A stretch of 64,000 nucleotides of DNA. Origin: Candidatus Poribacteria bacterium. GTDB taxonomy: Bacteria > Poribacteria > WGA-4E > WGA-3G. A model generated the notes under the pieces. The model saw nothing but the letters and a program-made list of their open reading frames with translations, was not told where the DNA came from and searched no databases. The stretch lies in NCBI GenBank assembly GCA_965205015.1, contig OZ242029.1, positions 576,001 to 640,000 of the forward strand. Reading direction: 5' to 3'. The position numbers were made by a program, and so were the translations under genes. Each line of letters starts with the position of its first letter. Positions within the stretch are counted from its first letter, which is position 1. This document shows positions 1-64,000 of the stretch, one piece after another.

Positions 1-1
1 G

Positions 2-1231
2 AATCCGAAAACGGGTGAAGCTGAATTTTACGATCTCGGTTGCGACTTCAGTATCCTTGATGTCGTCACATCCACAGATTACGCAACGAAACTCAAATCG
101 CAGCCTATCGGTACCATTATCGAAGCAACCGACCCAGATGGCGATCGACTCATCGTTTGTGAGATAGAAAACGCATCGCGGGCGGAAACATTGGCGTCTC
201 TTGGCGTTGACTTCCTCGATCTCGGTGATGACCGACTTCTGACGATTTACACACCGAATCAAGCGTTTCTTATGCTGATGGACTTCTACGCCAAGCAACT
301 GAAAGCCTCCGGTCTTTGGGCGGATCATCCGCGGTTCATGATTAAGACAACACCCTCCGCGCTCGCTTGGGATCAGTGGGGTGATGCGAACAATGTGAAG
401 GTCATTAACGTTCCTGTCGGTTTCAAGGAGATTGCAGCAATTATGAAAAAGATTGAACGGCAGTTGGCTGATGCCCCAGAGGCACCCGTTGTTGTTCAAG
501 ATGTCTACGGCGAGACGATTTCACTCGGGGTCCAACCGCGACTGATTTTCGCAGGTGAAGAGAGCGGCGGAATGATTACCGGTCCTGAGGAACTCATCCA
601 GAGCCAAGGCGGTCGTACCGCGATTGCGATGCGTGAAAAGTCGGCAGGTGAATCCATGGTTTTGGTTACAGCACTCGCAGCACATTGCAAAGCCGCAAAT
701 GTTACGCTCTCTGACTATCTTGCCGCTGTCTTTGCGGAGAGCCAAATCACCGCAATGTATGACGTGAGAGAGGACATCACCTATTACAATGAATCTGAGC
801 CGAATCCTGAAAAACTCCAAGCAGCGAAGCGCGAAGGCGAGGCGAAACGCGATAAAAACGACCTGTTTTTCCTTGGTATCGCCATTGCCCTACGCGACGG
901 AAAAATAGATGTAGAACAAGCCCGTGCCCTCCTTTCAGATGCGCTGCCGAGTCTTAATTTCACAACGCTTGAGGATGTCAGATTTGTCGGCGACGGGAGT
1001 TATCTCAAGTTTCGTGATAAGTGTGTTGAGGTCCGAAAGTCCGGTACTGATGCGAAAACCAAAGCCTACGCCTCCGGTAGCAATAAGGAGGAGTGTCGGC
1101 AGTTCGCCAAAGCCTTCGGTGAGGCGAGCGGGGAATTAACCGAACTTTACACCGAACAAATAGGTCAAAATTACTTAGGGAATGTTGAAAATAGAGCACG
1201 ACAGATTTATGATGCCTTTCAGTCAGGTTAA
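2..1231 (+). CDS. Phosphoglucomutase/phosphomannomutase family protein (5' partial)
   Basis: Frame is open from position 2. It has the ATDPDGDRL metal-binding loop upstream of the ORF-track start, the GEESGG sugar-binding motif and the RKSGT phosphate-binding motif. Confidence 0.85.
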   Translation, partial: NPKTGEAEFYDLGCDFSILDVVTSTDYATKLKSQPIGTIIEATDPDGDRLIVCEIENASRAETLASLGVDFLDLGDDRLLTIYTPNQAFLMLMDFYAKQLKASGLWADHPRFMIKTTPSALAWDQWGDANNVKVINVPVGFKEIAAIMKKIERQLADAPEAPVVVQDVYGETISLGVQPRLIFAGEESGGMITGPEELIQSQGGRTAIAMREKSAGESMVLVTALAAHCKAANVTLSDYLAAVFAESQITAMYDVREDITYYNESEPNPEKLQAAKREGEAKRDKNDLFFLGIAIALRDGKIDVEQARALLSDALPSLNFTTLEDVRFVGDGSYLKFRDKCVEVRKSGTDAKTKAYASGSNKEECRQFAKAFGEASGELTELYTEQIGQNYLGNVENRARQIYDAFQSG

Positions 1232-1349
1232 TAGCAGTCAGCGATCAGAAAAATAACCCTTAGCAGTTGGCAATCAGCAGTTAGTAAGAGAATGTAACTT
1301 CACCAGAAACCTCTTTGCTGAAGGCTGAAAGCCGATGGCTGATGGCTAA
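1232..1349. repeat. Dispersed heptamer-array inverted repeat element
   Basis: Left arm CAGTCAG/CGATCAG/CAATCAG/CAGTTAG, right arm CTGAAGG/CTGAAAG/CCGATGG/CTGATGG. Similar elements near 2490, 11375, 35553, 36340 and 49780. Confidence 0.7.
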
Positions 1350-1366
1350 TCAAAAAGGAGATTACC

Positions 1367-2491
1367 ATGACAAGAACAAGTATCCCCCTTTTCGCAACGC
1401 TTATTGGTGTTGCTATCTTCTTTTCTCACGCAACAGTTTCCGATGCCGAGTGGACGATCCTGCGCGAAGACAACTTCGTCCGAGATGATGGAATTCACGC
1501 GAGGTTACAAGATGTCTATTTCAGGGATACCTTGAACGGTTTGGTCGTTGGAGATGACGGTTTAATATTGGTGACGACGGACGGTGGCAAAATCTGGGGC
1601 AAAATCGAAGTTGATATGCGTCCCCCCGGTGCCCAGCAAAGACAAGGTGGACGTCCGGGTGCTGGCGGTGGTCCCCCGGGTGGCGGTGGCGGTCCTCCAC
1701 CTGGTTTCGGTGGTGGTGGCGGTGGCGCACCGCTCTATAATATCTACTTTGTAGATGAAAACGTCGGATTTATCACGGGTGGTAGAGCGACTATTCTGAA
1801 AACCGAAGATGGCGGTAAAACTTGGGCACGGAAAATGGCGATGAGCGACACCCCAGGACGGGATGGAAGACCAGGACGCCTTCGCGCCAATCTGATGGGT
1901 ATCCAGATGATCAGCGAGACGACCGGTTTCATTGCTGGATCGGAGAATACAATTCTCAAAACAACCGATGGCGGTGAAACATGGATAGGCAGTTCCGAAC
2001 GAGCACGTGTCGGCGAAACCCGAAACAACCTTGAGAATATCTGGTTCGTCTCCCCAACAACCGGCTGGATTATCGGTTCATTCGGGACGCTCATGCATAC
2101 CACGGATGGCGGTGAAACCTGGGAGAAACGCAACCTTGCAAGCTTCGATGATAACCTGTTTGGTATCCATTTCCTTGATGAAAATACCGGTTGGATCTGC
2201 GGACAGGGGGGCTTAATCTTGCACACCACCGATGGGGGCAAAACCTGGAATAAGCAAAAAACTGAATCTTATGACGATCTCCACGATATTATTTTCGTTG
2301 ATGCCATGGTCGGTTGGGTAGTCGGGGGCTACAACACTATTTTACACACCACCGATGGGGGCAAAACTTGGAATAAGCCCACTGCATCGGTGAGTGGAAT
2401 TGATAGTTTTAAAGGCGTTTATGCAATCGATCAGAACAACTGTTGGACTGTCAACGATGGGGGTATCATCACAGGATACAAAGGGCAATAG
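1367..2491 (+). CDS. Secreted YCF48-like BNR/Asp-box beta-propeller protein with a Gly/Pro-rich insert
   Basis: Signal peptide, repeated xTxDGGxTW motifs, GGGGPPGGGGGPPPG insert, RBS AGGAG. Confidence 0.85.
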   Translation: MTRTSIPLFATLIGVAIFFSHATVSDAEWTILREDNFVRDDGIHARLQDVYFRDTLNGLVVGDDGLILVTTDGGKIWGKIEVDMRPPGAQQRQGGRPGAGGGPPGGGGGPPPGFGGGGGGAPLYNIYFVDENVGFITGGRATILKTEDGGKTWARKMAMSDTPGRDGRPGRLRANLMGIQMISETTGFIAGSENTILKTTDGGETWIGSSERARVGETRNNLENIWFVSPTTGWIIGSFGTLMHTTDGGETWEKRNLASFDDNLFGIHFLDENTGWICGQGGLILHTTDGGKTWNKQKTESYDDLHDIIFVDAMVGWVVGGYNTILHTTDGGKTWNKPTASVSGIDSFKGVYAIDQNNCWTVNDGGIITGYKGQ

Positions 2492-2650
2492 TTAATGGCT
2501 GTCAGCCATCGGTTTCCGTCAGCAAGAAACTGGACTGGAAGACTCTCGGATGGAAGGGGGAAGGGGGAAGATTGGGGAATATCCCTCCTTCCAGTCTTCC
2601 AGCCTTCCAATCACCAGCCTTCCGACCAAGTCCCATCTGTCGATAGCCAC
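2490..2650. repeat. Composite intergenic repeat (heptamer arm plus TTCCAGxC octamer inverted array)
   Basis: GCTGTCAGCCATCGG...GACTGGAAG...CTTCCAGTC TTCCAGCC TTCCAATC. Similar octamer array at 6405-6465. Confidence 0.6.
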
Positions 2651-2670
2651 ACGAACTGAAAGGACAGAAT

Positions 2671-3882
2671 ATGTCAGAACTCAGAAGTCATAAAGTCACA
2701 ATGCTCGGGACTGGGCTCATCGGAATGTTCTACACGATGACGCTCCACAATCAACGCGGGACAGACCGCGTCCACAACGTTTACTCTCGACGTGAAGAAC
2801 GTGCGACAGCGTTCGCCGAAGAGTGGACTATCCCTCACGCAACAACCGATCTATCAGAGGCGATCAATCATCCTGAAACGGATGTCGTCGTCATCGGATT
2901 ACCTAACAATTTGCATCTAAAGGCGGTTGAACTCGCTGCAGCAGCCGGCAAAGGTATTCTCTGTACGAAACCGCTTGGACGTACCGCTGAAGAGGCAAAA
3001 GCGATGTTGGACATCGTTGAAAACGCAGGCGTGTTTGGCGGTTATCTTGAAGACCTCGTCTATCCGCCCAAAACCCTCAAAGCGTTAGAATCCGTCCAAA
3101 ACGGGGCACTCGGTAAGATTCTATGGGTGCGTTCCCGTGAGACGCATCCCGGTCCGCACAGTGATTGGTTCTGGGATCTGGAACAAGCGGGCGGCGGTGC
3201 CATTGTTGACATGGGATGCCACTGCATCGAGATCATCCGAAACTTCGTCGGGAAAAACAACAGACCGCTTGAAGTGATGTGTTGGGCGGACACGCTCGTT
3301 CACCCGATTGATGCTGAAGATCACGGCATTGCACTCATCCGATTCGAGAGCGGGGCAATGGGGCAATTTGAGGTAGGCTGGGCATTTCGCGGGGGTATGG
3401 ATTTACGCGACGAAGTCTCCGGTAGCGAAGGGACTATCTGGCTCAACCATTGGCTCCGCACAGGCTATGAGATGTTCACGGCTGTTGGACAAGGTGGATA
3501 TGTCGCCGAGAAAGCGGAGAGTGACACCGGTTGGCTCTTCCCCGTTGGCGATGAGGTCGCGGAACTTGGCTATCGCGATATGTTCCTTGATATGTTCAAC
3601 GCGATTGACGAAGGACGTGAACCACTGGAAACCTTCTACGATGGCTACGTCGTAAACGCGATTATCGATGCCTGCTATAAATCCGCCAAATCCAAGCAGT
3701 GGGAAGCCGTTGAAATTCAGGATTGGCGAGGTACCACTGAAACCGCTGACGCACAAGCGAGTCAGCCGGGCACTGATGAGCGATATGCTCCGCTCAAGAG
3801 TGAACGGATGCCGGATGGCAGAATGAAACGCATCTTCAGGGATCGGGAAACGGGAGAAATTATTGAGAAGGTAGAGGATTAA
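2671..3882 (+). CDS. Gfo/Idh/MocA family oxidoreductase
   Basis: GTGLIG Rossmann start, CTKPL motif, [11 protein letters not shown] motif. Confidence 0.9.
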
Positions 3883-3975
3883 ACGGCGATCGTAGTTCGG
3901 TTTGCAGGAGCACGATTGAAGGTCACACGACTATTGTTTATGAACTGATCAGGTTAAACATAGGAGGGACTTCCG

Positions 3976-4734
3976 ATGAATCACATCCTAACAGCTATTG
4001 TCCTTGCTCTATGTCTTGGCGTAAGTTGTTTCGCTGCGTTTGAAGAAGACACTGTGCTGCTATACCTCTTTGATGAAGAGACAGCCGATGAAGCGATAGA
4101 CGCATCCGATTTTGAGAACCATGGGGAAGCCACCGATACTGAATGGACAAAGGACGGAAAAAATGGGGGTGCCATGGTGTTTGATGGCGCGAGCAGCGTC
4201 ATTGAGGTGCCGCATCACGAAAGTCTCTTTCCTGGAGGCGATGAACTAACGATCGAGGCGTGGTTCAAGCCGGCTTCATTTCCAGGTGGACACCCACCGA
4301 TTGCACGGAAAGGCTCTGTCCCTGAAAGCGGATGGGGCTTTGATACACCCGGCGGAAAGATTCGCGGATTCGTCTATACTGCTCCGGGGGACCCCGTTGT
4401 TGTACAAGGAACGACCCCGATGAAAGTAGACACATGGCATCACCTCGCCATGGTCTACGACGGGAAAGAAATCCGCATCTATCTGGACGGTGAACTGGAG
4501 GGAGAAGTCCCGCGAAAGGGAGACATCAACAAAAACGAAGCCTCGGTCTGGATCGGTAAGAAAGCAATTGAAAGTGTCTGGCTTGATGGAACGCTTGATG
4601 AACTCCGAATTCTCAACATCGCCATCACGCAAGAACAGATCCAAGCGGATATGGAAGGCATCGTGTTTGCCGTTGAAGTCACTGGGAAACTCACAACGAC
4701 ATGGGGACGGATTAAAACGCAAATCCGCCGTTAG
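3976..4734 (+). CDS. Secreted LamG-like jellyroll domain protein
   Basis: Signal peptide, TIEAW, WHHLAMVYDG..IYLDG, GTLDELRI, and C-terminal GKLTTTWGRIK tail. Confidence 0.85.
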   Translation: MNHILTAIVLALCLGVSCFAAFEEDTVLLYLFDEETADEAIDASDFENHGEATDTEWTKDGKNGGAMVFDGASSVIEVPHHESLFPGGDELTIEAWFKPASFPGGHPPIARKGSVPESGWGFDTPGGKIRGFVYTAPGDPVVVQGTTPMKVDTWHHLAMVYDGKEIRIYLDGELEGEVPRKGDINKNEASVWIGKKAIESVWLDGTLDELRILNIAITQEQIQADMEGIVFAVEVTGKLTTTWGRIKTQIRR

Positions 4735-4752
4735 CAGCGAAAGGGGATAACA

Positions 4753-5604
4753 ATGGATACAAGTTGGCTGGAATACTGTGCTACGGAAGAACAACTCAAG
4801 GCATTCAATGACGAGGGTTACCTTATTGTCGAAAACGCCATAAGTTCTGAAATGGTGGACGCGTTGGAGGTCGTCGCAGATCGGCTTGATGCAGAAGAAC
4901 GCGCCAAAACGGGTTTAGCACCGCACGAATTGTTGTCGAAGTTCCGCACCGTCATTGAAGACGATGTCCTGCTGGAGCTGCTTGATAACAAGAAGGTCTT
5001 TCCGCTGCTCTGGGACATTCTGGGATGGAACATCCAACTCTACATCTCGCACCTCATCATGTACCCGCCAGAACCTCCCGATAAGCCGCGGGTTCGTAAA
5101 GGGGCGCATTGGCATCAAGACGGCGGTAGACCCGTGCCGGAGATGGAGCGTCCACACCCGCGACTCTCCTTGAAAGTTAGCTACTGGTTGAGCGACGTTA
5201 CCCACCGCGACAACGGCGCGATGCGCATTGTCCCCTGTAGCCACAAACTCGACACCCGTCCACCCAACGGCGACAACGATCCTGATGCGGATCCGGAAGG
5301 TGCGATAGATCTGACCGTCGAGCGCGGGACGGCAGTTCTGTTTGATCGCCGGATGTGGCACTCCCGTGGCTGGAATTTTTCTGACGTAACTCGGAAAGTC
5401 TTGTTTATGGGTTATAGTTACCGTTGGTTGCGTGGCTTAGATTACAACCTCATGCCACCCGAAATCCTTGAGAAATGCGATCCGATTCGACGGCAGTTGC
5501 TGGGAGACGGTGTAGACATTAAAGGGTGGTGGCAGCCCACAGACGCAGACGTGCCTTTAAAGACATGGATTGCGGAGCATCGGGGAGAGGAATACGTGCA
5601 GTAG
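4753..5604 (+). CDS. Phytanoyl-CoA dioxygenase (PhyH) family protein
   Basis: F..EGYL start, WHQD and distal WH iron ligands, NGAMRIVPCSH. Confidence 0.9.
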   Translation: MDTSWLEYCATEEQLKAFNDEGYLIVENAISSEMVDALEVVADRLDAEERAKTGLAPHELLSKFRTVIEDDVLLELLDNKKVFPLLWDILGWNIQLYISHLIMYPPEPPDKPRVRKGAHWHQDGGRPVPEMERPHPRLSLKVSYWLSDVTHRDNGAMRIVPCSHKLDTRPPNGDNDPDADPEGAIDLTVERGTAVLFDRRMWHSRGWNFSDVTRKVLFMGYSYRWLRGLDYNLMPPEILEKCDPIRRQLLGDGVDIKGWWQPTDADVPLKTWIAEHRGEEYVQ

Positions 5605-5632
5605 TTGTTGAGGGATGCGTGTCGCTAAGCAG

Positions 5633-6361
5633 TTAGGTATCGTCATCGGATTTCTCCGACGGTATGCGTTTGGACGGATCATACGGGACATATTTGATGC
5701 CGTTGCGTTTATCTTCTTCCTCCAGTGCCTTCACATACGCAAAGAATTCATCCAGAGTTTTGAATTTCGCACTCAGTTCTGCTTTGATGCGATAGCATTC
5801 TTCAAGAATGGGATCCGTATATGTTTCAGGGTCAAACTCTGGATGTTTTTCAGGAACTTCTTTCATCTGAATGTCCTCCATTAATGCTATAGGTGTACAA
5901 ATGGCTATGGGTTGAAATCCAGCATTTCGGCAAACCTGATTGATACGTTCACGTTTGTGTTCATTTACAATATGCTTGTAGTTCCACGATACCAAATATT
6001 CAACGCTGTGTACCGTTGCGATAGCGATATGCTGGGCATCAAATACAGAACCCCATGGTAATGCCCCGGAATCAAGCAGTTTTTCCACAAGCATATCCAT
6101 ATCAGGTGAAACTTCCAATATCGTTAGCGAAGATACCACATCAAGTCGTTTTTGTGCTGCAGTTGCGTCGCCTTGCCTAATCTCGTCGCGAACTATCGGT
6201 GAAATGACAAACTCAAATCTGTCCGCATAGTCTTCCCACAACTGTCGACTTGCTTCTTGCCGGGCTGCTAAGATTGGATTGTTACTCGGTCTCGCAACCA
6301 AGTAACTAACAACTGTTGGTTCAATATAGACTCTTGGCTTTATCGTTGTATATTTTAGCAC
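5633..6361 (-). CDS. PIN-domain (VapC-like) toxin with fused C-terminal antitoxin-like module
   Basis: VYIEPTVVSY, DAQHIAIA, LVSWNYKHIVN and ICTP motifs. The C-terminal 77 aa resemble the stand-alone ORF 30413-30610. Confidence 0.8.
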   Translation of the reverse strand: MLKYTTIKPRVYIEPTVVSYLVARPSNNPILAARQEASRQLWEDYADRFEFVISPIVRDEIRQGDATAAQKRLDVVSSLTILEVSPDMDMLVEKLLDSGALPWGSVFDAQHIAIATVHSVEYLVSWNYKHIVNEHKRERINQVCRNAGFQPIAICTPIALMEDIQMKEVPEKHPEFDPETYTDPILEECYRIKAELSAKFKTLDEFFAYVKALEEEDKRNGIKYVPYDPSKRIPSEKSDDDT

Positions 6362-6478
6362 AAAATACTGCTTCTTTCAAATCAAACCGCTGGTATAGTG
6401 AAAGCATAGAAGGATGGCAGATTGTGAGGTAGTTGCTCTTCCATCCTTCCATCCTTCCAACCCAAACTTAAGACAGCA

Positions 6479-7546
6479 TCACGCTAACGAATCTTCTCCA
6501 TCAGTCAGCCATGCCAGATCGAACTTTGCGAACGACACCGTCTCGTAAGCCCTCTCCTCACCACGCTCATAGAGACAACAGATACGCATGTCCGAGGCAA
6601 TACAGAGATCGGAATACGCCGCGGGACCGGCGTGCAAGACCTTGCCACTACTCCAACTTTGACACTCATCGTAACTGATACGGATCGTCATCCGCTCACG
6701 GCTCGTGCTGGCAGGATTAGAGAACAAGATACGATTCTTGTCGTGTTGATTCGCATCCGTATAGCGCACCATACTCGCCTGACAGATCGGTTCAATCAGG
6801 TCATCCTCGTAACCGAATTCCGTGAATGTATCGCCATTGTCCCTACTCCTCGCGTATGCACGCCGCTTCGGGGCGACGTAGTTCCGACAGTTGAAATAGA
6901 GTCCACCGTCCACTGTCTCAACGACGACCGATTCATTCGTCCCCGGTTGCGCCTTGCCGCCGATCCGCCACGTCTCACCGTGATCGTCACTGACAATCAG
7001 GTGCGAGTAGCCGTATTGCGCGTAGTCCCGACTGTTTCCAAGCACATGGTCACATGGAATGACGAACCTGCCGTTTGCCAGTTGAATCCCGTGGCAGGGA
7101 CCCGTTGCATACCACGTCCAATCTTCGTTTTTCGTCGTAGTTGTGATCTCTCTCGGTTCTGACCAGGTTTCCCCGTCGTCGTTGCTGGAGGTCACCCAAA
7201 CGGTGCGGGGTGCTTCCCCAGCAACAATCTTTCCCTCCGCGCCGTCAGCGAGATTTTTACAGAAAAGCAGATAGATCGCTCCTGTGTCCCGATCAACCAC
7301 TGGAGCAGGATTGCCATCCGTATCGGTTCCTGTGGAGACAGCGACTTGCATCGGTTGCCAACTTTCGCCGTTGTCAAAACTCCGTTTCAGGACAATATCG
7401 ATGTCTCCCGAATCCCCGCCCCCTGTCCGCCTGCCCTCACAGAACGCCAATAACGTTCCCTTGTTCGATCGAACAAGTGCCGGAATCCGGAACGTATGGT
7501 ATCCCTCTGTTCCCGCCATATAAAGCGGACGCTCCGTTTTGTACAT
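6479..7546 (-). CDS. Exo-alpha-sialidase (GH33) family protein
   Basis: FRIP motif and Asp-boxes SFDNGESW, SNDDGETW, SDDHGETW, SRDNGDTF, SYDECQSW. Start placed at MYKTERP. Confidence 0.9.
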   Translation of the reverse strand: MYKTERPLYMAGTEGYHTFRIPALVRSNKGTLLAFCEGRRTGGGDSGDIDIVLKRSFDNGESWQPMQVAVSTGTDTDGNPAPVVDRDTGAIYLLFCKNLADGAEGKIVAGEAPRTVWVTSSNDDGETWSEPREITTTTKNEDWTWYATGPCHGIQLANGRFVIPCDHVLGNSRDYAQYGYSHLIVSDDHGETWRIGGKAQPGTNESVVVETVDGGLYFNCRNYVAPKRRAYARSRDNGDTFTEFGYEDDLIEPICQASMVRYTDANQHDKNRILFSNPASTSRERMTIRISYDECQSWSSGKVLHAGPAAYSDLCIASDMRICCLYERGEERAYETVSFAKFDLAWLTDGEDSLA

Positions 7547-7548
7547 GC

Positions 7549-8274
7549 CTACAAGCCTCCTCCGCTTTTTACCCGCGCCCATGCCGTTGTGAGCTTTCCG
7601 ATCGGTTGCACATCTGCCGGATCATCCATCACAAACTCATTGGGGTCCTTCTGATGATCTGAGAGTCGCACCCCATCGACGACACAATTCGTTGGGAATT
7701 TGGGATCGGGCGGAGAGGCGTTGTTAATCTCAAAGGTTTCAGCGAAAACGGTAGGCCCCTTTTTGAAGGGAGCTTCACCTTCCAGCTTGCCATCTAAGTA
7801 GAGTTTCAAGCCATTAGGTCCCCATGTTCCTGCCATGTGGTGATGCTCTCCGGTTCTCCAATCAAGCGCAGCACTATTGGCGTTATGCCATGACCCGGCG
7901 CTTTTAATCCGCATCTGTGCGATCCCGCCCGTGTTAAACTGCAGGAATATCGCATCGGTGCCACGTTTATAAGTCATAAACATAAAGAGCTCACCCTTGA
8001 CGTCGCTGGCATCGAGTCCCATCGTTACCCACAACTCAACAGTCCCCTCGTCGAGGTTGACGAACCGATCATCCACAGGGAAATGGATAACGTCGCCAAC
8101 GGCTTCGCTAACGAAACCGTTGCCAAATTTACCGGGTTTGAAGTTTCCACCATCAACGGTGCCGCCCTCTTTTTCAACTTCCGCCTTGCTCTCCAAGGCA
8201 GAAAAGAAGGTCTCCTCTGCTGTAGCCACAGCAGCACAAAGCAACGTGATTGCTAAAATACACAACGTTTTCAT
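7549..8274 (-). CDS. Secreted LamG-like jellyroll domain protein
   Basis: Signal peptide, GTVELW, HHMAGTW..LKLYLDG, and C-terminal GKLTTAWARVK tail. Confidence 0.8.
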   Translation of the reverse strand: MKTLCILAITLLCAAVATAEETFFSALESKAEVEKEGGTVDGGNFKPGKFGNGFVSEAVGDVIHFPVDDRFVNLDEGTVELWVTMGLDASDVKGELFMFMTYKRGTDAIFLQFNTGGIAQMRIKSAGSWHNANSAALDWRTGEHHHMAGTWGPNGLKLYLDGKLEGEAPFKKGPTVFAETFEINNASPPDPKFPTNCVVDGVRLSDHQKDPNEFVMDDPADVQPIGKLTTAWARVKSGGGL

Positions 8275-8310
8275 GAGATGTCCTCCTATTTATTAGGTTA
8301 GATTGTAATC

Positions 8311-8333
8311 TCGGGCTTACAAAGCCCTCCCAC
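8311..8333. repeat. REP-like palindrome
   Basis: TCGGGCTTACAAAGCCCTCCCAC, 21/23 identical to 52904-52926 inside smc. Confidence 0.55.
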
Positions 8334-8434
8334 ATGTCTGCTCCCTTTCCAATTTCCAATCCAATTAGGCTTTGAAATATCAAATTCAACAGTGAAACTT
8401 ACGAATCTATAAAAAATGATACCCTGTTCTTGAA

Positions 8435-9238
8435 TCACCCGCCATTTGGTTTTGTGGAAAGGGCATACACATAAGGCGAAGTCAATTGCTGGTTTGGCAC
8501 ACGAAGCCCCACCAAGAAATTACCAAGGACAATATCCGTCAGATTCACACACTTACAAAGCACTTCATGTCCCCATCTACCGATGACTGCTCGCCACGGC
8601 GAATAATCCACAACGCTCAATTTCAACGGACCCCCTGTATACCCAAACGCTGTGACCTGAAATCCTGTGTCTCGCAATGCCGCAGCGAGGTCAGTCGGCA
8701 AAATGACTTTGTGTGTCGCCAGAAGTTTCGGACTCGCAACGCGGGCGATCGGTGTATACATACCCCGCAGATTCGGCGTTACCGTGAGCATTGTTCCGCC
8801 CGGTTTGAGCAGACGATACATTTCCTCCAAGACCGCCTGCGGTGTACTAAAATGCTCAATCAATCCCATTGAGTAAACGAAGTCAAACATCGAGTCATGC
8901 CTTTTGGCAAATGCGAACAGATCTTCACAGAGAATTGTTCCCTGCGCGCCTGCAAGGGCAAGGTTCCGTTGTGCAAGTTGACACCCTAACTCTGAAAAAT
9001 CAACACCGTAAGCGTCACTTCCATACTTCTGAGCGAGGTAAGGGAGCCACAAGGAATCAGCGCATCCCAACTCAATGAGCGTCGGTTGTTTAAAACCCGA
9101 AAGTGCTTGATCAAACACCTTCGCGAGCTGACGGTTCGCCACATAAACCCACCGTAGGTGACGAATCTTATGCTGTTGACCGTCCCAAAGCGTCGTCCAA
9201 TAGGATTCATCCGTTAAAGGGGTAACGTGCGAATCCAT
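8435..9238 (-). CDS. Class I SAM-dependent methyltransferase
   Basis: IELGCA, GVDFS, FDFVYSMGLIEHF and LLKPGG motifs. Confidence 0.9.
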   Translation of the reverse strand: MDSHVTPLTDESYWTTLWDGQQHKIRHLRWVYVANRQLAKVFDQALSGFKQPTLIELGCADSLWLPYLAQKYGSDAYGVDFSELGCQLAQRNLALAGAQGTILCEDLFAFAKRHDSMFDFVYSMGLIEHFSTPQAVLEEMYRLLKPGGTMLTVTPNLRGMYTPIARVASPKLLATHKVILPTDLAAALRDTGFQVTAFGYTGGPLKLSVVDYSPWRAVIGRWGHEVLCKCVNLTDIVLGNFLVGLRVPNQQLTSPYVYALSTKPNGG

Positions 9239-9239
9239 A

Positions 9240-10700
9240 CTAACTCTCCTCCAAGCAAACGGCATCATGCTCTAAAATAGGGCATAGGTCACAGAGCCAG
9301 TCAGCACAATAATTTTTATGCAGACGGATGATCCCCTGCTCAATTTTAGCCGTCGGCTTCAGAAGACGCATCTGCTGCGTCTCTGTGAAAATCTGCTTAT
9401 CAATTTTACGGATAATCTGGTTGCCTGTTGACTTGGAACCAACACTATAAAGTCTTAGAATGCCTTCCTGCAATTTCTGACTATCCGCTTCGATTGCCCA
9501 AACATAGGCAACCGGTAAAATTTTATTGACGATGATGTCTATAGCCCGAGCCTTTCCAATCAGTCCTGCATTCTGAGTGCCGCCTGTGCCGAAGTTAGCG
9601 TGCTTTTTCCAGTAACCCGCGGGTTCAATCATCAGCAGATCCGTCAACTCTTTTTCGATAGATCGTAACAACTTTCGGGTGTCTGCAGTCGCTGCCTTTT
9701 CACATGTCGGCAGAAAATACATCATCAGACTGCCTTCGGAGCGATGGATTAACTGGCTTATCGCCGCAATACGTCGAGTCGGGGCGTTAAAAGGTCTCCC
9801 TGTGAAACTCCAGCGTGCTTCCGTCATGCGCGGGGGAAGTTCAGCATATTCTGACCCACGCCACAACGCTTCTAACGCGGTAATGCTCGGATCCTCTGTT
9901 GCTTCCGATGGGAGGGGTTTCTCCCTTTGCGAGGGTAAGAGTCCGGCAACTCCAAAAAGGATCGCTTGAATCTCCAGTTCAGATTTTTGATCCAAATCGG
10001 CGAACGGGACATGCTGCGCCAACTCTCTCAATGCCTTGCTGTTGCGTTCGTATCCCAACGCCTCCATGATCCCTTCATAGAGGAGTTGCTCGAAATCAAG
10101 ACGCGTTCTCAACAAACGCATCGACTCCGTCTTTTCCAAAAACCGTTCCCGTCCCAAAGATTCAAAAACACTTTTAAGGACTTCTATGTTCAGCTGCTTC
10201 CCCGTTACTCGGCAAAGTCCATCTGTCGTTGCTGCGTCTTGGGTATCGTCATGGAGATCGCCGGTATCTACGGCAACCCATTTCAGGAGTTCCAAGGTCG
10301 GAACGCGTTTGTTGTTCTGGAGCCGCGTTCGGAGATTAAAGTCGTCGTTAAAGAACACTGAATGTAAAATAACGCGATTATATCTGGAATTGAGGTGATG
10401 TTTATGGGCATACCACTCCGAAGATCGGACATGAATCTCAACATCGCCGACGTGGAGTTTTCCATCAATCTCAATCTCGGCGTGCATAAAGTCGGGTCCT
10501 TCGTTGTGATTCCAGACCCCAGGCTTTAGCACGCGAACCGCTCGTCTATCAATCGACGCCATATTGGTATCGAAAAAGCGTTGCTCATGCCACAATTTCT
10601 GAACGAATGCTTCATCGATCTTATCGAGGTCAGGATTATATGTCTCATCGATTTCCCTGAAGCGTTTAGAGAGGCGCCCGATCTCGGTTCTGTCATCCAT
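9240..10700 (-). CDS. DUF2851 family protein
   Basis: PG.WN..EGPDF, GDVEIH, W..H.H...YN.VILH motifs and C-terminal C..W.C..C. Confidence 0.85.
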   Translation of the reverse strand: MDDRTEIGRLSKRFREIDETYNPDLDKIDEAFVQKLWHEQRFFDTNMASIDRRAVRVLKPGVWNHNEGPDFMHAEIEIDGKLHVGDVEIHVRSSEWYAHKHHLNSRYNRVILHSVFFNDDFNLRTRLQNNKRVPTLELLKWVAVDTGDLHDDTQDAATTDGLCRVTGKQLNIEVLKSVFESLGRERFLEKTESMRLLRTRLDFEQLLYEGIMEALGYERNSKALRELAQHVPFADLDQKSELEIQAILFGVAGLLPSQREKPLPSEATEDPSITALEALWRGSEYAELPPRMTEARWSFTGRPFNAPTRRIAAISQLIHRSEGSLMMYFLPTCEKAATADTRKLLRSIEKELTDLLMIEPAGYWKKHANFGTGGTQNAGLIGKARAIDIIVNKILPVAYVWAIEADSQKLQEGILRLYSVGSKSTGNQIIRKIDKQIFTETQQMRLLKPTAKIEQGIIRLHKNYCADWLCDLCPILEHDAVCLEES

Positions 10701-10708
10701 ATTAGAAT

Positions 10709-11338
10709 CTACTTCGCCTCCTGAATTTCGTTCAGCAATGCTTGCGTTGCAACGTGTGGTTCAGGGTGGGCGCAAACGGCAGAAATTACCGCGATGCCGT
10801 GTGCCCCTGCCCGAATAACTTCACCTGCGGTCTGAATACCAATGCCACCGATCGCGATCACCGGACACGCCGCGATGTCGCACATCCGGCGGAGCCTTTC
10901 CAACCCCTTAGCCGTTTCCGCGTCCGGCTTTGAAGTGGTTCCATAGATAGGTCCAAACCCAATATAGTCCGCACCCTCTGAAATCGCCGCGAGTATTTTC
11001 GCCTCGGTTCGAGCAGAGGCACCAAGGATCGCTTCTGGAGATAGAATCCGCCTTCCGATGGAAACAGGCATATCGTCCTGTCCAAAGTGTGCGCCCGTCG
11101 CCCCAACAGCCAGTGCGATATCGGCTCTATCGTTGACAATCAGTGGTACCTTGTACCTTGCACATATCGTTTGCATCGACTGTGCCACGGCTATTAATTC
11201 GCGCGTCGTCCCCTGTTTCTGACGGAATTGCACCGTATCTGCCCCGCCCTCGATTGCCAATTCCGCCAATTCGGCGTGCGTAAATCGAGACTGTAGCGTT
11301 GTATCCGTGATGACGTGTAGAACGCCGATGTTTTTCAT
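10709..11338 (-). CDS. thiE: Thiamine phosphate synthase
   Basis: VQFRQK, LIVNDR, HFGQDD, GPIYGTTSK and IAIGGI motifs. Confidence 0.95.
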   Translation of the reverse strand: MKNIGVLHVITDTTLQSRFTHAELAELAIEGGADTVQFRQKQGTTRELIAVAQSMQTICARYKVPLIVNDRADIALAVGATGAHFGQDDMPVSIGRRILSPEAILGASARTEAKILAAISEGADYIGFGPIYGTTSKPDAETAKGLERLRRMCDIAACPVIAIGGIGIQTAGEVIRAGAHGIAVISAVCAHPEPHVATQALLNEIQEAK

Positions 11339-11497
11339 GTTGGCATATCACTCAAAATATGGTAGATTATCGATAGCGGTCAGCAGTCAGGTCGCTTCGC
11401 TTTCGACTTTCAGTAAAGAGGTTTTCGTTCAACAGAGGTTCCTTTTGGCACTGACAGCCGATAACTAATTTAGTATATCACATTTAGGAGAGACTTT

Positions 11498-12136
11498 GTG
11501 AATAATTTATTGTTTGAATCTGGGGATAAAGTGCTTTTTATCGGGGATAGCATTACAGATTGTGGGCGACGAGATGCACATGCCGCTCCATTGGGGAATG
11601 GCTATGTCCGCAAAATAACCGAACTCATCACTGCGAAATACCCGGAACGCCGCATTACCTACGTCAATAAAGGTATTGGTGGGGACATCGTGGAAGGTTT
11701 GGAAAGCCGATGGGATATCGACGTGATTGACGAAAAACCGGAATGGCTTTCGGTGAAAATCGGCATTAACAATGCGAGTCGGCAGCACGCCGAAGGTGTT
11801 TCAACGTTAGACTATCTGCCGATGTGGGAGGACTGCTATCGACGGATTCTGACACGTGCGAAAACTGAATTAGACGCATCCCTTTTTCTGTTTGAAATTT
11901 TCTATATTGCAGAAGATGTTGAGACACCGCGTCCATTAGATGTAGACGCTTACAACGCAAGTATTCATAGACTCGCGGAAGAATTCGACGCACGGTTAAT
12001 TCCGACCAGCACCGCCTTTGAGAACGCAGTCGCTGCCCGCCCTGGCGCACTTTGGACAACGCAAGACGGTGTCCATCCAAATGCGGAGGGACATACGTTG
12101 ATGGCACTGGAATTTCTGAAGCAAGCGGCGTGGTGA
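11498..12136 (+). CDS. SGNH/GDSL hydrolase
   Basis: FIGDSITD, NKGIGG, GINN and DGVHPN blocks. Confidence 0.9.
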   Translation: MNNLLFESGDKVLFIGDSITDCGRRDAHAAPLGNGYVRKITELITAKYPERRITYVNKGIGGDIVEGLESRWDIDVIDEKPEWLSVKIGINNASRQHAEGVSTLDYLPMWEDCYRRILTRAKTELDASLFLFEIFYIAEDVETPRPLDVDAYNASIHRLAEEFDARLIPTSTAFENAVAARPGALWTTQDGVHPNAEGHTLMALEFLKQAAW

Positions 12137-12150
12137 ACAAGGAAGCGTAT

Positions 12151-12999
12151 CTATCGCCCCGATGATTTTTTCAATGCCTCAATTAGCTCACGCTCACGAT
12201 GCGAGTTATATTCGGAGGCAAGTCGTTGTGCTTCGATGCGATTGCCCCAATAAAACTGGCATCCGATCAAGGAGATACCCACACCGTCAACATAACGGCG
12301 TTCACGGATGGCATCCGCGACAAGATACATGAATGTCCCACCCAAAACTGCTGCGAGAACCCCTTCTTTGACTCTCCCTACATAGAGCTGCCCACTTCCG
12401 GGAACGACTGTGGACAACCATCCGGCTAATTGCGGCGATTTGTGTGGGAGGGGTGTTTTTTCAAAAAGCATGTCCGCCAATTGACGTGCATTTTTTCCAT
12501 GCGGTGCAGCAGCCTGTGGGGTTCCTACTCGTCGCAATTCCGCAATAGCCTTGTCCCAATCGGATGTCCGAACGTAACACCAACCGCGCAGATAGTGCGC
12601 TGCTGCCACAACTTCTGTATCTTTAGTCGAGTGCAGAAGTTCAAAGAGTGCTGTTCGCGCCAGTGAATATTCATCGGCATCAAAATGGAGCTGCCCAATC
12701 ATCAACTGGCTCCAAAACCGAAAGGTCGAATTCGGATGAATGGCTAAAAATTCACGAAACAGGTGTTCAGCACGCTCAGGTTGGTTTTGATAGTAATAAC
12801 TCTGTGCGATCCGGTAATCCGCCACATCCCTGAATTCCGTGTCAGGTCGATAGAAGAGGAGGCGTTTGTATGCCAACCGTGCCGCCCGATAATCGCCCGA
12901 TTCAAAAAGGTGCTCTGCGTAACGGTGCTGACTTTGCTCGTCCAAGTCACTGCTAATTGCGAAAACGATGATAGAAAGAAAAAGAGATGCTGCTGTCAT
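12151..12999 (-). CDS. TPR/BamD-like protein with C-terminal membrane segment
   Basis: Signal peptide, TPR helices, KSP..AG.LS.VVPGSGQ.Y.GR motif shared with 14316-15263. Confidence 0.75.
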   Translation of the reverse strand: MTAASLFLSIIVFAISSDLDEQSQHRYAEHLFESGDYRAARLAYKRLLFYRPDTEFRDVADYRIAQSYYYQNQPERAEHLFREFLAIHPNSTFRFWSQLMIGQLHFDADEYSLARTALFELLHSTKDTEVVAAAHYLRGWCYVRTSDWDKAIAELRRVGTPQAAAPHGKNARQLADMLFEKTPLPHKSPQLAGWLSTVVPGSGQLYVGRVKEGVLAAVLGGTFMYLVADAIRERRYVDGVGISLIGCQFYWGNRIEAQRLASEYNSHRERELIEALKKSSGR

Positions 13000-13039
13000 A
13001 AAACTCCAACTTTTCTATAATACAATGTTTGAGCTATCA

Positions 13040-13198
13040 CTATCCTTTGCTTTTGATTGTCGCCCATAGGGCTAACAACTTTCTTTTCGGAGAAACAACC
13101 AACGGTTTGGGAAACCAAGCAGGCGTCAATGCCAGCGCCAAGTTCTCAGCAATGGCAACCCGTTCACCGCTACTGATGTTTATCACGTAGACATTATA
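13040..13198 (-). pseudogene. Orphan 3' fragment of a PD40/TolB-like gene
   Basis: Minus strand reads YNVYVINISSGERVAIAENLALALTPAWFPKPLVVSPKRKLLALWATIKSKG*, paralleling the end of 13261-14244. There is an in-frame stop just upstream and no ATG. Confidence 0.65.
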
Positions 13199-13260
13199 AC
13201 GAACACGGACAAGTACACAAACTAAAAGTCAGATCCTCAAAAGAGCAGCGCGCGTAAGTC

Positions 13261-14244
13261 CTATTTAAGCTGCTTGATCGTTCCCCAGAGCGTTACCAGC
13301 TTCTCCTCGGTGGAAACTGACAGTGGTATTGGCTGCCAAGCAGGGAATATATCGTGCTCAAACCAACTTTGGGTGAGGTTAACCGGGTCGGAGCCATCAG
13401 CGTTCATCACGTAGATCTCATAATTTCCATCTCTATCCGTGGTAAAAGCGATTTGAGAACCATTCGGAGACCAGCAGGGAAAATCATCATCCCCTTGGTT
13501 TTTCGTTAACTGAATGATATTATCGCCATCAGCGTCCATGACATAGATTTCAAAGTCGTCATCTCTCGCTGAGGCAAAGGCGATTTTCTCACCATCCGGA
13601 GACCAAGCAGGATACCAATCGTCTCTTCTTGGATCTCGCGTTAGGTTGATGGGGTTGGAACCATCAGCATTCATTACGAAAATATTAAAAATGCCGCCAT
13701 TTCTCGTTGAGGCAAAGGTGATCTGTTTTCCATCCGGAGACCAAGAGGGAGATCTGTCTGTTCTTGGATTTTGCGTTAGGTTGACAAGGTTAGAGCCATC
13801 AGCGTTCATGACATAGACATCATAGATGCTATTTTTCTTTGAGGCAAAGGTGATTTGCCTACCATCCGGAGACCAAGAAGGTTCAAGATCTATTGTATGT
13901 AAGTTGTTAGTCAGTTGGATGGTATTATCCCCCTCGGTATTCATGACATAGAGGTCATAATCGCCATCTCTGTTCGAAGCAAAGGCAATTTGTCTACCAT
14001 CCGGAGACCAGGTGGGACTGAAGTCCGATGCCTGCCCTTCAGTGAGTTTGACAGGTTTTTTCCCATCGGCATTCATTACCTTGAGATCATATGTAAATGT
14101 TTCACCGCGCATTGTTAGGTAGGCAATCTTCGTAGCATCAACTGACTGACTTGCCGATGCAATCAGAACGCTCATCAATAGCAGAATAACCCGCCGCTGT
14201 AAACAGAGGTCCATCATAATTCGCTGAGAAAATGCGGGTGCCAT
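13261..14244 (-). CDS. TolB-like PD40-repeat beta-propeller protein
   Basis: Repeated PxWSPDGxQIxF..IYVMNADG units and C-terminal EKLVTLWGTIK tail. Confidence 0.9.
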   Translation of the reverse strand: MAPAFSQRIMMDLCLQRRVILLLMSVLIASASQSVDATKIAYLTMRGETFTYDLKVMNADGKKPVKLTEGQASDFSPTWSPDGRQIAFASNRDGDYDLYVMNTEGDNTIQLTNNLHTIDLEPSWSPDGRQITFASKKNSIYDVYVMNADGSNLVNLTQNPRTDRSPSWSPDGKQITFASTRNGGIFNIFVMNADGSNPINLTRDPRRDDWYPAWSPDGEKIAFASARDDDFEIYVMDADGDNIIQLTKNQGDDDFPCWSPNGSQIAFTTDRDGNYEIYVMNADGSDPVNLTQSWFEHDIFPAWQPIPLSVSTEEKLVTLWGTIKQLK

Positions 14245-14315
14245 GGTTCTACCCTCCTTAGTTACAATGCGGGCACTTGGTTACGCAGCGATTTAGAACT
14301 GTGTAACCAAACCGA

Positions 14316-15263
14316 TTAAAACCTATACTTCCACACGACTAATTCCATATCGCCTTTTAAAGGCGATATTGCTCCGAATAACCCTGAACCCCGAATTTCC
14401 TGTTGAAGTCGGTTCCGAAATTGTGCCTCGTGTTGAATGTTAAAGACCCGCGCAGATTGAATACTCTGATAGATACCATTCCCATAGAAAAACAGACTCA
14501 GCACCCCGACAGGTATCGCAACTTCATAACGCTCTTGGTCGGCGTAATAGAAACTCGCACTCCCTAATACCACCATACCCACAAAGGTGTAAAGTCCGTC
14601 AGTCGTTCTCCCGGCATAAACCTGTCCACTCCCTGGCACTAACGCTGAAAACACACCAGCGACCGTCGAGGAACGGTGCGGAAGCGTATCAGCGTTTTTT
14701 ATCCGCCGCGCCAATCTATCGCTCACCTCAGCGAAAGGCGTATCGGGGTAGGTTGAATATACGTCGCTCCACACGCGACTCGCTTGTGTCCATTCTCCCT
14801 TATCCGCGTGGAGCATTCCAATTGTAAAGTGTGCGCGGGGTGCTAAGCTGCTCTCCTTATGTTCTGAAAGGAACCGTTTAAGGGATGCAAGCCCCTGTTT
14901 GCTATCGCCCGATAGAACATGACACTGCGCAATATTGTTTTTCGCGCGCTCGATAAGCACACTTTTCGGATAGGTATCAATCAGAAATTGGTAGGCACGG
15001 ATGGCGTTCTCCAATTTGCCTGCATTTTGATAGGAGGCGGCAACACGGAACGCTATGAAATCAATTTGAGGGGCATCGGGATGTAAAAAGAGGAGTCGCT
15101 TATACTCGTGAGCGGCGTTGAGATAATCCCCTTCTTGGAAGAGTGAATCCGCAAAAGAGGACTCTACAGCTTCAGCAGGTAACGGAAATGCACATAAGAA
15201 AATAAGCGACACGGCACAAGCAACACGCCCATATCGCTCTAAAAGGGAGAGAAAGATTTTCAT
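14316..15263 (-). CDS. TPR/BamD-like protein with C-terminal membrane segment
   Basis: Signal peptide and TPR helices, paralog of 12151-12999. Confidence 0.75.
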   Translation of the reverse strand: MKIFLSLLERYGRVACAVSLIFLCAFPLPAEAVESSFADSLFQEGDYLNAAHEYKRLLFLHPDAPQIDFIAFRVAASYQNAGKLENAIRAYQFLIDTYPKSVLIERAKNNIAQCHVLSGDSKQGLASLKRFLSEHKESSLAPRAHFTIGMLHADKGEWTQASRVWSDVYSTYPDTPFAEVSDRLARRIKNADTLPHRSSTVAGVFSALVPGSGQVYAGRTTDGLYTFVGMVVLGSASFYYADQERYEVAIPVGVLSLFFYGNGIYQSIQSARVFNIQHEAQFRNRLQQEIRGSGLFGAISPLKGDMELVVWKYRF

Positions 15264-15754
15264 TCGGTATCAAGTTGCTTTTGCACATGCTCCTTGCTAA
15301 TTGCCCAAACGCTATTTCCGATATCTGTAAGGTATGGGGCAAATCGAGAATTCGCAATTTCGTTTTTGAAGCCATCGGGACCATAAGCGTTGAAAAGGAT
15401 GAGTGCGAAGGCGATAACAAGTCCACCAGAAACGATCCCAAAGCCGAGTCCGAGCAGATGGTTCATCCATCCCAAAACACCGCTTTCGAGAATCCGCTGA
15501 ATCCGCTCAAAAAGGGAGTCCACCAGAAGAGAGACGACCAGCACAATAGCAACAATGCTCAGCCACTTCGCCCAATCCGGATTTGCTACCAACTTCTGGA
15601 CAACTACCGCAAGTTGACCCCAAAATTGACAGGCAGCAAAGAATCCGATGCCGATGACGAATATACCCCATACACTTCGGGTGAAACCCGCACGGTAGCA
15701 ACTTACACCAGCCAATCCAACAAGAATGAGAATACCAATATCGAGTTTCGTCAT
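15260..15754 (-). CDS. CvpA (colicin V production) family membrane protein
   Basis: LDI.IL...GF.R start, four hydrophobic helices, LGWMNHLLG.GFG and S..AP motifs. Confidence 0.85.
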   Translation of the reverse strand: MTKLDIGILILVGLAGVSCYRAGFTRSVWGIFVIGIGFFAACQFWGQLAVVVQKLVANPDWAKWLSIVAIVLVVSLLVDSLFERIQRILESGVLGWMNHLLGLGFGIVSGGLVIAFALILFNAYGPDGFKNEIANSRFAPYLTDIGNSVWAISKEHVQKQLDTE

Positions 15755-15813
15755 TTTCGATTTTTAGTTTATGGACCCCTGGAAGGTATCATTAAAAAAC
15801 TGAGGTTGGGTAT

Positions 15814-16854
15814 CTATTCGCTCTCTTGAAGAAAAGGGATTTCTGCCAAATGGCATCCAAACACCTGTTTAATTGCAATCTCTATCGGAGTACCGTTGCC
15901 TAACTGGTGAAGCAGCTTGCGCATTTTGGGGAAACCGAACTGCTGGATGAGAAATTCTGCTACTGCAGCGGATTGGATATACGCCAATTTCCGATATTTT
16001 GCGGGAAGTTGGTCAAACGGTTTATTCAAGAGAGCAAAGGGGAGTAAACATTCCGTCTGAACCGCTTGCTGAAAGTCGCGGCGTTCAGATTCAAACATCG
16101 GGCGGGCGATGCTTTGTGAGAGTCCTTCGTCAAGCCATACCGGACAATGCCCGTGTGCTACATGATGAATCAACAGATGTACCCATTCATGTCGTAACAG
16201 GGCATATAAGATGCTTAGCACTGGCTCACCGGCTGCACAGTATACCAGACGGATGCCACCATCATAGCACCCACTCGCCCATCTTGGCATCGCATGTTGA
16301 GACGCAGCACGTCCATTTGTATTTGTGACCGATATCGCGACCGGTGAAGCCGGATAGTACCCTAACACTTCACCCAATTCCGAGTAAGTCCGATGAATCA
16401 GGCGACAGATATTCCAGATTGTCTGGGAACTCATTTCGGAATGACTCGTGAGATCGAAAAATTCCGAATGGACAACCTGTTTAGGGAATCTTATAGGACC
16501 GACTTGTAACTGTTCAAGGAATTGTAAGGGAGGTGGTTCCTTAAAGTCATCTAAAGAGATCAGTGTATCATAACATGCTTTCTCATCAAGAATGCGCGCT
16601 TTACGCCTAAGAGCCGTTGGCGAATCAGGACATAATCGCAGGGCAATGTCTAAACACGCCAATGCCGTATCCCACTCTCCAACCATCTCATAGGCTTTCG
16701 CAAGGTCGGCATAGATATAGTGATGCTGTGCCGCGCCTAATTTCAAGCCAGCGAGATAGTGGTGGATCGCTTCAACATAACACGCCTGTCCATAACTAAG
16801 GGTTGCCTGCTGAAAATGTGATAGTGCCAATGAGTTGGTATGTCCAAAGTGCAC
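15814..16854 (-). CDS. TPR plus peptidase MA-like (HExxH) protein
   Basis: N-terminal TPR, WASGCYDGGI, LRHEWVH, PVWLDEGL, LAY.QS. Likely GTG start at 16854 (the ORF track extends to 16947). Confidence 0.8.
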   Translation of the reverse strand: MHFGHTNSLALSHFQQATLSYGQACYVEAIHHYLAGLKLGAAQHHYIYADLAKAYEMVGEWDTALACLDIALRLCPDSPTALRRKARILDEKACYDTLISLDDFKEPPPLQFLEQLQVGPIRFPKQVVHSEFFDLTSHSEMSSQTIWNICRLIHRTYSELGEVLGYYPASPVAISVTNTNGRAASQHAMPRWASGCYDGGIRLVYCAAGEPVLSILYALLRHEWVHLLIHHVAHGHCPVWLDEGLSQSIARPMFESERRDFQQAVQTECLLPFALLNKPFDQLPAKYRKLAYIQSAAVAEFLIQQFGFPKMRKLLHQLGNGTPIEIAIKQVFGCHLAEIPFLQESE

Positions 16855-16927
16855 AACTTTCCTAAGGAACGGTGGTGCATTAAAGGCGCATCCCTCAATG
16901 CACAACGCAATCCCTCTCCCAGTAAAA

Positions 16928-17587
16928 TTAGGACCGTTCAATATCAACCACTTTGAAACTCACTTTCCCGCATCTGAGTGTAGAACCATCTTGAATCCGG
17001 GTCGGTGCTTCAACACGCGTGTCATCAAGATAAGTCTCATCAGAACTACCCAAATCCGTGACGTAGACGTCGTTATCCTTCTGCTCAAATCGGACGTGTA
17101 CACGAGAAAGCGTCCGGATTGCGTTGTAACGCTTCAACATCTCTGGGGATTCAACGGTTTGTTCAGTATCCCACTTCTGCAGGGCATCGGCGTCGGGTAA
17201 AGATGCATCGACCTGCATGATTTCGGTAGTTTCACTGCCCATACCCTGTGGGCTATAACCGGGTCGCAGTTCCAGTCCTTCTACATCAAGCGGCTCAGCT
17301 TCTACGGCTTCGCCCCGAATTTCTGCCATCACACGTTCGCGAGCGCGCTGCTCGGCACCAGGCGGTAGCATAACGTTCTCTCGTTCCTCAAATCGGTAGT
17401 GTGAGAAGTCTATTAATTGTTTCAATGGCTGAAGTTCCGGGAAGTTGTGAATTTCCTTTAGAAGGCGTTTCTGCCTACGTGACAACCGCTCATTTTTCAG
17501 CCAGCACGTATAAGCTTCCAACATCTCTGCCTTTTTCAAATCATCTGCCGAGATGCCGGCCCTTCGCCATTTCTTCCAGAAGCGCAT
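16928..17587 (-). CDS. FHA-domain protein (putative anti-sigma partner)
   Basis: C-terminal LSRVH..DLGSSDETY..IQDG..LRCG FHA signature, directly downstream of the ECF sigma gene. Confidence 0.75.
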   Translation of the reverse strand: MRFWKKWRRAGISADDLKKAEMLEAYTCWLKNERLSRRQKRLLKEIHNFPELQPLKQLIDFSHYRFEERENVMLPPGAEQRARERVMAEIRGEAVEAEPLDVEGLELRPGYSPQGMGSETTEIMQVDASLPDADALQKWDTEQTVESPEMLKRYNAIRTLSRVHVRFEQKDNDVYVTDLGSSDETYLDDTRVEAPTRIQDGSTLRCGKVSFKVVDIERS

Positions 17588-17603
17588 GCGTTAATCCTCC
17601 AAA

Positions 17604-18218
17604 TTAATATATCCACTGAATGCCTTTTGCAATCAGAATTTTCCGCAGTTCCTCGGTGCACCGAAAAATCCAAATTTTCACAGTGCCGTCCTTGCGGTTG
17701 AGAATGCGGGCAATCTCTGCGATACTATAGCCTTCCAAGTGCCGTAACATCCACGCAATCCGATGATTTGGTTTCGTTACCTGTTCAAGGGCACCTTCCA
17801 AAATCTGTTGTGCTTCTGCGGCTTCTAATTCTTGCTCGGGACCTGGGCGCGGGTCCTCGTATTTACTCAGCGGCTGTTCATCCTCATCAGGTGAACCACT
17901 GAGCGGGTGTTCCCGGATCCTGTCCCGCTTGCGTATCGCATCGATAATCGTATTTCGCGCTACCGTATTTAACCACGCCTGAAAACTACCCTGCTCTGTG
18001 TCCCATTTGCCCAGCTTCTGCCAAACTTTAACGAACACATCCGAGGCAACCTCTTCAGCATCTTGATAATTTCCAAGCATTCGGTAGGCTTTATTATAAA
18101 CCCACTTATAATGCTTGTCGAACAATTGCCTAAACGCGGCTTCGTTGCCTGCTTTCGCTTGCGTCGCGAGATAGGTATCTTCGACAGCAGATAAGTCATT
18201 AGATATTTGGCGCGCCAT
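17604..18218 (-). CDS. ECF RNA polymerase sigma factor
   Basis: DAEEVASDVFVKVW, FQAWL..VARN.IID and region 4 EGYSIAEIARIL..GTVK. Confidence 0.92.
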   Translation of the reverse strand: MARQISNDLSAVEDTYLATQAKAGNEAAFRQLFDKHYKWVYNKAYRMLGNYQDAEEVASDVFVKVWQKLGKWDTEQGSFQAWLNTVARNTIIDAIRKRDRIREHPLSGSPDEDEQPLSKYEDPRPGPEQELEAAEAQQILEGALEQVTKPNHRIAWMLRHLEGYSIAEIARILNRKDGTVKIWIFRCTEELRKILIAKGIQWIY

Positions 18219-18382
18219 TCAAATCTGCTCCTTCGCCTATAAGGATCTACTCTTCCGCCTATAAGGACCCTTTTCAGCAGGCTATGCAATGTAACGTCAA
18301 TGAATTCGATAACGTTTCAAAAAAGGAAAAGAGTGGCACGCTGTAGAGAATTAACGCGCTACCAACGTTCACTAATAGACTT

Positions 18383-18537
18383 GTGATACTACCCAACGCC
18401 TAAAGGCGTGGGCTTCGGTTTCATAGCAACTGCGTTCTTCCGAAAGGGTTGAACGTCTTATTATCGCTCCACCCGTAGGCTCTTATTCCGAATCAGATCG
18501 GCTTTATCTGGTTTATGCCCAGGGTACCCCAGCCTAC
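18383..18537 (-). ncRNA. Stand-alone TnpB-type omega-RNA (reRNA) scaffold
   Basis: Shares GGTGGAGCG...GCAGTTGCTATGAAACCGAAGCCC with the tnpB 3' region. The first stem covaries (GTAGGCT/AGCCTAC vs GCGGGCA/TGCCCGC). Confidence 0.75.
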
Positions 18538-18641
18538 AAAGAATGAATGAGAGGGTACCGATACAAGGCGTTGGGTCATTACGCCACAATCGACTTACAG
18601 GAACGATACCCGAAATGTATTTTAGAGTGATTGCGCACTTC

Positions 18642-18716
18642 GCACTCTATGCCCTTCTCACGGGGCGGTTAGGACTCTGCCAGAGATTGGCAGAGGTGAG
18701 AACCCTAACCAAGTGC
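18642..18716 (-). ncRNA. Pseudoknotted 5'-leader RNA motif, copy B
   Basis: GCACT-T-GGTTAGGG-TTCTCAC-CTCTGCCA/TGGCAGAG-TCCTAACC-GCCC-C-GTGAGAA-GGGC-ATAG-AGTGC. Confidence 0.7.
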
Positions 18717-18723
18717 TGATACA

Positions 18724-18752
18724 AGTATACTACAATTTACTGTGAATGTCAA
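18724..18752 (-). promoter_or_regulatory. sigma70-type promoter inside the non-autonomous element
   Basis: TTGACA-17 nt-TATACT on the minus strand. Confidence 0.75.
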
Positions 18753-18845
18753 GTTTATTTTTGATTTTCAACGATTAACGATATTAGACCCAACGCTAAA
18801 GCATTGGGACCTGTTAAGGGAGGATCGTAAAAACTAAAATGATCT

Positions 18846-19724
18846 CTATGAAACACTTCCCAGAACAATCCGTTCCTTCCCCGCATAGTCTTTGCGCAGT
18901 TCATACGTGGAATAGGCAGATTCAGCATCAAGAAGCGTGCGAACGGTGTCGGCTTGCGTCGCACCAATTTCAAGGATAAGCTTTCCACTCGGTGCGAGAT
19001 ATTTCGGTGCCTCAGCAATTAATCGACGAATAACGTCAAGACCGTCATCTCCAGCAAAGAGGGCAATTTCGGGTTCATGGTCCCGGACATCTGGACTCAA
19101 GGTGTCACGCTCCGTATTTTTGATATAGGGTGGATTGGAGGCTATCCAATCAAATTGGGCATCCCCATTCGCACATATTGCGTCTACTGGTTCAAACAGG
19201 TCTCCAGACAAAAACTTAATTTGCGCTGCGGAGGCGTGCGTTTCAGCGTTCTTTCGGGCAACGGCGAGAGCGGGATCAGAGATGTCCGTCGCAACGATCT
19301 CCCATTCTGGTTGTTGCACGGCAAGACTCGTCGCAATTACACCACTTCCTGTACCGAGTTCCAGTAAACGTTGGGAATTTCCGGCTTCTGTTGTGAGGAT
19401 CGTTTCAACGAGCTGTTCTGTCTCCGGGCGCGGAATGAGGACCCGTTCATCCACATAGAAATCCAAGGACATAAACTCCTTGCGATTCGTGAGGTAGCTA
19501 ACAGGTGTACGCGCGATTCTCTTTTTTATTAACTCTCGGAACGGTGTGAGGTGTTCTTGAAAGACGGGCATTTCAAAATGGAGATAGAGTTGCAGGCGGC
19601 TTTTTTCGAGCAGATGCCCAAGCAATACCTCAGCATCTAATCTCGGATTTGGGATGTCGTGCTGTTGGAAGTATTCCGCTGTCCAATCGAGCAGATCCAC
19701 TACGCGCCACATTTTACTCGGCAT
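18846..19724 (-). CDS. prmC: Release factor glutamine methyltransferase
   Basis: VLIPRPETE, ELGTGSG and SNPPY motifs, downstream of prfA. Confidence 0.95.
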   Translation of the reverse strand: MPSKMWRVVDLLDWTAEYFQQHDIPNPRLDAEVLLGHLLEKSRLQLYLHFEMPVFQEHLTPFRELIKKRIARTPVSYLTNRKEFMSLDFYVDERVLIPRPETEQLVETILTTEAGNSQRLLELGTGSGVIATSLAVQQPEWEIVATDISDPALAVARKNAETHASAAQIKFLSGDLFEPVDAICANGDAQFDWIASNPPYIKNTERDTLSPDVRDHEPEIALFAGDDGLDVIRRLIAEAPKYLAPSGKLILEIGATQADTVRTLLDAESAYSTYELRKDYAGKERIVLGSVS

Positions 19725-19750
19725 AGTTTCGTGTCCCTTAACTGGAGGGT

Positions 19751-20818
19751 TTAAACCTCCTGCAACTTTTCCGCCTGATCGGCAGTTGTTAACCGCTCAA
19801 TAAACGTTTGTAGGTCACCGTCTAAAACGGCATCAAGTTGATAGGAACTGAATTGGACCCGGTGGTCAGTTACACGAGATTGTGGGAAGTTATAGGTGCG
19901 AATCTTTTCGCTTCTGTCGCCACTGCCAACCATAGATCTACGGGTTTCGGCTCTTTCATTGTTAAGTTCAAATTGCTTCTGCTCTTGGAGGCGGGCACGG
20001 AGAATCTTCATCGCCTTGGCACGATTTTTATGTTGAGACTTTTCGTCTTGGCAGGTCACAACCAGTCCCGTTGGGAGGTGGGTAATCCGAATAGCAGAGT
20101 CGGTTGTGTTAACGCTTTGTCCACCGGGACCCGAAGATCGGTAGGTATCAATACGTAATTCGGTTGCCTCATCAATCGCCAAATCGAGTTCCTCGGCTTC
20201 CGGAAGAACAGCGACTGTGGCAGCAGATGTATGAATGCGTCCACTCGCTTCGGTTGCAGGAATTCGCTGCACACGATGTATACCGCCTTCAAATTTCAGT
20301 TGACTGTATGCGTTCTGACCTTCAATTGAGAAAACGACCTCTTTAAATCCTTTTAAGCCAGTCGCATTTGAACTGAGGAGTTCCAGCCGCCAGTTTTGAC
20401 GTTCGGCATAGCGGGTGTACATTCGAAACAATTCGGCTGCGAAAAGACTGGCTTCTTCACCACCGGTCCCTGCTCGGATTTCGATGATGACGTTTTTCTC
20501 ATCGTTCGGATCTTTTGGAATCAGAAGAACCTTAAGCACCTCAGTAAGTTGCTCTTTTTTGGCAGTGAGAACGTCCAACTCTTCCTGAACTAATCCAAGC
20601 ATTTCCGCATCCGTTTCCGCTTCTATTAGGAGCAGCGTCTCTTCAAGGGCGGATTCTAACTGCTGGTACTCCTGATATGTGGACACAATTGGCGAAAGTT
20701 CGGCGTGGGTTTTAGATAACTCCATTAATCGCTGTTGATTTGAAATTTGCGCCGGATCTCCGAGTGCTTTTTCGACTTCAGCGTATCTGTTTTCAATATC
20801 CTTGAGTTTCTCAAACAT
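19751..20818 (-). CDS. prfA: Peptide chain release factor 1
   Basis: GGQ motif (SGPGGQSVN), PAT specificity tripeptide, EIRAGTGGEEA. Start placed at MFEK. Confidence 0.97.
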   Translation of the reverse strand: MFEKLKDIENRYAEVEKALGDPAQISNQQRLMELSKTHAELSPIVSTYQEYQQLESALEETLLLIEAETDAEMLGLVQEELDVLTAKKEQLTEVLKVLLIPKDPNDEKNVIIEIRAGTGGEEASLFAAELFRMYTRYAERQNWRLELLSSNATGLKGFKEVVFSIEGQNAYSQLKFEGGIHRVQRIPATEASGRIHTSAATVAVLPEAEELDLAIDEATELRIDTYRSSGPGGQSVNTTDSAIRITHLPTGLVVTCQDEKSQHKNRAKAMKILRARLQEQKQFELNNERAETRRSMVGSGDRSEKIRTYNFPQSRVTDHRVQFSSYQLDAVLDGDLQTFIERLTTADQAEKLQEV

Positions 20819-21021
20819 TTTTGTCACCGCTTGCAAGTTAAAACTTGCGATTAACCGTTAAAAACAAGAGATGCTCCTCTACATTTTCGGATGTAGGGTA
20901 GATCTCTATCCTGCTTGATTTGTGTCCTAAGCATCAGGGATTTCCCGCGCCTGCTGTTGTTAAGGCACGGGTACCCACGCTTGGAACACCGATCAATAGA
21001 CTTACCGGCGAAACGATACCT

Positions 21022-21237
21022 CTAATTATCGTCTGCGGTGAGTCCGTAACGTCGGCGGAAACTTTCAACGCGTCCGGCAGTGTCAATAAATCGAGCTTGT
21101 TGTCCAGTGTAGAATGGGTGACATTTTCCACAAATATCTACCCGCATCTCGGATTGGATCGCGAGCGTTTTATGGGTCGCGCCGCAAATGCATGTAATCA
21201 CGCATTCTACCATTTCTGGATGTATTTCGGCTTTCAT
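21022..21237 (-). CDS. rpmE: 50S ribosomal protein L31 (zinc-binding type)
   Basis: [27 protein letters not shown]. Confidence 0.96.
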
Positions 21238-21326
21238 AATTTTTCTCCTTTGAATCGACAATTTACGATTCTCTAAGCGTCTTGTAACCGCGCTTCTGAG
21301 GCGCGGAAGTTTAAGTGTATAGGCAC

Positions 21327-22661
21327 TCACGCGGATCGCTTTGAACGAGCGTTGGTTCTCACTGACGCATTACTGTAAGTCGCATTGTCTACCATCCGCT
21401 CGAGGAATTCGGCGTTTGTACCAGTTCTGCCGAATTGCTCAATGAGCATTTCAAGCGATTCTGCGTCGTCCATCTGGCTGGTGAATTTCCGCAGCACCCA
21501 GACCTTGTTAAGAACATCGGGTGCCAATAAGAGTTCCTCACGACGTGTTTTCGATTTCTCGATGTTAATCGGTGGATAGATGCGGAGATCTAACAAAGAA
21601 CGCTCCATGTGGATTTCCATGTTGGCAGTGCCTTTGAATTCTTCGTAGATGTACTCATCTTGCCGACTTTCCGTATCAACGAGCACAGATGCAATAACCG
21701 TTAGACTTCCACCTTGTTCAAATTTTCGGGCTGCACCGCAAAACTGACGAGGCTTTACAAATGCCATAGCATCTAAACCCCCCGACAACGTTTTTCCGCT
21801 GTGTGGCGTCATGACATTGTGTGCCCGTGCGAGTCGGGTCATGCTATCCAACAGAACGACGACATCTTTCCCGTACTCTGCCCACCGCTTCGCCTTCTCA
21901 ATCGCCATCTCCGCGACTTGGATGTGCCGTTCCGGATGTTCATCAAAAGTAGAACTAATAACTTCCCCTTTGACAGAACGAGCGACATCTGTAACTTCCT
22001 CAGGGCGTTCATCAATGAGCAAAAAGATGAGAATAACTTCTGGATGGTTCGCCTCAATGCCGGCGGCAATATTCTTCAGCAGCGTCGTCTTACCACTGTA
22101 AGGCGGCGCAACAATCAAGCCGCGTTGTCCCTTGCCGATCGGTGCTATTAAATCCAACATCCGAGTCCCGTATTCTGACTGATTATGTTCCAGCTTCAAT
22201 TTTTCGTACGGGTGGATGGGAGTCAGGTGCTTGAAAAGGATTTTCTGTTTGACGGATTCAGGCACCTCTCCGTTAACCTTCTCAATTTGTAACATTGCGA
22301 AGTAACGCTCTGCTTTATTTTCCGTTTTCTTTGGGGGACGAATGACCCCTTCAACGACGTGCCCGGTTTGTAAATCGAAGCGTCGGATTTGCGATGAGGA
22401 CACGTAAATATCCTCGTTGCTCTGTAAATAATTGGAGCGCGACGAACGGAGAAACCCATAGTGTTGGTCCCGATCATCAAGGATTTCCAAAACCCCACCA
22501 CCATAAAACTGGGTATCCCCCTCAGATTTAGCCTCTATAATTTCGTTAATTAATTCCTCTTTCCGAGACCCATCGTATTCGACCACTCCGAGAGTTAGGG
22601 CAAAGTCTTTGAGTTCCGAGAACTCCATTTCTTGGAGCTTGCGAATGTCCAAGCTCTCCAT
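21327..22661 (-). CDS. rho: Transcription termination factor Rho
   Basis: [52 protein letters not shown]. Confidence 0.98.
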
Positions 22662-23373
22662 AGTTTCTAATACTCCTCATTGTGCCCGGTTCCAAGGTAA
22701 TCGTTCCACCATGGCGTTCATCTAACCACCCAGCGAATTCTTTGTCTCCACGCAAATGTGCGATATTTTGAAAATGGAGCCGCAATTTGAACGCAGTCGC
22801 TAAAATAGGAGACAAAACAGAGGTTAAAATGGAATCGGGGCTGATTCTATAGAATAATTGACTGAAGTTGGTTTCCATTACTTTCGGTTCGCGACTGAAA
22901 ACCACATCTACCGGGTTTCACTACTCTGTCGTTTAATTCATAAATCGGCACAACAGAACCGAGGCACGAAAACTGGGTTTTTCCACCAAGCTGGTTAATC
23001 TGGCATGACACTCCAACCAAACGCATGAGACTTCTGAAGACGCGCTTGTAAGCGACGCGCGACGCCGTTAAGATACGCGACAGAGCAAGATGCAAGGTAT
23101 ACAGGGATAGCGATGGAGTAGGTGCAACGTTGCCCGTGGGAATGTTTCTTGTATGGTTGCGTCGAGATACGTGTTAGAAGGTGGTTTCGACCTAAAGGTG
23201 CCACTTGGTTTTCCATATCAAAACTGGCGTTGCACGCGCTACCTTACAACCAGTGACTCGTTTTTCCTCAAAGGACGCTTCTTTCGGGGTTTACACTGTT
23301 TCATCAGGGGAAAGCTGCGAACTGCACCCTTAAAGCGTGCTTGCGCTTAGGAAGTTAAGAACCTTAATTGTTA

Positions 23374-23402
23374 ATTATACACCATTCAGAATAAAAGGTC
23401 AA
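23374..23402 (-). promoter_or_regulatory. Putative rho promoter preceding a leader of about 700 nt
   Basis: TTGACC-17 nt-TATAAT on the minus strand. Confidence 0.65.
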
Positions 23403-23480
23403 GTTTTTTTCTAAAAAGACGAATTCTTCCGAAATCATGATGTAAGGCGCGGTTTTTTTCAACCGCGCACTTCACACCCC

Positions 23481-25577
23481 TTATTCAGCGTCTTCGCCTT
23501 TCAATTTCTTAAGCCTGCGACGGACTTTCTGGTTATATTGATTTTTCGCTAAGTAGTTTTCCCAAAGGGCTATCGCGTCGTCATTAAACCCTTGTGAGAC
23601 ATAGTAATCACCGAGGGCTATCAGCGGAATATCAGAAAGCGGGTTCCTCTCAATCGCCGTTTTGAATTCAGCAACAGCGGTTTCCGCATCGCCGTTTAAA
23701 AGTGCCAACTCACCCCTACCGTAAGGAATCAAGGCGTGGTCGGGGTACTCTGCCGCCAATTCATCTATCATCTTCTGCGCGTCTTCCAATTTCTTCAAGT
23801 GGTAGGTTGCACGCGCAGCGAGGATCGTCGCATAAACGATCTGATTGCGAAGTTTTTGTTGTTCGACCTTGCTTTCCGATTTGTTGAGAACCCGTTTCGC
23901 CGTCCGAGCGGCGGCTCTATACTTGGCACGGGATTGTACATAATTCCCGTACTTATAGGTAAGGTCACCGAGGGTTTTAGAGCCGATGTATGAATCACCT
24001 TTCCCATCAACGAGATCCTGAAAAATTGCGGCGGCTTTTCGATCCTTTAACCGATAATGGAGGACCTCGGCAAGGCTTTGTAACGCATCTAAATTCTGTG
24101 TGTTCGCCGCGACAGACTTCTCCAGCACCTCCCGTTCTTTCTCAGGTTCACCTAACTTTTTGTGCGCCAGCGAGAGTAACCAGTAAATCTCGGAATCTTT
24201 TCTTTTCGCCATTCCAAGAACAGAATTGTAGGTTTCTATCGCTTTCTCATAGGATTCGGAAGTATAGTGAGTTCGTCCGGTGTCGATGACGGCTTGAATA
24301 ACGCTACCATCTCGGTTTGCAGCTTTCTTGAGGACCTCTCTCGCCCGTTGATGCATCCCTACTTTTCGATAGCAAATCGAGAGTTTGAGGTAGGAATACG
24401 GGTCAAGCTTCACATTCGCCGCCTCTGCGCGGGCAATTGCATCGAAATATAAAGCCCCCGCGTCCCGGTAACTCTCATCACCGTAGAAGAAGTTGGCAAT
24501 CATCAACTCAGCATCATAGTAAGTGCCTTGTTCATCGCCTGCGATACCCCCTTGACCGCCGAAATTCCGCATGACCTCCGATGCACTCACTCCGAATCCG
24601 GAGTCTGCGATTTGGGTATTGATATTCCCCATGGCGCGACTTCTCTCAACACCCCCGCGCGGGCGGTCCATTTCACGTCTCGCTTCTTGCCGGGCATAGG
24701 CTCTTTCTACCTGTGTTGCCAGTGGGTCGTCGGGCTCTGGAATGCTGGCGTTGAGGTCTGTCAGTTCCTGTTTCGCTATCTCAATCTCTTTTTCAGTCCC
24801 TTCGACCTTACCATATCTTTTAACGAGTGATTGATACGTGCGTTTCGCTTCCTCTTCGTTTTTGAGGTGCTGTCGTTGGATGCGTCCTTTATTGGCGATA
24901 GCGAGCGCTGCGCGTTGGCTTCGAGGGTTCCGGTTTGCGAAGTTATCGAAAACCTCTACCGCCTGTTCAAAGTCCTTTGCCTCTTCAAAACTTTTCGCCA
25001 GCATCAGTTGTGCGTTGTGGCTCAATTCAAGGTTCGGAAAATTGTTGATAACCGCGTCAAATTGGGTTTGAGAGGCTTTAAAATCCTTTTCCCGGAAATG
25101 GTGCATCCCGAGTTCATAATGCGCCTCAGCAGCTTCATCACTCTTCGGTGCAGCGGCGATGACGGCTTCATAGGCTTTGACGCCTTCCGCGGGTTGATTC
25201 ATTCGGTCAATGGAAAGTTTACCTATAGCGAGTTGTGCTTGCAATGCCTCAGGCGTGCCGGGTTGGGCATCCACGATATTTTGATACGCCTGTATTGCAC
25301 CTGGGTAGTCTTTCTGTTCAGCGAGCTTTTCTGCGGCGCGCAGTGCGCTACCAGATAGGCAACCGACGTGTACCACCGCTACTAAAACAGCCACGACGAG
25401 CGCGCAATACTTCATACTTTTGACAGCGAGTTTTCGCCAGTGCTCATACATCCTGATTGCGAGTTGTGCTGAAAATTTCACGATCTTTCTCCTTTTTTGA
25501 TATTGACTCGGTTCCAAGACACCTACGCGAATAAGCATCCCTGCTTTAATAACACGATTTGGATGCACATTCATCAA
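23481..25577 (-). CDS. Large TPR-repeat (lipo)protein
   Basis: Many TPR helices. Hydrophobic segment plus VGC lipobox-like motif after MKY, so the true start is probably later than the ORF-track start. Confidence 0.8.
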   Translation of the reverse strand: MMNVHPNRVIKAGMLIRVGVLEPSQYQKRRKIVKFSAQLAIRMYEHWRKLAVKSMKYCALVVAVLVAVVHVGCLSGSALRAAEKLAEQKDYPGAIQAYQNIVDAQPGTPEALQAQLAIGKLSIDRMNQPAEGVKAYEAVIAAAPKSDEAAEAHYELGMHHFREKDFKASQTQFDAVINNFPNLELSHNAQLMLAKSFEEAKDFEQAVEVFDNFANRNPRSQRAALAIANKGRIQRQHLKNEEEAKRTYQSLVKRYGKVEGTEKEIEIAKQELTDLNASIPEPDDPLATQVERAYARQEARREMDRPRGGVERSRAMGNINTQIADSGFGVSASEVMRNFGGQGGIAGDEQGTYYDAELMIANFFYGDESYRDAGALYFDAIARAEAANVKLDPYSYLKLSICYRKVGMHQRAREVLKKAANRDGSVIQAVIDTGRTHYTSESYEKAIETYNSVLGMAKRKDSEIYWLLSLAHKKLGEPEKEREVLEKSVAANTQNLDALQSLAEVLHYRLKDRKAAAIFQDLVDGKGDSYIGSKTLGDLTYKYGNYVQSRAKYRAAARTAKRVLNKSESKVEQQKLRNQIVYATILAARATYHLKKLEDAQKMIDELAAEYPDHALIPYGRGELALLNGDAETAVAEFKTAIERNPLSDIPLIALGDYYVSQGFNDDAIALWENYLAKNQYNQKVRRRLKKLKGEDAE

Positions 25578-26706
25578 TCAATTCTAAGACTTCTTGCCGA
25601 GTGTATCCCTCTTTCTGAATGAGTTCGTCGCAATTGACACTGTTTTTTGCGTCGGGTCCCTTACCGGCTTCAAGGATTGCATTTGTCAACCAACTGGTGC
25701 GTACTCCATTGATGCCAGAGGTGTAGTTCGCCTGGTACTCGCCTTTTACCAAACCGACGAGCTGATCGACCTTGTTGCGGGGATACCCTTCCGGACGCGG
25801 ATAAGCAAGCGGTTCTGGCGCACCACCTTTGGGCGTGTAACGAATACCATTTTTGATTTCGATCGTTCCCTCATCACCTTCCAGAATTACCCATTCTTCA
25901 AACCCAACGCGCGTGTTGCCGAGGATGGTGATTGTGCCTTCGGCACCGTTATCCAGTGTGACATCGGAGTAAGAATTAATTTCAACGAACTTTGGAACGA
26001 GGTTTCCATCGTCGTCCTCAAATTTCATGTCAGTTGTCCCGTAGACCTCAGCAGGCAAGGCACTCGTCATCCATAAGAATATATCTTGGAGGTGGCTTCC
26101 TGAGTCATTGGGCTGTCCACCGCCAGAGAAGCGTGGATCCCCTCGCCACCCACCTGCTCCCCACCGCTGCGCCATGTAGACCTCAAATTTCTGGAGGTTC
26201 CCGATCCGTCCTTCAGAGATTGCGCGTCTGGCTGCCATGTAGGTATCCTCATAATGGCGTTGATACCCACCGACGAGATGTAATCCACTGCCCATTGCGA
26301 TTTTGGTTACAGCGATTGCGTCACCAACGACATTCGCCATCGGTTTTTCGACGATCACGTGGCATCCGGCGCGGAGCGCGTATTTCGTGTGAATATCGTG
26401 AAGGGAGTGAGGCGAGAATACACCGACGATATCCAGATCTTCGTGATTGAGCATCTCCACGAACTCGTATTCACCGAGGTAACGGTTGAAACTATTCGCT
26501 TCATAGCCGTCAACCTGTTCTTGGAGCGCACTTTCTAAAGCGTCCAAACTCGCTTCGTGAGTGTCCACAGCGGCAACGACTTCAGCGTCGGAACGGGTTG
26601 CGAAACCGAGTGTATTTCCCCGTCCTGCACCGCCGGGTCCAATCACACCAACTCTTAAAATATCATTTTTGCGGGTTCCCATGATTCTAACCTCTCTGGA
26701 TGACAT
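25546..26706 (-). CDS. Gfo/Idh/MocA family oxidoreductase
   Basis: VGVIGPGGAG, VEKPM and GGG..D.GSH motifs. Confidence 0.9.
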   Translation of the reverse strand: MSSREVRIMGTRKNDILRVGVIGPGGAGRGNTLGFATRSDAEVVAAVDTHEASLDALESALQEQVDGYEANSFNRYLGEYEFVEMLNHEDLDIVGVFSPHSLHDIHTKYALRAGCHVIVEKPMANVVGDAIAVTKIAMGSGLHLVGGYQRHYEDTYMAARRAISEGRIGNLQKFEVYMAQRWGAGGWRGDPRFSGGGQPNDSGSHLQDIFLWMTSALPAEVYGTTDMKFEDDDGNLVPKFVEINSYSDVTLDNGAEGTITILGNTRVGFEEWVILEGDEGTIEIKNGIRYTPKGGAPEPLAYPRPEGYPRNKVDQLVGLVKGEYQANYTSGINGVRTSWLTNAILEAGKGPDAKNSVNCDELIQKEGYTRQEVLELIDECASKSCY

Positions 26707-26787
26707 CTGTCAAGAGATTTTACTTGACCTACTAACTCAAAAACGGTGATTCACATTCACTGCGGTTTAAACAGGCACGTGAGTTTC

Positions 26788-27528
26788 TCAACGATTAAAG
26801 ACTCGGAACAATTTTTTAATCGGATCGTAGAATTGGTCCACGACGCGCTCCTTGAGTGGGATGATAGCGTTGTCCGTAATCGTGATATGTTCCGGGCAGA
26901 CTTTCGTACAACATTTGGTAATGTTACAATACCCGATACCGTCCGAATCCTTCAATTCTTCGAGTCGGTTTTCAGTGTCTATCGGGTGCATTTCTAAGGA
27001 AGCGGCGTAAACGAAGAATCTCGGTCCGATGAACTCGTCATGAAGATCGTGCTCTCGAAGGACATGACAGACATCCTGGCAGAGGAAACACTCAATGCAC
27101 TTTCGAAACTCTTGGATGTGATCGATGTCTTCCTGTTCCATTCGCCATGTGCCATCTTCGACATCAGGGGGTCGTGGCGTGAACGGCTTCATTTTCTCTT
27201 TAACTCTGAAGTTCCATGATACGTCTGTAACGAGGTCTTTAATGAGCGGGAACGCCCGCATCGGTTCAACGGTAACAGGTTCATCAAGGGGTAAATCGTT
27301 GAGGCGCGTCATGCACATCAATTTCGGTTGCCCGTTGATTTCGGCGGAACAGGAGCCGCATTTTCCCGCTTTACAATTCCATCGAACAGCCATGTCGTTT
27401 GCTTGCTCGGCTTGGATACGGTGGACAGCGTCTAAAACCACCATACCCTCAGAAACCTCGGTGTCATAATCGACAAATTCCGCGCCATCCGCATTGCCAC
27501 GCCAGATCCTAAATGTTGTTTTCGCCAT
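26788..27528 (-). CDS. sdhB: Succinate dehydrogenase/fumarate reductase iron-sulfur subunit
   Basis: CKAGKCGSC, CIECFLCQDVC and CNITKCCTKVCP Fe-S motifs. Confidence 0.92.
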   Translation of the reverse strand: MAKTTFRIWRGNADGAEFVDYDTEVSEGMVVLDAVHRIQAEQANDMAVRWNCKAGKCGSCSAEINGQPKLMCMTRLNDLPLDEPVTVEPMRAFPLIKDLVTDVSWNFRVKEKMKPFTPRPPDVEDGTWRMEQEDIDHIQEFRKCIECFLCQDVCHVLREHDLHDEFIGPRFFVYAASLEMHPIDTENRLEELKDSDGIGYCNITKCCTKVCPEHITITDNAIIPLKERVVDQFYDPIKKLFRVFNR

Positions 27529-27601
27529 TTTTTAATTTTTCCTTGCCGTTCGGTCAAGTCTGTTTGATGATCGTTAAAAACCCTTGCGAACAATTAAAAT
27601 A

Positions 27602-29434
27602 CTATCCGATTTCATCTATGATCTCCTGCAGATCGGCTCGGAGTTCATCAACCGGTTGACGGCGAATCTCCATAGTGCCATCGGGTGCCTTCTTAACGAT
27701 GGTGTTATATTTGCCTGCGCCGGGTTCCTCTTTCTCTGGGTAATCGTCCCGTGAATGCGCACCGATGCTTGCCCTGCGTTCAAGTGCCGCAAGTGCAATC
27801 GATTCGGAGACCGTGATCAAGCAGTCGAGATCGAGCGCGGTATGCCATCCGGAGTTGTACTCTCGATTACCGATAGCATGGACGTTCTCTGCCTGTTCGC
27901 GCAGGTGCTGGATCTCCTCCAAGGCTTGCGTGAGGCTTTCTTGACTGCGAGCGATACCCACCAGTTCCTGCATTTTGTCCTGGAGTTGTGCCTGAATGTC
28001 GTAGGGTCCCATCTTTTCACCACTGCCATCGTCTGCTGGATTCTCAAAGGGTTTTAGCGTGTGAGCAGCGATTGCATCGACTTGTGTTTCATCAAGCCGG
28101 ACAACTTCGTTCTCCTCCGCAAACCGTGCCGCATATTCCCCCGCACGTTTACCGAAAACGAGCAGATCGGAGAGTGAATTACCGCCAAGTCTGTTGGCAC
28201 CGTGTAATCCGGCAGCGCATTCACCCGCCGCAAAGAGTCCTGGAACCGCCGTCATCTGTGAATCCGCATCGACCCGAATGCCGCCCATGATATAATGCGT
28301 TGTGGGCCCGACTTCCATCGGTTCCTGCGTGATGTCGATGTCGGCAAGTTCCTTGAATTGGTGGTACATACTCGGCAGTTTTCTACGGATATGCTCCGGC
28401 GCGTTCGAGATTTTTTCCTTAATCCACGCGATATCCAAGAATACACCACCGTGTGGACTTCCCCGACCCTCCTGTACTTCTCGGACGATGCACCGTGCGA
28501 CGTGATCGCGTGTAAGAAGCTCGGGTGGACGCCGCGCATCTCGGTCGCCTTGTGTATACCGCCATCCCTCTTCAGGACTATCCGCCGTCTGGTGCACATA
28601 GAGTTCAGGGATGTCATCAAACATAAAACGTTTCCCCTCACTGTTTGTGAGGATACCGCCTTCGCCACGCACCCCCTCCGTGACCAAGATACCTCGGACA
28701 CTGGGGGGCCACACCATACCCGTTGGATGGAATTGCACGAACTCCATATCTATGAGTTCCGCCCCGGCGTGGTATGCCAGAGAATGTCCATCGCCGGTAT
28801 ACTCCCAACTATTGCTTGTAATCTTGTATGCTTTTCCCACGCCGCCTGTTGCCAACACGACCGCCTTCGCGGAAAAAACTTTGAACCGTCCCTTTTCACG
28901 TTCGTAACCGAACGCACCTGACACCCTCTCACCCGTTTTGAGGAGCGAAACGACGGTATTCTCCATGTGTACTTCAATACCTTGATGGATACCGTGGTCC
29001 TGTAGCGCGCGGATCATTTCCAATCCAGTGCGATCCCCGACGTGTGCAAGGCGCGGGTATTGGTGTCCACCGAAGTTCCGCTGAAGGATGCCTCCATCCT
29101 GTGTCCGGTCAAAGAGCGCACCCCAAGCTTCAAGTTCACGCACCCGATCGGGTGCTTCTTGCGCATGGAGCTCTGCCATTCGTGCGTCGGAGAGATACTG
29201 TCCACCGCGCATGGTGTCAGCGAAATGTACACGCCAACTGTCCCTTTCATCAACATTTGCCAAAGCGGCAGCGACGCCACCTTCTGCCATAACGGTATGC
29301 GCCTTACCGAGCAAAGATTTGCACACAAGCCCTACCTTTAGGTCACCTGCGGCGGCTTCAATCGCTGCACGAAGTCCAGCACCACCGGCTCCAATTATCA
29401 ATACATCATATTCATGCGTTTCGTAAGATGCCAC
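27602..29434 (-). CDS. sdhA: Succinate dehydrogenase/fumarate reductase flavoprotein subunit
   Basis: GAGGAG, AHTVMAEGG (covalent FAD His), QFHPT, HGANRLGGNSL. Confidence 0.93.
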   Translation of the reverse strand: MASYETHEYDVLIIGAGGAGLRAAIEAAAGDLKVGLVCKSLLGKAHTVMAEGGVAAALANVDERDSWRVHFADTMRGGQYLSDARMAELHAQEAPDRVRELEAWGALFDRTQDGGILQRNFGGHQYPRLAHVGDRTGLEMIRALQDHGIHQGIEVHMENTVVSLLKTGERVSGAFGYEREKGRFKVFSAKAVVLATGGVGKAYKITSNSWEYTGDGHSLAYHAGAELIDMEFVQFHPTGMVWPPSVRGILVTEGVRGEGGILTNSEGKRFMFDDIPELYVHQTADSPEEGWRYTQGDRDARRPPELLTRDHVARCIVREVQEGRGSPHGGVFLDIAWIKEKISNAPEHIRRKLPSMYHQFKELADIDITQEPMEVGPTTHYIMGGIRVDADSQMTAVPGLFAAGECAAGLHGANRLGGNSLSDLLVFGKRAGEYAARFAEENEVVRLDETQVDAIAAHTLKPFENPADDGSGEKMGPYDIQAQLQDKMQELVGIARSQESLTQALEEIQHLREQAENVHAIGNREYNSGWHTALDLDCLITVSESIALAALERRASIGAHSRDDYPEKEEPGAGKYNTIVKKAPDGTMEIRRQPVDELRADLQEIIDEIG

Positions 29435-29579
29435 GTTGAAAAATTTCCCCTAATTATGAATGTATGTTTCTCCAGTGTTAAAATTAGACGCGAACGGCAA
29501 GCCTGTAATGTAATGGAAGGCGATTCATAAGAAAGGCACTTCAAATATGAAACCCACTTGAGAACTCCGCAAGGTAAAA

Positions 29580-30392
29580 TTAAAAAGTAATCCAGTCCTG
29601 ACCAAGCGCCGGTGCTATAAAACGGACGTATATATCAGAAAAACCGACCCAACAGAGACTCATCCACGCCCAGAGCATATGTCGCTCGTTCAAGCAGGTC
29701 ACACAATTATACGCGCGTCGACGAATTGGTGCTTTAGAGAGCAGATCCACAATTCCACCGACTAAGTGGCGTAAAGAGTGGCATCCGAGCGTATAACCGC
29801 CTAAAAAGATGACATTGCCTGCCAAAACGAGCGTCCCGATGCCGATGCCGAGGGTTTTTCCACCATTTCCATCAGGAAACCAGAGTGCCACCCAAACATC
29901 ATAACTGAGGATGACGAGGAAAATGAGGGCGAGATAGAGAAAATACCGATGGATATTCTGGATAATCAGCGGGAAGGAGTGCTCACCCCGATAGCCTTTA
30001 CGCGGTTCCGATACCGTGCAAGAGGGCGGATCTGCCCAAAACGCTTTGTAATACGCCCCTCGGTAATAGTAACAGGTGAATCGGAAGCCTGCAGGTGCCC
30101 ACAAAATCAAGGCGGCAGGTGTAATCAATGCCGGCATCCAGGATGGCATCTCACCAAACCAACTGTGCTCAAGGCTATGCGCATCCGTACCGAAAAGTAG
30201 TGGCGAGTAGAAAGGCGACAGGTAGGGACCAGAAATAAAATGCTCCCCCTCCAAAACCCGGAAGGTCGCATAGACAATGAATGCCCCCAACCCGACAAAT
30301 ACGGCTAAGGGTTGCAGCCACCAAGTATCTCGGCGCTGGGTGTGGAACGGACGGCGTTCCGTTAAGGTGAGTTCAGGGTGCGTCATAGGCAA
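29580..30392 (-). CDS. Sdh1-type membrane anchor subunit (Rv0249c-like)
   Basis: YLSPFYSP, FRFTCYYYR.AY, QNIHRYF and GCHSLRH in a multi-TM protein upstream of sdhA. Confidence 0.8.
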   Translation of the reverse strand: MPMTHPELTLTERRPFHTQRRDTWWLQPLAVFVGLGAFIVYATFRVLEGEHFISGPYLSPFYSPLLFGTDAHSLEHSWFGEMPSWMPALITPAALILWAPAGFRFTCYYYRGAYYKAFWADPPSCTVSEPRKGYRGEHSFPLIIQNIHRYFLYLALIFLVILSYDVWVALWFPDGNGGKTLGIGIGTLVLAGNVIFLGGYTLGCHSLRHLVGGIVDLLSKAPIRRRAYNCVTCLNERHMLWAWMSLCWVGFSDIYVRFIAPALGQDWITF

Positions 30393-30412
30393 TTTTCCTT
30401 CATGTGAACAGT

Positions 30413-30610
30413 TTAGTCTTTTTTATTAGATTCGGTTCGCGGCGGTGGTGGGGGCAGATATTTCCAACCGAGTGCTTTGAATTTTTTTTGGTTCGCTTTC
30501 AAATAATTATAGAGATCTTCCATAGAATTGAATTTGGCAGCGAATGCCTCCTTCATCCGATAGCACTCTTCCAAGACAGGATCCATGCGTGTGTCCGGTT
30601 TCTCCTTCAC
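30413..30610 (-). CDS. Small protein homologous to the C-terminal module of the PIN fusion (orphan antitoxin-like)
   Basis: DPVLEECYRMKEAFAAKFNSMEDLYNYLKA vs DPILEECYRIKAELSAKFKTLDEFFAYVKA. GAGG RBS and own promoter TTGACA-17-TACAAT (30653-30681). Confidence 0.75.
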   Translation of the reverse strand: MKEKPDTRMDPVLEECYRMKEAFAAKFNSMEDLYNYLKANQKKFKALGWKYLPPPPPRTESNKKD

Positions 30611-30683
30611 TTGAATTTCCTCAATTGTAGACTTTCGGTCTGGCCGTATTATATTGTATCATACAATAAGGTTTTTGTCAAAT

Positions 30684-31421
30684 TTACACACGTGTATGCG
30701 TCAGGGGTTCCCAACCGAGCAGGCGTTTCGCTTTTGAGAGGTTAATCTCTTTCTGTTCATGATCCCCCGCAATAAAGAAAGCATCAAACCCTTCGTGTTC
30801 AACCGAGATAGCCGCGAGATACGCTGTTGCCAAATCTTGCTCGTCCGTCCACCAGATATGCACCGATGAATCCTTGGGTTGGGCATAACGCTCAAGCCAC
30901 TGTTCCCGCGTAGAGGGACCCGTGATCCGCAGCGCGATAAGCGACATGCCGTGTTCCCGTGAGAAGTATTCGCAGACCTGCTCGCCGAAACCCTTGGTTA
31001 ACCCATAGACACCGGGATTATCGCGCGGCACGACATCCTCATACGGAAAATTGTTTCGCGTCCGCTCATGCACAGTGAAGGTACTCGTGTAGACAGCGTG
31101 CCGGATCCCCGCTTCCTTCGCGGCGTGTAAGACGATATGCAGCCCCTTCGCGTTCACCTCGTAGTTTGCGACAATGTCGCTGAAATCGGCGACAGAGGAC
31201 CGATCGCTCGTCGGTTGCAGCATTACCATGTAGACGAACGTGTCCATCCCTTTCAACGCTTCCTGAACGATAGCAGGGTCGGTAACGGAGCCTTGGATGT
31301 AATCAATGGATGTATCTTTGGGCGGATTGATGTCAAGGACTCGAAAATTGTGATGGGGCTTCATGTAAGGGAGCGTCATCGTCCCAACGTGTCCCGAACC
31401 CCCTACAAGTAAGACGTTCAT
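30684..31421 (-). CDS. NAD-dependent epimerase/dehydratase family protein
   Basis: VGGSGHVG and YGLTK motifs. Confidence 0.88.
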   Translation of the reverse strand: MNVLLVGGSGHVGTMTLPYMKPHHNFRVLDINPPKDTSIDYIQGSVTDPAIVQEALKGMDTFVYMVMLQPTSDRSSVADFSDIVANYEVNAKGLHIVLHAAKEAGIRHAVYTSTFTVHERTRNNFPYEDVVPRDNPGVYGLTKGFGEQVCEYFSREHGMSLIALRITGPSTREQWLERYAQPKDSSVHIWWTDEQDLATAYLAAISVEHEGFDAFFIAGDHEQKEINLSKAKRLLGWEPLTHTRV

Positions 31422-31500
31422 TTTTTAACCACGTCCCTTTCTGCTCGCCTGCCTATCCTTGTTGGCAAGCAGTTTCTGGCAACAATTACTAAACTTCATG

Positions 31501-32361
31501 CTATTCCTGATACGCATAGGCACGGTGCTGAATCCGTAGATCGAAGTCGTCTACTGGATCCCATATCGGCATATCCGATGGCACTGTATAACCAAACTGC
31601 TCGGTATCCGAGGAATACGGATTCGTCCGACGTTCGTGGAGGGCGCGTTGATAGAGTTTGCAGCGTTGCGTCAAGAACTCCGACTGCCACCATTTATACC
31701 GTTCGTTCCACTGCGGAGTCCGTTGATCGAAGTAAATCACCCGACGAAGCGTCCCGCTTGTGTTAATTTTACTGCCGTGCAAGACTTTGGTATGGTGGAG
31801 CAGAATGTCCCCAGGTTCAACCTCTGCTGGTACTGCGTCCTCACGTTCAAAATTGACTTCTCCCCTGTCGATAACCTCCTGCGCCTCTTCGATCCCCCAG
31901 AGATGGCTTTTCGGGATGACCCAGACACATCCGTTATCAACAGTCGAGTCATCTATGTAGATGTCAATGTTAAAAATCGGATGATTCTCACGGATGGCAT
32001 TGCCGTCCCGATGCCATCGCACAGAAGAACCGTGTTTCGGGAGTTTAAAGACCAAAGATTCATAGCACGGGATAAAATCGGGTCCGATGATCCGATGCAG
32101 CAGATCCCCTATGAACGGGTGTCCCAAGAGTCGCAGGGAGAATTCGTTCGGGTGCGAGTGTAGATACGTCAGATAGTAAGGAATCCCTTCCGGTCCACGA
32201 TTACACCACGGATCCGCCGGACCGCCCGCCAAAATCTCATCAATCAGTCGTTGACTTTCACGTTGTATAACGGCAAGTTCATCGGATTGGATGACACCTT
32301 TCAGAATGAGATAGCCGTTATCGTTGAAGAATTGAATTTCGTTATCCGTAATTTTCCTCAT
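31501..32361 (-). CDS. Phytanoyl-CoA dioxygenase (PhyH) family protein
   Basis: FFNDNGYL, WHRD, NGCVWVIPKSH, LHGS..N.S...RR. Confidence 0.9.
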   Translation of the reverse strand: MRKITDNEIQFFNDNGYLILKGVIQSDELAVIQRESQRLIDEILAGGPADPWCNRGPEGIPYYLTYLHSHPNEFSLRLLGHPFIGDLLHRIIGPDFIPCYESLVFKLPKHGSSVRWHRDGNAIRENHPIFNIDIYIDDSTVDNGCVWVIPKSHLWGIEEAQEVIDRGEVNFEREDAVPAEVEPGDILLHHTKVLHGSKINTSGTLRRVIYFDQRTPQWNERYKWWQSEFLTQRCKLYQRALHERRTNPYSSDTEQFGYTVPSDMPIWDPVDDFDLRIQHRAYAYQE

Positions 32362-32529
32362 TTTTAATTTTTCCTTGCGGATAAGTATCGGTTGCTTGAA
32401 CTTTTACGTTTTTCGTGTTCGAGTTGAAGAAATCCACAGAAATACCCTATCAAAAACCCCCAGCAAAAACCCTGCGCCGTTGTTGCAGGCTTGGGTAACG
32501 TAGTGAAGTGCAGCCCCAGAGGCGATAAA

Positions 32530-33372
32530 TTAAAAATCACCAATCGCGGCGTGCCACGCCGAAACGAATTCTTGGACAGATTGATATCTGAACTGTTTAT
32601 CTGGATGTGTCGCCTTTTTTGCGACGTGCCATGTGGCACTGTTCCCTTTCCAGTCGTCTTGTGAATCGCTGTTGTTGGCGAGCAATACGAACGCTGTCCT
32701 CGCTAACATAAAGACGTTTGTCCTTTCGTCAATACGTGCACCTTTCTGAAATTCCTCCGGTGCCATGAATCGAGTTGAGCCGTACAACCGTCCTCGGTCG
32801 TTTACAAACGGTGCTGGATGATAATGGTCGAAATCGTAGAGATGTATCCGCTTTTTTTCAAAGTCATAGATAATACAACCGTCGTAAAAGTCTTCAGCGA
32901 TAAACCCCTGTTTTTCAATAAGGATATGGACTTCATAGATGACGTTGAGTGCATCAATTATCTCAGCGGCTGGCAACGCACAAAACCTGTCACGCGGGTG
33001 TATTTCATCGGGACCCAGTTCCCTTTCCGGACGCAGCCCCTCACCATCGACCCAGTCGTAGACCAGTGTAAAGCCGTCGGGTGTAGCGAAAGCGTTGTGC
33101 AATCGAGGGAGTGCCTCGTGCTGGACGGCGGCGTGGAAACGAACAGCCTGCTTGAGCCACGTGATGGTTTGTGGTGTGTTGCCGTGTTTGACGAACCAAC
33201 GTCGGTTGTCCACTACCGCTCGGAAGGATTGACATCTCGAATCGTGCTCAGGAAACCGATACGTGACTTCACCGATCTGCTTCAGGTATGCTTCGATATG
33301 TGTGTCTATCTCCGAAATCTCCAGAAGTGGATGTCGGGTAGGCATTTCGTTTGTCCTCATCCGGCGCGGCAC
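32530..33372 (-). CDS. Serine/threonine protein kinase-like protein
   Basis: FVKH, DFYDG, DFD, GSTRFMAPEE and R.Y.SV.EF motifs. Confidence 0.8.
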   Translation of the reverse strand: MPRRMRTNEMPTRHPLLEISEIDTHIEAYLKQIGEVTYRFPEHDSRCQSFRAVVDNRRWFVKHGNTPQTITWLKQAVRFHAAVQHEALPRLHNAFATPDGFTLVYDWVDGEGLRPERELGPDEIHPRDRFCALPAAEIIDALNVIYEVHILIEKQGFIAEDFYDGCIIYDFEKKRIHLYDFDHYHPAPFVNDRGRLYGSTRFMAPEEFQKGARIDERTNVFMLARTAFVLLANNSDSQDDWKGNSATWHVAKKATHPDKQFRYQSVQEFVSAWHAAIGDF

Positions 33373-33504
33373 AGCTGCTTTCTACCTGCCTTGCGTCGGT
33401 TTTGTGGGGTTGGGATAATAGTATACACCAAAATCGAAGAAAAGTCACGTTTTTTTCAACGCCACTCAAATGCGTTGTATCTCGTATGACTCTTCTTGAG
33501 CATG

Positions 33505-35493
33505 CTACAGATAGGAGGTCAGATCCCAGAGGTAGATCGCGCCATCATGTCCACCGCTTACGAGAAGGGTACCATCTTGCGAGAAGACGAAACACTGAAC
33601 ATCGGTCGTGTGTCCCCAGAAGGTAGCCATATTTTCACCAGTCGCGACTTCCCATAAACGGATAGGCACCCTTTGCAAACCCGGCTGCCACCAAGCACCG
33701 GAGGCTAAATATTGTCCACACGGCGAAAAGCATAACGTAATCGGTCTCTGACTTCCTTCAGGCTGCGGGAGCGTCATGAGGATTTTTCCATCCGTTGCGT
33801 CCCACAAAACAATCTCACCCCACTTGCCACCGGCAATTATGTTTCCACACGGTGAAAACGCGATGCCCGTGTCGTACTCGCGATAGGTCTCTTTTGTCGG
33901 TGGCGGCGTTAGAAGAAGCCGAGTAATCTGTTGTGCCGCATTAACATCCCACAAATAGGCGGTACAATCTCGTGATATACTTGCAAGCCGTTCCCCATCT
34001 GGGCTAAATGCCATCCCTACAACATGCTGCCTCGAAAATCCGGTCTGATTAGCAGGGACTGCATGCCCTACGAGCGTGGTATGTTTTTTCCAATTTTCGT
34101 TCTTATGCGTGTTATCTGATGAAGGTGTAGACTCCCAGACATGAATGTCGCTTTTTCTGTCAACACCCGCGAGGCGATAGCCGTTAGGTGCAAATGCTTC
34201 AGCACGCAACAGTCCCGCCTCCGGTTTAGCAAGTTTAGCGATCGGTTCACTATGTCCGACCTCCCATATTTTCAATGTGGTCTCGTCAACACTTGTAGAA
34301 ATAATTTTCCCGCTATCAGATAGATACACGTTATGGAAAGTCCCAGGCAATTTCTCGCCGTCGGGACGGTACGAACGCTTACTCGCGACACCCCATAAGA
34401 GGACGTTATCCCGCCAAAATCCAGCAGCAAGCGTCTTTTCGTCTGCCGAGATCACTAACGTATCCATCGTCGGGATATGTCCATGAAGGGTTGAAAGGGT
34501 ATGGGAGTCAGAGTTATCACCTTTCGTCCAGATTCGGATTTCACTGGGGCTTGCAACCGCTAATTGTTTCCCAGTCTCTGAGAAACGCGCCTTTCTGCTA
34601 TTTCCCCGATGCCCAAACTCATCAAGTTTTTCGTGCTGCTCTACGTTCCAAACCTCAACCTTTCGCTTAGAAACTCCAGCAGCAATCAGTTCCCCCTCTG
34701 GTGCGTAATATGGAAACATCTGGGCATCTCCAGAGTCGGTATAAGTTGCTGATAGTTGCCCGCTCTCCAGATCCCAAACACGGATCGTTCCATCTGAACT
34801 CCCCGCAGCAAGGTACCTTCCATCAGGTGAGAAGCAGAAGTTTTCCATCTTCTCGGGATATTCCGTGAAGCAATTGATTTGTTCTCCCGTTTCCACGTGC
34901 CATATTACAATGGATTCGGTGTCAGAATCTTGATCGTGTTTCCTACTTGCCAACAACCTCATATCGGAGGAAAATTGGAACCGGTAATGACGAACAACAT
35001 TATAAGTCTCACCGATTTGGGTTTCACTGAGTTGCGTCCCGGTGTGCGCACACCAAATGTAAATTTTCCCATTCCTCTGATAACTAACCGCAGCAATGCG
35101 CTGTCCGTCTTGGGAGAAGACAGGTTTAGAAATATCATGTCTGCTGGAATTACCTATCTCGGCTACGCAAATACCGCGTTCAATATCCCATACCTTTACA
35201 GTTTCAACAAAAGTGTGCGTGACAATCCGCTGACTATCGGGTGAAAAGGTCACACTGCTGGTCATCCCACGTTCGGTATCCCATAGTGCAATCGGGGATA
35301 GCGTCGGAAGTTCATATAACCAGAGTCCAATTGATGTGCCGACCGCGAAGTACTGCCCGTCCGGTGAGAATGCCGTATCACAAACGTCGCCCTGTCCCAA
35401 CCGAGCAATTGCGCCTTCGGGGAGTGCCCAAGTCGTCACGTCCGCTCCGTTTGTGTTAACTCCCTTAGCGTCTAAAGGCTTTTTATTTTTCAT
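33505..35493 (-). CDS. WD40-repeat protein
   Basis: LPEGAIARLGQG start, multiple FSPDG..LA..WD repeats, GHTTDVQCFVFS. Confidence 0.9.
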   Translation of the reverse strand: MKNKKPLDAKGVNTNGADVTTWALPEGAIARLGQGDVCDTAFSPDGQYFAVGTSIGLWLYELPTLSPIALWDTERGMTSSVTFSPDSQRIVTHTFVETVKVWDIERGICVAEIGNSSRHDISKPVFSQDGQRIAAVSYQRNGKIYIWCAHTGTQLSETQIGETYNVVRHYRFQFSSDMRLLASRKHDQDSDTESIVIWHVETGEQINCFTEYPEKMENFCFSPDGRYLAAGSSDGTIRVWDLESGQLSATYTDSGDAQMFPYYAPEGELIAAGVSKRKVEVWNVEQHEKLDEFGHRGNSRKARFSETGKQLAVASPSEIRIWTKGDNSDSHTLSTLHGHIPTMDTLVISADEKTLAAGFWRDNVLLWGVASKRSYRPDGEKLPGTFHNVYLSDSGKIISTSVDETTLKIWEVGHSEPIAKLAKPEAGLLRAEAFAPNGYRLAGVDRKSDIHVWESTPSSDNTHKNENWKKHTTLVGHAVPANQTGFSRQHVVGMAFSPDGERLASISRDCTAYLWDVNAAQQITRLLLTPPPTKETYREYDTGIAFSPCGNIIAGGKWGEIVLWDATDGKILMTLPQPEGSQRPITLCFSPCGQYLASGAWWQPGLQRVPIRLWEVATGENMATFWGHTTDVQCFVFSQDGTLLVSGGHDGAIYLWDLTSYL

Positions 35494-35713
35494 CAGAATC
35501 CCTGCGGAATGCTCGCAATTTGTAAATCGGGAGCAAGTTTGTTATTCATAAAAACTGACAACTGACAACTGATAACGTCTAACAATTATCTGCTTGCAAG
35601 CTTTGCGGAAATAGTATATCATATACGTGTCAAAATTTAATCCCTTTTTGCCGCTTAGAAAACGAAAAAATTATGTAACACAGCGTGCTACAAAAGAAAC
35701 AGGAAACCTCTTT

Positions 35714-36208
35714 ATGCGACATAACCTCTTCGTCCCGAACAAAATGCCTTATGCCAAAGGAAAAAACCGTCCAGATGTACCGTGTATCCTGTGCGCAATT
35801 GTCGAGAAAAACGATAAAGTCCAACGCCTTGAGGTCCATCGAACCGAATGCTTTACCATCTCGCTTAATCTCTACCCTTACAGTCCAGGACACCTCCTAA
35901 TTTTTCCGAATCGGCATGTGCTTGACGTACGGGAGTTGAATCAGGAAGAGGTTCAAGAACTCCACGAACTTCAATGCCTCTGTTTCGAGGCATTGACATG
36001 CGCTTATCAGCCCCGCGGCTTCAACGTCGGGTATAACATGGGGGATGCCTCCGGCGCGAGCATTCCGCATTTTCATCTGCACGTTGTCCCTCGATACCCG
36101 CGTGAATTGGGATTCATGGACGTCATCGGCGGGGCGCGTATCATCATCGAAGATCCAAACGCTACGCAGGAGAAACTTGTACAGATATTCCAGAAACTGA
36201 CAGTATAG
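35714..36208 (+). CDS. HIT-family hydrolase (Ap4A phosphorylase-like)
   Basis: CILC, LNLYPYSPGH, GFNVGYN.G..GASI.HFHLHVVPR. Confidence 0.9.
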   Translation: MRHNLFVPNKMPYAKGKNRPDVPCILCAIVEKNDKVQRLEVHRTECFTISLNLYPYSPGHLLIFPNRHVLDVRELNQEEVQELHELQCLCFEALTCAYQPRGFNVGYNMGDASGASIPHFHLHVVPRYPRELGFMDVIGGARIIIEDPNATQEKLVQIFQKLTV

Positions 36209-36410
36209 TTCTTAGTTGTCCGAAAGTTTTAAAGTCGGTAAAGTGTTCTAAAGTGCCTAAAGTTGTAAGAGGCGCTTTGACCTTCCAAACGGAAACCCTT
36301 GCAACTTCCCAACTTTAGTACACTTGCAAACTTCCCTACTACTGATGGAAACCTCTTAACTGAAAACCGATAACTGAAAACTGACAACTATTCAAGAAAG
36401 GAAACATAGA

Positions 36411-37625
36411 ATGAGCACTCCCGCTTATGATCTCTTAGCTGAAACGTTAGAAAAACAGGGAATTCAGGTCGAGGCTATCAAAGCCCATCTCAAGGAACAA
36501 CACATCGAAACGCCGTCATGGGGTTACGGTAATTCCGGCACTCGGTTCGGTGTCTTTGAACAACCCGGCGCAGCCCGAAATGCCGCCGAACGTCTGGAAG
36601 ACGCCGCCACCGTCCATCGTTTCACCGGTATCGCTCCCACCGTCGCACTCCACATCCCCTGGGACAAGACGGACGATTGGGGTGCCTTGAAACAGTACGC
36701 CGCGGATGTCGGTATCGGCATCGGTGCCATCAATCCGAACGTCTTCCAGGATCAGGCGTATAAACTCGGAAGCGTCTGCAACCCAGATGCCGCTATCCGT
36801 CGACTCGCCATCGATCACATGCTCGAGTGTGTCGATATCATGGAGAAAACCGGCTCCGATCTGCTGAGTTTGTGGTTCGCAGACGGGACGAACTTTCCCG
36901 GACAGTCGAACTTCAGGAAACGCAAAAAGTGGATGGAGGCGGCGTTAGCCGAGGTCCACGATGCACTGCCAGATGCCACCCGTATGCTCATCGAGTACAA
37001 GTTCTTTGAACCCGCATTCTATCATACCGATTTAGCGGATTGGGGCACCGCCTACCTCTTGGCAACGAAACTCGGTGAGAAAGCGCAAGTCCTCATCGAC
37101 TTGGGACACCACCCCCAAGGCACGAATATTGAGTTCATCGTCGCCTACCTGATTGATGAAGGCAAACTCGGTGGGTTCCATTTCAACTGTCGGAAATACG
37201 CAGACGACGATCTGACGGTAGGTTCTATCAACCCACAGGAACTCTTCCTGATTTATACTGAACTGGTCGCCGCTGAACTCGACCCCGACACGGAAACCGA
37301 CATCGCTTACATGATCGATCAGAGCCATAACCTGAAACCGAAGGTGGAAGCGAGTATCCAGTCCGTGTGCAATCTGCAGAAGGCATACGCAAAAGCACTG
37401 CTCGTTGACCGAGATGCGCTCGCCGCCGCGCAGGATGCCGCCGACCTGGTTGAAGCAGAATCCATCCTCCAACGCGCCTACGAGACGGATGTAAATCCAC
37501 TGGTGGAGCAGGTTCGCTTGGAGATGGGCCGCGATCCTCATCCGCTGACAGCGTATCGGAAGAGTGGCTACTATGAAAAGATTAGTGCTGCGCGTGTCGG
37601 TGGTGAAAGCCAAGGCTGGGCATAA
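36411..37625 (+). CDS. rhaI: L-rhamnose isomerase
   Basis: [46 protein letters not shown]. Confidence 0.9.
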
Positions 37626-37702
37626 GCAGGGTTAGGAACAGTCTCAAACTCGGTAGGCGCGGTTTCTAATCGCGCCTTTCTTATGGAAGATCATCGAAAA
37701 AT

Positions 37703-38647
37703 ATGACCAAGATTAAAATCGGAATTATCGGTTCGGGTGGGATGGCACGGAATCACCTCACACGATTTGCTTCAATTCCAGATGCCGAAATCGTGGCGAT
37801 CGCCTCCAGAAACGAACAGACAGGCACCCAACTCGCCAAAGCACATAAGACAGTCTTTATACCCGAATGGGAGCGTCTGGTTGAACGTGAAGACATAGCG
37901 GGGGTCGTCATCTGCACCCACAACGACAGCCACGGTGAGATGATACTCGCGGCGTTGCGATCAGATAAACACGTTTTCGTGGAGTATCCGCTCGCCAGTG
38001 ATGTTGGTCAAGGAGAAGCGGCACTGCAGCTCGCAGAAAAACGGGGTCGTGTGCTTCGGGTATCGCATCCTGAGGCAGTCTCCAACACGCACAAAGCCCT
38101 CAAGCAAAAAATAGGCGAACTCGGCGATCTGCTGCTCACCTCTTTCGTGCGTCTCACACCGGGGCGCGGTGCGCGTCCTGAGATACTTTTCAATCTGCCG
38201 GTGTCAGGAACCCCCGCCCATTTTTTCATCTATCATATCTATCCGATTGTGGACTTCTTCGGGGGTGCTGCGTCCGTCAAAAGAAACGCCGTCTATGAAG
38301 GATTAAGGGAGAATGGACAATACGACGGGTTTGTCAACACACTCACCGTTGAATTCAAACGCGGCGGTATCGGACAGTGGACCTGGGCAGGTGGTATCGC
38401 CATCAACGCCGCCGAGGAACATGAACGATACGTCCTCACCGAAGGCACGATCAGTGATGCGGGTGGCGAGTGGCACTGCACAACACCTTCTGGCGTGACA
38501 CCGATTCTTATACCGGATTCACCGCAACAGACGCTCCAGGCGTTATGGTTCTCCGAGATCCGAGGGGCTGCTGATCAGCCTCCGAATTTGGAAGAGGCAA
38601 CGATTGCATTAGAGGCAATCCGCATCAGTCTTGGGTTTGAAGAATAA
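37703..38647 (+). CDS. Gfo/Idh/MocA family oxidoreductase
   Basis: IGIIGSGGMA and KHVFVEYP motifs. Confidence 0.85.
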   Translation: MTKIKIGIIGSGGMARNHLTRFASIPDAEIVAIASRNEQTGTQLAKAHKTVFIPEWERLVEREDIAGVVICTHNDSHGEMILAALRSDKHVFVEYPLASDVGQGEAALQLAEKRGRVLRVSHPEAVSNTHKALKQKIGELGDLLLTSFVRLTPGRGARPEILFNLPVSGTPAHFFIYHIYPIVDFFGGAASVKRNAVYEGLRENGQYDGFVNTLTVEFKRGGIGQWTWAGGIAINAAEEHERYVLTEGTISDAGGEWHCTTPSGVTPILIPDSPQQTLQALWFSEIRGAADQPPNLEEATIALEAIRISLGFEE

Positions 38648-38978
38648 GTGTAGGATGGTGGGGATTTTCTGCCGCCAGAGGTTCAATTGAAAGTCTGCAT
38701 CCAAATGCGTTAAGAATGGTTCTAAGCGTATCAATCGTTAAAGCCTTATCGCTTGATAGTTCTTCTGAGAGCGTCTCCGGTTCAGCGTTAATTCTTTTGG
38801 CAAGTGCTGATATGCCCCCCTCCGTCTCAGCAACGGTTCGGAGTGCCAATAGGACAACTCGCGGGTCTCCAAAAGTTTGGTATTCCTCCATAATTGCTTG
38901 GAGATAATCCTTCACTCCTCCCGAATCGGAAGTGAGGCGTTGAATCATATATTCTCGCCATGTTCCCGAATCTCTCAT
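38625..38978 (-). CDS. Addiction-module antidote (HigA/HI1420-like HTH) protein with no adjacent toxin
   Basis: YL.A.ME..GD....LALRTVAE..GGISALAK..TL...LS......TL..IL.A.G..LSI. Confidence 0.75.
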   Translation of the reverse strand: MRDSGTWREYMIQRLTSDSGGVKDYLQAIMEEYQTFGDPRVVLLALRTVAETEGGISALAKRINAEPETLSEELSSDKALTIDTLRTILNAFGCRLSIEPLAAENPHHPTLILQTQD

Positions 38979-38990
38979 CGTTGTGTCTCC

Positions 38991-39797
38991 TTATACCAGT
39001 GTCCGTTGGAACCAGGCAACCGATCTGGCAATCACCGCTTGCTCCCATGCAACCGTATTGAAAGTATGATCGGCTTTATCAACGATCTCAAGTTCCGTCA
39101 AAGCATCGCGCCCGCGCATCAATTCGTAGTAACGTCTGCCGTGGGAGGCGGGCACGACATCATCACCACTACCATGAATCACGAGGAGCGCCCCCGTAAA
39201 CTGCTGAATCAAGATAGAAGGAGATAGGTGAGGGAGTTCTTCATAAAACGCCTTCCCGACGATGTTTGGGTTTAACTGCGCGATTTCCTCCGGGGTCGGC
39301 GTGTTCTTGGCTCTCTCCAAAATTTCGTTTTTCCGGTCTGGCGGATCGTCCGAGAGCGGTGCCCACATCACCGTCGATTTCACACGTGTATCTTGCCCAG
39401 AGACACACGCCGCGACACAGCCCCCCATGCTCAATCCCAAAATGCCGATGCGTTCAGGGTCTACCCCTTGCATAGCGGTAAGCACATCAATTGACTTGAC
39501 GGCATCCGAAATCTCGCCACCGATCGTCATTTCCGAGAAGTCGCCGGCACTGTCCCCGGAACCCCGAAAATCGAAGCGGAGCACATAGAACCCGATAGCG
39601 GCAAGTTCTCGGGCAGTTTTGACGAATATTCTGTGCGGTTCAACCTTCGTTCCCGTGAATCCGTGAAAAAAGGCAACTGCTGGACCCGGTGTTTCGTAAC
39701 CTGTTGGTGAATGCAGTATCCCGTTTATCTGCTGTCCTTGATTGTAAAATACGATCGGTCTTTCCATCATATCCTTCTTTTCCTTAGTGAGGTTCAC
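38991..39797 (-). CDS. Alpha/beta fold hydrolase
   Basis: HGFTG, FDFRGSGDS, GLSMGG nucleophile, HG..D..V and ADHTF. Confidence 0.9.
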   Translation of the reverse strand: MNLTKEKKDMMERPIVFYNQGQQINGILHSPTGYETPGPAVAFFHGFTGTKVEPHRIFVKTARELAAIGFYVLRFDFRGSGDSAGDFSEMTIGGEISDAVKSIDVLTAMQGVDPERIGILGLSMGGCVAACVSGQDTRVKSTVMWAPLSDDPPDRKNEILERAKNTPTPEEIAQLNPNIVGKAFYEELPHLSPSILIQQFTGALLVIHGSGDDVVPASHGRRYYELMRGRDALTELEIVDKADHTFNTVAWEQAVIARSVAWFQRTLV

Positions 39798-40055
39798 TCT
39801 CCATTTGACGCCAAAGCCCTCTGGAAATCCTCTGGACTTTCTGCTAAGATTGCAGCGCGATGCAGCTGCTTAAGGCGTTGGGGATCCTCAATTGTTTCTA
39901 ATACCGGTCTGAAAGTACGCGCCACATCCGGCTGTAATCGAAGCTCCAATGCTTCAAGGATATCCTCACGCGCGCGTTCTTTCATACCTTGTTCAAGTCC
40001 CTGTTCAAGTCCCTGTTGGTGTGCTTCCGCTGTTGCTTTCTCCGTCCAGTATTCG

Positions 40056-40220
40056 GTGATAGCACCCACAACCTAAAGGTTGGGGCTTCGGTTTCATAGC
40101 AACTGCGGTTTTCTCTAAGAGTCCACCGTCTAACTGTCGCTCCACCTGCGGGCATTTCCCTGATACTCTGAAATAGGTGAGCATCAGGCACATCGTCAAG
40201 TGACGGCTATCCCTGCCCGC
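40056..40220 (-). ncRNA. TnpB omega-RNA (reRNA) scaffold overlapping the tnpB 3' end
   Basis: Located at the right end, with stems GCGGGCA/TGCCCGC and the terminal hairpin. Conserved with 18383-18537. Confidence 0.75.
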
Positions 40221-41308
40221 AATATGTTTATCGCAGCGTTGATGTCCCTATCGTGGTGTGAACCACAGTCAGGACACGTCCACTGCCTATCAGAGAGTGA
40301 AAGATTTTCGTTTTTGTAGCCACAATCGGAACACGGTTTGGTTGTCGCAGTCCATTGACCGACCTGTTTCAAAAGACGCTTATGTTTGCTACACTTATAC
40401 TTCAATATCTCAACAAACTGGTAGAAAGCAAGGTCGGAGACTTTGCGTCCCCAAAGCCGTTTCATGCCATCAAGGTTCAAGGTCTCAATGGCAATAGTAT
40501 CAAAACGCTTACAAAGTTCAGAGGCAAGCTGCCAATGAAAGTCTTTGCGTTGATTAGAAACTTTACGGTGAAGTCGTGCCAATGCTCTGACACACCGCCA
40601 CCAGCCGTTAGAACCTTTCTGTTTACGGCTCAAGTCTTTGTTGAGTGCGCGAAGTTTCTTCAAGGAGTGTTTCAAAGGTTGGCGGTGTTGCTTCTTCTCA
40701 CCCGTGCTCAGGGTCAAGTAAGCGTCTTTCATGCCGAAGTCTGCCCCAACGCTTTCACCTGTTGTCGGCAGACGTTTCATATCCGTGTCGTCTGTAGTTA
40801 TGCAAAGCCAATAGTCACCGCAGGCATCACGCTTTATCGTGATATGCCGAATACAACCGTGCCACTGCCGGTGTTTGTGAAAAGTATAAGGCACGCGGTC
40901 AAAACGCCATTTACCTTTTTCCCATTTCCGGAAGGATATTGTAACTCGGTTGTCTTTGAGTTTCCAACCGGCGGGTCCCGGAAAGGTAATAGACTTAAAC
41001 TTGTTCCTACGTTTGATTTTCGGTCTACCGCCTATTTTGTCGAAGAACCGCTCATATGCATTATCAATACGCATCAACTCTTGTTGAACCGCTTGGCTCG
41101 GCAGGGACCTCCAATGCGGGTGCGTCGTCCGCTTGAGTTCTCTAAAGTGGTGATCCATAGCGTTATAGTTCGCATATGGCAGCCCGTCTTTATATCGCTG
41201 ACGGTGCCACTTATGGAAGTATTCATGCACTTGCCACATATCATCAAGCAGATTGCCGATGCGAATACAATTCGATTGGTGACCGAACGGATATTTATAG
41301 GTTTTCAT
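40196..41308 (-). CDS. tnpB: RNA-guided endonuclease TnpB
   Basis: RuvC-I GADFG, RuvC-II IETL, zinc finger CSDC..CPDC and RuvC-III HDRDINAA. The catalytic D-E-D is intact. Confidence 0.95.
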   Translation of the reverse strand: MKTYKYPFGHQSNCIRIGNLLDDMWQVHEYFHKWHRQRYKDGLPYANYNAMDHHFRELKRTTHPHWRSLPSQAVQQELMRIDNAYERFFDKIGGRPKIKRRNKFKSITFPGPAGWKLKDNRVTISFRKWEKGKWRFDRVPYTFHKHRQWHGCIRHITIKRDACGDYWLCITTDDTDMKRLPTTGESVGADFGMKDAYLTLSTGEKKQHRQPLKHSLKKLRALNKDLSRKQKGSNGWWRCVRALARLHRKVSNQRKDFHWQLASELCKRFDTIAIETLNLDGMKRLWGRKVSDLAFYQFVEILKYKCSKHKRLLKQVGQWTATTKPCSDCGYKNENLSLSDRQWTCPDCGSHHDRDINAAINILRAGIAVT

Positions 41309-41319
41309 GGTCTATCAAG

Positions 41320-41400
41320 TATCAAGTCTTTAACCCCTTGTTAGTGGGTAGGCAGGTACATTACCAAGCGGTAATGCTAACAATACCTGCCAACTTGATA
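41320..41400 (-). ncRNA. Pseudoknotted 5'-leader RNA motif, copy A (tnpB leader)
   Basis: TATCAAGT-T-GGCAGGTA-TTGTTAG-CATTACC/GGTAATG-TACCTGCC-T-ACCC-A-CTAACAA-G-GGGT-TAAAG-ACTTGATA. Confidence 0.7.
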
Positions 41401-41406
41401 TTACTA

Positions 41407-41435
41407 ATTATACCACAATTTTAGGTGAAAGTCAA
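41407..41435 (-). promoter_or_regulatory. sigma70-type tnpB promoter
   Basis: TTGACT-17 nt-TATAAT. Confidence 0.75.
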
Positions 41436-41541
41436 ATTAAAATGAGGCTATCAACCCTTATGCCGTCTACATCCCCTACCTAAAGGCAGGGGTCTTGACG
41501 GAAGATTGATAATATTAGATTGCTGCACGGTTTTCTCCAGT

Positions 41542-41584
41542 ATGCTGCGAATTACAGCGAAATGCTGCGAATTATAGCGAAATG
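41542..41584. repeat. 20-bp tandem duplication
   Basis: ATGCTGCGAATTA(C/T)AGCGAA twice. Confidence 0.7.
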
Positions 41585-41665
41585 TGTCATCTTTTCAGTT
41601 TTTTGTAGGTTTCCTTTAGCAATTCGGCTGTGCGTTTGTGAAATAGGCCTCAGGTTGTGTCCGAA

Positions 41666-41760
41666 TGTGACGTTTTAAACGTCACAATTACGGCAATTCG
41701 GACGTTTTAAACGTCACAGTGACGTGCGGAAGTCAAGTGGGACGGGAAAAGTGACGTTTT
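41666..41760. promoter_or_regulatory. Repeated palindrome TGTGACGTTTTAAACGTCACA plus half-sites
   Basis: Full palindrome at 41666-41686, near-copy at 41701-41718, GTGACGT half-sites at 41719 and 41751. Confidence 0.5.
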
Positions 41761-41906
41761 TTCGGCATTTTTTTCTCCGCGGGTTTTCCGTCGGCTTCGG
41801 TTATCGGGGTATTCCGGAATATTGTTGTTATCAATGGACAGAGGAGCTACCCGTTTTTCGCAGCTTCGCACGGGAGTCCTCTCCTTTGAGAAAACGTTAT
41901 ATATAC

Positions 41907-41935
41907 ATTATACGATTTCAAACAATATGGGTCAA
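41907..41935 (-). promoter_or_regulatory. sigma70-type promoter pointing toward the Rpn-S-like gene
   Basis: TTGACC-17 nt-TATAAT. Confidence 0.6.
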
Positions 41936-42149
41936 GTTAATTTGGAGTAAGTATATCTGATATTTACCACAGTTATCATGAAGTCAATGATACTACAGAG
42001 ATAGCAGGTATCGCCAATATTCTATTAGCGAAAACTGAATGGCTCTGGCTAGACAGTGTGGGCATTCTTAAAAGCAAGATGTGAAAAATAACGAGGAAGA
42101 TGATTGGTAGAACTGCGCCTATTTAGATTGAAACCTTCCACATTTTTCC

Positions 42150-42178
42150 TTGAAAAAAAGCCCAAAAACCGCTATACT
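42150..42178 (+). promoter_or_regulatory. sigma70-type promoter
   Basis: TTGAAA-17 nt-TATACT, duplicated at 44714-44741 with a 16-nt spacer. Confidence 0.65.
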
Positions 42179-42185
42179 CTCTATA

Positions 42186-42287
42186 TCACGTTGGCAGACA
42201 TAATCGGCGTTACCGCCCCCTGCCCAGTAACGGGTGGGGACCCCGGTGACGTGTCTGCCTCCCACCGATTAGGGGATAAAAGCGTGA
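42186..42287 (+). ncRNA. Pseudoknotted 5'-leader RNA motif, copy C
   Basis: TCACGT-T-GGCAGACA-TAATCGG-CGTTACC..GGTGACG-TGTCTGCC-TCCC-A-CCGATTA-G-GGGA-TAAAA-GCGTGA. Confidence 0.7.
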
Positions 42288-42447
42288 GCGTGAGCGTCAA
42301 CAGATACTTTTGAAAGACAATCGTGAAAGCGAACAGAATAGATCCTCTATGTTCACAGTCCGAGACGCTGAAAGCGCGATGATCGCGTTGACAAGTTTCT
42401 CGATTGCTGTTATCGCTGGAGTCTTTTTATACAATCTTCTCATCGTA

Positions 42448-43856
42448 CTAAAGTTTGGACAATATTGTAAGTTTCAAGCTGCTTTGTCGAAAGGTAGCGT
42501 GGTATCGTGTTCAGATATGGGATGAATATTCTGTGAGTTGGTCTCTTCTTGGGAACTCGCAGAATATTCCAACGCTCTGAGGTGCGACTGTAAATAAGCG
42601 ACCCGTAACCCTTGGGTCAAGTGCTTCGGATGATACCAATGAATCCCGAGATGCTCGCAGACCTCTTTGACGCTCACGCGATCCGAGGGATACCGAGACC
42701 CAAACTTCAAGAAGACCAACTTCGTCAGAGACGCTGCGACGAAACTCAGCTGCACGAAGCGATTGATGCTTTTGCGAGACTTGACCCGATAGGCATCAAA
42801 TCCGAAATGCTGCTTGACATCTCGAAACGCTGTTTCTATCTGCCACCTCTGCCGGTAGTATTCAACGATCTTCGGGAGCTCCAAGGTCATATCTGTTGTA
42901 AAGACACAGAAATACCGATACGGTTTTGAGGGTTTGACTCGGGTGCGTATCACGACGAGTCGGACGTCTGTCGGACACATTTTCGTCCGAACGACCTCTG
43001 AGGCGACCTGATACGTTTTTTCCAGGATGCAAACGTCTTGATACCGTAAGCGTTGGATGTTCAAACGGTCTCCATATTTCTTCGGACGCCCGCGCTGGGG
43101 GCGCTTCGGACGTTTCGGTAAACGATAAAACACCGCATTTGACTTCGCACGACACAACAGATGATGTCCGAGTTCCAAGAGCATTTCAAAGACTTTTCGG
43201 CGGCAGAACCCTCTATCAAAGAGGATCAACCCCCGGGGGAGCTTTGAACAGATACGTTTCAACACCGCATCACCTTTGTCCCGGAGCGTCTGAGGTGCAA
43301 TGAGTTTCACCCAGACCGGAAACAGCAACCAATCTGCCGCTGTCTCGCAGAGTAAACCTAATGCCCCAAACTCGTGTCCGAAGTGAAACTTTGATTGATT
43401 CACGCGATGTTTACCGTGATAACTGAAGTTGCGGAAAAAATGTAAACCCCATTGGGTTTTACCCGTCTTCAAGGCTTTGGTGGCATCATAGACGTAAACC
43501 CAGTCGGCAAACACGCCCTGGAGCCTTTTCATCAGGCACGCAGCAACCGCATCGGTATCCCATTTGCCCCGGGAAAGAAACTTCGGAAACGACCAATAGC
43601 GTGTCGCGGATCCACTCGACTGATACAGGTGCGTCAGGCTGCCTCCAGGCGGTTGAGTCATAAACCCAAAAATAAATGCTTGAAAAAGCGCAAAGTTTTG
43701 GGAGTTGAACAAATGACGAAAATCCGATACAATACTTTCTAAGTGGAGAAGCAGGGGCATTTTTGCCTTCCTTTCAAAACAGTGGTATGTTTATGAAAGG
43801 ATACCTGCTTTTCTGCTTTCAAACATCTTAATTCTTTAAAATTGTCCAAACTTTAG
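42448..43856 (-). mobile_element. IS4-superfamily (IS701/ISH3-like) insertion sequence, 1409 bp
   Basis: Perfect 16-bp TIR CTAAAGTTTGGACAAT and 8-bp target duplication TCATCGTA (42440-42447, 43857-43864). Confidence 0.9.
42474..43760 (-). CDS. DDE transposase (IS4 superfamily)
   Basis: YDAT, FDRGF and YRQRWQIETAFRDVKQ (YREK signature). Confidence 0.9.
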   Translation of the reverse strand: MPLLLHLESIVSDFRHLFNSQNFALFQAFIFGFMTQPPGGSLTHLYQSSGSATRYWSFPKFLSRGKWDTDAVAACLMKRLQGVFADWVYVYDATKALKTGKTQWGLHFFRNFSYHGKHRVNQSKFHFGHEFGALGLLCETAADWLLFPVWVKLIAPQTLRDKGDAVLKRICSKLPRGLILFDRGFCRRKVFEMLLELGHHLLCRAKSNAVFYRLPKRPKRPQRGRPKKYGDRLNIQRLRYQDVCILEKTYQVASEVVRTKMCPTDVRLVVIRTRVKPSKPYRYFCVFTTDMTLELPKIVEYYRQRWQIETAFRDVKQHFGFDAYRVKSRKSINRFVQLSFVAASLTKLVFLKFGSRYPSDRVSVKEVCEHLGIHWYHPKHLTQGLRVAYLQSHLRALEYSASSQEETNSQNIHPISEHDTTLPFDKAA

Positions 43857-44287
43857 TCATCGTAGGGAATAGCACCTTAAAATCCGTCAGTGTTGTGCTT
43901 GGTAATGTTTCAAACATTCTGTCAGCAGCAACACTGCTGACGATACTTGAAGAAGGAATCAGTCTCATGTTTTACCGAATCAGACTCGCTCTCAAAGAAG
44001 AAAGCGAAATCAAAGAACAGGGTCGCCAAGAAGCTTACCAAGAAGTGTCCGACTGGAACCGTCGCCGTCTTGAGGCAGAAGCCCGTGGCGAAACTTTTAC
44101 AGAGCCACCGCCGGGACACGATTCCCTGAAACCCAGAAAGAAAAAACGTTTCATCTTTTTCTGATGCTTTCAGAGTCTTGAAGCCGAAGCCCCTAAACGT
44201 AGCCGAACGGTTATCGCTTGAGCATTCTAACGTTGGAACTCAATTCAGCGAAAGACAAGTATTGTAAATCCACTGGAGATTTAGGTA

Positions 44288-44386
44288 TTGATGTTCTGGT
44301 TAATCGAATTTTTAGAAGCAAAAGATAACGCAATAATAGCATTTTCCGCTCTGATAACAGCAATTGCCACTGGTGTTCTCGCTGTT
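44288..44386 (+). pseudogene. Truncated membrane-protein gene cut by an IS3 end
   Basis: MFWLIEFLEAKDNAIIAFSALITAIATGVLAV runs directly into the TGTAGTGC inverted repeat. Confidence 0.45.
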
Positions 44387-44599
44387 TGTAGTGCATACGC
44401 TTATTTAGACCACAATTTCGCAAAGTTAAGAGAAGGTTCGTTTCCCTTGAAATTCCATAGGCGTCAAAGACCCTAACGCCGAATGCGGGCGTTTCTGATT
44501 ATAGACGTGTGTGATAAAATGCCCAATACGGGCTCTCGCTTCGTAGATGTCCTCAGAGTCGTTGAGGTGAACTTCTTCCTCCTTGAGGGTTCTGATAAA
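44387..44599 (-). mobile_element. IS3-family remnant (transposase C-terminus and right inverted repeat)
   Basis: Minus strand reads IRTLKEEEVHLND..EARARIGHFITHVYNQKRPHSALG.LTPMEF, homologous to 48075-48243. The IR matches 48245-48283. Confidence 0.85.
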
Positions 44600-44748
44600 T
44601 TCCTAGGACTGTGTAGGCATTCTCAAAAGCAAGATATGAAAAATGTGAAAAATAACGAGGAAGATGATTAGTAGAACTGCGCCTGTTTAGATTGAAATCT
44701 TCCACATTTTTCCTTGAAAAAAGCCCAAAAACTGTTATACTATTTATA

Positions 44749-44849
44749 TCATGTTGGCAGACATAATCGGCGTTACCGCCCCTTCCCAGTAACGGGTGGG
44801 GACCCCGGTGACGTGTCTGCCTCCCATCGATTAGGGGATAAAAGCGTGA
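44749..44849 (+). ncRNA. Pseudoknotted 5'-leader RNA motif, copy D
   Basis: Near-identical to copy C. The changes in paired positions (TCATGT, TCGATTA) keep pairing through G-U. Confidence 0.7.
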
Positions 44850-44865
44850 GAGTCAACAGATACTT

Positions 44866-45327
44866 TTGAAAGACAACCGCGAAAGCGAACAGAACAGATA
44901 TTCACTATTCACAGTCCGAGATGCCGAGCATGCGATGTTTGTATTTTCAGTCTTCGCAGTTGCTATTGTTGTCGGAATTTTCTCGTTTGAATTACTGATT
45001 AGAGGTAGTGGTATTTTGAAGTCTCTTGGTGTTGTACTTGGCAATGTCTCAAGTGTTTTGTCAGGATCAACACTGCTAACAATCTTTGAAGAAGGAATTA
45101 ATCTTATGTTTTTCCGTCGTGCCCGAGAAGAACGCGCAAAACTGAAAGAAGAACGCGAAGCAGTTGAAGCAGCACGCGCATCACTTGAAAAAGAAACGAA
45201 ACAGTTAGAAGAACTCAAAGCAGAGTTAAGTCAAGCGGCTTCTAACGTAGGTACCGGAACATCCAAAGCAGGTAACGTTGAATCTGATACAAAACCGCCG
45301 GAACAGTCCACAAAGCCTAAGAATTAG
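44866..45327 (+). CDS. Hypothetical membrane protein (two hydrophobic segments plus coiled coil)
   Basis: TTG start, N-terminal half clearly homologous to the 42310 gene, charged helical tail. Confidence 0.75.
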   Translation: MKDNRESEQNRYSLFTVRDAEHAMFVFSVFAVAIVVGIFSFELLIRGSGILKSLGVVLGNVSSVLSGSTLLTIFEEGINLMFFRRAREERAKLKEEREAVEAARASLEKETKQLEELKAELSQAASNVGTGTSKAGNVESDTKPPEQSTKPKN

Positions 45328-45359
45328 TCCGTTTTTTTGAATGCCAGGAGACGTATATC

Positions 45360-45576
45360 GTGCCGACTGATGAACTTTATGAATTAATGCAGCGTGGTTT
45401 CGATCACATACAGAGGCAGTTAGACGAAATCAAAGAGACACTTAAGAGTATTGACGAACACTTGCACAAGGTTGAGACAGATCAAAGGCAGATGTCTCGC
45501 AATGAAAGACTGGTTTGTTTTTGCCTGTGCTATTGATGCTTTAATAGTATCAATCATAACTGAAGTGCATAAATAG
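45360..45576 (+). pseudogene. Degenerate short coiled-coil plus TM gene (XhlA-like architecture)
   Basis: AGGAG + GTG, MPTDELYELMQRGFDHIQRQLDEIKETLKSIDEHLHKVETDQ, then a hydrophobic tail KDWFVFACAIDALIVSII in another frame. Confidence 0.45.
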
Positions 45577-46151
45577 GTGGCAACTTGCGTTAGGATTTAC
45601 ATACTCGTGCCTTACAACTCCAGCGCGGCTATCTTCAGACGAAACACACGAGAACGATGCACCGACGACGCAATCTACACACCGTAATTAGAAGCATCTT
45701 GAACAGCATGCAATTTATGTTACCAATCACCGCGCGCGGGCTGTACTTGACAGCCCTCCCGGCTCAGACTATGCCATTTAATCACTCAACAAGTATTACC
45801 CCCCCCCTCAAAATTAACCTCGCATTCGTTTCAAATTACACTGATTTCTCTCTGGTTTCCCGCGCAACATCGGGACACCCCGCACACAAACACACCTCTT
45901 TTTATGAAACGCAACAAATCTTTGGTACGCGACACCAAGCGTTTGCCGAACGGGTTTTTGCTGCTTGGTTTTTTCTTGGCGGTCAGGTTTCCTTATATGT
46001 GAAAAGATGGAGTTTTCAGATGCAGATTTAAAGATTTAACTGAGGAGTGCTGACTCCCCAGACCGGATAGCAGAGGTTTGCAACTGCGCTTGTTTTACAA
46101 TGCATCAGCAATTAAAGATTTTACGATAATCAACTGGAGTTCAATACAATA

Positions 46152-46469
46152 ATGAAGCAACACGACCTTTGGGTTCCTACCCTTAAAGCTGATTGGTTTC
46201 GAGATTTGATGAAGTTCTTAGATGGCACCTGCGGAGACGTAACACTTGGTGCAATGCGCGACCATATAGGGCGCGAGGCAAACCTTGGACCGCTTGACTT
46301 TATGTTAGCGTGTAATCATGCATTCCACGCCGGGATACTCCAAGAGGATGTCCGTGGTGTGGTCCACTTTAACACTGATACCCTTGACACTATTATTGAG
46401 CGCGCCGATGCCAAGGGCAGCACTGAATACATCTCTGTTGAATGCGTCAAACCGGATTGCAAGGATTAA
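46152..46469 (+). CDS. Hypothetical protein
   Basis: GGAG upstream, 105 aa, first of three co-oriented small ORFs. Confidence 0.55.
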   Translation: MKQHDLWVPTLKADWFRDLMKFLDGTCGDVTLGAMRDHIGREANLGPLDFMLACNHAFHAGILQEDVRGVVHFNTDTLDTIIERADAKGSTEYISVECVKPDCKD

Positions 46470-46525
46470 TGCGTTTACTGACGGGATAGGACGATTGTGA
46501 ATCGCGCGAATTCGCCGGAGAAAAT

Positions 46526-46900
46526 ATGGAATGGATAACCCTTCATCAAAAATGTTATGAACGTTTTGAAGAGCGCATGCAAGCGATGCACCGTTACCTC
46601 GTTACTCGTCCAACGGACTTTGACGGTTTGGCAGTCAAGCAGTACGTCTTTCGACAGGCGCAGGAGATGCTGACTCGCTATCGAGAATCTATCGACAGAA
46701 AAGATTTTACAGCCTGCGTTGTGTTGCGCAGAGGTTTAGAGAGTGGGTCGCCTTTTCTTGAGCATTACCTCGCCGCAGTGAATATACAAGTAACGAACCG
46801 CGGTACCGAGTATAATCGCGATCCGGAATTTCCGAAGCTTAAGCCTATATGGCCAGAACACAAGAGAGTGGACGATGATGCATGTGATTGGAATCCATGA
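46526..46900 (+). CDS. Hypothetical protein
   Basis: GGAG RBS, 124 aa. Confidence 0.55.
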   Translation: MEWITLHQKCYERFEERMQAMHRYLVTRPTDFDGLAVKQYVFRQAQEMLTRYRESIDRKDFTACVVLRRGLESGSPFLEHYLAAVNIQVTNRGTEYNRDPEFPKLKPIWPEHKRVDDDACDWNP

Positions 46901-47096
46901 GGATGATGGCAAACCGGTTTATGCTGAACTTGGCAAGGTGGAGCGGGTGACCCACATTGCGCTCAGGAATAGAATCAGTTGGCGAGCATGTTATGAAATC
47001 TTGCACCGCCTTGACCGTGATCCCAATTATGAATTACGATGGTTGCAAACCGATAGCGGTTATACGGATGCTGTTTGTATTAGCAAAGCAAAGTGA
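46875..47096 (+). CDS. Hypothetical protein
   Basis: Overlaps the previous stop, 73 aa. Confidence 0.45.
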   Translation: MMHVIGIHEDDGKPVYAELGKVERVTHIALRNRISWRACYEILHRLDRDPNYELRWLQTDSGYTDAVCISKAK

Positions 47097-47144
47097 ACCT
47101 ACGAAACACTTTTACCATAATAGGATTGATATAACTGTCCAGAT

Positions 47145-47347
47145 GTAGGTTGGGTTGAGCGGGAAAGGTAAAAAACCATCAAACTACCAACGAAAGTTAG
47201 GTTTTTCAATGACGTGTTCGTATAAATGCAGATAGTGAAACCCAACGTCTCAACCGCTGCAGCGATAAACTGTTGGGTTTCACTCGTATTTGGGTGATTT
47301 CAAGCTTCTGTATAAATAGTGAAAGCCATTTCGCCGTGCAATTTCTA
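47145..47347. repeat. REP/MITE-like dispersed element
   Basis: GTAGGTTGGGTTGAG..GTGAAACCCAAC..GTTGGGTTTCACTCG. Its 3' part (GTGATTTCAAGCTTCT..GTGCAATTT) recurs at about 49627-49700. Confidence 0.6.
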
Positions 47348-47466
47348 ACGCAATACGTAGTTTTGGACTTGGTAAATTACTTATTACAATGTTTTATTCT
47401 AATATGGATTCTCGTTTCAAAACCTTAAGAATCCCCCCGAAAGTTGCCTCTATTTTTCCTTTTGGA

Positions 47467-48283
47467 ATTTGTGACATCCTCGATTTCAACCGCAGCAGTT
47501 TCTATTATCAACCAAGAACGGATCCGTCTGAAGACGTCCTGCGCGCTGAAATAGAGAAACTTGCGGGACGGTATCCAAGATACGGGTATAGGCGTATCAC
47601 ACAGTTACTGGTGCGTCAGGGATACACTGTTGGCACCCGGCGCGTCGCTCGGTTGATGAAAGAAATGAATCTCTTGGTCGCCATCAAGCGTGCGTGTCAA
47701 ACAACAAGATCGCTTCAGGGGGAGAAACCTTGGAGCAATCTGCTTGAAACCCTTGAAGTCTCTCATCAGGATCAGGTCTGGGTGGCAGATATTACCTATG
47801 TGCGTCTCAACCGACGTTTCGTCTATGTCTGCCTCCTCATGGATGTTTTCACTCGGATGATCAGAGCATGGCAGCTCAGTCAGCACTTGAACCAATCTCT
47901 GACGCTCAAACCGCTCCAAGAAGCATTACGCCAAAGCGTCCCTGAGACTCATCATTCCGATCAAGGCGTACAGTATTTTTCAAAAGCTTATATTACCACG
48001 CTCCAAGCACATGGCGTTGAGATTTCCGTCGCAGAGCGCGGACGGCCTTGGGAGAACGGATATGCTGAAAGACTCATCCGCACCCTCAAAGAGGAAGAAG
48101 TTCACCTCAATGACTATCAAAGCATCACCGAGGCGAGAGATCGCATCGGACAGTTTATCACACAGGTGTATCATCTCAAACGCCCACATTCGGCGTTGAG
48201 ATATCTAACATCCATGGAATTTGAGAGGCAAAACTTGTCTTAACTTTACCGAAATTGCGGCCCTAATTAGCGTTGGCACTTCA
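47467..48283 (+). mobile_element. 5'-truncated IS3-family element (orfB integrase core and right IR)
   Basis: YGYRRI, WVADITY, HHSDQGVQY, PWENGYAERLIRTLKEE, RPHSAL. Ends ...GGCACTTCA. No orfA or left IR seen. Confidence 0.88.
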
Positions 48284-48866
48284 TTGTGTTGTCTCTGACA
48301 TACTCGTTTCCTGTTTAAAGTCGTATTTCCGCATTCCACGAATTACACAATAACCGAGATTATACCCTCACAGGCTTTTTCTGTCAACACTTTACAAGGC
48401 ATTTACCAGAGGCATTCAGTTTTCGGTGGAGTGTTAGAAGAATGAAGTGATAGGAACCTGTATGAGAGCAATCAAAAATAAATTTGCATTGCCAAATTAT
48501 ATATGTTATTATATATTACATATTATTATATGTGATGTAAACTTAAATAGACATCCAGGAACACCAAAGGAAAATGTTACACTTTTGCCAAATTATTTTT
48601 TTTTTCGCGGCAGGACCTCAATCTTGAAAACGTCTCGGAACTCAGACGGTACCTAAGGTTATGGATATTTACCGCTCCACCTGCAATGTTACACTGGTGT
48701 AACATTTTAAGGCATCAATAGGGGCACAATGCATTACATTCAGGAGTTACATAAGGCGCAATAAATCGCGCTACTACGAACCGGAGCCTCTACCTGTTAC
48801 TGGGAAGAGCAGCACTTTTGAGAACCATCCGTATTTTGAAGATGTATTTGTTGAAGGTAGCGTTTC

Positions 48867-49619
48867 ATGGGACCAAAATCGATCGGCTTGCACATTCCCC
48901 GTTTATTACGGGATATGTCCGAAACGGCAATAACCTTCCTCTACCCGGCAGAATGTCGGGTTTGTAAGGAATTTCTTGGGGCTACGTCTATCCCTTATAT
49001 CTGCAACAGCTGCTGGCAGGATATCCAATTCCTCGAACCGCCGTGGTGCGATATATGTGGGACGCTGGGTATCAAGGGACTTTGTGATGCGTGCGCGATC
49101 ACGCCGCCACGCTACGGTAAACTGAGATCCATAGCGTTTTATCAGACGACACTCCAACAGGCAATACATTTCTTTAAATTTGAAAAGAAAAAGGCGTTTG
49201 CTGGACACCTGATTCAACTGATAAATGCTCACATCCCTTTGGACTGTAGCATCGCCGAATACGACTTTATCTTGCCCGTTCCAATCCATAAGAAACGGCT
49301 GCGGGAACGCGGTTTCAATCAGGCAACGCTCCTTGCCAACGGGATTGCGAAAGCAGCAGAGGTGCCAGTTCGCACAGACACATTGATTCGGCATCGGCAT
49401 ACAGTCGCACAAAGCAGCCTGGATAGAGAAACACGCCAGCAGAATCTTATTGGTGCTTTCAAAATCCAGAATCCAGATATTATCCGTGGCAAGCGACTCC
49501 TAATCTTTGACGATGTTTTCACTACCGGTGCCACGATTCGTGAAGCCGTGAGTGAACTCTGGACTGCGGATCCCGCCGAGATCGATGTGCTAACACTGGC
49601 GAGAACCTTAAATGCATAG
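48867..49619 (+). CDS. comF: ComF family double zinc ribbon/phosphoribosyltransferase protein
   Basis: CxxC pairs, PVP.H..R..ERGFNQA and DDVFTTGAT. Confidence 0.9.
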   Translation: MGPKSIGLHIPRLLRDMSETAITFLYPAECRVCKEFLGATSIPYICNSCWQDIQFLEPPWCDICGTLGIKGLCDACAITPPRYGKLRSIAFYQTTLQQAIHFFKFEKKKAFAGHLIQLINAHIPLDCSIAEYDFILPVPIHKKRLRERGFNQATLLANGIAKAAEVPVRTDTLIRHRHTVAQSSLDRETRQQNLIGAFKIQNPDIIRGKRLLIFDDVFTTGATIREAVSELWTADPAEIDVLTLARTLNA

Positions 49620-49926
49620 AGAATATGTTGGGTTCACTCGTCCCTTGTGATTTCAAGCTTCTTGATGAATTTGAGAGTTAATTGCTCTGTGCAATTTTTA
49701 AGAATTTACGAACGAGGTTACCCCCAAATTGACAAAATCGTGAAACTTTTTTACCAACATTGCGTTTACACAATATTAGTTATCAGCAGTTATTCACAAG
49801 AGGCACTCGGATTATCAGAAATCTTTTTAACGGATAATTCTCACTGCGAAGCAGACTGAAAAAAACGCTCTGATAACTATCCCTCCTTGGGATAATTACC
49901 TAAATACACAGTGGGAGGTCAAACCT

Positions 49927-52900
49927 TTGCACTTAAATAGCATTAAAATTCGTGGATTCAAGAGTTTCGCCGAAGAAATTGAGCTGATACTTGAACCCGG
50001 TATCACGACCATCGTCGGACCCAACGGCTGCGGGAAAAGCAACGTTTCCGACGCAATTCGATGGGTGCTTGGGGAGCAGAGTGCCCGCTCGCTTCGGTGT
50101 ACTTCTATGCGCGACCTATTGTTCAACGGTGGTGCTAACTTCGCACCCGCACAGAAAACAGAAGTCGCACTGCATTTTTCGGCACCGCTTGCAAGCGAAA
50201 AACTTGCTTCACAACAGTCAAATGGAAACGGCTCAGCGTCCCCCAATCCCCCGACACAAGACGCTCTCAAACTTGCCCTCGCATCTCCAGAGGTTCAGGT
50301 GTCTCGGCATCTCACTCGCAATGGTGAAAGCCGCTATCTAATCAACCAGAACCCGTGCCGTCTCCGAGACATCAGCGAACTCTTTATGGACACAGGTATC
50401 GGCGTAGACGCTTACTCCGTTATGGAACAGAGTAAGATTGATCTGATCTTGAACGTCCGTCCCGAAGAGCGTCGCTTCCTTTTCGATGAAGTCGCCGGTA
50501 TCACAAAATATAAACACCGTAAGAAAACAGCACTCCGTAAACTTGAACAGACCGAGCAAAACCTCGCCCGTATCAACGATGTGATTCAGGAGTTACAGCG
50601 GGAAACCGAGTCTCTCAAGGAGCAGGCAGAACAGGCACAGCTCTATAACACACAACAGGCGCAGCTGAAGCAGTTTGAATTGGAACTCGCCCACCGGGAA
50701 TATGATCAACTCCGTACAGATTATAACCAAGCGCAAGCTGACTTAGATGAGGTCTTAACCACCGTTGCGAGCGCTTCTGAAACCCTTAAAGCTGCTGAAG
50801 AACGCATTGAGAACTCCACAAATCGTCGATCCGAGTTGGATGAAGCAATACGTGAAGGACAGACAGCACTTCGCGAAATTGAAGCACAGATTGAGCACAT
50901 CGAACGCCAGATAGTACTTCACAAGGAACGCCAACTCAACATTCAACGGCAACGGGAGCGCGCACTCCAAACGCTTGAATCTTTAAAAGCACAGCAAACA
51001 GGCGTACTCGCACAGCAGCGCGAACGAACCCAAGAATATCAAAAACTTGAGGCATCCTGTAAGATAGAACAGAGCCGTTTGACAGCACGACAGCAGCTTC
51101 TCACAGAACTCGCGGGGCGGATCAGTAGGGCAAAGAACTCTGTCCAGGAAACGCAAGACACCTTGCAAGAGATCATAACGGCGTTGACAGAGCGCGAACG
51201 CGAACGCCTATCGATCGAGCATACGTTGACAAATACCGAAGGGAATCTCAACCGTCTGAAAGAAAATAAGACGGCATTAACCGCTGAACTCAGCACTGCC
51301 ACTGATACTCGTGATGAAGTCCAGTATGCCGAAACACAATTGAAGGCAGCACTCGTTCAAATTGAAACCGAGAAAAACCAGGTGGAGATAGACTTCAACG
51401 AGAATCAAGATGCACTTCGTAAGATTGAAGCCGAAATCCGCGGCTTACAAAATACCTTAGGTGCCAACGTCTCACGGCTCAAATCATTACAGGAATTGCA
51501 ATCGGCTTATGAGGGATACTATACGGGTGTTCGGGCGATCATGCGGGCGAAAACCCACTACCCCGATCAGTTTCAAGGCGTGTGCGGGGTCGTTGCTGAA
51601 CTTCTCACAACGGATACCGAGTACGAAGTCGCAATAGAGGTGGCTCTCGGGAGTGCCATCCAGAATGTTATCACTGAAACCGCTGAGGATGCACAAAAGG
51701 GTATCGCTTTCCTTAAACAGCACCGCGCAGGTAGAGTAACATTCCTCCCGCTGGATATCCTACGTGGACGTCGGTTTAATGATGATGCGTTGCTGGACGC
51801 GCCCGGCGTGATTGGCATCGCTGAGGAACTGATCGATGTCGACCCCAAATACGAGATTGCAATGCGACACCTGTTGGGCAACACGCTCGTTATTGAAGAT
51901 TTGGACTCGGCAATCGCACTGACCCGTCAGTTCCGTCCAAGTGCGCGTCTCGTCACGTTAGACGGCGAAGTCATCAACACATCTGGTGCCATCACTGGTG
52001 GTCAAACAGACCAGAGAAAAAGCGGGCTCCTGAGCCGTTCACGTGATCTGGAGACGCTTGAGGACGAAATCGGGAAGCTGACACAACGCTCGAACCAGAA
52101 GGATCAGAAGCGCAAGGCGTACGCTGCAGCAATAGCAAACCTACAAAAAACGCGACAGACACTCACCGCACAATGGCAGGATAAACGGGTCGAAAAAGCA
52201 TCATTGACGAAAGACTTAGAGCAGGCAAACCTCCAAGTTAACCGGCTCAAACAACAACTCGCTGCACTTGAGGTGGAAAACCGCGACCTGGACAGTGCGG
52301 TCGCGGCATCGCGCGAAGAACAACAGGCACTTGAAACTAAAATCGCGACGTTGACGCAAAAGAGTACCCGTACCAAGCGATGGATCGAACGAATGTCCGA
52401 GCAGATTGAAAGCGAAAATCGGAAACATACTGAGGTGGCGAGTACTTGTCAGGAGATGGAAGTCTTCTTGGCAGGACAGCGTCAGAAACTTGAGAGTTTA
52501 GCGTCCGAAGTCCAAACATTCAAGGAAACACAAGCGCGAATAGAAAAGGATATCGCTGAACAACAGGCAATTATTGACACAGATGAACAGAAAAAAAGTG
52601 ACCTCGTGGAGCAGGTAGCCGCAGCGCAACGTAAGTTCCTCCGTTTAGAAGGCGACCGCGCCGAATCCGAATCACGCCTCGATGAACTGACCGAAGAACG
52701 TGAGACGCTCCTTCAGGAGGTAGAAGTCCTCCAAAAGGAGATGCGTGCAACCCGTAGAAACTTTGAGAAACAGAACCGTGCGCGTCATAAACTCGAAGTC
52801 GCCACAACGCAACTTGAAATGCGCATAAAATCCGTCTCAACCCGCATCCACGATAAATACCAAGTCTCGATCGATGCCCTGCCGCCGATAGCGGATAAGG

Positions 52901-53586
52901 AAGTCGGGGTTACAAACCCCTCCCACCCAGCGATGGACGAGATCGATCTGTTGGATAGCATTGAAAAGCTGAAAGCAGAGATTTCTGGAATGGGCGCAGT
53001 GAATCTCAAAGCGATTGAGGCTTACGAGGAATATAAGAAACGCCACGATTTTCTTATTTCGCAGCGCGCGGATCTTCAACAATCGGTTCAAGACACGTAT
53101 CAAGTGATACAGAAAATTAATCAGACATCGAGAGAGGTATTTCTTGAGACGTTTGAAGCCGTGCAGACGAACTTCCAAGAGGTCTTTACACAACTCTTTG
53201 GCGGCGGCGAAACCGAATTGCTATTGACGGATCCGTCCGACGTGCTCGATTCAGGCATTGATATTATCGCCCGTCCACCGGGCAAACGTCCACAGAGTAT
53301 CACGCAGCTTTCGGGTGGAGAACGTTCATTGGTGGCGATTGGACTCCTGTTCGCCGTTTTCAAAATCAAGCCGAGTCCTTTCTGTGTCCTCGATGAAGTT
53401 GACGCCGCACTCGACGAAGCGAACGTCCTCCGTTTCACCAATCTTATCCGTGCCTACGCTGAGAACACGCAGTTCGTCATTATTACACACAACCGGCGGA
53501 CGATGGAAATCGCTGATGCCATGTATGGCGTGACGATGGAACAGGCGGGTATCTCGAAAATTGTCTCCGCTAAGTTCGCTGCGTAG
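49927..53586 (+). CDS. smc: Chromosome segregation protein SMC
   Basis: GFKSFA, GPNGCGKSN, hinge GRVTFLPL, LSGGE, LDEVDAALD and long coiled coils. Confidence 0.97.
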   Translation: MHLNSIKIRGFKSFAEEIELILEPGITTIVGPNGCGKSNVSDAIRWVLGEQSARSLRCTSMRDLLFNGGANFAPAQKTEVALHFSAPLASEKLASQQSNGNGSASPNPPTQDALKLALASPEVQVSRHLTRNGESRYLINQNPCRLRDISELFMDTGIGVDAYSVMEQSKIDLILNVRPEERRFLFDEVAGITKYKHRKKTALRKLEQTEQNLARINDVIQELQRETESLKEQAEQAQLYNTQQAQLKQFELELAHREYDQLRTDYNQAQADLDEVLTTVASASETLKAAEERIENSTNRRSELDEAIREGQTALREIEAQIEHIERQIVLHKERQLNIQRQRERALQTLESLKAQQTGVLAQQRERTQEYQKLEASCKIEQSRLTARQQLLTELAGRISRAKNSVQETQDTLQEIITALTERERERLSIEHTLTNTEGNLNRLKENKTALTAELSTATDTRDEVQYAETQLKAALVQIETEKNQVEIDFNENQDALRKIEAEIRGLQNTLGANVSRLKSLQELQSAYEGYYTGVRAIMRAKTHYPDQFQGVCGVVAELLTTDTEYEVAIEVALGSAIQNVITETAEDAQKGIAFLKQHRAGRVTFLPLDILRGRRFNDDALLDAPGVIGIAEELIDVDPKYEIAMRHLLGNTLVIEDLDSAIALTRQFRPSARLVTLDGEVINTSGAITGGQTDQRKSGLLSRSRDLETLEDEIGKLTQRSNQKDQKRKAYAAAIANLQKTRQTLTAQWQDKRVEKASLTKDLEQANLQVNRLKQQLAALEVENRDLDSAVAASREEQQALETKIATLTQKSTRTKRWIERMSEQIESENRKHTEVASTCQEMEVFLAGQRQKLESLASEVQTFKETQARIEKDIAEQQAIIDTDEQKKSDLVEQVAAAQRKFLRLEGDRAESESRLDELTEERETLLQEVEVLQKEMRATRRNFEKQNRARHKLEVATTQLEMRIKSVSTRIHDKYQVSIDALPPIADKEVGVTNPSHPAMDEIDLLDSIEKLKAEISGMGAVNLKAIEAYEEYKKRHDFLISQRADLQQSVQDTYQVIQKINQTSREVFLETFEAVQTNFQEVFTQLFGGGETELLLTDPSDVLDSGIDIIARPPGKRPQSITQLSGGERSLVAIGLLFAVFKIKPSPFCVLDEVDAALDEANVLRFTNLIRAYAENTQFVIITHNRRTMEIADAMYGVTMEQAGISKIVSAKFAA

Positions 53587-53594
53587 GGGACGGG

Positions 53595-54581
53595 TTGTCA
53601 GAGAAGGGATTAATGGATAAATTGAACCGGGATCTCCTTACAGTTCTCCCGCTCCGTGAACGTCAGCACAAGATGACGGTCGCAGATGTCTACCCGTTAG
53701 ACGTGGAGACACCGCGCTACGAAAACCCGCACCTCTCTGCCGTTGCAGATCGCATTGTCGAGGCACATCACGGTGGGAAACAGGTGATCTGGATGATGGG
53801 TGCGCACGTCATGCGACGCGGCAATTCCGGTTTCATCATTGATTTGATGGAACGCGGCATCCTCACGCATGTCGCTACGAATGGGGCGTGTGCTATCCAC
53901 GATTTTGAACTCGCACACATCGGCGCAACACTCGAAGACGTAGAAGACTACATTTGGGATGGGAAGTTCGGCAATTGGGAGGAAACCGGACGCTACCTGA
54001 ACGCAGCGATTGTTCGGGGTTACCGAGACAAGATCGGTTTTGGAGAAGCCGTCGGGAGATTAATTCAAGAAGGCGAAATGGGGATTTCGTTTCCGCACCG
54101 CGATGTGAGCATGTTTGCAGCGGCGTATCGATTAGGTGCGTCTTTCACTGTTCACAAAGGTATCGGATACGACATCATCGACCAACACCCTTCTGCTGAT
54201 TACGCGGCGATGGGATGGACAACGGGTGAGGATTTTCTCCGTTTTGCGCACAGTGTTTCTCAGTTAGAAGATGGTGTCTTTCTGAACTTAGGTTCGGCTG
54301 TTATGGGACCCGAAGTCTACCTCAAAAGCCTTTCCATGGCTCGCAATATTGCCTCCCAGCGCGGCGAGGAGATCCGACACTTCACGACTGCGAACTTCGA
54401 CTTAATCGACTTTCCCGATTTCCAAGACGAAGGGAAACCGACCGATGCCCACTACTACCATCGTCCTAAGAAAACAATCCTCATCCGGACAGTGAAAGAC
54501 GGAGGCGAAGGCTATCACATCTCTGGCGATTTCTCGGTCACTGTCCCACAACTATACCGTTTGATAATCGCATCCGTGTAA
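53595..54581 (+). CDS. Deoxyhypusine-synthase-like hypothetical protein
   Basis: MGAHV, ATNGA..IHDFE, IGYDII..HP and GSAVMGPEVYLK motifs. Confidence 0.65.
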   Translation: MSEKGLMDKLNRDLLTVLPLRERQHKMTVADVYPLDVETPRYENPHLSAVADRIVEAHHGGKQVIWMMGAHVMRRGNSGFIIDLMERGILTHVATNGACAIHDFELAHIGATLEDVEDYIWDGKFGNWEETGRYLNAAIVRGYRDKIGFGEAVGRLIQEGEMGISFPHRDVSMFAAAYRLGASFTVHKGIGYDIIDQHPSADYAAMGWTTGEDFLRFAHSVSQLEDGVFLNLGSAVMGPEVYLKSLSMARNIASQRGEEIRHFTTANFDLIDFPDFQDEGKPTDAHYYHRPKKTILIRTVKDGGEGYHISGDFSVTVPQLYRLIIASV

Positions 54582-54625
54582 GATGGCTGGATCTGCCCAG
54601 TTTCCGTTTCGGTATCACACTTTTG

Positions 54626-54883
54626 CTAATAAACACTGCTTCGATGCCCGACTTCATGGACAACAATCACTCGTGTTTGCCGATTGAAGGTATAGATAAC
54701 TCGGTAAGCACCAGCAGCGCGTAAACGGAACTTTCCTCTGTATGGGCCCCGGAGAGCCTCGTGGCGATGTGTGTCGCAATTTTCGCAGAGTGATCTCAGC
54801 TTATCAAGAATTCGCTGCTCAACCGTGGCATCTAAACGCGCAAGGCCTGCTTCCGCTTTTGGCATAATTTCCAAACGGTACAT
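54626..54883 (-). CDS. RelE/ParE family toxin
   Basis: Y.LEI..A...L..LD, FRLR..YRVIY and VGHRSSVY. The start overlaps the upstream stop (TAATG). Confidence 0.88.
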   Translation of the reverse strand: MYRLEIMPKAEAGLARLDATVEQRILDKLRSLCENCDTHRHEALRGPYRGKFRLRAAGAYRVIYTFNRQTRVIVVHEVGHRSSVY

Positions 54884-55578
54884 TACCACTTCAGCCCCAG
54901 TTTTTTCGCCACTTCCTCTATCGGAATCGATTTGACTTTACCGGACTCATGTTCGGCTACACTACGCTCCAATCTTTCAGCAACCTCCGGGCGTAATTCT
55001 AATCCCTCATCTGGGTCATAGTGGTAATCCTCAAGAAACTGCTCTAACTCCAAGTAGCACACAAAAAATTCAAAGAATGCTGATTTCAGTTGTTCTGTTC
55101 CGTGAACCGATGGTAACGCCTTCTGTAGTTTCACAATTCGTTCACGCGCTGCAAAAAGTTCCCAATTCGCGAGCGTCCCCATCAATCTACGGAACGCCTC
55201 ATCCGGTAATTCCCTCACCTCAATCTCGGGGTCGGGATCAGTGATTAAGGGGAGATCACTGATCCGTTTTGCTATACGCCCTGCCGGCGAAGTTTTTCGC
55301 ACAGCTTCAACGGTCCCGATGCGCGCCTGCAGAGGTCCGAATGTATCGGATGCCTGCAGTATCGCAAGCAGCTCCTTCTCGGGTTCCTCTAACTCAAACG
55401 CCAAACCACAGTAGCCTTCATAAAACTCACAGAACTCGGCTTCCAATGCGTCTCTGTCGGCGTTCTCGGCAAGCAAGGCGACGAGCCGTTCACGAGATTC
55501 AAAGAGTGGACGGTCGATAATCGGCGTAAGCCAAGTACTGAATGCTGCGTGAGTCATGCTTGTTATGTCGTGTGGCAT
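54883..55578 (-). CDS. Enlarged antitoxin-like protein coupled to relE
   Basis: C-terminal DPDEGLELRPEVAERL..IPIEEVAKKLGLKW antitoxin-type tail, preceded by about 180 aa of helical sequence. Confidence 0.65.
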   Translation of the reverse strand: MPHDITSMTHAAFSTWLTPIIDRPLFESRERLVALLAENADRDALEAEFCEFYEGYCGLAFELEEPEKELLAILQASDTFGPLQARIGTVEAVRKTSPAGRIAKRISDLPLITDPDPEIEVRELPDEAFRRLMGTLANWELFAARERIVKLQKALPSVHGTEQLKSAFFEFFVCYLELEQFLEDYHYDPDEGLELRPEVAERLERSVAEHESGKVKSIPIEEVAKKLGLKW

Positions 55579-55593
55579 TGGTTCCTCCTTTAA

Positions 55594-58425
55594 CTAACCT
55601 ACAGATGCAATCTCTAAATTACCGCGCCAGTGTTTCTGTAACATCCGCTTCAACAACTGATGTTCAGACGCGTTCAGTGCTGGATCGGCTTTGATGAGCA
55701 CCTCCGCCTCTTTTTTCGCCGCTTCCAAAAGTGTAGCATCTTCAATGATGTTCGCAATCCTGAAATTTGGGATACCCGATTGACGTGTGCCGAAGAATTC
55801 GCCAGGACCCCGGATGTTCAAGTCTGCCTCTGCAATCCGAAAACCGTTGTTCGTCCGAATCATCGCTTGAATGCGTTGAAAAGAGTCGTCCCCCCGAGGC
55901 GAAGCAACAAGGTAACACGCCGACCGATGCTCGCCACGTCCGACACGTCCACGCAATTGATGCAATTGGGACAACCCAAACCGTTCTGCATTCTCAATAA
56001 CCATCAACGTCGCGTTTGGCACATCAATGCCCACCTCAATCACCGTTGTTGAGACCAGAACATCGATGTGTCGATCCTTGAAGTTCGTCATCACTTCCTG
56101 CTTCTCAACAGATTTCATTTGTCCATGCAGAAGCCCGAGACGCAGATCGGGGAATACCTCACTTTGAAGGTGTGATGCCATCTCTGTGGCGGCTTTGAGT
56201 TCCTCCAGCTTTTCGGACTCCTCAACGAGCGGATAGACGATGTACGCCTGCCTGCCGCGTTGGATCTCCTTCCGAACGGTGCTATATAATTTCTCCCGCT
56301 CCTTCTCCTTTATCCAATAGGTCTTAATTGTCTGTCTACCGGGCGGCATCTCGTCAATAACAGAAACGTTCAGATCCCCATAGAGCGTCAATGCCAACGT
56401 TCTTGGAATCGGTGTTGCAGTCATGACGAGTACGTCCGGTGCTGGCGGGACAATGGTGCCTTGCTTTTGCGTTCCATTTGCTGCCTGTGCTTTGTTACGG
56501 AGCGTTGCGCGTTGCATCACACCGAACCGATGCTGCTCGTCAATGATAACGAGTCCAAGTTTTTGAAAATCGACCCCTTCCTGTATCAACGCCTGTGTCC
56601 CAACGATGAGGTCTGCGGTGCCATCAGCGATTGCCGCCAGCGCTTCCTCGCGTTCCGGTTTTGGCAGATCACTTTTGAGAAGCACAACGTTTATATTCTC
56701 GTCTCCCGTTTGCCCAGTATTCTTGCGCAAATTCTTGAGCATCTCTGAGAGATTATAATAGTGTTGCTCGGCGAGGATTTCAGTCGGAACCATCAGCGTG
56801 CCCTGATACCCGTTTTCGATAGCACAGAGCAACGCCATCGCTGCGACAACCGTCTTTCCCGAACCGACATCCCCTTGAATGAGTCGATTCATGACGGTTT
56901 TCTGCCGCATATCGTTTTGGATCTCAGTGAAAACCCGTTTTTGTGCGCCTGTGAGTTGGTATGGCAACGAAGCGAGAAAATCCCGTAACAGGGAAGGAGA
57001 CGTTCCAGACCTTTCCATTCCCACCTGAAACGCGATACCGTCCTCCGAGATACGCCGTTCCTTTTTCATCTCCATCCCGACACTGAGCAGAAAAAACTCC
57101 TCAAACGCGAGCCGTTTTTGCGCCGCTTCCCGATGTGTCTCCGATGTCGGAAAATGTATCTCGTTAATAGCGGATTGTCTGTCAATCAAGCGTTGGCGTT
57201 GACGAAGTGCGAGTGGCAGGATTTCAGGTATCTGTTGCCCATGCGCATCCAACGCCATCCGCATCCATGCGCGTAGCATCTTCGCCGTGAGTTTCGCCGT
57301 GAGCGGGTATTTCGGAACGATCCGATTTGTATGGATTAAGTTTTCTTCTTCAAAGAGTTCAAATTCATAGTCGGTGGCTTGGATCTCATTGTAACGGCGA
57401 GCGAATTTGCCACTGACGACGACCTCGGTATCAACGGGAAGCAGTGCCTTCATAATACCGATACGCCTGCCGAAGTTAACGAGGAGTGCGACTCCCGTGC
57501 CGTCGTAAATTGAAATCTTACCGATACGTTTCCCTTTTGCTGTCGGAGACGAAGTGTGATTGACGACTTTGCCCTGTATTGTCTCCGGCTCGTCATCTTC
57601 CCTTCTCCCAACTCTGTAAATCTCTACCATCTTGGAGCGGTCGATGTAATCGCGCGGATAATATGCCAACAATTCACCAACCGTTTGGAGACTGAGCTGT
57701 TCTTGAAGCATTTCGGCGCGACGCGGACCAATCCCTTTGAGATACTGAAGCGGTTGGGATAGAAAATCAAGCGAATCAATGTCCATTGAAACAGGGGTGT
57801 CCGAGATCAGAACAGATTCTGATTGACTGTCAGGCGTCGGCAGTCGGTGGTCAGCGCGGTCCCTGCCAGCTATTTCTTGCTGATGGTTTCCGATGGCTGA
57901 TGGCTGATGGCGCTTTCGTTGTGACGGAGGGTCTGTATCCTGGAAAAGGGGTAAATCTTCTGTTGGCACCGTAGCGGCTGGACGTTCCTGTTTCGGAGAC
58001 TCGCTTTCCGGATTACTTTCTACTTCCGCAAAGAGAGACAGCATATCTGTTTGGGCACTTTTTTTCGAACGTGTATGTTGCGGCTTCGACTGCTGGCGTG
58101 TTTGTGAGGGTTCGGCATTTGTCCCGATTCTATCCGAGACGTTTCGTTGTCCGTGCCCAAGTGCAGCGTCAATTCGTTTTGTTGCTTCCTCAAGTATACG
58201 TTGCCGTTCAGTGGACGACGCGTCAGCGTAATTTTCAAAGAGGGCTGCTATACCCCTCAGGACATCTTTTTCGGCTGCCGCCAGTGTGAAGGCCTCGCCA
58301 TTCTTTACCCACAACTGGACATAACCTCCCAATCCGTTAACGACAACATCGTCGCGACACCCCTTTCGGAGTTCTTGTTGAAAGGGACGACGGATGGTGG
58401 TAAGGATTTTCGCGAAATTGTTCAT
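55594..58425 (-). CDS. recG: ATP-dependent DNA helicase RecG with N-terminal extension
   Basis: LKGIGP, QGDVGSGKT, DEQHRFG, MTATPIPRTL, QLRGRVGRG, RGPGEFFG.RQSG. Confidence 0.96.
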   Translation of the reverse strand: MNNFAKILTTIRRPFQQELRKGCRDDVVVNGLGGYVQLWVKNGEAFTLAAAEKDVLRGIAALFENYADASSTERQRILEEATKRIDAALGHGQRNVSDRIGTNAEPSQTRQQSKPQHTRSKKSAQTDMLSLFAEVESNPESESPKQERPAATVPTEDLPLFQDTDPPSQRKRHQPSAIGNHQQEIAGRDRADHRLPTPDSQSESVLISDTPVSMDIDSLDFLSQPLQYLKGIGPRRAEMLQEQLSLQTVGELLAYYPRDYIDRSKMVEIYRVGRREDDEPETIQGKVVNHTSSPTAKGKRIGKISIYDGTGVALLVNFGRRIGIMKALLPVDTEVVVSGKFARRYNEIQATDYEFELFEEENLIHTNRIVPKYPLTAKLTAKMLRAWMRMALDAHGQQIPEILPLALRQRQRLIDRQSAINEIHFPTSETHREAAQKRLAFEEFFLLSVGMEMKKERRISEDGIAFQVGMERSGTSPSLLRDFLASLPYQLTGAQKRVFTEIQNDMRQKTVMNRLIQGDVGSGKTVVAAMALLCAIENGYQGTLMVPTEILAEQHYYNLSEMLKNLRKNTGQTGDENINVVLLKSDLPKPEREEALAAIADGTADLIVGTQALIQEGVDFQKLGLVIIDEQHRFGVMQRATLRNKAQAANGTQKQGTIVPPAPDVLVMTATPIPRTLALTLYGDLNVSVIDEMPPGRQTIKTYWIKEKEREKLYSTVRKEIQRGRQAYIVYPLVEESEKLEELKAATEMASHLQSEVFPDLRLGLLHGQMKSVEKQEVMTNFKDRHIDVLVSTTVIEVGIDVPNATLMVIENAERFGLSQLHQLRGRVGRGEHRSACYLVASPRGDDSFQRIQAMIRTNNGFRIAEADLNIRGPGEFFGTRQSGIPNFRIANIIEDATLLEAAKKEAEVLIKADPALNASEHQLLKRMLQKHWRGNLEIASVG

Positions 58426-58719
58426 TTTTTACTTATCGGCTCCTGGACTGCCTTCTTGGCATAGGTTTCCTATAGAGGCTCGCGGGACAACGTTTCAGGC
58501 AGGTTTCGAGTGAATCGCAACACCTATAGAATTAACAAACGAAAAAAGGTGCTTAATCGGAACGGATTTTCAAGGATTGATCTTTTCTAAATTAGACGCA
58601 AATTCAGTGAGAACGTTGAGTTTTCTTGGCAAAACGGGGTTGACACCGCAGCACAAATTGGCTATAATCTTTTTAAATCCAACCGACTCGTAACGCACGC
58701 CATTAAAAGGAGCAACACT

Positions 58720-59556
58720 ATGGTATCTCCCTATTTAACAGAGGTCCAACAAAAAGAGTGGCAAACAGAGGGGTTCCTGCTCATCAAGAATGTCCTTTCC
58801 CCTACCGAGATTGATACACTTTTGACATCTGTGGATTCAGCGATTGAAACGTACGTCCAAGAGACACCGAGTCTACAAGGCAATCATCGGTTCGGGAAAG
58901 GTGCCTATACGATTATCCGCGCCATTGAACGGACAGATGCCCTCGATCCGCTCACCGATCACCCGCGCCTTTTCGGGACTATCCTTTCATTGATGGGTCC
59001 GTATCTCCAAATCATGGGGACGCAAATCTACGTTCGACACCCGGATGTGGAGGCTCTGATGGCGTTTCATACGGATGCCGGTCCTTCGCTGCAACGGATT
59101 CATCCGCATCCGGATAGTTTGCCGCTACAGTTCAAAATCCAATTTTTCTTAACGGATCTGACGGAACCGAATCAGGGAAACTTTATGTGTGTGCCGGGAA
59201 GCCACAAGGTCTCTTTCCCTGAGAACGGATTTAAAAAAGGCAAATACCCTGAAGGCGCGATTCAGGTCATTGCAGAAGCTGGAGACGCGGTCATCTTTCC
59301 ATGGGCATTGTGGCACGGTGTCGGTCCGAATCAGACGGAACGCATCCGCAAAAGCGTGACCTTCCGTTATGGACAGATGTGGTCCCGACCTTACGACTAT
59401 GACAGGCTTCCCGCGGACGTTCTCGCACGGATGACCCCTCGCCGCCGGAGATTGTTCGGCGATATGGGTGAAGATCATCATCCAACCGATTACTTCAAAC
59501 CCCACGACCAACTCGAAGTTATTGGTGCGGACGAATGGAACGTTCCACTCCCGTAA
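58720..59556 (+). CDS. Phytanoyl-CoA dioxygenase (PhyH) family protein
   Basis: EGFL, FHTD, GNFMCVPGSH, LWHG...N..RK. Confidence 0.9.
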   Translation: MVSPYLTEVQQKEWQTEGFLLIKNVLSPTEIDTLLTSVDSAIETYVQETPSLQGNHRFGKGAYTIIRAIERTDALDPLTDHPRLFGTILSLMGPYLQIMGTQIYVRHPDVEALMAFHTDAGPSLQRIHPHPDSLPLQFKIQFFLTDLTEPNQGNFMCVPGSHKVSFPENGFKKGKYPEGAIQVIAEAGDAVIFPWALWHGVGPNQTERIRKSVTFRYGQMWSRPYDYDRLPADVLARMTPRRRRLFGDMGEDHHPTDYFKPHDQLEVIGADEWNVPLP

Positions 59557-59565
59557 GACTTCGTA

Positions 59566-59687
59566 TTCTCGTTGGCGAGGTTTGTAACCTCAAATGTTCT
59601 CGCTGGCGAGGTTTGTAACCTCGAATGTTCTCGCTGGCGAGGTTTGCAACCTCGAATGTTCTCGCTGGCGAGGTTTGTAACCTCGCC
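59566..59687. repeat. Four tandem 31-bp REP-like units
   Basis: TTCTCGCTGGCGAGGTTTGTAACCTCGAATG about four times, each with a GAGGTT/AACCTC hairpin, between convergent genes. Confidence 0.85.
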
Positions 59688-59720
59688 GCTCTTTATGTAG
59701 ACCCGTGTTCCAACAACCAA

Positions 59721-60644
59721 CTAATCCGTGTGTGCCTGTAATTTTTCAAAAAGGTCCCGGAAAATCGCATCCCGATCAACGCTCGAGGCGACACGCATGA
59801 GGTGACGACTGTTATCAAAACTCCACGTCGCCGTTTCCGTCAAGATAGGACTGTGGACAATCTCTGTCGGTACCCATGCCGGGTTAACAAGGTATGCCGT
59901 CGCGGATATATCCCAAATCACCTTTGACCAAGCGAAATGGTCGCTGGAATAATCTTTAAAGATCTCGACGAGGTAATCCCCGACCCTGCCCTTACCCTGT
60001 ACATAGCGTTCCATCTCCGCAACCGTCGTGTGTAGGTGTGAGACGACGCCACGCGCGGGGAGCCAAACGAATGGCACGCCGCAATCCAAAACCACTTGTG
60101 CACTCCGAAGGTCTTGCATAAGATTGAACTCTCGGGTGTGTGGCCAGTACAACGGATTCCCGCCAAGCCAGATGACGACGATACGTCTGATAATTTCAGG
60201 CTCCATGAGGATAGCAGAAGCGACGTTGGTTATCGCACCGACAGCAACGACATAAAGCGGATCTTCGGGAGTTGCTGCCATCGCACGCCCAATCATATCG
60301 GTCGCGGCATCGCTCGGCACGGGTGTCTCCGTATCGGGGAGAAACGCTTGGGAACCGCGATAGGCGAAACCGTCAGCAGGGACATTGAGGAAGTCCAAGA
60401 GTCTCAGGATTTCAGCGTAGCTTTTTTCCATGCCGTCTTCGGGGCTGCTGGAGCGGTTGTTGTGGAAAGGCACGGCGTAGAGTGCTTCAACGTTGAGGTG
60501 TTCGGGTGAAAGGAGTGCGTGGACGACTGCGAACTGGTCGTCAATTTCGTTATAGGTGTCAGTGTCAAGGACCATGCGCACCTTACCCGTCGGCGGTTGG
60601 AGCATGTCAAGGCGTTTCGACTCTGACAGTGTTGGAAAGTTCAT
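59721..60644 (-). CDS. Inosine/uridine-preferring nucleoside hydrolase family protein
   Basis: LDTDTYNEIDD, GAITNVA, EFNL.QD and WD motifs. Confidence 0.9.
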   Translation of the reverse strand: MNFPTLSESKRLDMLQPPTGKVRMVLDTDTYNEIDDQFAVVHALLSPEHLNVEALYAVPFHNNRSSSPEDGMEKSYAEILRLLDFLNVPADGFAYRGSQAFLPDTETPVPSDAATDMIGRAMAATPEDPLYVVAVGAITNVASAILMEPEIIRRIVVIWLGGNPLYWPHTREFNLMQDLRSAQVVLDCGVPFVWLPARGVVSHLHTTVAEMERYVQGKGRVGDYLVEIFKDYSSDHFAWSKVIWDISATAYLVNPAWVPTEIVHSPILTETATWSFDNSRHLMRVASSVDRDAIFRDLFEKLQAHTD

Positions 60645-60824
60645 AAGCGGTTTTTTTACCTTGTGTCATGAGGAATTTTCTTTAGTATATCACGTTTGGG
60701 AAAAGATAAGGTTGATTTTTCCGCTATTTCATTTAATGCTTCTTCATTCTCATTATCCCCATAAATCGGCAGATGAAAAATAAATTTTCATTTTTTTCAA
60801 ATGAGGAGAATTTACCGGAAACTC

Positions 60825-62163
60825 CAGGGTCATTCAATTTTAAGATTCCTCATTTTATGAGGTTAACTGCGAGTATAGGTTTTGCTGCGAGATATTGGAG
60901 AGCATCAGTGATTTTTGTATGTCCGGTGAATCGTAAAACAGAAAGTGCCGTGTTTCGCATGGCTGCCATGACTTGAGGGATCACGCCGGTTCGGACGCAG
61001 GAGGCATCCTCTCGAAAGACGGTATCTCGGACCCAATGAGGTTTATTCTCAATCGTCCAATGCTCACGTCGGAGTTTGAGCAAATCCGCTGCCGAGGCAC
61101 GTTGAGGTGTCAGACTCGTGATGCCATACTGCACGTGGCACTTGACCTTTTTGGTGTTTTTCTGTTCCTGGTGTGTGATGTATTGATAAACTTGCTGTAG
61201 CCCTGGCCAGTCGGAATCCTCTCTCAAGAGGGTGCTTGCGGTGAGGGTGCGAGTGGTAATCCTACCTTTTGCGTCTTCTATGTCTGTATACGTCTGAAGT
61301 GTTGCCTCGTTTTCTACGTGAAGGTTTTCAAACCGGCGATGCTCGACTTCAGGGGGGTCAGTTTCATCAAAGGGTTCAAAGAGGTCTCGAATATCTTCAT
61401 ATAACTGCTTCTGATTCGCTTTGACGGGGAGGCAATAATCTGCGTGATTTTCAAGAATCTGTTGACAGAACTTACGTTGGCTGAGAAGGGCATCGGTGGT
61501 AATAACCAGACCTGCGACATCAAAGGCTTTCAGGAGTTCGATGGAAAGTGGGATTTCATTGGTCTTTTCACCCACCGCAGTTTCTGCCACAGGGATGCCT
61601 ACCTCATGAAAGACGGCTGCGAGGAGATGTGTCCTGCGGGCATCTTCGCTATGACTGTTGCCTAAGGTTTTGCCATCTATGGCAAGTCCCTTCAAGCCAG
61701 ACGTGGAAATGGGCAAACTGGCTAAAGTCTGTGTTGTCCACTGCGTGAGCGTCTTTTCTACAGCCGTGATGTCCAGACGTTGATAAAGATAATGAAACGT
61801 CGATGCTGCCGGGGTTTGTTTGGCTCTGAACCCCAAGGCGTTTGGCAGGTCTGGGTGGAGGCGTGCCCATTTGGCAATCTGTGTATAGCTGCGTTGTCCA
61901 CACAAGAGTCCGACAACCGTGAGGGCGAGCATCGCGGCTAAGGGGTGGCGGCGTCCTTTTTTCTTGCGTGGATCTGGTACTTTTGCTAACATATCAAGTA
62001 AGTGGCAAGAGGAACGTCTTGTCATGATTCACCTCAAAAACGTGGTAATTTTTAGGGTGAAGTATAGCAGAAGTCGCGTGAAAAGTCACGCGACTTCTGC
62101 TTATCTGAAGTATTAACACCTGTAAAAAATACGACACAAAAAACCTACAATTGAATGACCCTG
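60825..62163 (-). mobile_element. ISAs1-family insertion sequence, 1339 bp
   Basis: 15-bp TIR CAGGGTCATTCAATT and 10-bp target duplication CCGGAAACTC (60815-60824, 62164-62173). Confidence 0.93.
60850..62025 (-). CDS. ISAs1 family transposase
   Basis: VPDPR..GRRHPL, AIDGKT, KTNEIP, TTDAL, VKANQ, HWTIEN..HWVRD..F.ED. Confidence 0.93.
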   Translation of the reverse strand: MTRRSSCHLLDMLAKVPDPRKKKGRRHPLAAMLALTVVGLLCGQRSYTQIAKWARLHPDLPNALGFRAKQTPAASTFHYLYQRLDITAVEKTLTQWTTQTLASLPISTSGLKGLAIDGKTLGNSHSEDARRTHLLAAVFHEVGIPVAETAVGEKTNEIPLSIELLKAFDVAGLVITTDALLSQRKFCQQILENHADYCLPVKANQKQLYEDIRDLFEPFDETDPPEVEHRRFENLHVENEATLQTYTDIEDAKGRITTRTLTASTLLREDSDWPGLQQVYQYITHQEQKNTKKVKCHVQYGITSLTPQRASAADLLKLRREHWTIENKPHWVRDTVFREDASCVRTGVIPQVMAAMRNTALSVLRFTGHTKITDALQYLAAKPILAVNLIK

Positions 62164-62250
62164 CCGGAAACTCAGAAAACGCTCGATATTTTTTTAGAGA
62201 GAAGAGCCACTCAGTATCCAAGAGGGACGAAACTCGTGAGGTAAAATTAG

Positions 62251-62859
62251 ATGAAAACATTACTTGGGATTTTTATGCTAACACTCTTGTTATCAGGTTG
62301 TGGTGCTAGTCAAAACACAACCTCGCTTGATACCCAGGATTCCAAAGAACCTTTTATCCTCGTCAATCCACTCAAGGATGATCCGGAAAATCCCAGCCCG
62401 CACAATCCTCTCATCAAGAAATTTGGGGATATTCCGCAAGTTCGTACGTATATGCGGTTACACCAAAAAATATTAAGCGGCACTCCACTTACGCGTGATG
62501 AGGCGATAGATTTCTTTACCGCAGAGTTCCACTTATATCAGTCTCCATCCACTGCGGAAGCACTCAAACGCCAAAAAGAAAGCAAAAAAAGAGACGAGAA
62601 GTTCGGATTCTCCTCTGATCTACCTGTATTCAGGTACACCGGAAAAAAAATAATAAGTTTTAGTCGTGTTGACGATGGCGGCAGTATTAGCGTAACGATA
62701 ATCGATCCAGATGGCACCAAGACGATAATAGATCCGAATCTGAATGACGGCGAACCTCTGCTAATTCCCCCCGCTGACGCAGACGCAAGTTATGATGATC
62801 GACCCAGATGGTACCAAAACGATTGGCATCAAGACGATAATAAATCCGAACCTGAATGA
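62251..62859 (+). CDS. Hypothetical lipoprotein
   Basis: LLLSGC lipobox, GAGG RBS, partly duplicated 3' region. Confidence 0.75.
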   Translation: MKTLLGIFMLTLLLSGCGASQNTTSLDTQDSKEPFILVNPLKDDPENPSPHNPLIKKFGDIPQVRTYMRLHQKILSGTPLTRDEAIDFFTAEFHLYQSPSTAEALKRQKESKKRDEKFGFSSDLPVFRYTGKKIISFSRVDDGGSISVTIIDPDGTKTIIDPNLNDGEPLLIPPADADASYDDRPRWYQNDWHQDDNKSEPE

Positions 62860-62913
62860 CGGCGAACCTCTGCTAATTTCCTCTATTAGGATACCTTTTG
62901 GAAAACTTGCTTT

Positions 62914-63734
62914 TTATTCATCTTCTTGGGGTAGAACTTCATCTATTCTGTCGGGAGGAAACCAGGTAGGTAGTGCTGCAAGATGTGATTTCTTAATAGC
63001 GGCTTGTAAATCGTAACGATCAGCCACCGAACTGACCAAATCTAGGAACCAATCAGGAGCGGAAGGATCGATAATGACTTCTTGGATTAGTAGGTTGAGG
63101 TCAACTTCATAATAAATGCCAACATCACAGATATTCGGCCACATAGGGATTTCACTGGTAAGAAAATTCGGAAAGTTCTCCGGACTGGCCTCGGGAGGTA
63201 TACGCTGAATCATGGCTCTTACTTCTCGCTCGTGCTCAAAACTTTTTCGCTTATGTAGATACGGAGATAGTAGATCATCCTCGGGGATCTTTTCACTATC
63301 GTAGTCAATATACTTAACTTTCCCCAAGTGCATCTGTTCGTCAGTTATGAAACTCGCTACAAAAGAATCAAAATTAGTTTTGATGGCAATACCGCTGTTT
63401 GCACTGGAATATACTTTCCACATCGCCTCTGATTCGTGACTACTTTCATGCCAACAACTAATCAGTGTAAAGCGACGCAATTCCACCCTCAGGTGCTCAT
63501 ACATCAATATTTCTTTCTCTGAGAGTTCAGATTTTAAACTGGCATAACGTGATTTTATGTTGTTATAGGGGTAGCCCCTTCAAAAGGGTCACCTAATTGG
63601 TCTGCTCTAGCGAAAAACAGCGCACGCTTCTCCAAAAGCGAGACGAATTTCGTGAAGTCCATATACCTCCACAAAATCGCGTTTGCGGGAGGTGGATTGT
63701 GAAATTTCCGAGTATCGGCATCTAAATCAGGCAT
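62914..63734 (-). pseudogene. DUF2971-like protein, frameshifted near 63570
   Basis: Upstream frame MPDLD..LWRYMDFTKFVSLLEKRALFFARADQLGDPFEG stops at about 63557. The downstream frame has ISCWH..ESEAMWKVY and KRKSFEHEREVR. Confidence 0.8.
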
Positions 63735-63787
63735 AAGCTCGCACTTGTCGCGTTTCTAAATCTTAAGTAGATAGGTAGGGAAAAATA

Positions 63788-64000
63788 TTAACGCGGAGGG
63801 TGTGTCCATTTGGCGTGTCCGCTATAGACCATGAGTGCATTTACAAACGCATGGTCTGGATATCGCCATACATCGGCGACTATGCGATCGTGGGAAATAC
63901 CCACCGGTTCGAATGTTACCCGCTTTCCCTCCAGAAATTGTTTCAGATAGCGAATAGCTTTTTCCCCTTGTGGAGTTCCACTTTCCGGGGCATCTATATT
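63788..64000 (-). CDS. Thermonuclease (SNase) family protein, 5' partial
   Basis: Reads NIDAPESGTPQGEKA..L..FLEGKRV...DRIVADVW...FVNALMVYSGHA. Confidence 0.75.
   Translation of the reverse strand, partial: NIDAPESGTPQGEKAIRYLKQFLEGKRVTFEPVGISHDRIVADVWRYPDHAFVNALMVYSGHAKWTHPPR

Follow-up and report, generated by a model that had tools for sequence, protein, structure and literature searches.

Background

Stand-alone omega-RNAs, reported by Altae-Tran et al. 2021 as summarized in Altae-Tran et al. 2023 PNAS (PMC10691335), are mobilised loci that act in trans with compatible effectors, and their biological role was termed unknown in that summary. They comprise transposon ends and an omega-RNA, with neither effector nor transposase, and effector-bearing loci occur in the same genomes. 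Gene-less PATE-like elements of G. stearothermophilus, which carry IS200/IS605 end hairpins, are mobilised by TnpA in trans and often encode omega-RNAs needing TnpB in trans, were described by Meers et al. 2023 (PMC10055086); PATEs were first defined in Haloquadratum (PMC3119063).

Here we describe a 445-bp element from a Poribacteria bacterium (a sponge symbiont) that likewise has IS200/IS605 end hairpins and an omega-RNA scaffold but no gene, its use of proteins in trans being predicted. From its sequence and that of its relatives, it is probably a non-autonomous IS200/IS605 PATE with a self-promoted omega-RNA, which would use TnpB and Y1 TnpA in trans. The Poribacteria family to which it belongs differs from the stand-alone omega-RNAs of the PNAS summary in that its promoter is internal and conserved, its pseudoknotted leader covaries and its middle domain is specific to the lineage; no description of such features for stand-alone omega-RNAs was found in the literature searched, where Altae-Tran et al. 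2021 was represented by its 2023 summary. It differs from the PATEs as characterised by Meers et al. 2023 in its large size, in an interior that is structured and conserved throughout, and in comprising two subfamilies with one interior module and two scaffold/end types.

Three other systems bear comparison. The TnpB of one of the two clades considered below (clade B) matched the ISDra2 TnpB structures (PDB 8EXA, 8BF8, 8H1J) over the whole length (E 5e-48), and in ISDra2, too, the omega-RNA scaffold extends over the 3′ end of tnpB and terminates with the right end of the element. The RNA of the mini-element, however, is unrelated to that of ISDra2 at the nucleotide level and matched no Rfam model. 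The TAM of ISDra2 is TTGAT, whereas the TAM inferred here is TTTA and no protein is encoded in cis.

IStrons, as presented by Zedaveinyte et al. 2023, are IS605/IS607 elements whose 5′ side holds a group I intron; they likewise carry a left-end structured RNA and a right-end omega-RNA on one transcript, and PATE forms of them exist. In contrast, the leader of the present element is ~100 nt long, lies behind an internal promoter, has no Rfam intron or ribozyme match and does not suggest splicing. Guides of TldR and of RpoE-linked TnpB (PMC10691335, 10.1101/2023.11.30.569447) adjoin a regulatory gene, as does this one, the gene here being an ECF sigma factor gene. In the accounts cited those systems are domesticated and immobile, with a nuclease-dead TnpB gene beside the guide and no transposon ends, whereas the mini-element has both ends intact and no TnpB-like gene adjacent, and is absent at this site in 18/18 relatives; on these grounds the mini-element does not fit a domesticated guide of the TldR or RpoE-TnpB kind.

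Results

Anatomy of the element

The window, i.e. the whole 64,000-nucleotide stretch of DNA that was analysed, contained one copy of the mini-element. As shown in Table 1, the two IS ends, the TTGACA-17-TATACT promoter, the pseudoknot leader, the structured middle and the scaffold that an earlier note on this DNA had recognised were all confirmed at the coordinates it gave.

Table 1. Coordinates of the mini-element, its parts and neighbouring features in the window
Feature	Position	Strand	Remarks
Protein-less IS605-type mini-element	18383-18827	minus	445 bp
Left flank TTTA	18828-18831	minus	presumed TnpA target and TnpB TAM; homology with 18 related genomes stops there
Left end	18783-18827	minus	19 nt CGATCC...AGGT, then hairpin 18808-18789
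Left-end hairpin CCCAATGC-TTTA-GCGTTGGG	18808-18789	minus	TTTA loop; resembles right-end hairpin
Sigma-70-type promoter TTGACA-17-TATACT	18724-18752	minus	11/12 positions match
Leader (P0, P1, P2, pseudoknot, small stem, tandem acceptor)	18641-18718	minus	helices covary in minis and full-length tnpB elements
Leader P1 GGTTAGGG/TCCTAACC	18710-18703 with 18674-18667	minus	8 bp
Leader P2 hairpin CTCTGCCA/TGGCAGAG	18695-18675	minus
Leader pseudoknot TTCTCAC/GTGAGAA	18702-18696 with 18661-18655	minus	7 bp
Leader small stem GCCC/GGGC	within 18641-18718	minus
Leader closing stem P0 and tandem acceptor GAGTGC-G-AAGTGC	within 18641-18718	minus
Mini-specific middle module (stem S and domain X hairpin)	18553-18649	minus	by alignment and model R1; covariation
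Stem S, AGAGTG...CACTCT	inside middle module	minus
Domain X hairpin strands GGGTATCG and CGGTACCC	18611-18604 with 18560-18553	minus
Clade-B-type omega-RNA scaffold	18383-18540	minus	~157 nt; 84-93% identity with clade-B tnpB element 3′ ends
Right-end hairpin CCCACGCC-TTTA-GGCGTTGGG	18412-18392	minus	TTTA loop
Right terminus ...AGTATCAC	last nt 18383	minus	last letters TATCAC
Predicted guide AAGTCTATTAGTGAACGTTG	18363-18382	minus	20 nt past right end; placement from established TnpB model
ECF sigma factor gene	17604-18218	minus	Pfam Sigma70_r2/r4_2/ECF; ORF intact
prmC	18846-19724		minus-strand context: element begins 18 nt past the prmC stop
Clade-A tnpB element	40056-41508	minus	tnpB 40196-41308; flank TTAT; promoter; same kind of leader, other scaffold; comparator, not parent

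The boundaries were supported by 18 related genomes, whose homology to the window ended at TTTA and restarted at TCA(T/C)AAGTCT. Hairpins were subterminal on both sides and similar to each other, and terminal inverted repeats were absent. The left cleavage site lay 19 nt from its hairpin and the right hairpin 9 nt from the right end, a spacing that we take to be like that of IS608. The flanks (left TTTA, right AAGT) showed no target-site duplication. The 20-nt predicted guide followed the right end, as the earlier note had it, and occurred once in the window.

Only chance ORFs of at most 58 aa were detected in the element, with strand and frame varying among 12 relatives, and no TnpB or TnpA match was obtained within it. 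Searching the whole window with Rfam at gathering thresholds gave zero matches, and in 18300-18900 even a cutoff of E 10 gave chance-level matches only. Where the scaffold overlaps the tnpB 3′ end, ~10 degenerate codons were left, in one of which CAG had become the in-frame stop TAG; no tnpB likeness was found elsewhere in the mini-element. The earlier statement that no tnpB remnant is present therefore held for the rest of the element, which contains nothing else tnpB-like and no conserved ORF, but not for these codons.

A promoter scan of 18100-18950 on both strands returned TTGACA-17-TATACT as the sole promoter-like site; shuffled sequences also averaged one, so the evidence for the promoter is its conservation in relatives and not the scan. 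Both boxes and their spacing were common to most related minis in the form TTGAC(A/T)-17-TATAAT-like, the -10 box being poor in some of them (L006, L007, L045 and L084).

Scaffold type and TnpB clades

A 23-mer of the scaffold had two exact occurrences in the window, in the mini-element and at 40084-40106, against an expectation of 0. An exact scaffold 20-mer was scanned against one genome per prokaryote species. This gave 49 loci, 47 titled Poribacteria and 2 titled "uncultured bacterium", and tnpB was absent at 10 of them. The tnpB genes at the 49 loci fell into two clades, A (65-85% identity of TnpB to that of the window) and B (47-50%). The sole TnpB of the window belonged to clade A; neither a clade-B TnpB nor a Y1 TnpA was found within it.

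Over its last 152-157 nt the mini-element shared 84-93% identity with clade-B elements, most of all with L024 (93% over 152 nt), and this likeness began ~24 nt ahead of the tnpB stop codon. By comparison, it could be aligned with the end of the local clade-A element over its last 90 nt only, at 78% identity. The left flank TTTA was shared by this mini-element, its closest relative (L013) and the clade-B element L024; TTAA flanked the commonest type of mini, and TTAT flanked the window tnpB element and 5/5 clade-A-type minis. Comparison of flank and guide tetranucleotides by hand with the IS608 scheme was ambiguous between TTAA and TTTA followed by A.

Since scaffold and TTTA flank matched clade B and not the local element, the TnpB of 40196-41308, which the earlier note had put forward as a partner, appears unlikely to be one. 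The same note had argued against an origin of the mini-element by simple deletion from the local tnpB element, and here the comparison agreed with it: scaffold (93% identity to L024, 78% over 90 nt to the local element), flank (TTTA versus TTAT) and interior (of a lineage with no full-length parent found) all differ, so that, judged by sequence, it is not derived from that element by deletion. Potential partners were present in related genomes. An intact clade-B TnpB sharing 74-83% identity with the L024 protein was found in 5/5 mini-bearing genomes checked, and Y1 TnpA (PF01797) in 154/175 Poribacteria genomes.

A family of protein-less relatives

Seventeen further distinct protein-less relatives were found in other Poribacteria genomes. 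Their right flanks were all different and they followed a common plan (left-end hairpin, promoter, leader, S, X, scaffold, right end). The wide DNA search scored two candidates per genome and hence gives no copy numbers. A covariance model of S plus X (model R1), run on 150 Poribacteria genomes, gave 62 matches in 20 of them, including 24 in G110 (26 candidates scored) and 11 in G113. All of the 30 R1 loci inspected were mini-type or partial, with tnpB never inside. By tblastn, two small tnpB fragments only were detected at R1 loci, both outside the elements (1.5 kb upstream at L100; on the opposite strand at L114). The family is mobile, and in G110 alone 13 further copies, 97-100% identical over ~453 bp, occupied different sites.

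Searching five genomes with the mini-type leader yielded 7 extra matches, six of them protein-less minis and one a truncated copy. The six minis formed a second subfamily, with the same leader/S/X plan but ends of clade-A type flanked by TTAT; several copies also had a clade-A-type scaffold. Of five tested, three (L133, L135 and L138) gave a longer scaffold alignment with the window clade-A 3′ end than with clade B, and L034, L026 and L042 did likewise; these alignments covered 171-177 nt in five of the six and 108 nt in L133, for which a clade-B match was absent. L136 and L137 aligned over ~101 nt with the clade-A 3′ end, little above clade B. The same interior module was thus joined to two types of scaffold and end, and the scaffold type always agreed with the end type and with a TnpB clade found in the same genomes.

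Structural conservation was evident in an alignment of 12 minis, for which RNAalifold predicted 83 pairs, 29 with compensatory changes distributed across leader, X and scaffold. The scaffold stems showed GC/UA/CG exchanges. The first of them, which the earlier note had seen to covary with that of the tnpB element, changed from G-C to U-A (columns 357/376, GC in 9 and UA in 3).

Gene-less elements of this kind might be neutral, decaying remnants left by internal deletion of a tnpB element, in which TnpA needs the ends only. MITEs and PATEs arising as deletion derivatives are common for IS200/IS605, the tnpB remnant of this copy has an in-frame stop, and some relatives were decayed or truncated (L098, L101, L118, L132, and L085, which had lost the pseudoknot and kept the remainder). 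Such a remnant does not, however, fit interior helices that lie remote from the ends and keep compensation across copies 70-80% identical, nor one interior with two scaffold and end types. A full-length parent, near-identical or otherwise, was found neither by R1 in 150 genomes nor by the mini-type leader in five. When S plus X was compared with the 3′ coding part of clade-B tnpB, z ranged from -1.0 to 1.4 in 16 comparisons, i.e. there was no likeness beyond that of shuffles, and a tnpB-coding origin of the middle module was rejected. The neutral reading is disfavoured and we consider it highly improbable. The earlier view of an RNA under maintenance and not in decay was supported by the 17 relatives and the 29/83 compensated pairs.

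The leader RNA

The leader sits behind the promoter in minis and ahead of tnpB in full-length elements of both clades. Its fold runs from P1 (8 bp) through a 7-nt bulge, the P2 hairpin and the return strand of P1 to a short stem, the loop of which base-pairs with the bulge. A geometric search detected this fold in 37/61 entries (59 loci, some of them duplicates, plus the two window elements); entries missing it were mostly truncated loci, degenerate tnpB copies, and elements with one mismatch or an enlarged P2. In the window tnpB element the pseudoknot is TTGTTAG/CTAACAA.

In an alignment of 30 distinct leader sequences both sides changed in 19/25 pairs, with up to six pair types per position in the 7-bp loop-bulge helix. 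The covariation score reached 0.826; shuffles gave 0.223 and slid partners no more than 0.107. Rows had been filtered for pairing, so that the figure of 98% paired is circular and the variety of pair types is the informative measure.

The 3′ strand of the closing stem was found as a tandem duplicate, 7 nt apart, for example CTTGATACTTGATA ahead of a tnpB start codon, GCAAGTTGCAAGT in minis and GAGTGCGAAGTGC in this element. Both acceptor copies covary with the 5′ strand, two partner sites being present in 26/35 elements and at least one in 33/35. G-U pairs occur in the closing stem, and the pairing is therefore read on the sense strand. No description of this covarying leader was found in the literature. 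HDV-like, hammerhead, twister and pistol ribozymes were compared with the leader by hand for topology and gave no fit.

Minis have no ORF and yet keep the leader, so it is unlikely to serve tnpB translation only; our preferred guesses are an RNA-stabilising 5′ structure or a two-state switch. One could go further and take leader, S and X as a regulatory or structural RNA in its own right (a switch, a stabiliser or a protein sponge), independent of TnpB, with the scaffold as passenger. Full compensation of the leader in elements with no ORF to regulate, covariation of both acceptor copies, which suggests alternative pairings, and the absence of an Rfam match are consistent with this. A passenger, however, would not be expected to be the most conserved part of the minis, as the scaffold is, or to track in its type the end type and a TnpB clade of the same genomes, and the presence of the leader ahead of tnpB in full-length elements as well connects it to the TnpB system. 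We regard a TnpB-independent RNA as improbable.

The insertion site and the ECF sigma gene

The ECF sigma gene, on the strand of the element, starts 165 nt downstream of it. Flanking genes were 87-92% identical to those of two Poribacteria genomes. At the prmC-sigma spacer the element was absent from 18/18 relatives, which had 117-300 nt of other DNA there, including in all 18 a conserved sigma-70 promoter, TTGACAtattttgtgaaaat(t/a)ttaTATAAT (TTGACA-N17-TATAAT). In the window this native spacer with its sigma promoter was missing, its position being taken precisely by the element, in the orientation of the sigma gene. Because the relatives' spacer is missing here, the element has replaced spacer and native promoter, and a simple insertion does not describe the site.

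At the right junction the relatives have TCAT followed directly by AAGTCTATTAG, and the window has TCAC followed by the same sequence. We speculate that the replacement came from aberrant integration at two cleavage sites, TCAT resembling the end TCAC. A clean empty site was not seen in these relatives, the 117-300 nt of relatives' DNA next to the right end being missing from the window. For a copy in G110, too, the empty site was approximate only (TTA...), at ~80% identity, the relatives' spacers being too diverged. Given the 117-300 nt deletion, the donor joint of TTTA plus guide was possibly never present at this site, and this copy may be immobile.

The position of the element raises the possibility that it was co-opted as promoter of the ECF sigma gene: readthrough from TTGACA-17-TATACT would replace the native promoter, and the omega-RNA role would be secondary or gone. 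This copy would then owe its persistence mainly to the promoter. It occupies the place of a spacer promoter conserved in 18/18 relatives, on the strand of the sigma gene, whose ORF is intact, and no terminator-like site was found on the minus strand from 18383 to 18218. Upstream of the sigma gene, however, the predicted guide overlaps a conserved stretch, GAAC-N16-TTCTC, which presumably resembles an ECF-type promoter; if it is an autoregulated one, the element is perhaps dispensable for sigma expression. The family is, moreover, mobile and conserved at many unrelated sites, so that co-option cannot account for its architecture. Co-option at this one site is a possibility that we hold to be somewhat unlikely, and it is compatible with the element being a PATE with its own omega-RNA.

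RNA libraries

Assembled contigs from 4 RNA libraries (metatranscriptome runs) of 4 studies covered the conserved scaffold at 85% likeness. Some extended into domain X of related minis (X15 and X19) or into tnpB coding sequence (X19 and X21); their starts, ends and strand are not resolvable, and DNA carry-over is possible. In these 4 runs no contig spanned the present copy, and 18551-18658 was without cover. Most of the RNA runs scanned shared small proportions of words only, which is evidence of neither expression nor habitat. These contigs give a weak hint that relatives are transcribed and have no bearing on this copy.

Discussion

The assignment of the 445-bp element to PATEs with a stand-alone omega-RNA is made with high confidence. 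For this copy, we infer transcription, processing, partnership with a TnpB and a function in retention, along the following lines. The internal sigma-70 promoter would start an RNA of ~335 nt near 18717, predicted to fold into the pseudoknotted leader, the lineage-specific middle domain and the clade-B-type scaffold. The transcript would pass the right end at 18383, so that 16-20 nt of flank could serve as guide; this read-out transcript would point into the ECF sigma gene. A clade-B TnpB from elsewhere in the genome would bind the scaffold. When a Y1 TnpA, also from elsewhere, excised the element, the rejoined donor site (TTTA plus guide match) would become a target for cleavage by TnpB, and the element would be put back by recombination with the sister copy. 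The guide is set by the flank of each copy, and every mini would therefore need an expressed omega-RNA of its own, which would explain the retention of promoter and RNA in the absence of a gene. We have moderate confidence that retention by TnpB in trans is the mechanism for this copy.

The earlier note had implied that such a cassette was novel. Trans-acting stand-alone omega-RNAs and PATEs have already been published, and what is well supported is that this element belongs to that known class, in a phylum where we did not find the class described; no paper dealing with both TnpB and Poribacteria was found. Judged by the literature searched, there are three apparently new features: the leader that covaries and has a tandem acceptor, common to minis and full-length elements; the lineage-specific middle module joined to two scaffold types; and the fact that this copy has taken the place of the sigma-70 promoter native to an ECF sigma gene. 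Among stand-alone guide elements the family is unusually well conserved.

A bolder scheme would make the ~100-nt leader, with its tandemly duplicated closing strand, two nested helices and a 7-bp loop-loop pseudoknot that is hypervariable yet compensated throughout, an undescribed module deciding the fate of IS605 transcripts, as a switch or as a protective cap for omega-RNA accumulation. The minis would then be a guide-only hyperparasite that kept the leader, added a middle domain and swapped scaffolds and ends for at least two TnpB clades, with one copy captured as an ECF sigma promoter. Taken as a whole, this scheme is doubtful.

With dozens of diverged gene-less copies, the family constitutes a natural data set. 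No gene lies inside the minis, so selection can act on ends and RNA only, and yet promoter, leader and scaffold were kept, which argues that expression of the guide is itself the need of the element. The leader, found also ahead of tnpB in full-length elements, seems to exert its effect through the RNA itself instead of through translation of tnpB. The family provides compact, self-promoted omega-RNA cassettes together with two TnpB clades, with inferred TAMs of TTTA or TTAA, and TTAT, and the present copy is an example of a guide cassette replacing a host promoter.

Leader of the full-length tnpB elements

A pseudoknotted leader like that of the protein-less mini-elements was found between the promoter and the start codon of full-length tnpB elements of both clades, in the window and upstream of tnpB in L001–L049. 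A heptamer in tandem duplicate (e.g. CTTGATACTTGATA) lay 6–9 nt upstream of the tnpB ATG in the full-length elements, and each of its two copies covaried with the 5′ partner strand. In two clade-B elements (L001 and L036) the leader P2 hairpin was enlarged by a GC-rich insert of ~25 nt, with P1 and the pseudoknot strands retained.

Site of the mini-element beside the ECF sigma gene

A sigma-70-type promoter (TTGACAtattttgtgaaaat.ttaTATAAT) 5′ of the ECF sigma gene was kept at the orthologous sites of all 18 related genomes (L062–L088). In the window this promoter was absent from 18219–18382, and the mini-element occupied its place. Homology of the relatives to the window resumed at TCA(T/C)AAGTCT, indicating that the deletion ends flush with the mini-element's right end.

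Inactivated TnpB/Cas12f systems linked to RpoE, an ECF sigma factor, are described in Altae-Tran et al. 2023 (PMC10691335). In the window (17604–18383) an omega-RNA-only element adjoins an ECF sigma gene. The mini-element has no adjacent TnpB gene and the relatives have no mini-element at this site, so the juxtaposition is probably a coincidence.

Surroundings and apparent decay of tnpB elements

As listed in the table, a DDE transposase gene lies outside the window's clade-A tnpB element, ~1 kb from its left end, indicating a region rich in mobile elements. The start codon of a 91-aa ORF, a GTG at 40069 in ...GGGTGCTATCAC, falls within the tnpB element, 13 nt from its right end. The element may have landed in this ORF or immediately upstream of it, and the ORF may owe its start to the element.

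Features of the window and broken tnpB loci
Feature	Location	Strand
DDE transposase, 428 aa (PF01609/PF13546, IS4-like)	42474–43760	minus
ORF, 91 aa	39794–40069	minus
Leader of clade-A tnpB element	41309–41420	
Broken clade-A tnpB, all in genome G004	L004, L010, L015, L017, L022, L023, L027, L040, L043, L048	

Many clade-A tnpB copies were present in the single 4.0-Mb genome G004, each split into two to four frames, and two of its 23 Y1 transposase matches had internal stops. The pattern resembles a burst with subsequent decay.

Variant mini-elements

One mini-element (L085, also numbered L119; G113:C1, ~3775800–3776120) has lost the entire pseudoknot, with stem S directly following the promoter; hairpin domain X, scaffold and right end were all retained. 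Two short forms resembling it seem to be present in genome G110, where leader matches were split (at 2242610 and 1837891).

A second protein-less subfamily (L034, L026, L042, L047 and L133–L138) shared the leader/S/X plan of the first, with a different and larger domain X and with clade-A-type ends flanked by TTAT; several copies also had a scaffold of clade-A type. This make-up suggests that modules have been swapped between element lineages.

What the first reader, a model, noticed from the sequence alone, without database searches (positions are those of the whole stretch)
18642..44849. One pseudoknotted 5'-leader RNA fold, four copies, three sequence variants, three gene contexts
Seen: copies at 18642-18716(-), 41320-41400(-), 42186-42287(+) and 44749-44849(+) share one architecture. 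It runs outer stem P0, U, 8-bp P1 opening with GG, a 7-nt bulge, hairpin P2, P1' ending CC, a 4-bp hairpin P3 whose loop is the complement of the bulge, an A-rich linker, then P0'. Sequences differ but pairing is kept. P1 is GGCAGGTA/TACCTGCC, GGTTAGGG/TCCTAACC and GGCAGACA/TGTCTGCC, and the pseudoknot is TTGTTAG/CTAACAA, TTCTCAC/GTGAGAA and TAATCGG/CCGATTA. Each copy begins 7-8 nt after a -10 box. It precedes tnpB, a protein-less omega-RNA, and two membrane-protein genes unrelated to tnpB, and none of the three downstream start codons has an obvious Shine-Dalgarno. Inference: a portable cis-acting RNA module (5' stabiliser, SD-independent translation element, protein-binding autoregulator or ribozyme) spread by IS605 elements and reused by other genes. 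I cannot assign it to a known family by eye.
Basis: partly seen in the sequence, partly recalled or inferred. Interest (0 to 1): 0.88.

Follow-up and report, generated by a model that had tools for sequence, protein, structure and literature searches.

The report
Pseudoknotted leader RNA of TnpB transposons
The four copies are real members of a large, previously undescribed family of folded RNA leaders that sit at the very start of the transcripts of TnpB/omega-RNA transposons in sponge-associated Poribacteria, and they appear to clamp the RNA's 5' end and gate the start codon.

Summary
All four window copies fold as described (three-way junction, 7-nt bulge/loop pseudoknot), and no Rfam 15 family matches them.

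The motif belongs to the left end of IS200/IS605-family elements:
- Copy B leads tnpB.
- Copy A leads an ORF-less mini-element carrying only an omega-RNA.
- Copies C and D are exapted in front of paralogous membrane-protein genes; C's gene is split by a DDE IS.

Evidence that the fold is real:
- 79 of 80 Poribacteria tnpB loci carry the motif just after a near-consensus promoter.
- 97% of alignment cells pair, and 27 of 34 pairs show compensatory changes.
- A covariance model hits 86 of 150 Poribacteria genomes, with more than 1,100 matches.
- Further sequence families share the same architecture.

- The 3' strand of the closing helix is always duplicated, and both copies covary with the 5'-terminal strand.
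- In one family the second copy is the start codon region itself.
- tnpB lacks a Shine-Dalgarno sequence.

Best reading (inferred, not shown): a 5'-end clamp combined with an alternative-pairing gate on translation. The ORF-less elements also keep the fold, so it probably serves omega-RNA production as well. Ribozyme and riboswitch readings are unlikely.

The parts
41313..41400 (-). Copy B leader. 5' strand S 41393-41400; P1 41384-41391 with 41351-41358; bulge (pseudoknot 5') 41377-41383; P2 hairpin 41359-41376; P3 with pseudoknot 3' loop 41333-41349; 3' strand copy 1 41320-41327; copy 2 41313-41320.
   Evidence: 104 bits
41407..41435 (-). Promoter of IS B. The -35 and -10 boxes match 11 of 12 positions and a TG extension is present. 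The -10 box ends 6 nt before the leader.
   Evidence: the same layout occurs in 63 of 78 related loci
40196..41308 (-). tnpB gene, 370 aa. The ATG lies 4 nt after the end of the leader model, with no Shine-Dalgarno sequence.
   Evidence: PF01385, PF07282
40056..40195 (-). Right end and omega-RNA scaffold of IS B. It ends in the conserved right-end terminal word.
   Evidence: This bin has the highest depth in the RNA-library contigs, which is weak evidence.
40056..41508 (-). Whole tnpB-only IS200/IS605-family element, boundaries +/- 1 nt.
   Evidence: Empty-site joint 40054->41508 in contigs of 4 runs; copy-to-copy similarity limits
18633..18716 (-). Copy A leader (A-type family). S is at 18711-18716. 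The second 3' strand copy pairs with a downstream S-like word to form hairpin P4, 18636-18639 with 18626-18629.
   Evidence: (29 bits)
18724..18752 (-). Promoter of the A mini-element, matching 11 of 12 positions.
18383..18826 (-). ORF-less PATE-like mini-element. In order: left-end hairpin, promoter, leader, structured spacer, omega-RNA scaffold (about 18383-18540) and right end. The left boundary is approximate.
42184..42297 (+). Copy C leader, preceded by its promoter at 42150-42178. A palindromic repeat is inserted in the P2 loop.
   Evidence: (67 bits)
44747..44853 (+). Copy D leader, preceded by its promoter at 44714-44741. It carries the same P2 insert, and its second 3' strand copy is degenerate.
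   Evidence: (70 bits)
44866..45327 (+). Host ORF of 153 aa behind D, with a hydrophobic N-terminal part followed by a coiled coil. The TTG start is supported by mostly synonymous differences from the G112 orthologue.
   Evidence: (no Pfam family over cut-off)
42310..44026 (+). Paralogue of the D ORF behind C, in two pieces (42310-42444 and 43853-44026). A DDE-transposase IS splits it; the transposase ORF is 42474-43760 on the minus strand.

Best explanation
**What it is (shown).** This is a structured RNA of about 90 nt encoded in the left end of Poribacteria IS200/IS605-family elements. It begins at or within a few nucleotides of the predicted transcription start of a near-consensus promoter.

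The fold is a three-way junction:
- The 5'-terminal strand S pairs with a 3' strand to form P0.
- A long arm, P1-bulge-P2, extends from the junction.
- A short hairpin, P3, has a loop that pairs with the bulge to form a 5-8 bp pseudoknot.
- A second copy of the 3' strand always follows.

**How it most likely works (inferred).** S:copy 1 closes the junction and buries the 5' end. This would protect a long, poorly translated transcript that must reach the omega-RNA at its far end.

S can instead pair with copy 2. Copy 2 lies in the ribosome-binding stretch of the Shine-Dalgarno-less tnpB start. In one family it is the start codon region itself. The leader would therefore also gate TnpB translation by alternative pairing.

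In the ORF-less elements copy 2 is held in a local hairpin, leaving the clamp locked.
For: **Structure**
- In 77 leaders, 97.2% of 2604 cells pair and 27 of 34 pairs show double changes. None of 500 shuffles reaches this, and slid controls give 26-43%.
- The four central pseudoknot pairs each show four pair types.
- The A-type family gives 96.9% paired with 24 of 36 pairs changed. The L133-type family gives 98.5%.

**Position**
- The -10 box ends 5-6 nt before motif nucleotide 1 in 63 of 78 loci. The -35 box matches at least 5 of 6 in 60 of 78.

**Part of the IS**
- Searches place the motif inside the element.

**Both 3' copies covary with S**
- B-type: 93.8% (copy 1) and 92.6% (copy 2) paired, across about 12 S variants.
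- L133-type: copy 2 spans nucleotides -3 to +5 of the start codon. Nucleotide -1 switches C to G together with S in 8 of 23 sequences.
- Two further families in G018 also carry tandem copies.

**Link to translation**
- The start codon lies 4-8 nt after the motif in 8 TnpB subfamilies confirmed by Pfam and in the 27 BLASTP-confirmed hits among the 30 best.
- An SD-like 4-mer occurs in 3 of 80 tnpB leaders, against 21 of 48 window ORFs and a background of 0.09.

**Function beyond tnpB**
- 18 of 18 A-type copies lack a long ORF yet keep the fold.
- The exapted D copy is conserved in G112.
Against: - No transcript 5' end, structure probing or expression data exist. The only RNA libraries available were contigs, which cannot show starts.
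- The ORF-less A-type elements keep both 3' copies although nothing is translated. Translation gating therefore cannot be the whole function.
- In the main family, copy 2 ends 5-6 nt before the AUG, so occlusion there is only inferred.
- Pseudoknot-free MFE folds favour copy 1 in 56 of 79 leaders and copy 2 in only 8 of 79. Nothing identified here would flip the switch.
- Covariation with G-U pairs fits RNA, but it also fits the top DNA strand of a single-strand transposon.
- The counts are of sequences, not of independent evolutionary events.
Confidence: 0.55

Rival explanations
1. The leader acts at the level of transcription. It would modify RNA polymerase or block Rho (processive antitermination), so that a barely translated transcript is read through to the omega-RNA and into the flanking guide.
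For: - The leader sits at +1 of a very strong promoter.
- It is kept in ORF-less elements whose only product is an omega-RNA 250-300 nt downstream.
- tnpB lacks an SD, which would expose the transcript to Rho.
Against: - No conserved unpaired nucleotides are available for a polymerase contact.
- This reading does not explain why copy 2 overlaps the start codon in the L133-type family.
- No terminators were tested.
Confidence: 0.12
2. The leader is a shape-specific protein-binding platform. TnpB or a host factor would bind it, for autoregulation or for assembling the TnpB-omega-RNA particle on its own transcript.
For: - Each TnpB subfamily has its own leader sequence family with the same architecture.
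- P1 is conserved in sequence far more than the pseudoknot or P2.
Against: - Exapted copies before unrelated host genes keep the fold.
- The same leader type occurs with different TnpB subfamilies: L104 has a B-type leader with an L133-type TnpB.
- No binding test was possible.
Confidence: 0.12
3. The fold acts as single-stranded DNA of the transposon's top strand during TnpA-mediated excision or insertion, not as RNA.
For: - The motif lies in the left end of a single-strand transposon.
- It is retained in minimal non-autonomous elements.
- The strand bias of G-T pairs matches the top strand.
Against: - Its position is locked to the promoter start and to the start codon.
- It is conserved before host genes that have no transposon ends.
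- The TnpA-type subterminal hairpins are separate and lie further out.
- GNRA-type P2 loops occur in about half of the copies.
Confidence: 0.07
4. The leader is a self-cleaving ribozyme or a ligand-sensing riboswitch.
For: It is a compact pseudoknotted junction at a mobile element. The linker after P3 is conserved within the main family.
Against: - Between families, almost only the first two and last two pairs of P1 are shared. The linker and junction differ.
- No Rfam ribozyme or riboswitch matches at E <= 10.
Confidence: 0.04
5. The bulge and the P3 loop pair between molecules rather than within one, giving copy-specific dimers or rings of leader RNAs.
For: Covariation cannot tell cis from trans pairing. 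There are 42 distinct bulge words among 77 leaders.
Against: - Bulge words diverge at the same pace as P2, as expected for plain compensatory drift.
- The geometry was not tested.
Confidence: 0.04

Closest known systems
TnpB omega-RNA (guide RNA of IS200/IS605 elements) and the Rfam families IS605-orfB-I (RF03065) and HEARO (RF02033)
   Same: Both are non-coding RNAs encoded by the same class of transposon. Both contain a pseudoknot and are transcribed on the sense strand. Both are kept in ORF-less PATE-like elements. Passages in preprint 10.1101/2023.03.14.532601 say that PATEs often encode omega-RNAs.
   Different: The omega-RNA lies at the 3' end, overlaps the right end and runs into the flank as a guide. 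The leader lies at the 5' end behind the left-end promoter and carries no guide. No Rfam model matches it. That RF03065 and RF02033 are in the library is taken from passages of PMC11701678.
Translational control of transposase genes by mRNA folding (IS200 5' stem-loop over the ribosome site; IS10/IS50 fold-back inhibition). Recalled, not looked up.
   Same: An IS-encoded leader in which a 5' segment can pair with the ribosome-binding or start region and keep expression of the element's protein low.
   Different: Those are simple hairpins. Here a duplicated 3' strand offers two exclusive partners for the 5'-terminal strand, and a pseudoknotted junction lies between them. The regulated gene is tnpB, not the transposase.
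5'-terminal stabiliser structures (ompA leader hairpin) and exonuclease-resistant pseudoknotted junctions of flaviviruses (xrRNA). Recalled; xrRNA papers were seen only in a search listing.
   Same: The 5' end is buried in a helix, and a three-way junction is locked by a pseudoknot.
   Different: No sequence or model similarity. Nuclease resistance was not tested. An xrRNA threads its 5' end through a ring, and nothing here shows that.
phi29 packaging RNA (recalled)
   Same: Paired 5' and 3' ends, a three-way junction, and a bulge complementary to a hairpin loop.
   Different: In phi29 the loops pair between molecules and the RNA serves a packaging motor. There is no evidence for multimers here.

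Membership tests
Any Rfam 15 family (including IS605-orfB-I, HEARO, ribozymes, riboswitches) | A covariance-model match at the family's gathering score | tested here: not met
   The whole window gives 0 matches at gathering score. No match overlaps a leader on its own strand at E <= 10; the only overlapping hits are weak chance matches to 5.8S rRNA and, on the opposite strand, pemK. Nothing matches at E <= 1 on 17 related loci either.
TnpB omega-RNA | Lies at the 3' end of or behind tnpB, ends at the right transposon boundary and continues into a flank-derived guide | tested here: not met
   The leader lies between the left-end promoter and the tnpB start. A separate omega scaffold sits at 40056-40195 and at 18383-18540.
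Riboswitch or self-cleaving ribozyme | A core of conserved unpaired nucleotides shared by all members | tested here: not met
   The junction and linker nucleotides differ between the B-type, A-type, L133-type and G018 families.
tRNA or tRNA-like structure | Detected as a cloverleaf by a tRNA finder | tested here: not met
   ARAGORN finds 0 genes in the window.
IS-type translational leader (alternative pairing over the start site) | A leader segment complementary to the ribosome-binding or start region, kept complementary through evolution | tested here: met
   S against copy 2: 92.6% of cells paired in 77 B-type leaders and 97.3% in 23 L133-type leaders, where copy 2 includes the AUG. An effect on translation was not tested.
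5'-terminal mRNA stabiliser | A helix that includes the first nucleotides of the transcript | tested here: inconclusive
   The predicted start falls on motif nucleotides 1-3 in 63 of 78 loci, judged from -10 spacing. No mapped 5' ends exist, because contigs cannot show them.
IS200/IS605 family element (context of copies A and B) | Subterminal imperfect hairpins at both ends, tnpB with an omega scaffold, and precise empty sites | tested here: met
   Similar left- and right-end hairpins; Pfam domains; the empty-site joint; a Y1 tnpA next to a related tnpB in G003, judged by eye from its C-terminus.

The most novel reading that the evidence does not exclude
TnpB/OMEGA transposons of this lineage carry a second functional RNA besides the omega-RNA. 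It is a new fold class at the 5' end of the element's transcript.

On this reading the fold is needed in cis to make a stable, full-length omega-RNA precursor, which is why ORF-less elements keep it. In tnpB-bearing copies it doubles as a start-codon gate that uncouples high guide-RNA output from low nuclease output.
Probability: 0.3. Interest if true: 0.85.

Novelty: new variant of a known kind. Interest (0 to 1): 0.75.

Why it matters
TnpB elements are the ancestors of Cas12 and are being developed as compact genome editors. How the native elements balance guide-RNA and nuclease expression from one transcript is not worked out.

A leader with textbook covariation gives a concrete, testable handle on that question:
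- It has more than 1,100 model matches in 86 of 150 Poribacteria genomes.
- It is kept in elements that make only an omega-RNA.
- It has been co-opted before host genes.

It would also be a new RNA family for Rfam, and a natural example of a duplicated-strand switch at an mRNA's 5' end.

My searches found no description of it:
- 'Poribacteria' + 'TnpB' gave 0 papers.
- 'Poribacteria-1' gave 0 papers.
- TnpB/pseudoknot/leader/left end gave a listing only.
- 'tnpB mRNA'/IS605/untranslated region gave a listing only.

Subscription journals and supplements were not searchable.

Tried and rejected
**Leads that went nowhere**
- Rfam at gathering and permissive thresholds matched no leader on its own strand.
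- ARAGORN found nothing.
- I looked for a third partner of S, or of the pseudoknot words, elsewhere in the IS. S or its complement recurs only at the two 3' copies apart from a few chance hits. Extra 7-mer hits occur in 10 of 73 loci with no pattern.
- I tested for a link between the S variant and codon 3 of tnpB. There is none.
- I tested whether the pseudoknot is 'hypervariable'. It is not: identical bulge words fall from 4 of 4 pairs at >= 95% ORF identity to 6 of 249 at 80-85%, much like P2.
- A pairing between copy 1 and the right-end terminal word, suggested by RNAalifold, is only 3 bp and was dropped.
- An internal second promoter in the tandem copies is not conserved, judged by eye.

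**RNA evidence**
- Four metatranscriptome runs held as contigs cover the tnpB IS. They cannot show starts, strands or levels.
- Uncovered parts (42353-44343) mean nothing.

**Outside Poribacteria**
- Six of six plasmid tnpB loci show no model hit (best E = 0.38) and no such leader by eye. They come from Rhodothermus, Geoalkalibacter, Aulosira, Nostoc, Chroococcidiopsis and Bacteroides.
- This is a small sample, not proof of absence.

**Limits**
- 14 of the 64 model hits in G001-G003 were not examined.
- The 997 unlisted phylum hits were not examined.
- Before alignment A1 I dropped L014, L001 (replaced by window copy B) and six loci whose leader sequence duplicated one already kept.
- Supplements of papers were not consulted.


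Full report
**1. The observation**

Pseudoknot-free folding gives the same nested helices in all four: closing helix P0, 8-bp P1, an unpaired 7-nt bulge, hairpin P2 and a short hairpin P3. Energies lie 3.4-4.0 SD below shuffles, and 0 of 200 shuffles are as stable. In each copy the bulge is the exact complement of the P3 loop.

Each copy stands just behind a sigma-70-type promoter with 10-11 of 12 consensus matches. No Rfam 15 family reaches its gathering score anywhere in the window. No family matches a leader on its own strand even at E <= 10; only weak chance hits overlap copy A. ARAGORN finds no tRNA.

**2. Relatives and covariation**

No whole genome is held for the window. The ORF behind copy B (40196-41308, minus strand) is a TnpB, with Pfam OrfB_IS605 and Cas12f1-like TNB domains.

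A scan of species-representative genomes returned 80 loci encoding relatives at 75-96% identity. All are titled Candidatus or uncultured Poribacteria. In 79 of 80 loci the same motif sits upstream of tnpB. It is 92 nt from its first nucleotide to the ATG in most copies. The exception is L014.

I aligned 73 distinct locus leaders with the four window copies (A1).
- 27 of 34 pairs show changes on both sides.
- None of 500 shuffles reaches the observed values, and sliding the partners gives 26-43% pairing.
- The four central pseudoknot pairs each show four pair types, with 42-49 of 77 sequences changed on both sides.
- There are 42 distinct bulge words.

Bulge words diverge with overall IS divergence at about the pace of P2. 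This is ordinary compensatory evolution, not a special diversifying process. P1 is far more conserved in sequence.

**3. Where it sits**

Copies within one genome are similar from about 208 nt upstream of the ATG to about 130-146 nt past the stop. Contigs in four RNA libraries join window 40054 to 41508, which is an empty site. IS B is therefore 40056-41508, +/- 1 nt.

Its ends carry similar imperfect hairpins of the IS200/IS605 type. The 3' region is an omega-RNA-like scaffold ending in a conserved terminal word. The promoter and leader are thus integral parts of the left end of a tnpB-only element.

In 63 of 78 loci the -10 box ends 5-6 nt before motif nucleotide 1. The -35 box matches at least 5 of 6 positions in 60 of 78. 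The predicted transcript therefore begins with the 5' strand of P0.

**4. Abundance and contexts**

A covariance model built from A1 (R1) gives these results.
- It finds only the four copies in the window.
- It finds 23, 23 and 18 matches in three Poribacteria genomes.

I examined 50 of the 64 matches in the three genomes.
- Of the 30 best, 27 are followed 4-7 nt later by an ORF with BLASTP similarity to Pfam-confirmed TnpBs.
- The other three are a tnpB with an in-frame stop, a 5' tnpB remnant, and a tnpB cut off by a contig end.
- Of the 20 weakest, 15 precede tnpB. Eight subfamilies of 364-425 aa were confirmed by Pfam; the rest were judged by eye.
- The remaining five precede other things: a signal-peptide protein (L114), a DNA methylase-HNH fusion (L121), an ORF-less element (L126), and, as degenerate remnants, katG twice.

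In G003, 17 of 24 TNB-domain matches have an R1 leader. Three more tnpB genes have a divergent leader; R1 with filters off scores two of them at 24-27 bits, and the third (10 bits, E = 0.7) was judged by eye. One tnpB directly follows a Y1 tnpA and has no leader.

Of five R1-negative genomes, four have no TnpB at all. The fifth (G018, 52 TNB matches) carries two further leader families with the same architecture and unrelated sequence. The class is therefore wider than R1 can see.

**5. Copy A**

The stretch 18379-18540, downstream of copy A, matches the right end of many tnpB elements. The orthologous ECF-sigma locus of four other genomes aligns only from about 18386-18369 onward.

Alignment shows a left-end hairpin, promoter, leader, about 100 nt of spacer, an omega scaffold and the right-end terminal word, with no tnpB. 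Copy A is therefore the 'protein-less omega-RNA' context.

Relatives of this A-type leader occur in 20 of 175 genomes.
- In 18 of 18 examined copies the longest ORF starting within 200 nt has 31-117 aa.
- In 11 of 18 the right end was found by pattern 330-490 nt from the leader start. Four more show variant ends by eye.
- The fold is kept: 96.9% paired, 24 of 36 pairs with double changes, 0 of 500 shuffles.

That PATE-like elements often encode omega-RNAs is in print (passages of preprint 10.1101/2023.03.14.532601). A conserved leader in them is not mentioned there.

**6. Copies C and D**

C and D lie in a duplicated stretch (42052-42425 resembles 44607-44981). This stretch has no transposon-end hairpin.

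D precedes a 153-aa ORF with a hydrophobic N-terminal part and a coiled coil. The ORF behind C is its paralogue, split at 42445/43852 by an IS encoding a DDE transposase.

The G112 orthologue of D keeps the leader, including the pseudoknot words. It lacks the roughly 30-nt palindrome that sits in the P2 loop of C and D. It differs from D mostly synonymously from the TTG at 44866 onward. L114 shares the promoter cassette and differs by a compensatory change in the pseudoknot. These are exapted copies under continued constraint.

**7. The duplicated 3' strand**

In every family the 3' strand of P0 occurs twice.

- **Main family.** The copies are tandem, and copy 2 ends 5-6 nt before the ATG. Both covary with S through about a dozen S variants: 93.8% of cells paired for copy 1 and 92.6% for copy 2.
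- **L133-type family** (61 of 175 genomes). Copy 1 is followed by a canonical Shine-Dalgarno sequence. Copy 2 is the start region itself, nucleotides -3 to +5. Nucleotide -1 changes C to G together with S in 8 of 23 sequences, and 97.3% of cells pair.
- **A-type elements.** Copy 2 pairs with a downstream S-like word in a 4-bp hairpin that itself covaries.

An SD-like 4-mer occurs in 3 of 80 tnpB leaders. The comparison figures are 21 of 48 long window ORFs and 9% of random 15-mers. MFE folds pair S with copy 1 in 56 of 79 leaders and with copy 2 in 8 of 79.

**8. Reading**

Shown here:
- a real structured element, covarying on the sense strand;
- integral to the IS left end;
- positioned from the predicted +1 to the start codon;
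- with two alternative partners for the 5'-terminal strand.

Inferred:
- S:copy 1 buries the 5' end and closes the junction, stabilising a long transcript whose 3' end is the omega-RNA.
- S:copy 2 occludes the start region and keeps TnpB translation low.
- ORF-less elements lock copy 2 away and keep the clamp.

Arguments against, and open points:
- There is no experimental 5' end.
- There is no identified trigger for the switch.
- The retention of copy 2 without an ORF remains unexplained.
- A role as top-strand DNA is formally possible.

Ribozyme and riboswitch readings are unlikely. The families share almost no unpaired nucleotides.

**9. Known relatives and novelty**

The nearest known things are the omega-RNA of the same elements, IS leaders that fold over their start sites, and 5' stabilisers. 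The leader is a member of none by the tests listed in the membership table.

Six of six non-Poribacteria plasmid tnpB loci lack the leader. The three cyanobacterial ones have a -10 box 6-7 nt before the ATG, so they look leaderless.

Literature searches found no description.

I rate this a new RNA family and a new variant of IS leader control, of clear interest for TnpB biology.

Noticed in passing
window 42217-42250 and 44779-44812; also L027, L050, L113, L114, L036, L004: A palindromic element of about 30 nt (a run of C, then a short loop, then a run of G) is inserted in the P2 loop of several leaders and in a left-end hairpin. It also occurs at dozens of other places in G002, G003 and G112. 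It looks like a REP- or MITE-like mini-repeat.
   Followed up: partly
window 42445-43852: An IS encoding a DDE_Tnp_1/DDE_5 transposase (ORF 42474-43760, minus strand) splits the membrane-protein paralogue behind copy C.
   Followed up: partly
window 17604-18382: The A mini-element ends about 165 nt upstream of an ECF sigma-factor gene, which is followed by an FHA-domain gene. Its strong promoter and omega-RNA read toward that gene, so the insertion may affect sigma-factor expression. Orthologous loci in four genomes align only from the element's right end onward.
   Followed up: no
L014 (genome contigs locus), upstream of tnpB: A natural variant in which a left-end hairpin of another subfamily is joined directly to the linker and tandem copies. 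The promoter and leader core are missing, and the tnpB ORF there is cut to 133 aa.
   Followed up: no
window 41324/41405 and 41438/44448 (contig joints, runs X1-X3): A 1996-nt contig from RNA libraries joins the B promoter region directly to the tandem copies, skipping the 80-nt leader core. It also joins to a stretch resembling 44448-44586. It probably comes from a relative with a different arrangement. The sides are only 34 nt long, and it remains unexplained.
   Followed up: no
L127, L130 (G001, G003): Degenerate leader remnants with their promoters lie 30-40 nt upstream of katG, which has its own Shine-Dalgarno sequence. This suggests an IS-derived promoter has been captured by a host gene.
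   Followed up: no
L183, L184, L185 (cyanobacterial plasmids): tnpB homologues at 35-37% identity have a -10-like box ending 6-7 nt before the ATG and start with the same first three codons as the Poribacteria genes. They may be translated from leaderless mRNAs.
   Followed up: no
window 40000-40180: The right-end/omega-RNA bin has 10-60 times the summed contig depth of the rest of the IS in four RNA libraries. This would fit omega-RNA accumulation, but contig depth is a poor measure.
   Followed up: no
whole window: There is no tRNA gene and no Rfam family at gathering score in 64 kb.
   Followed up: yes
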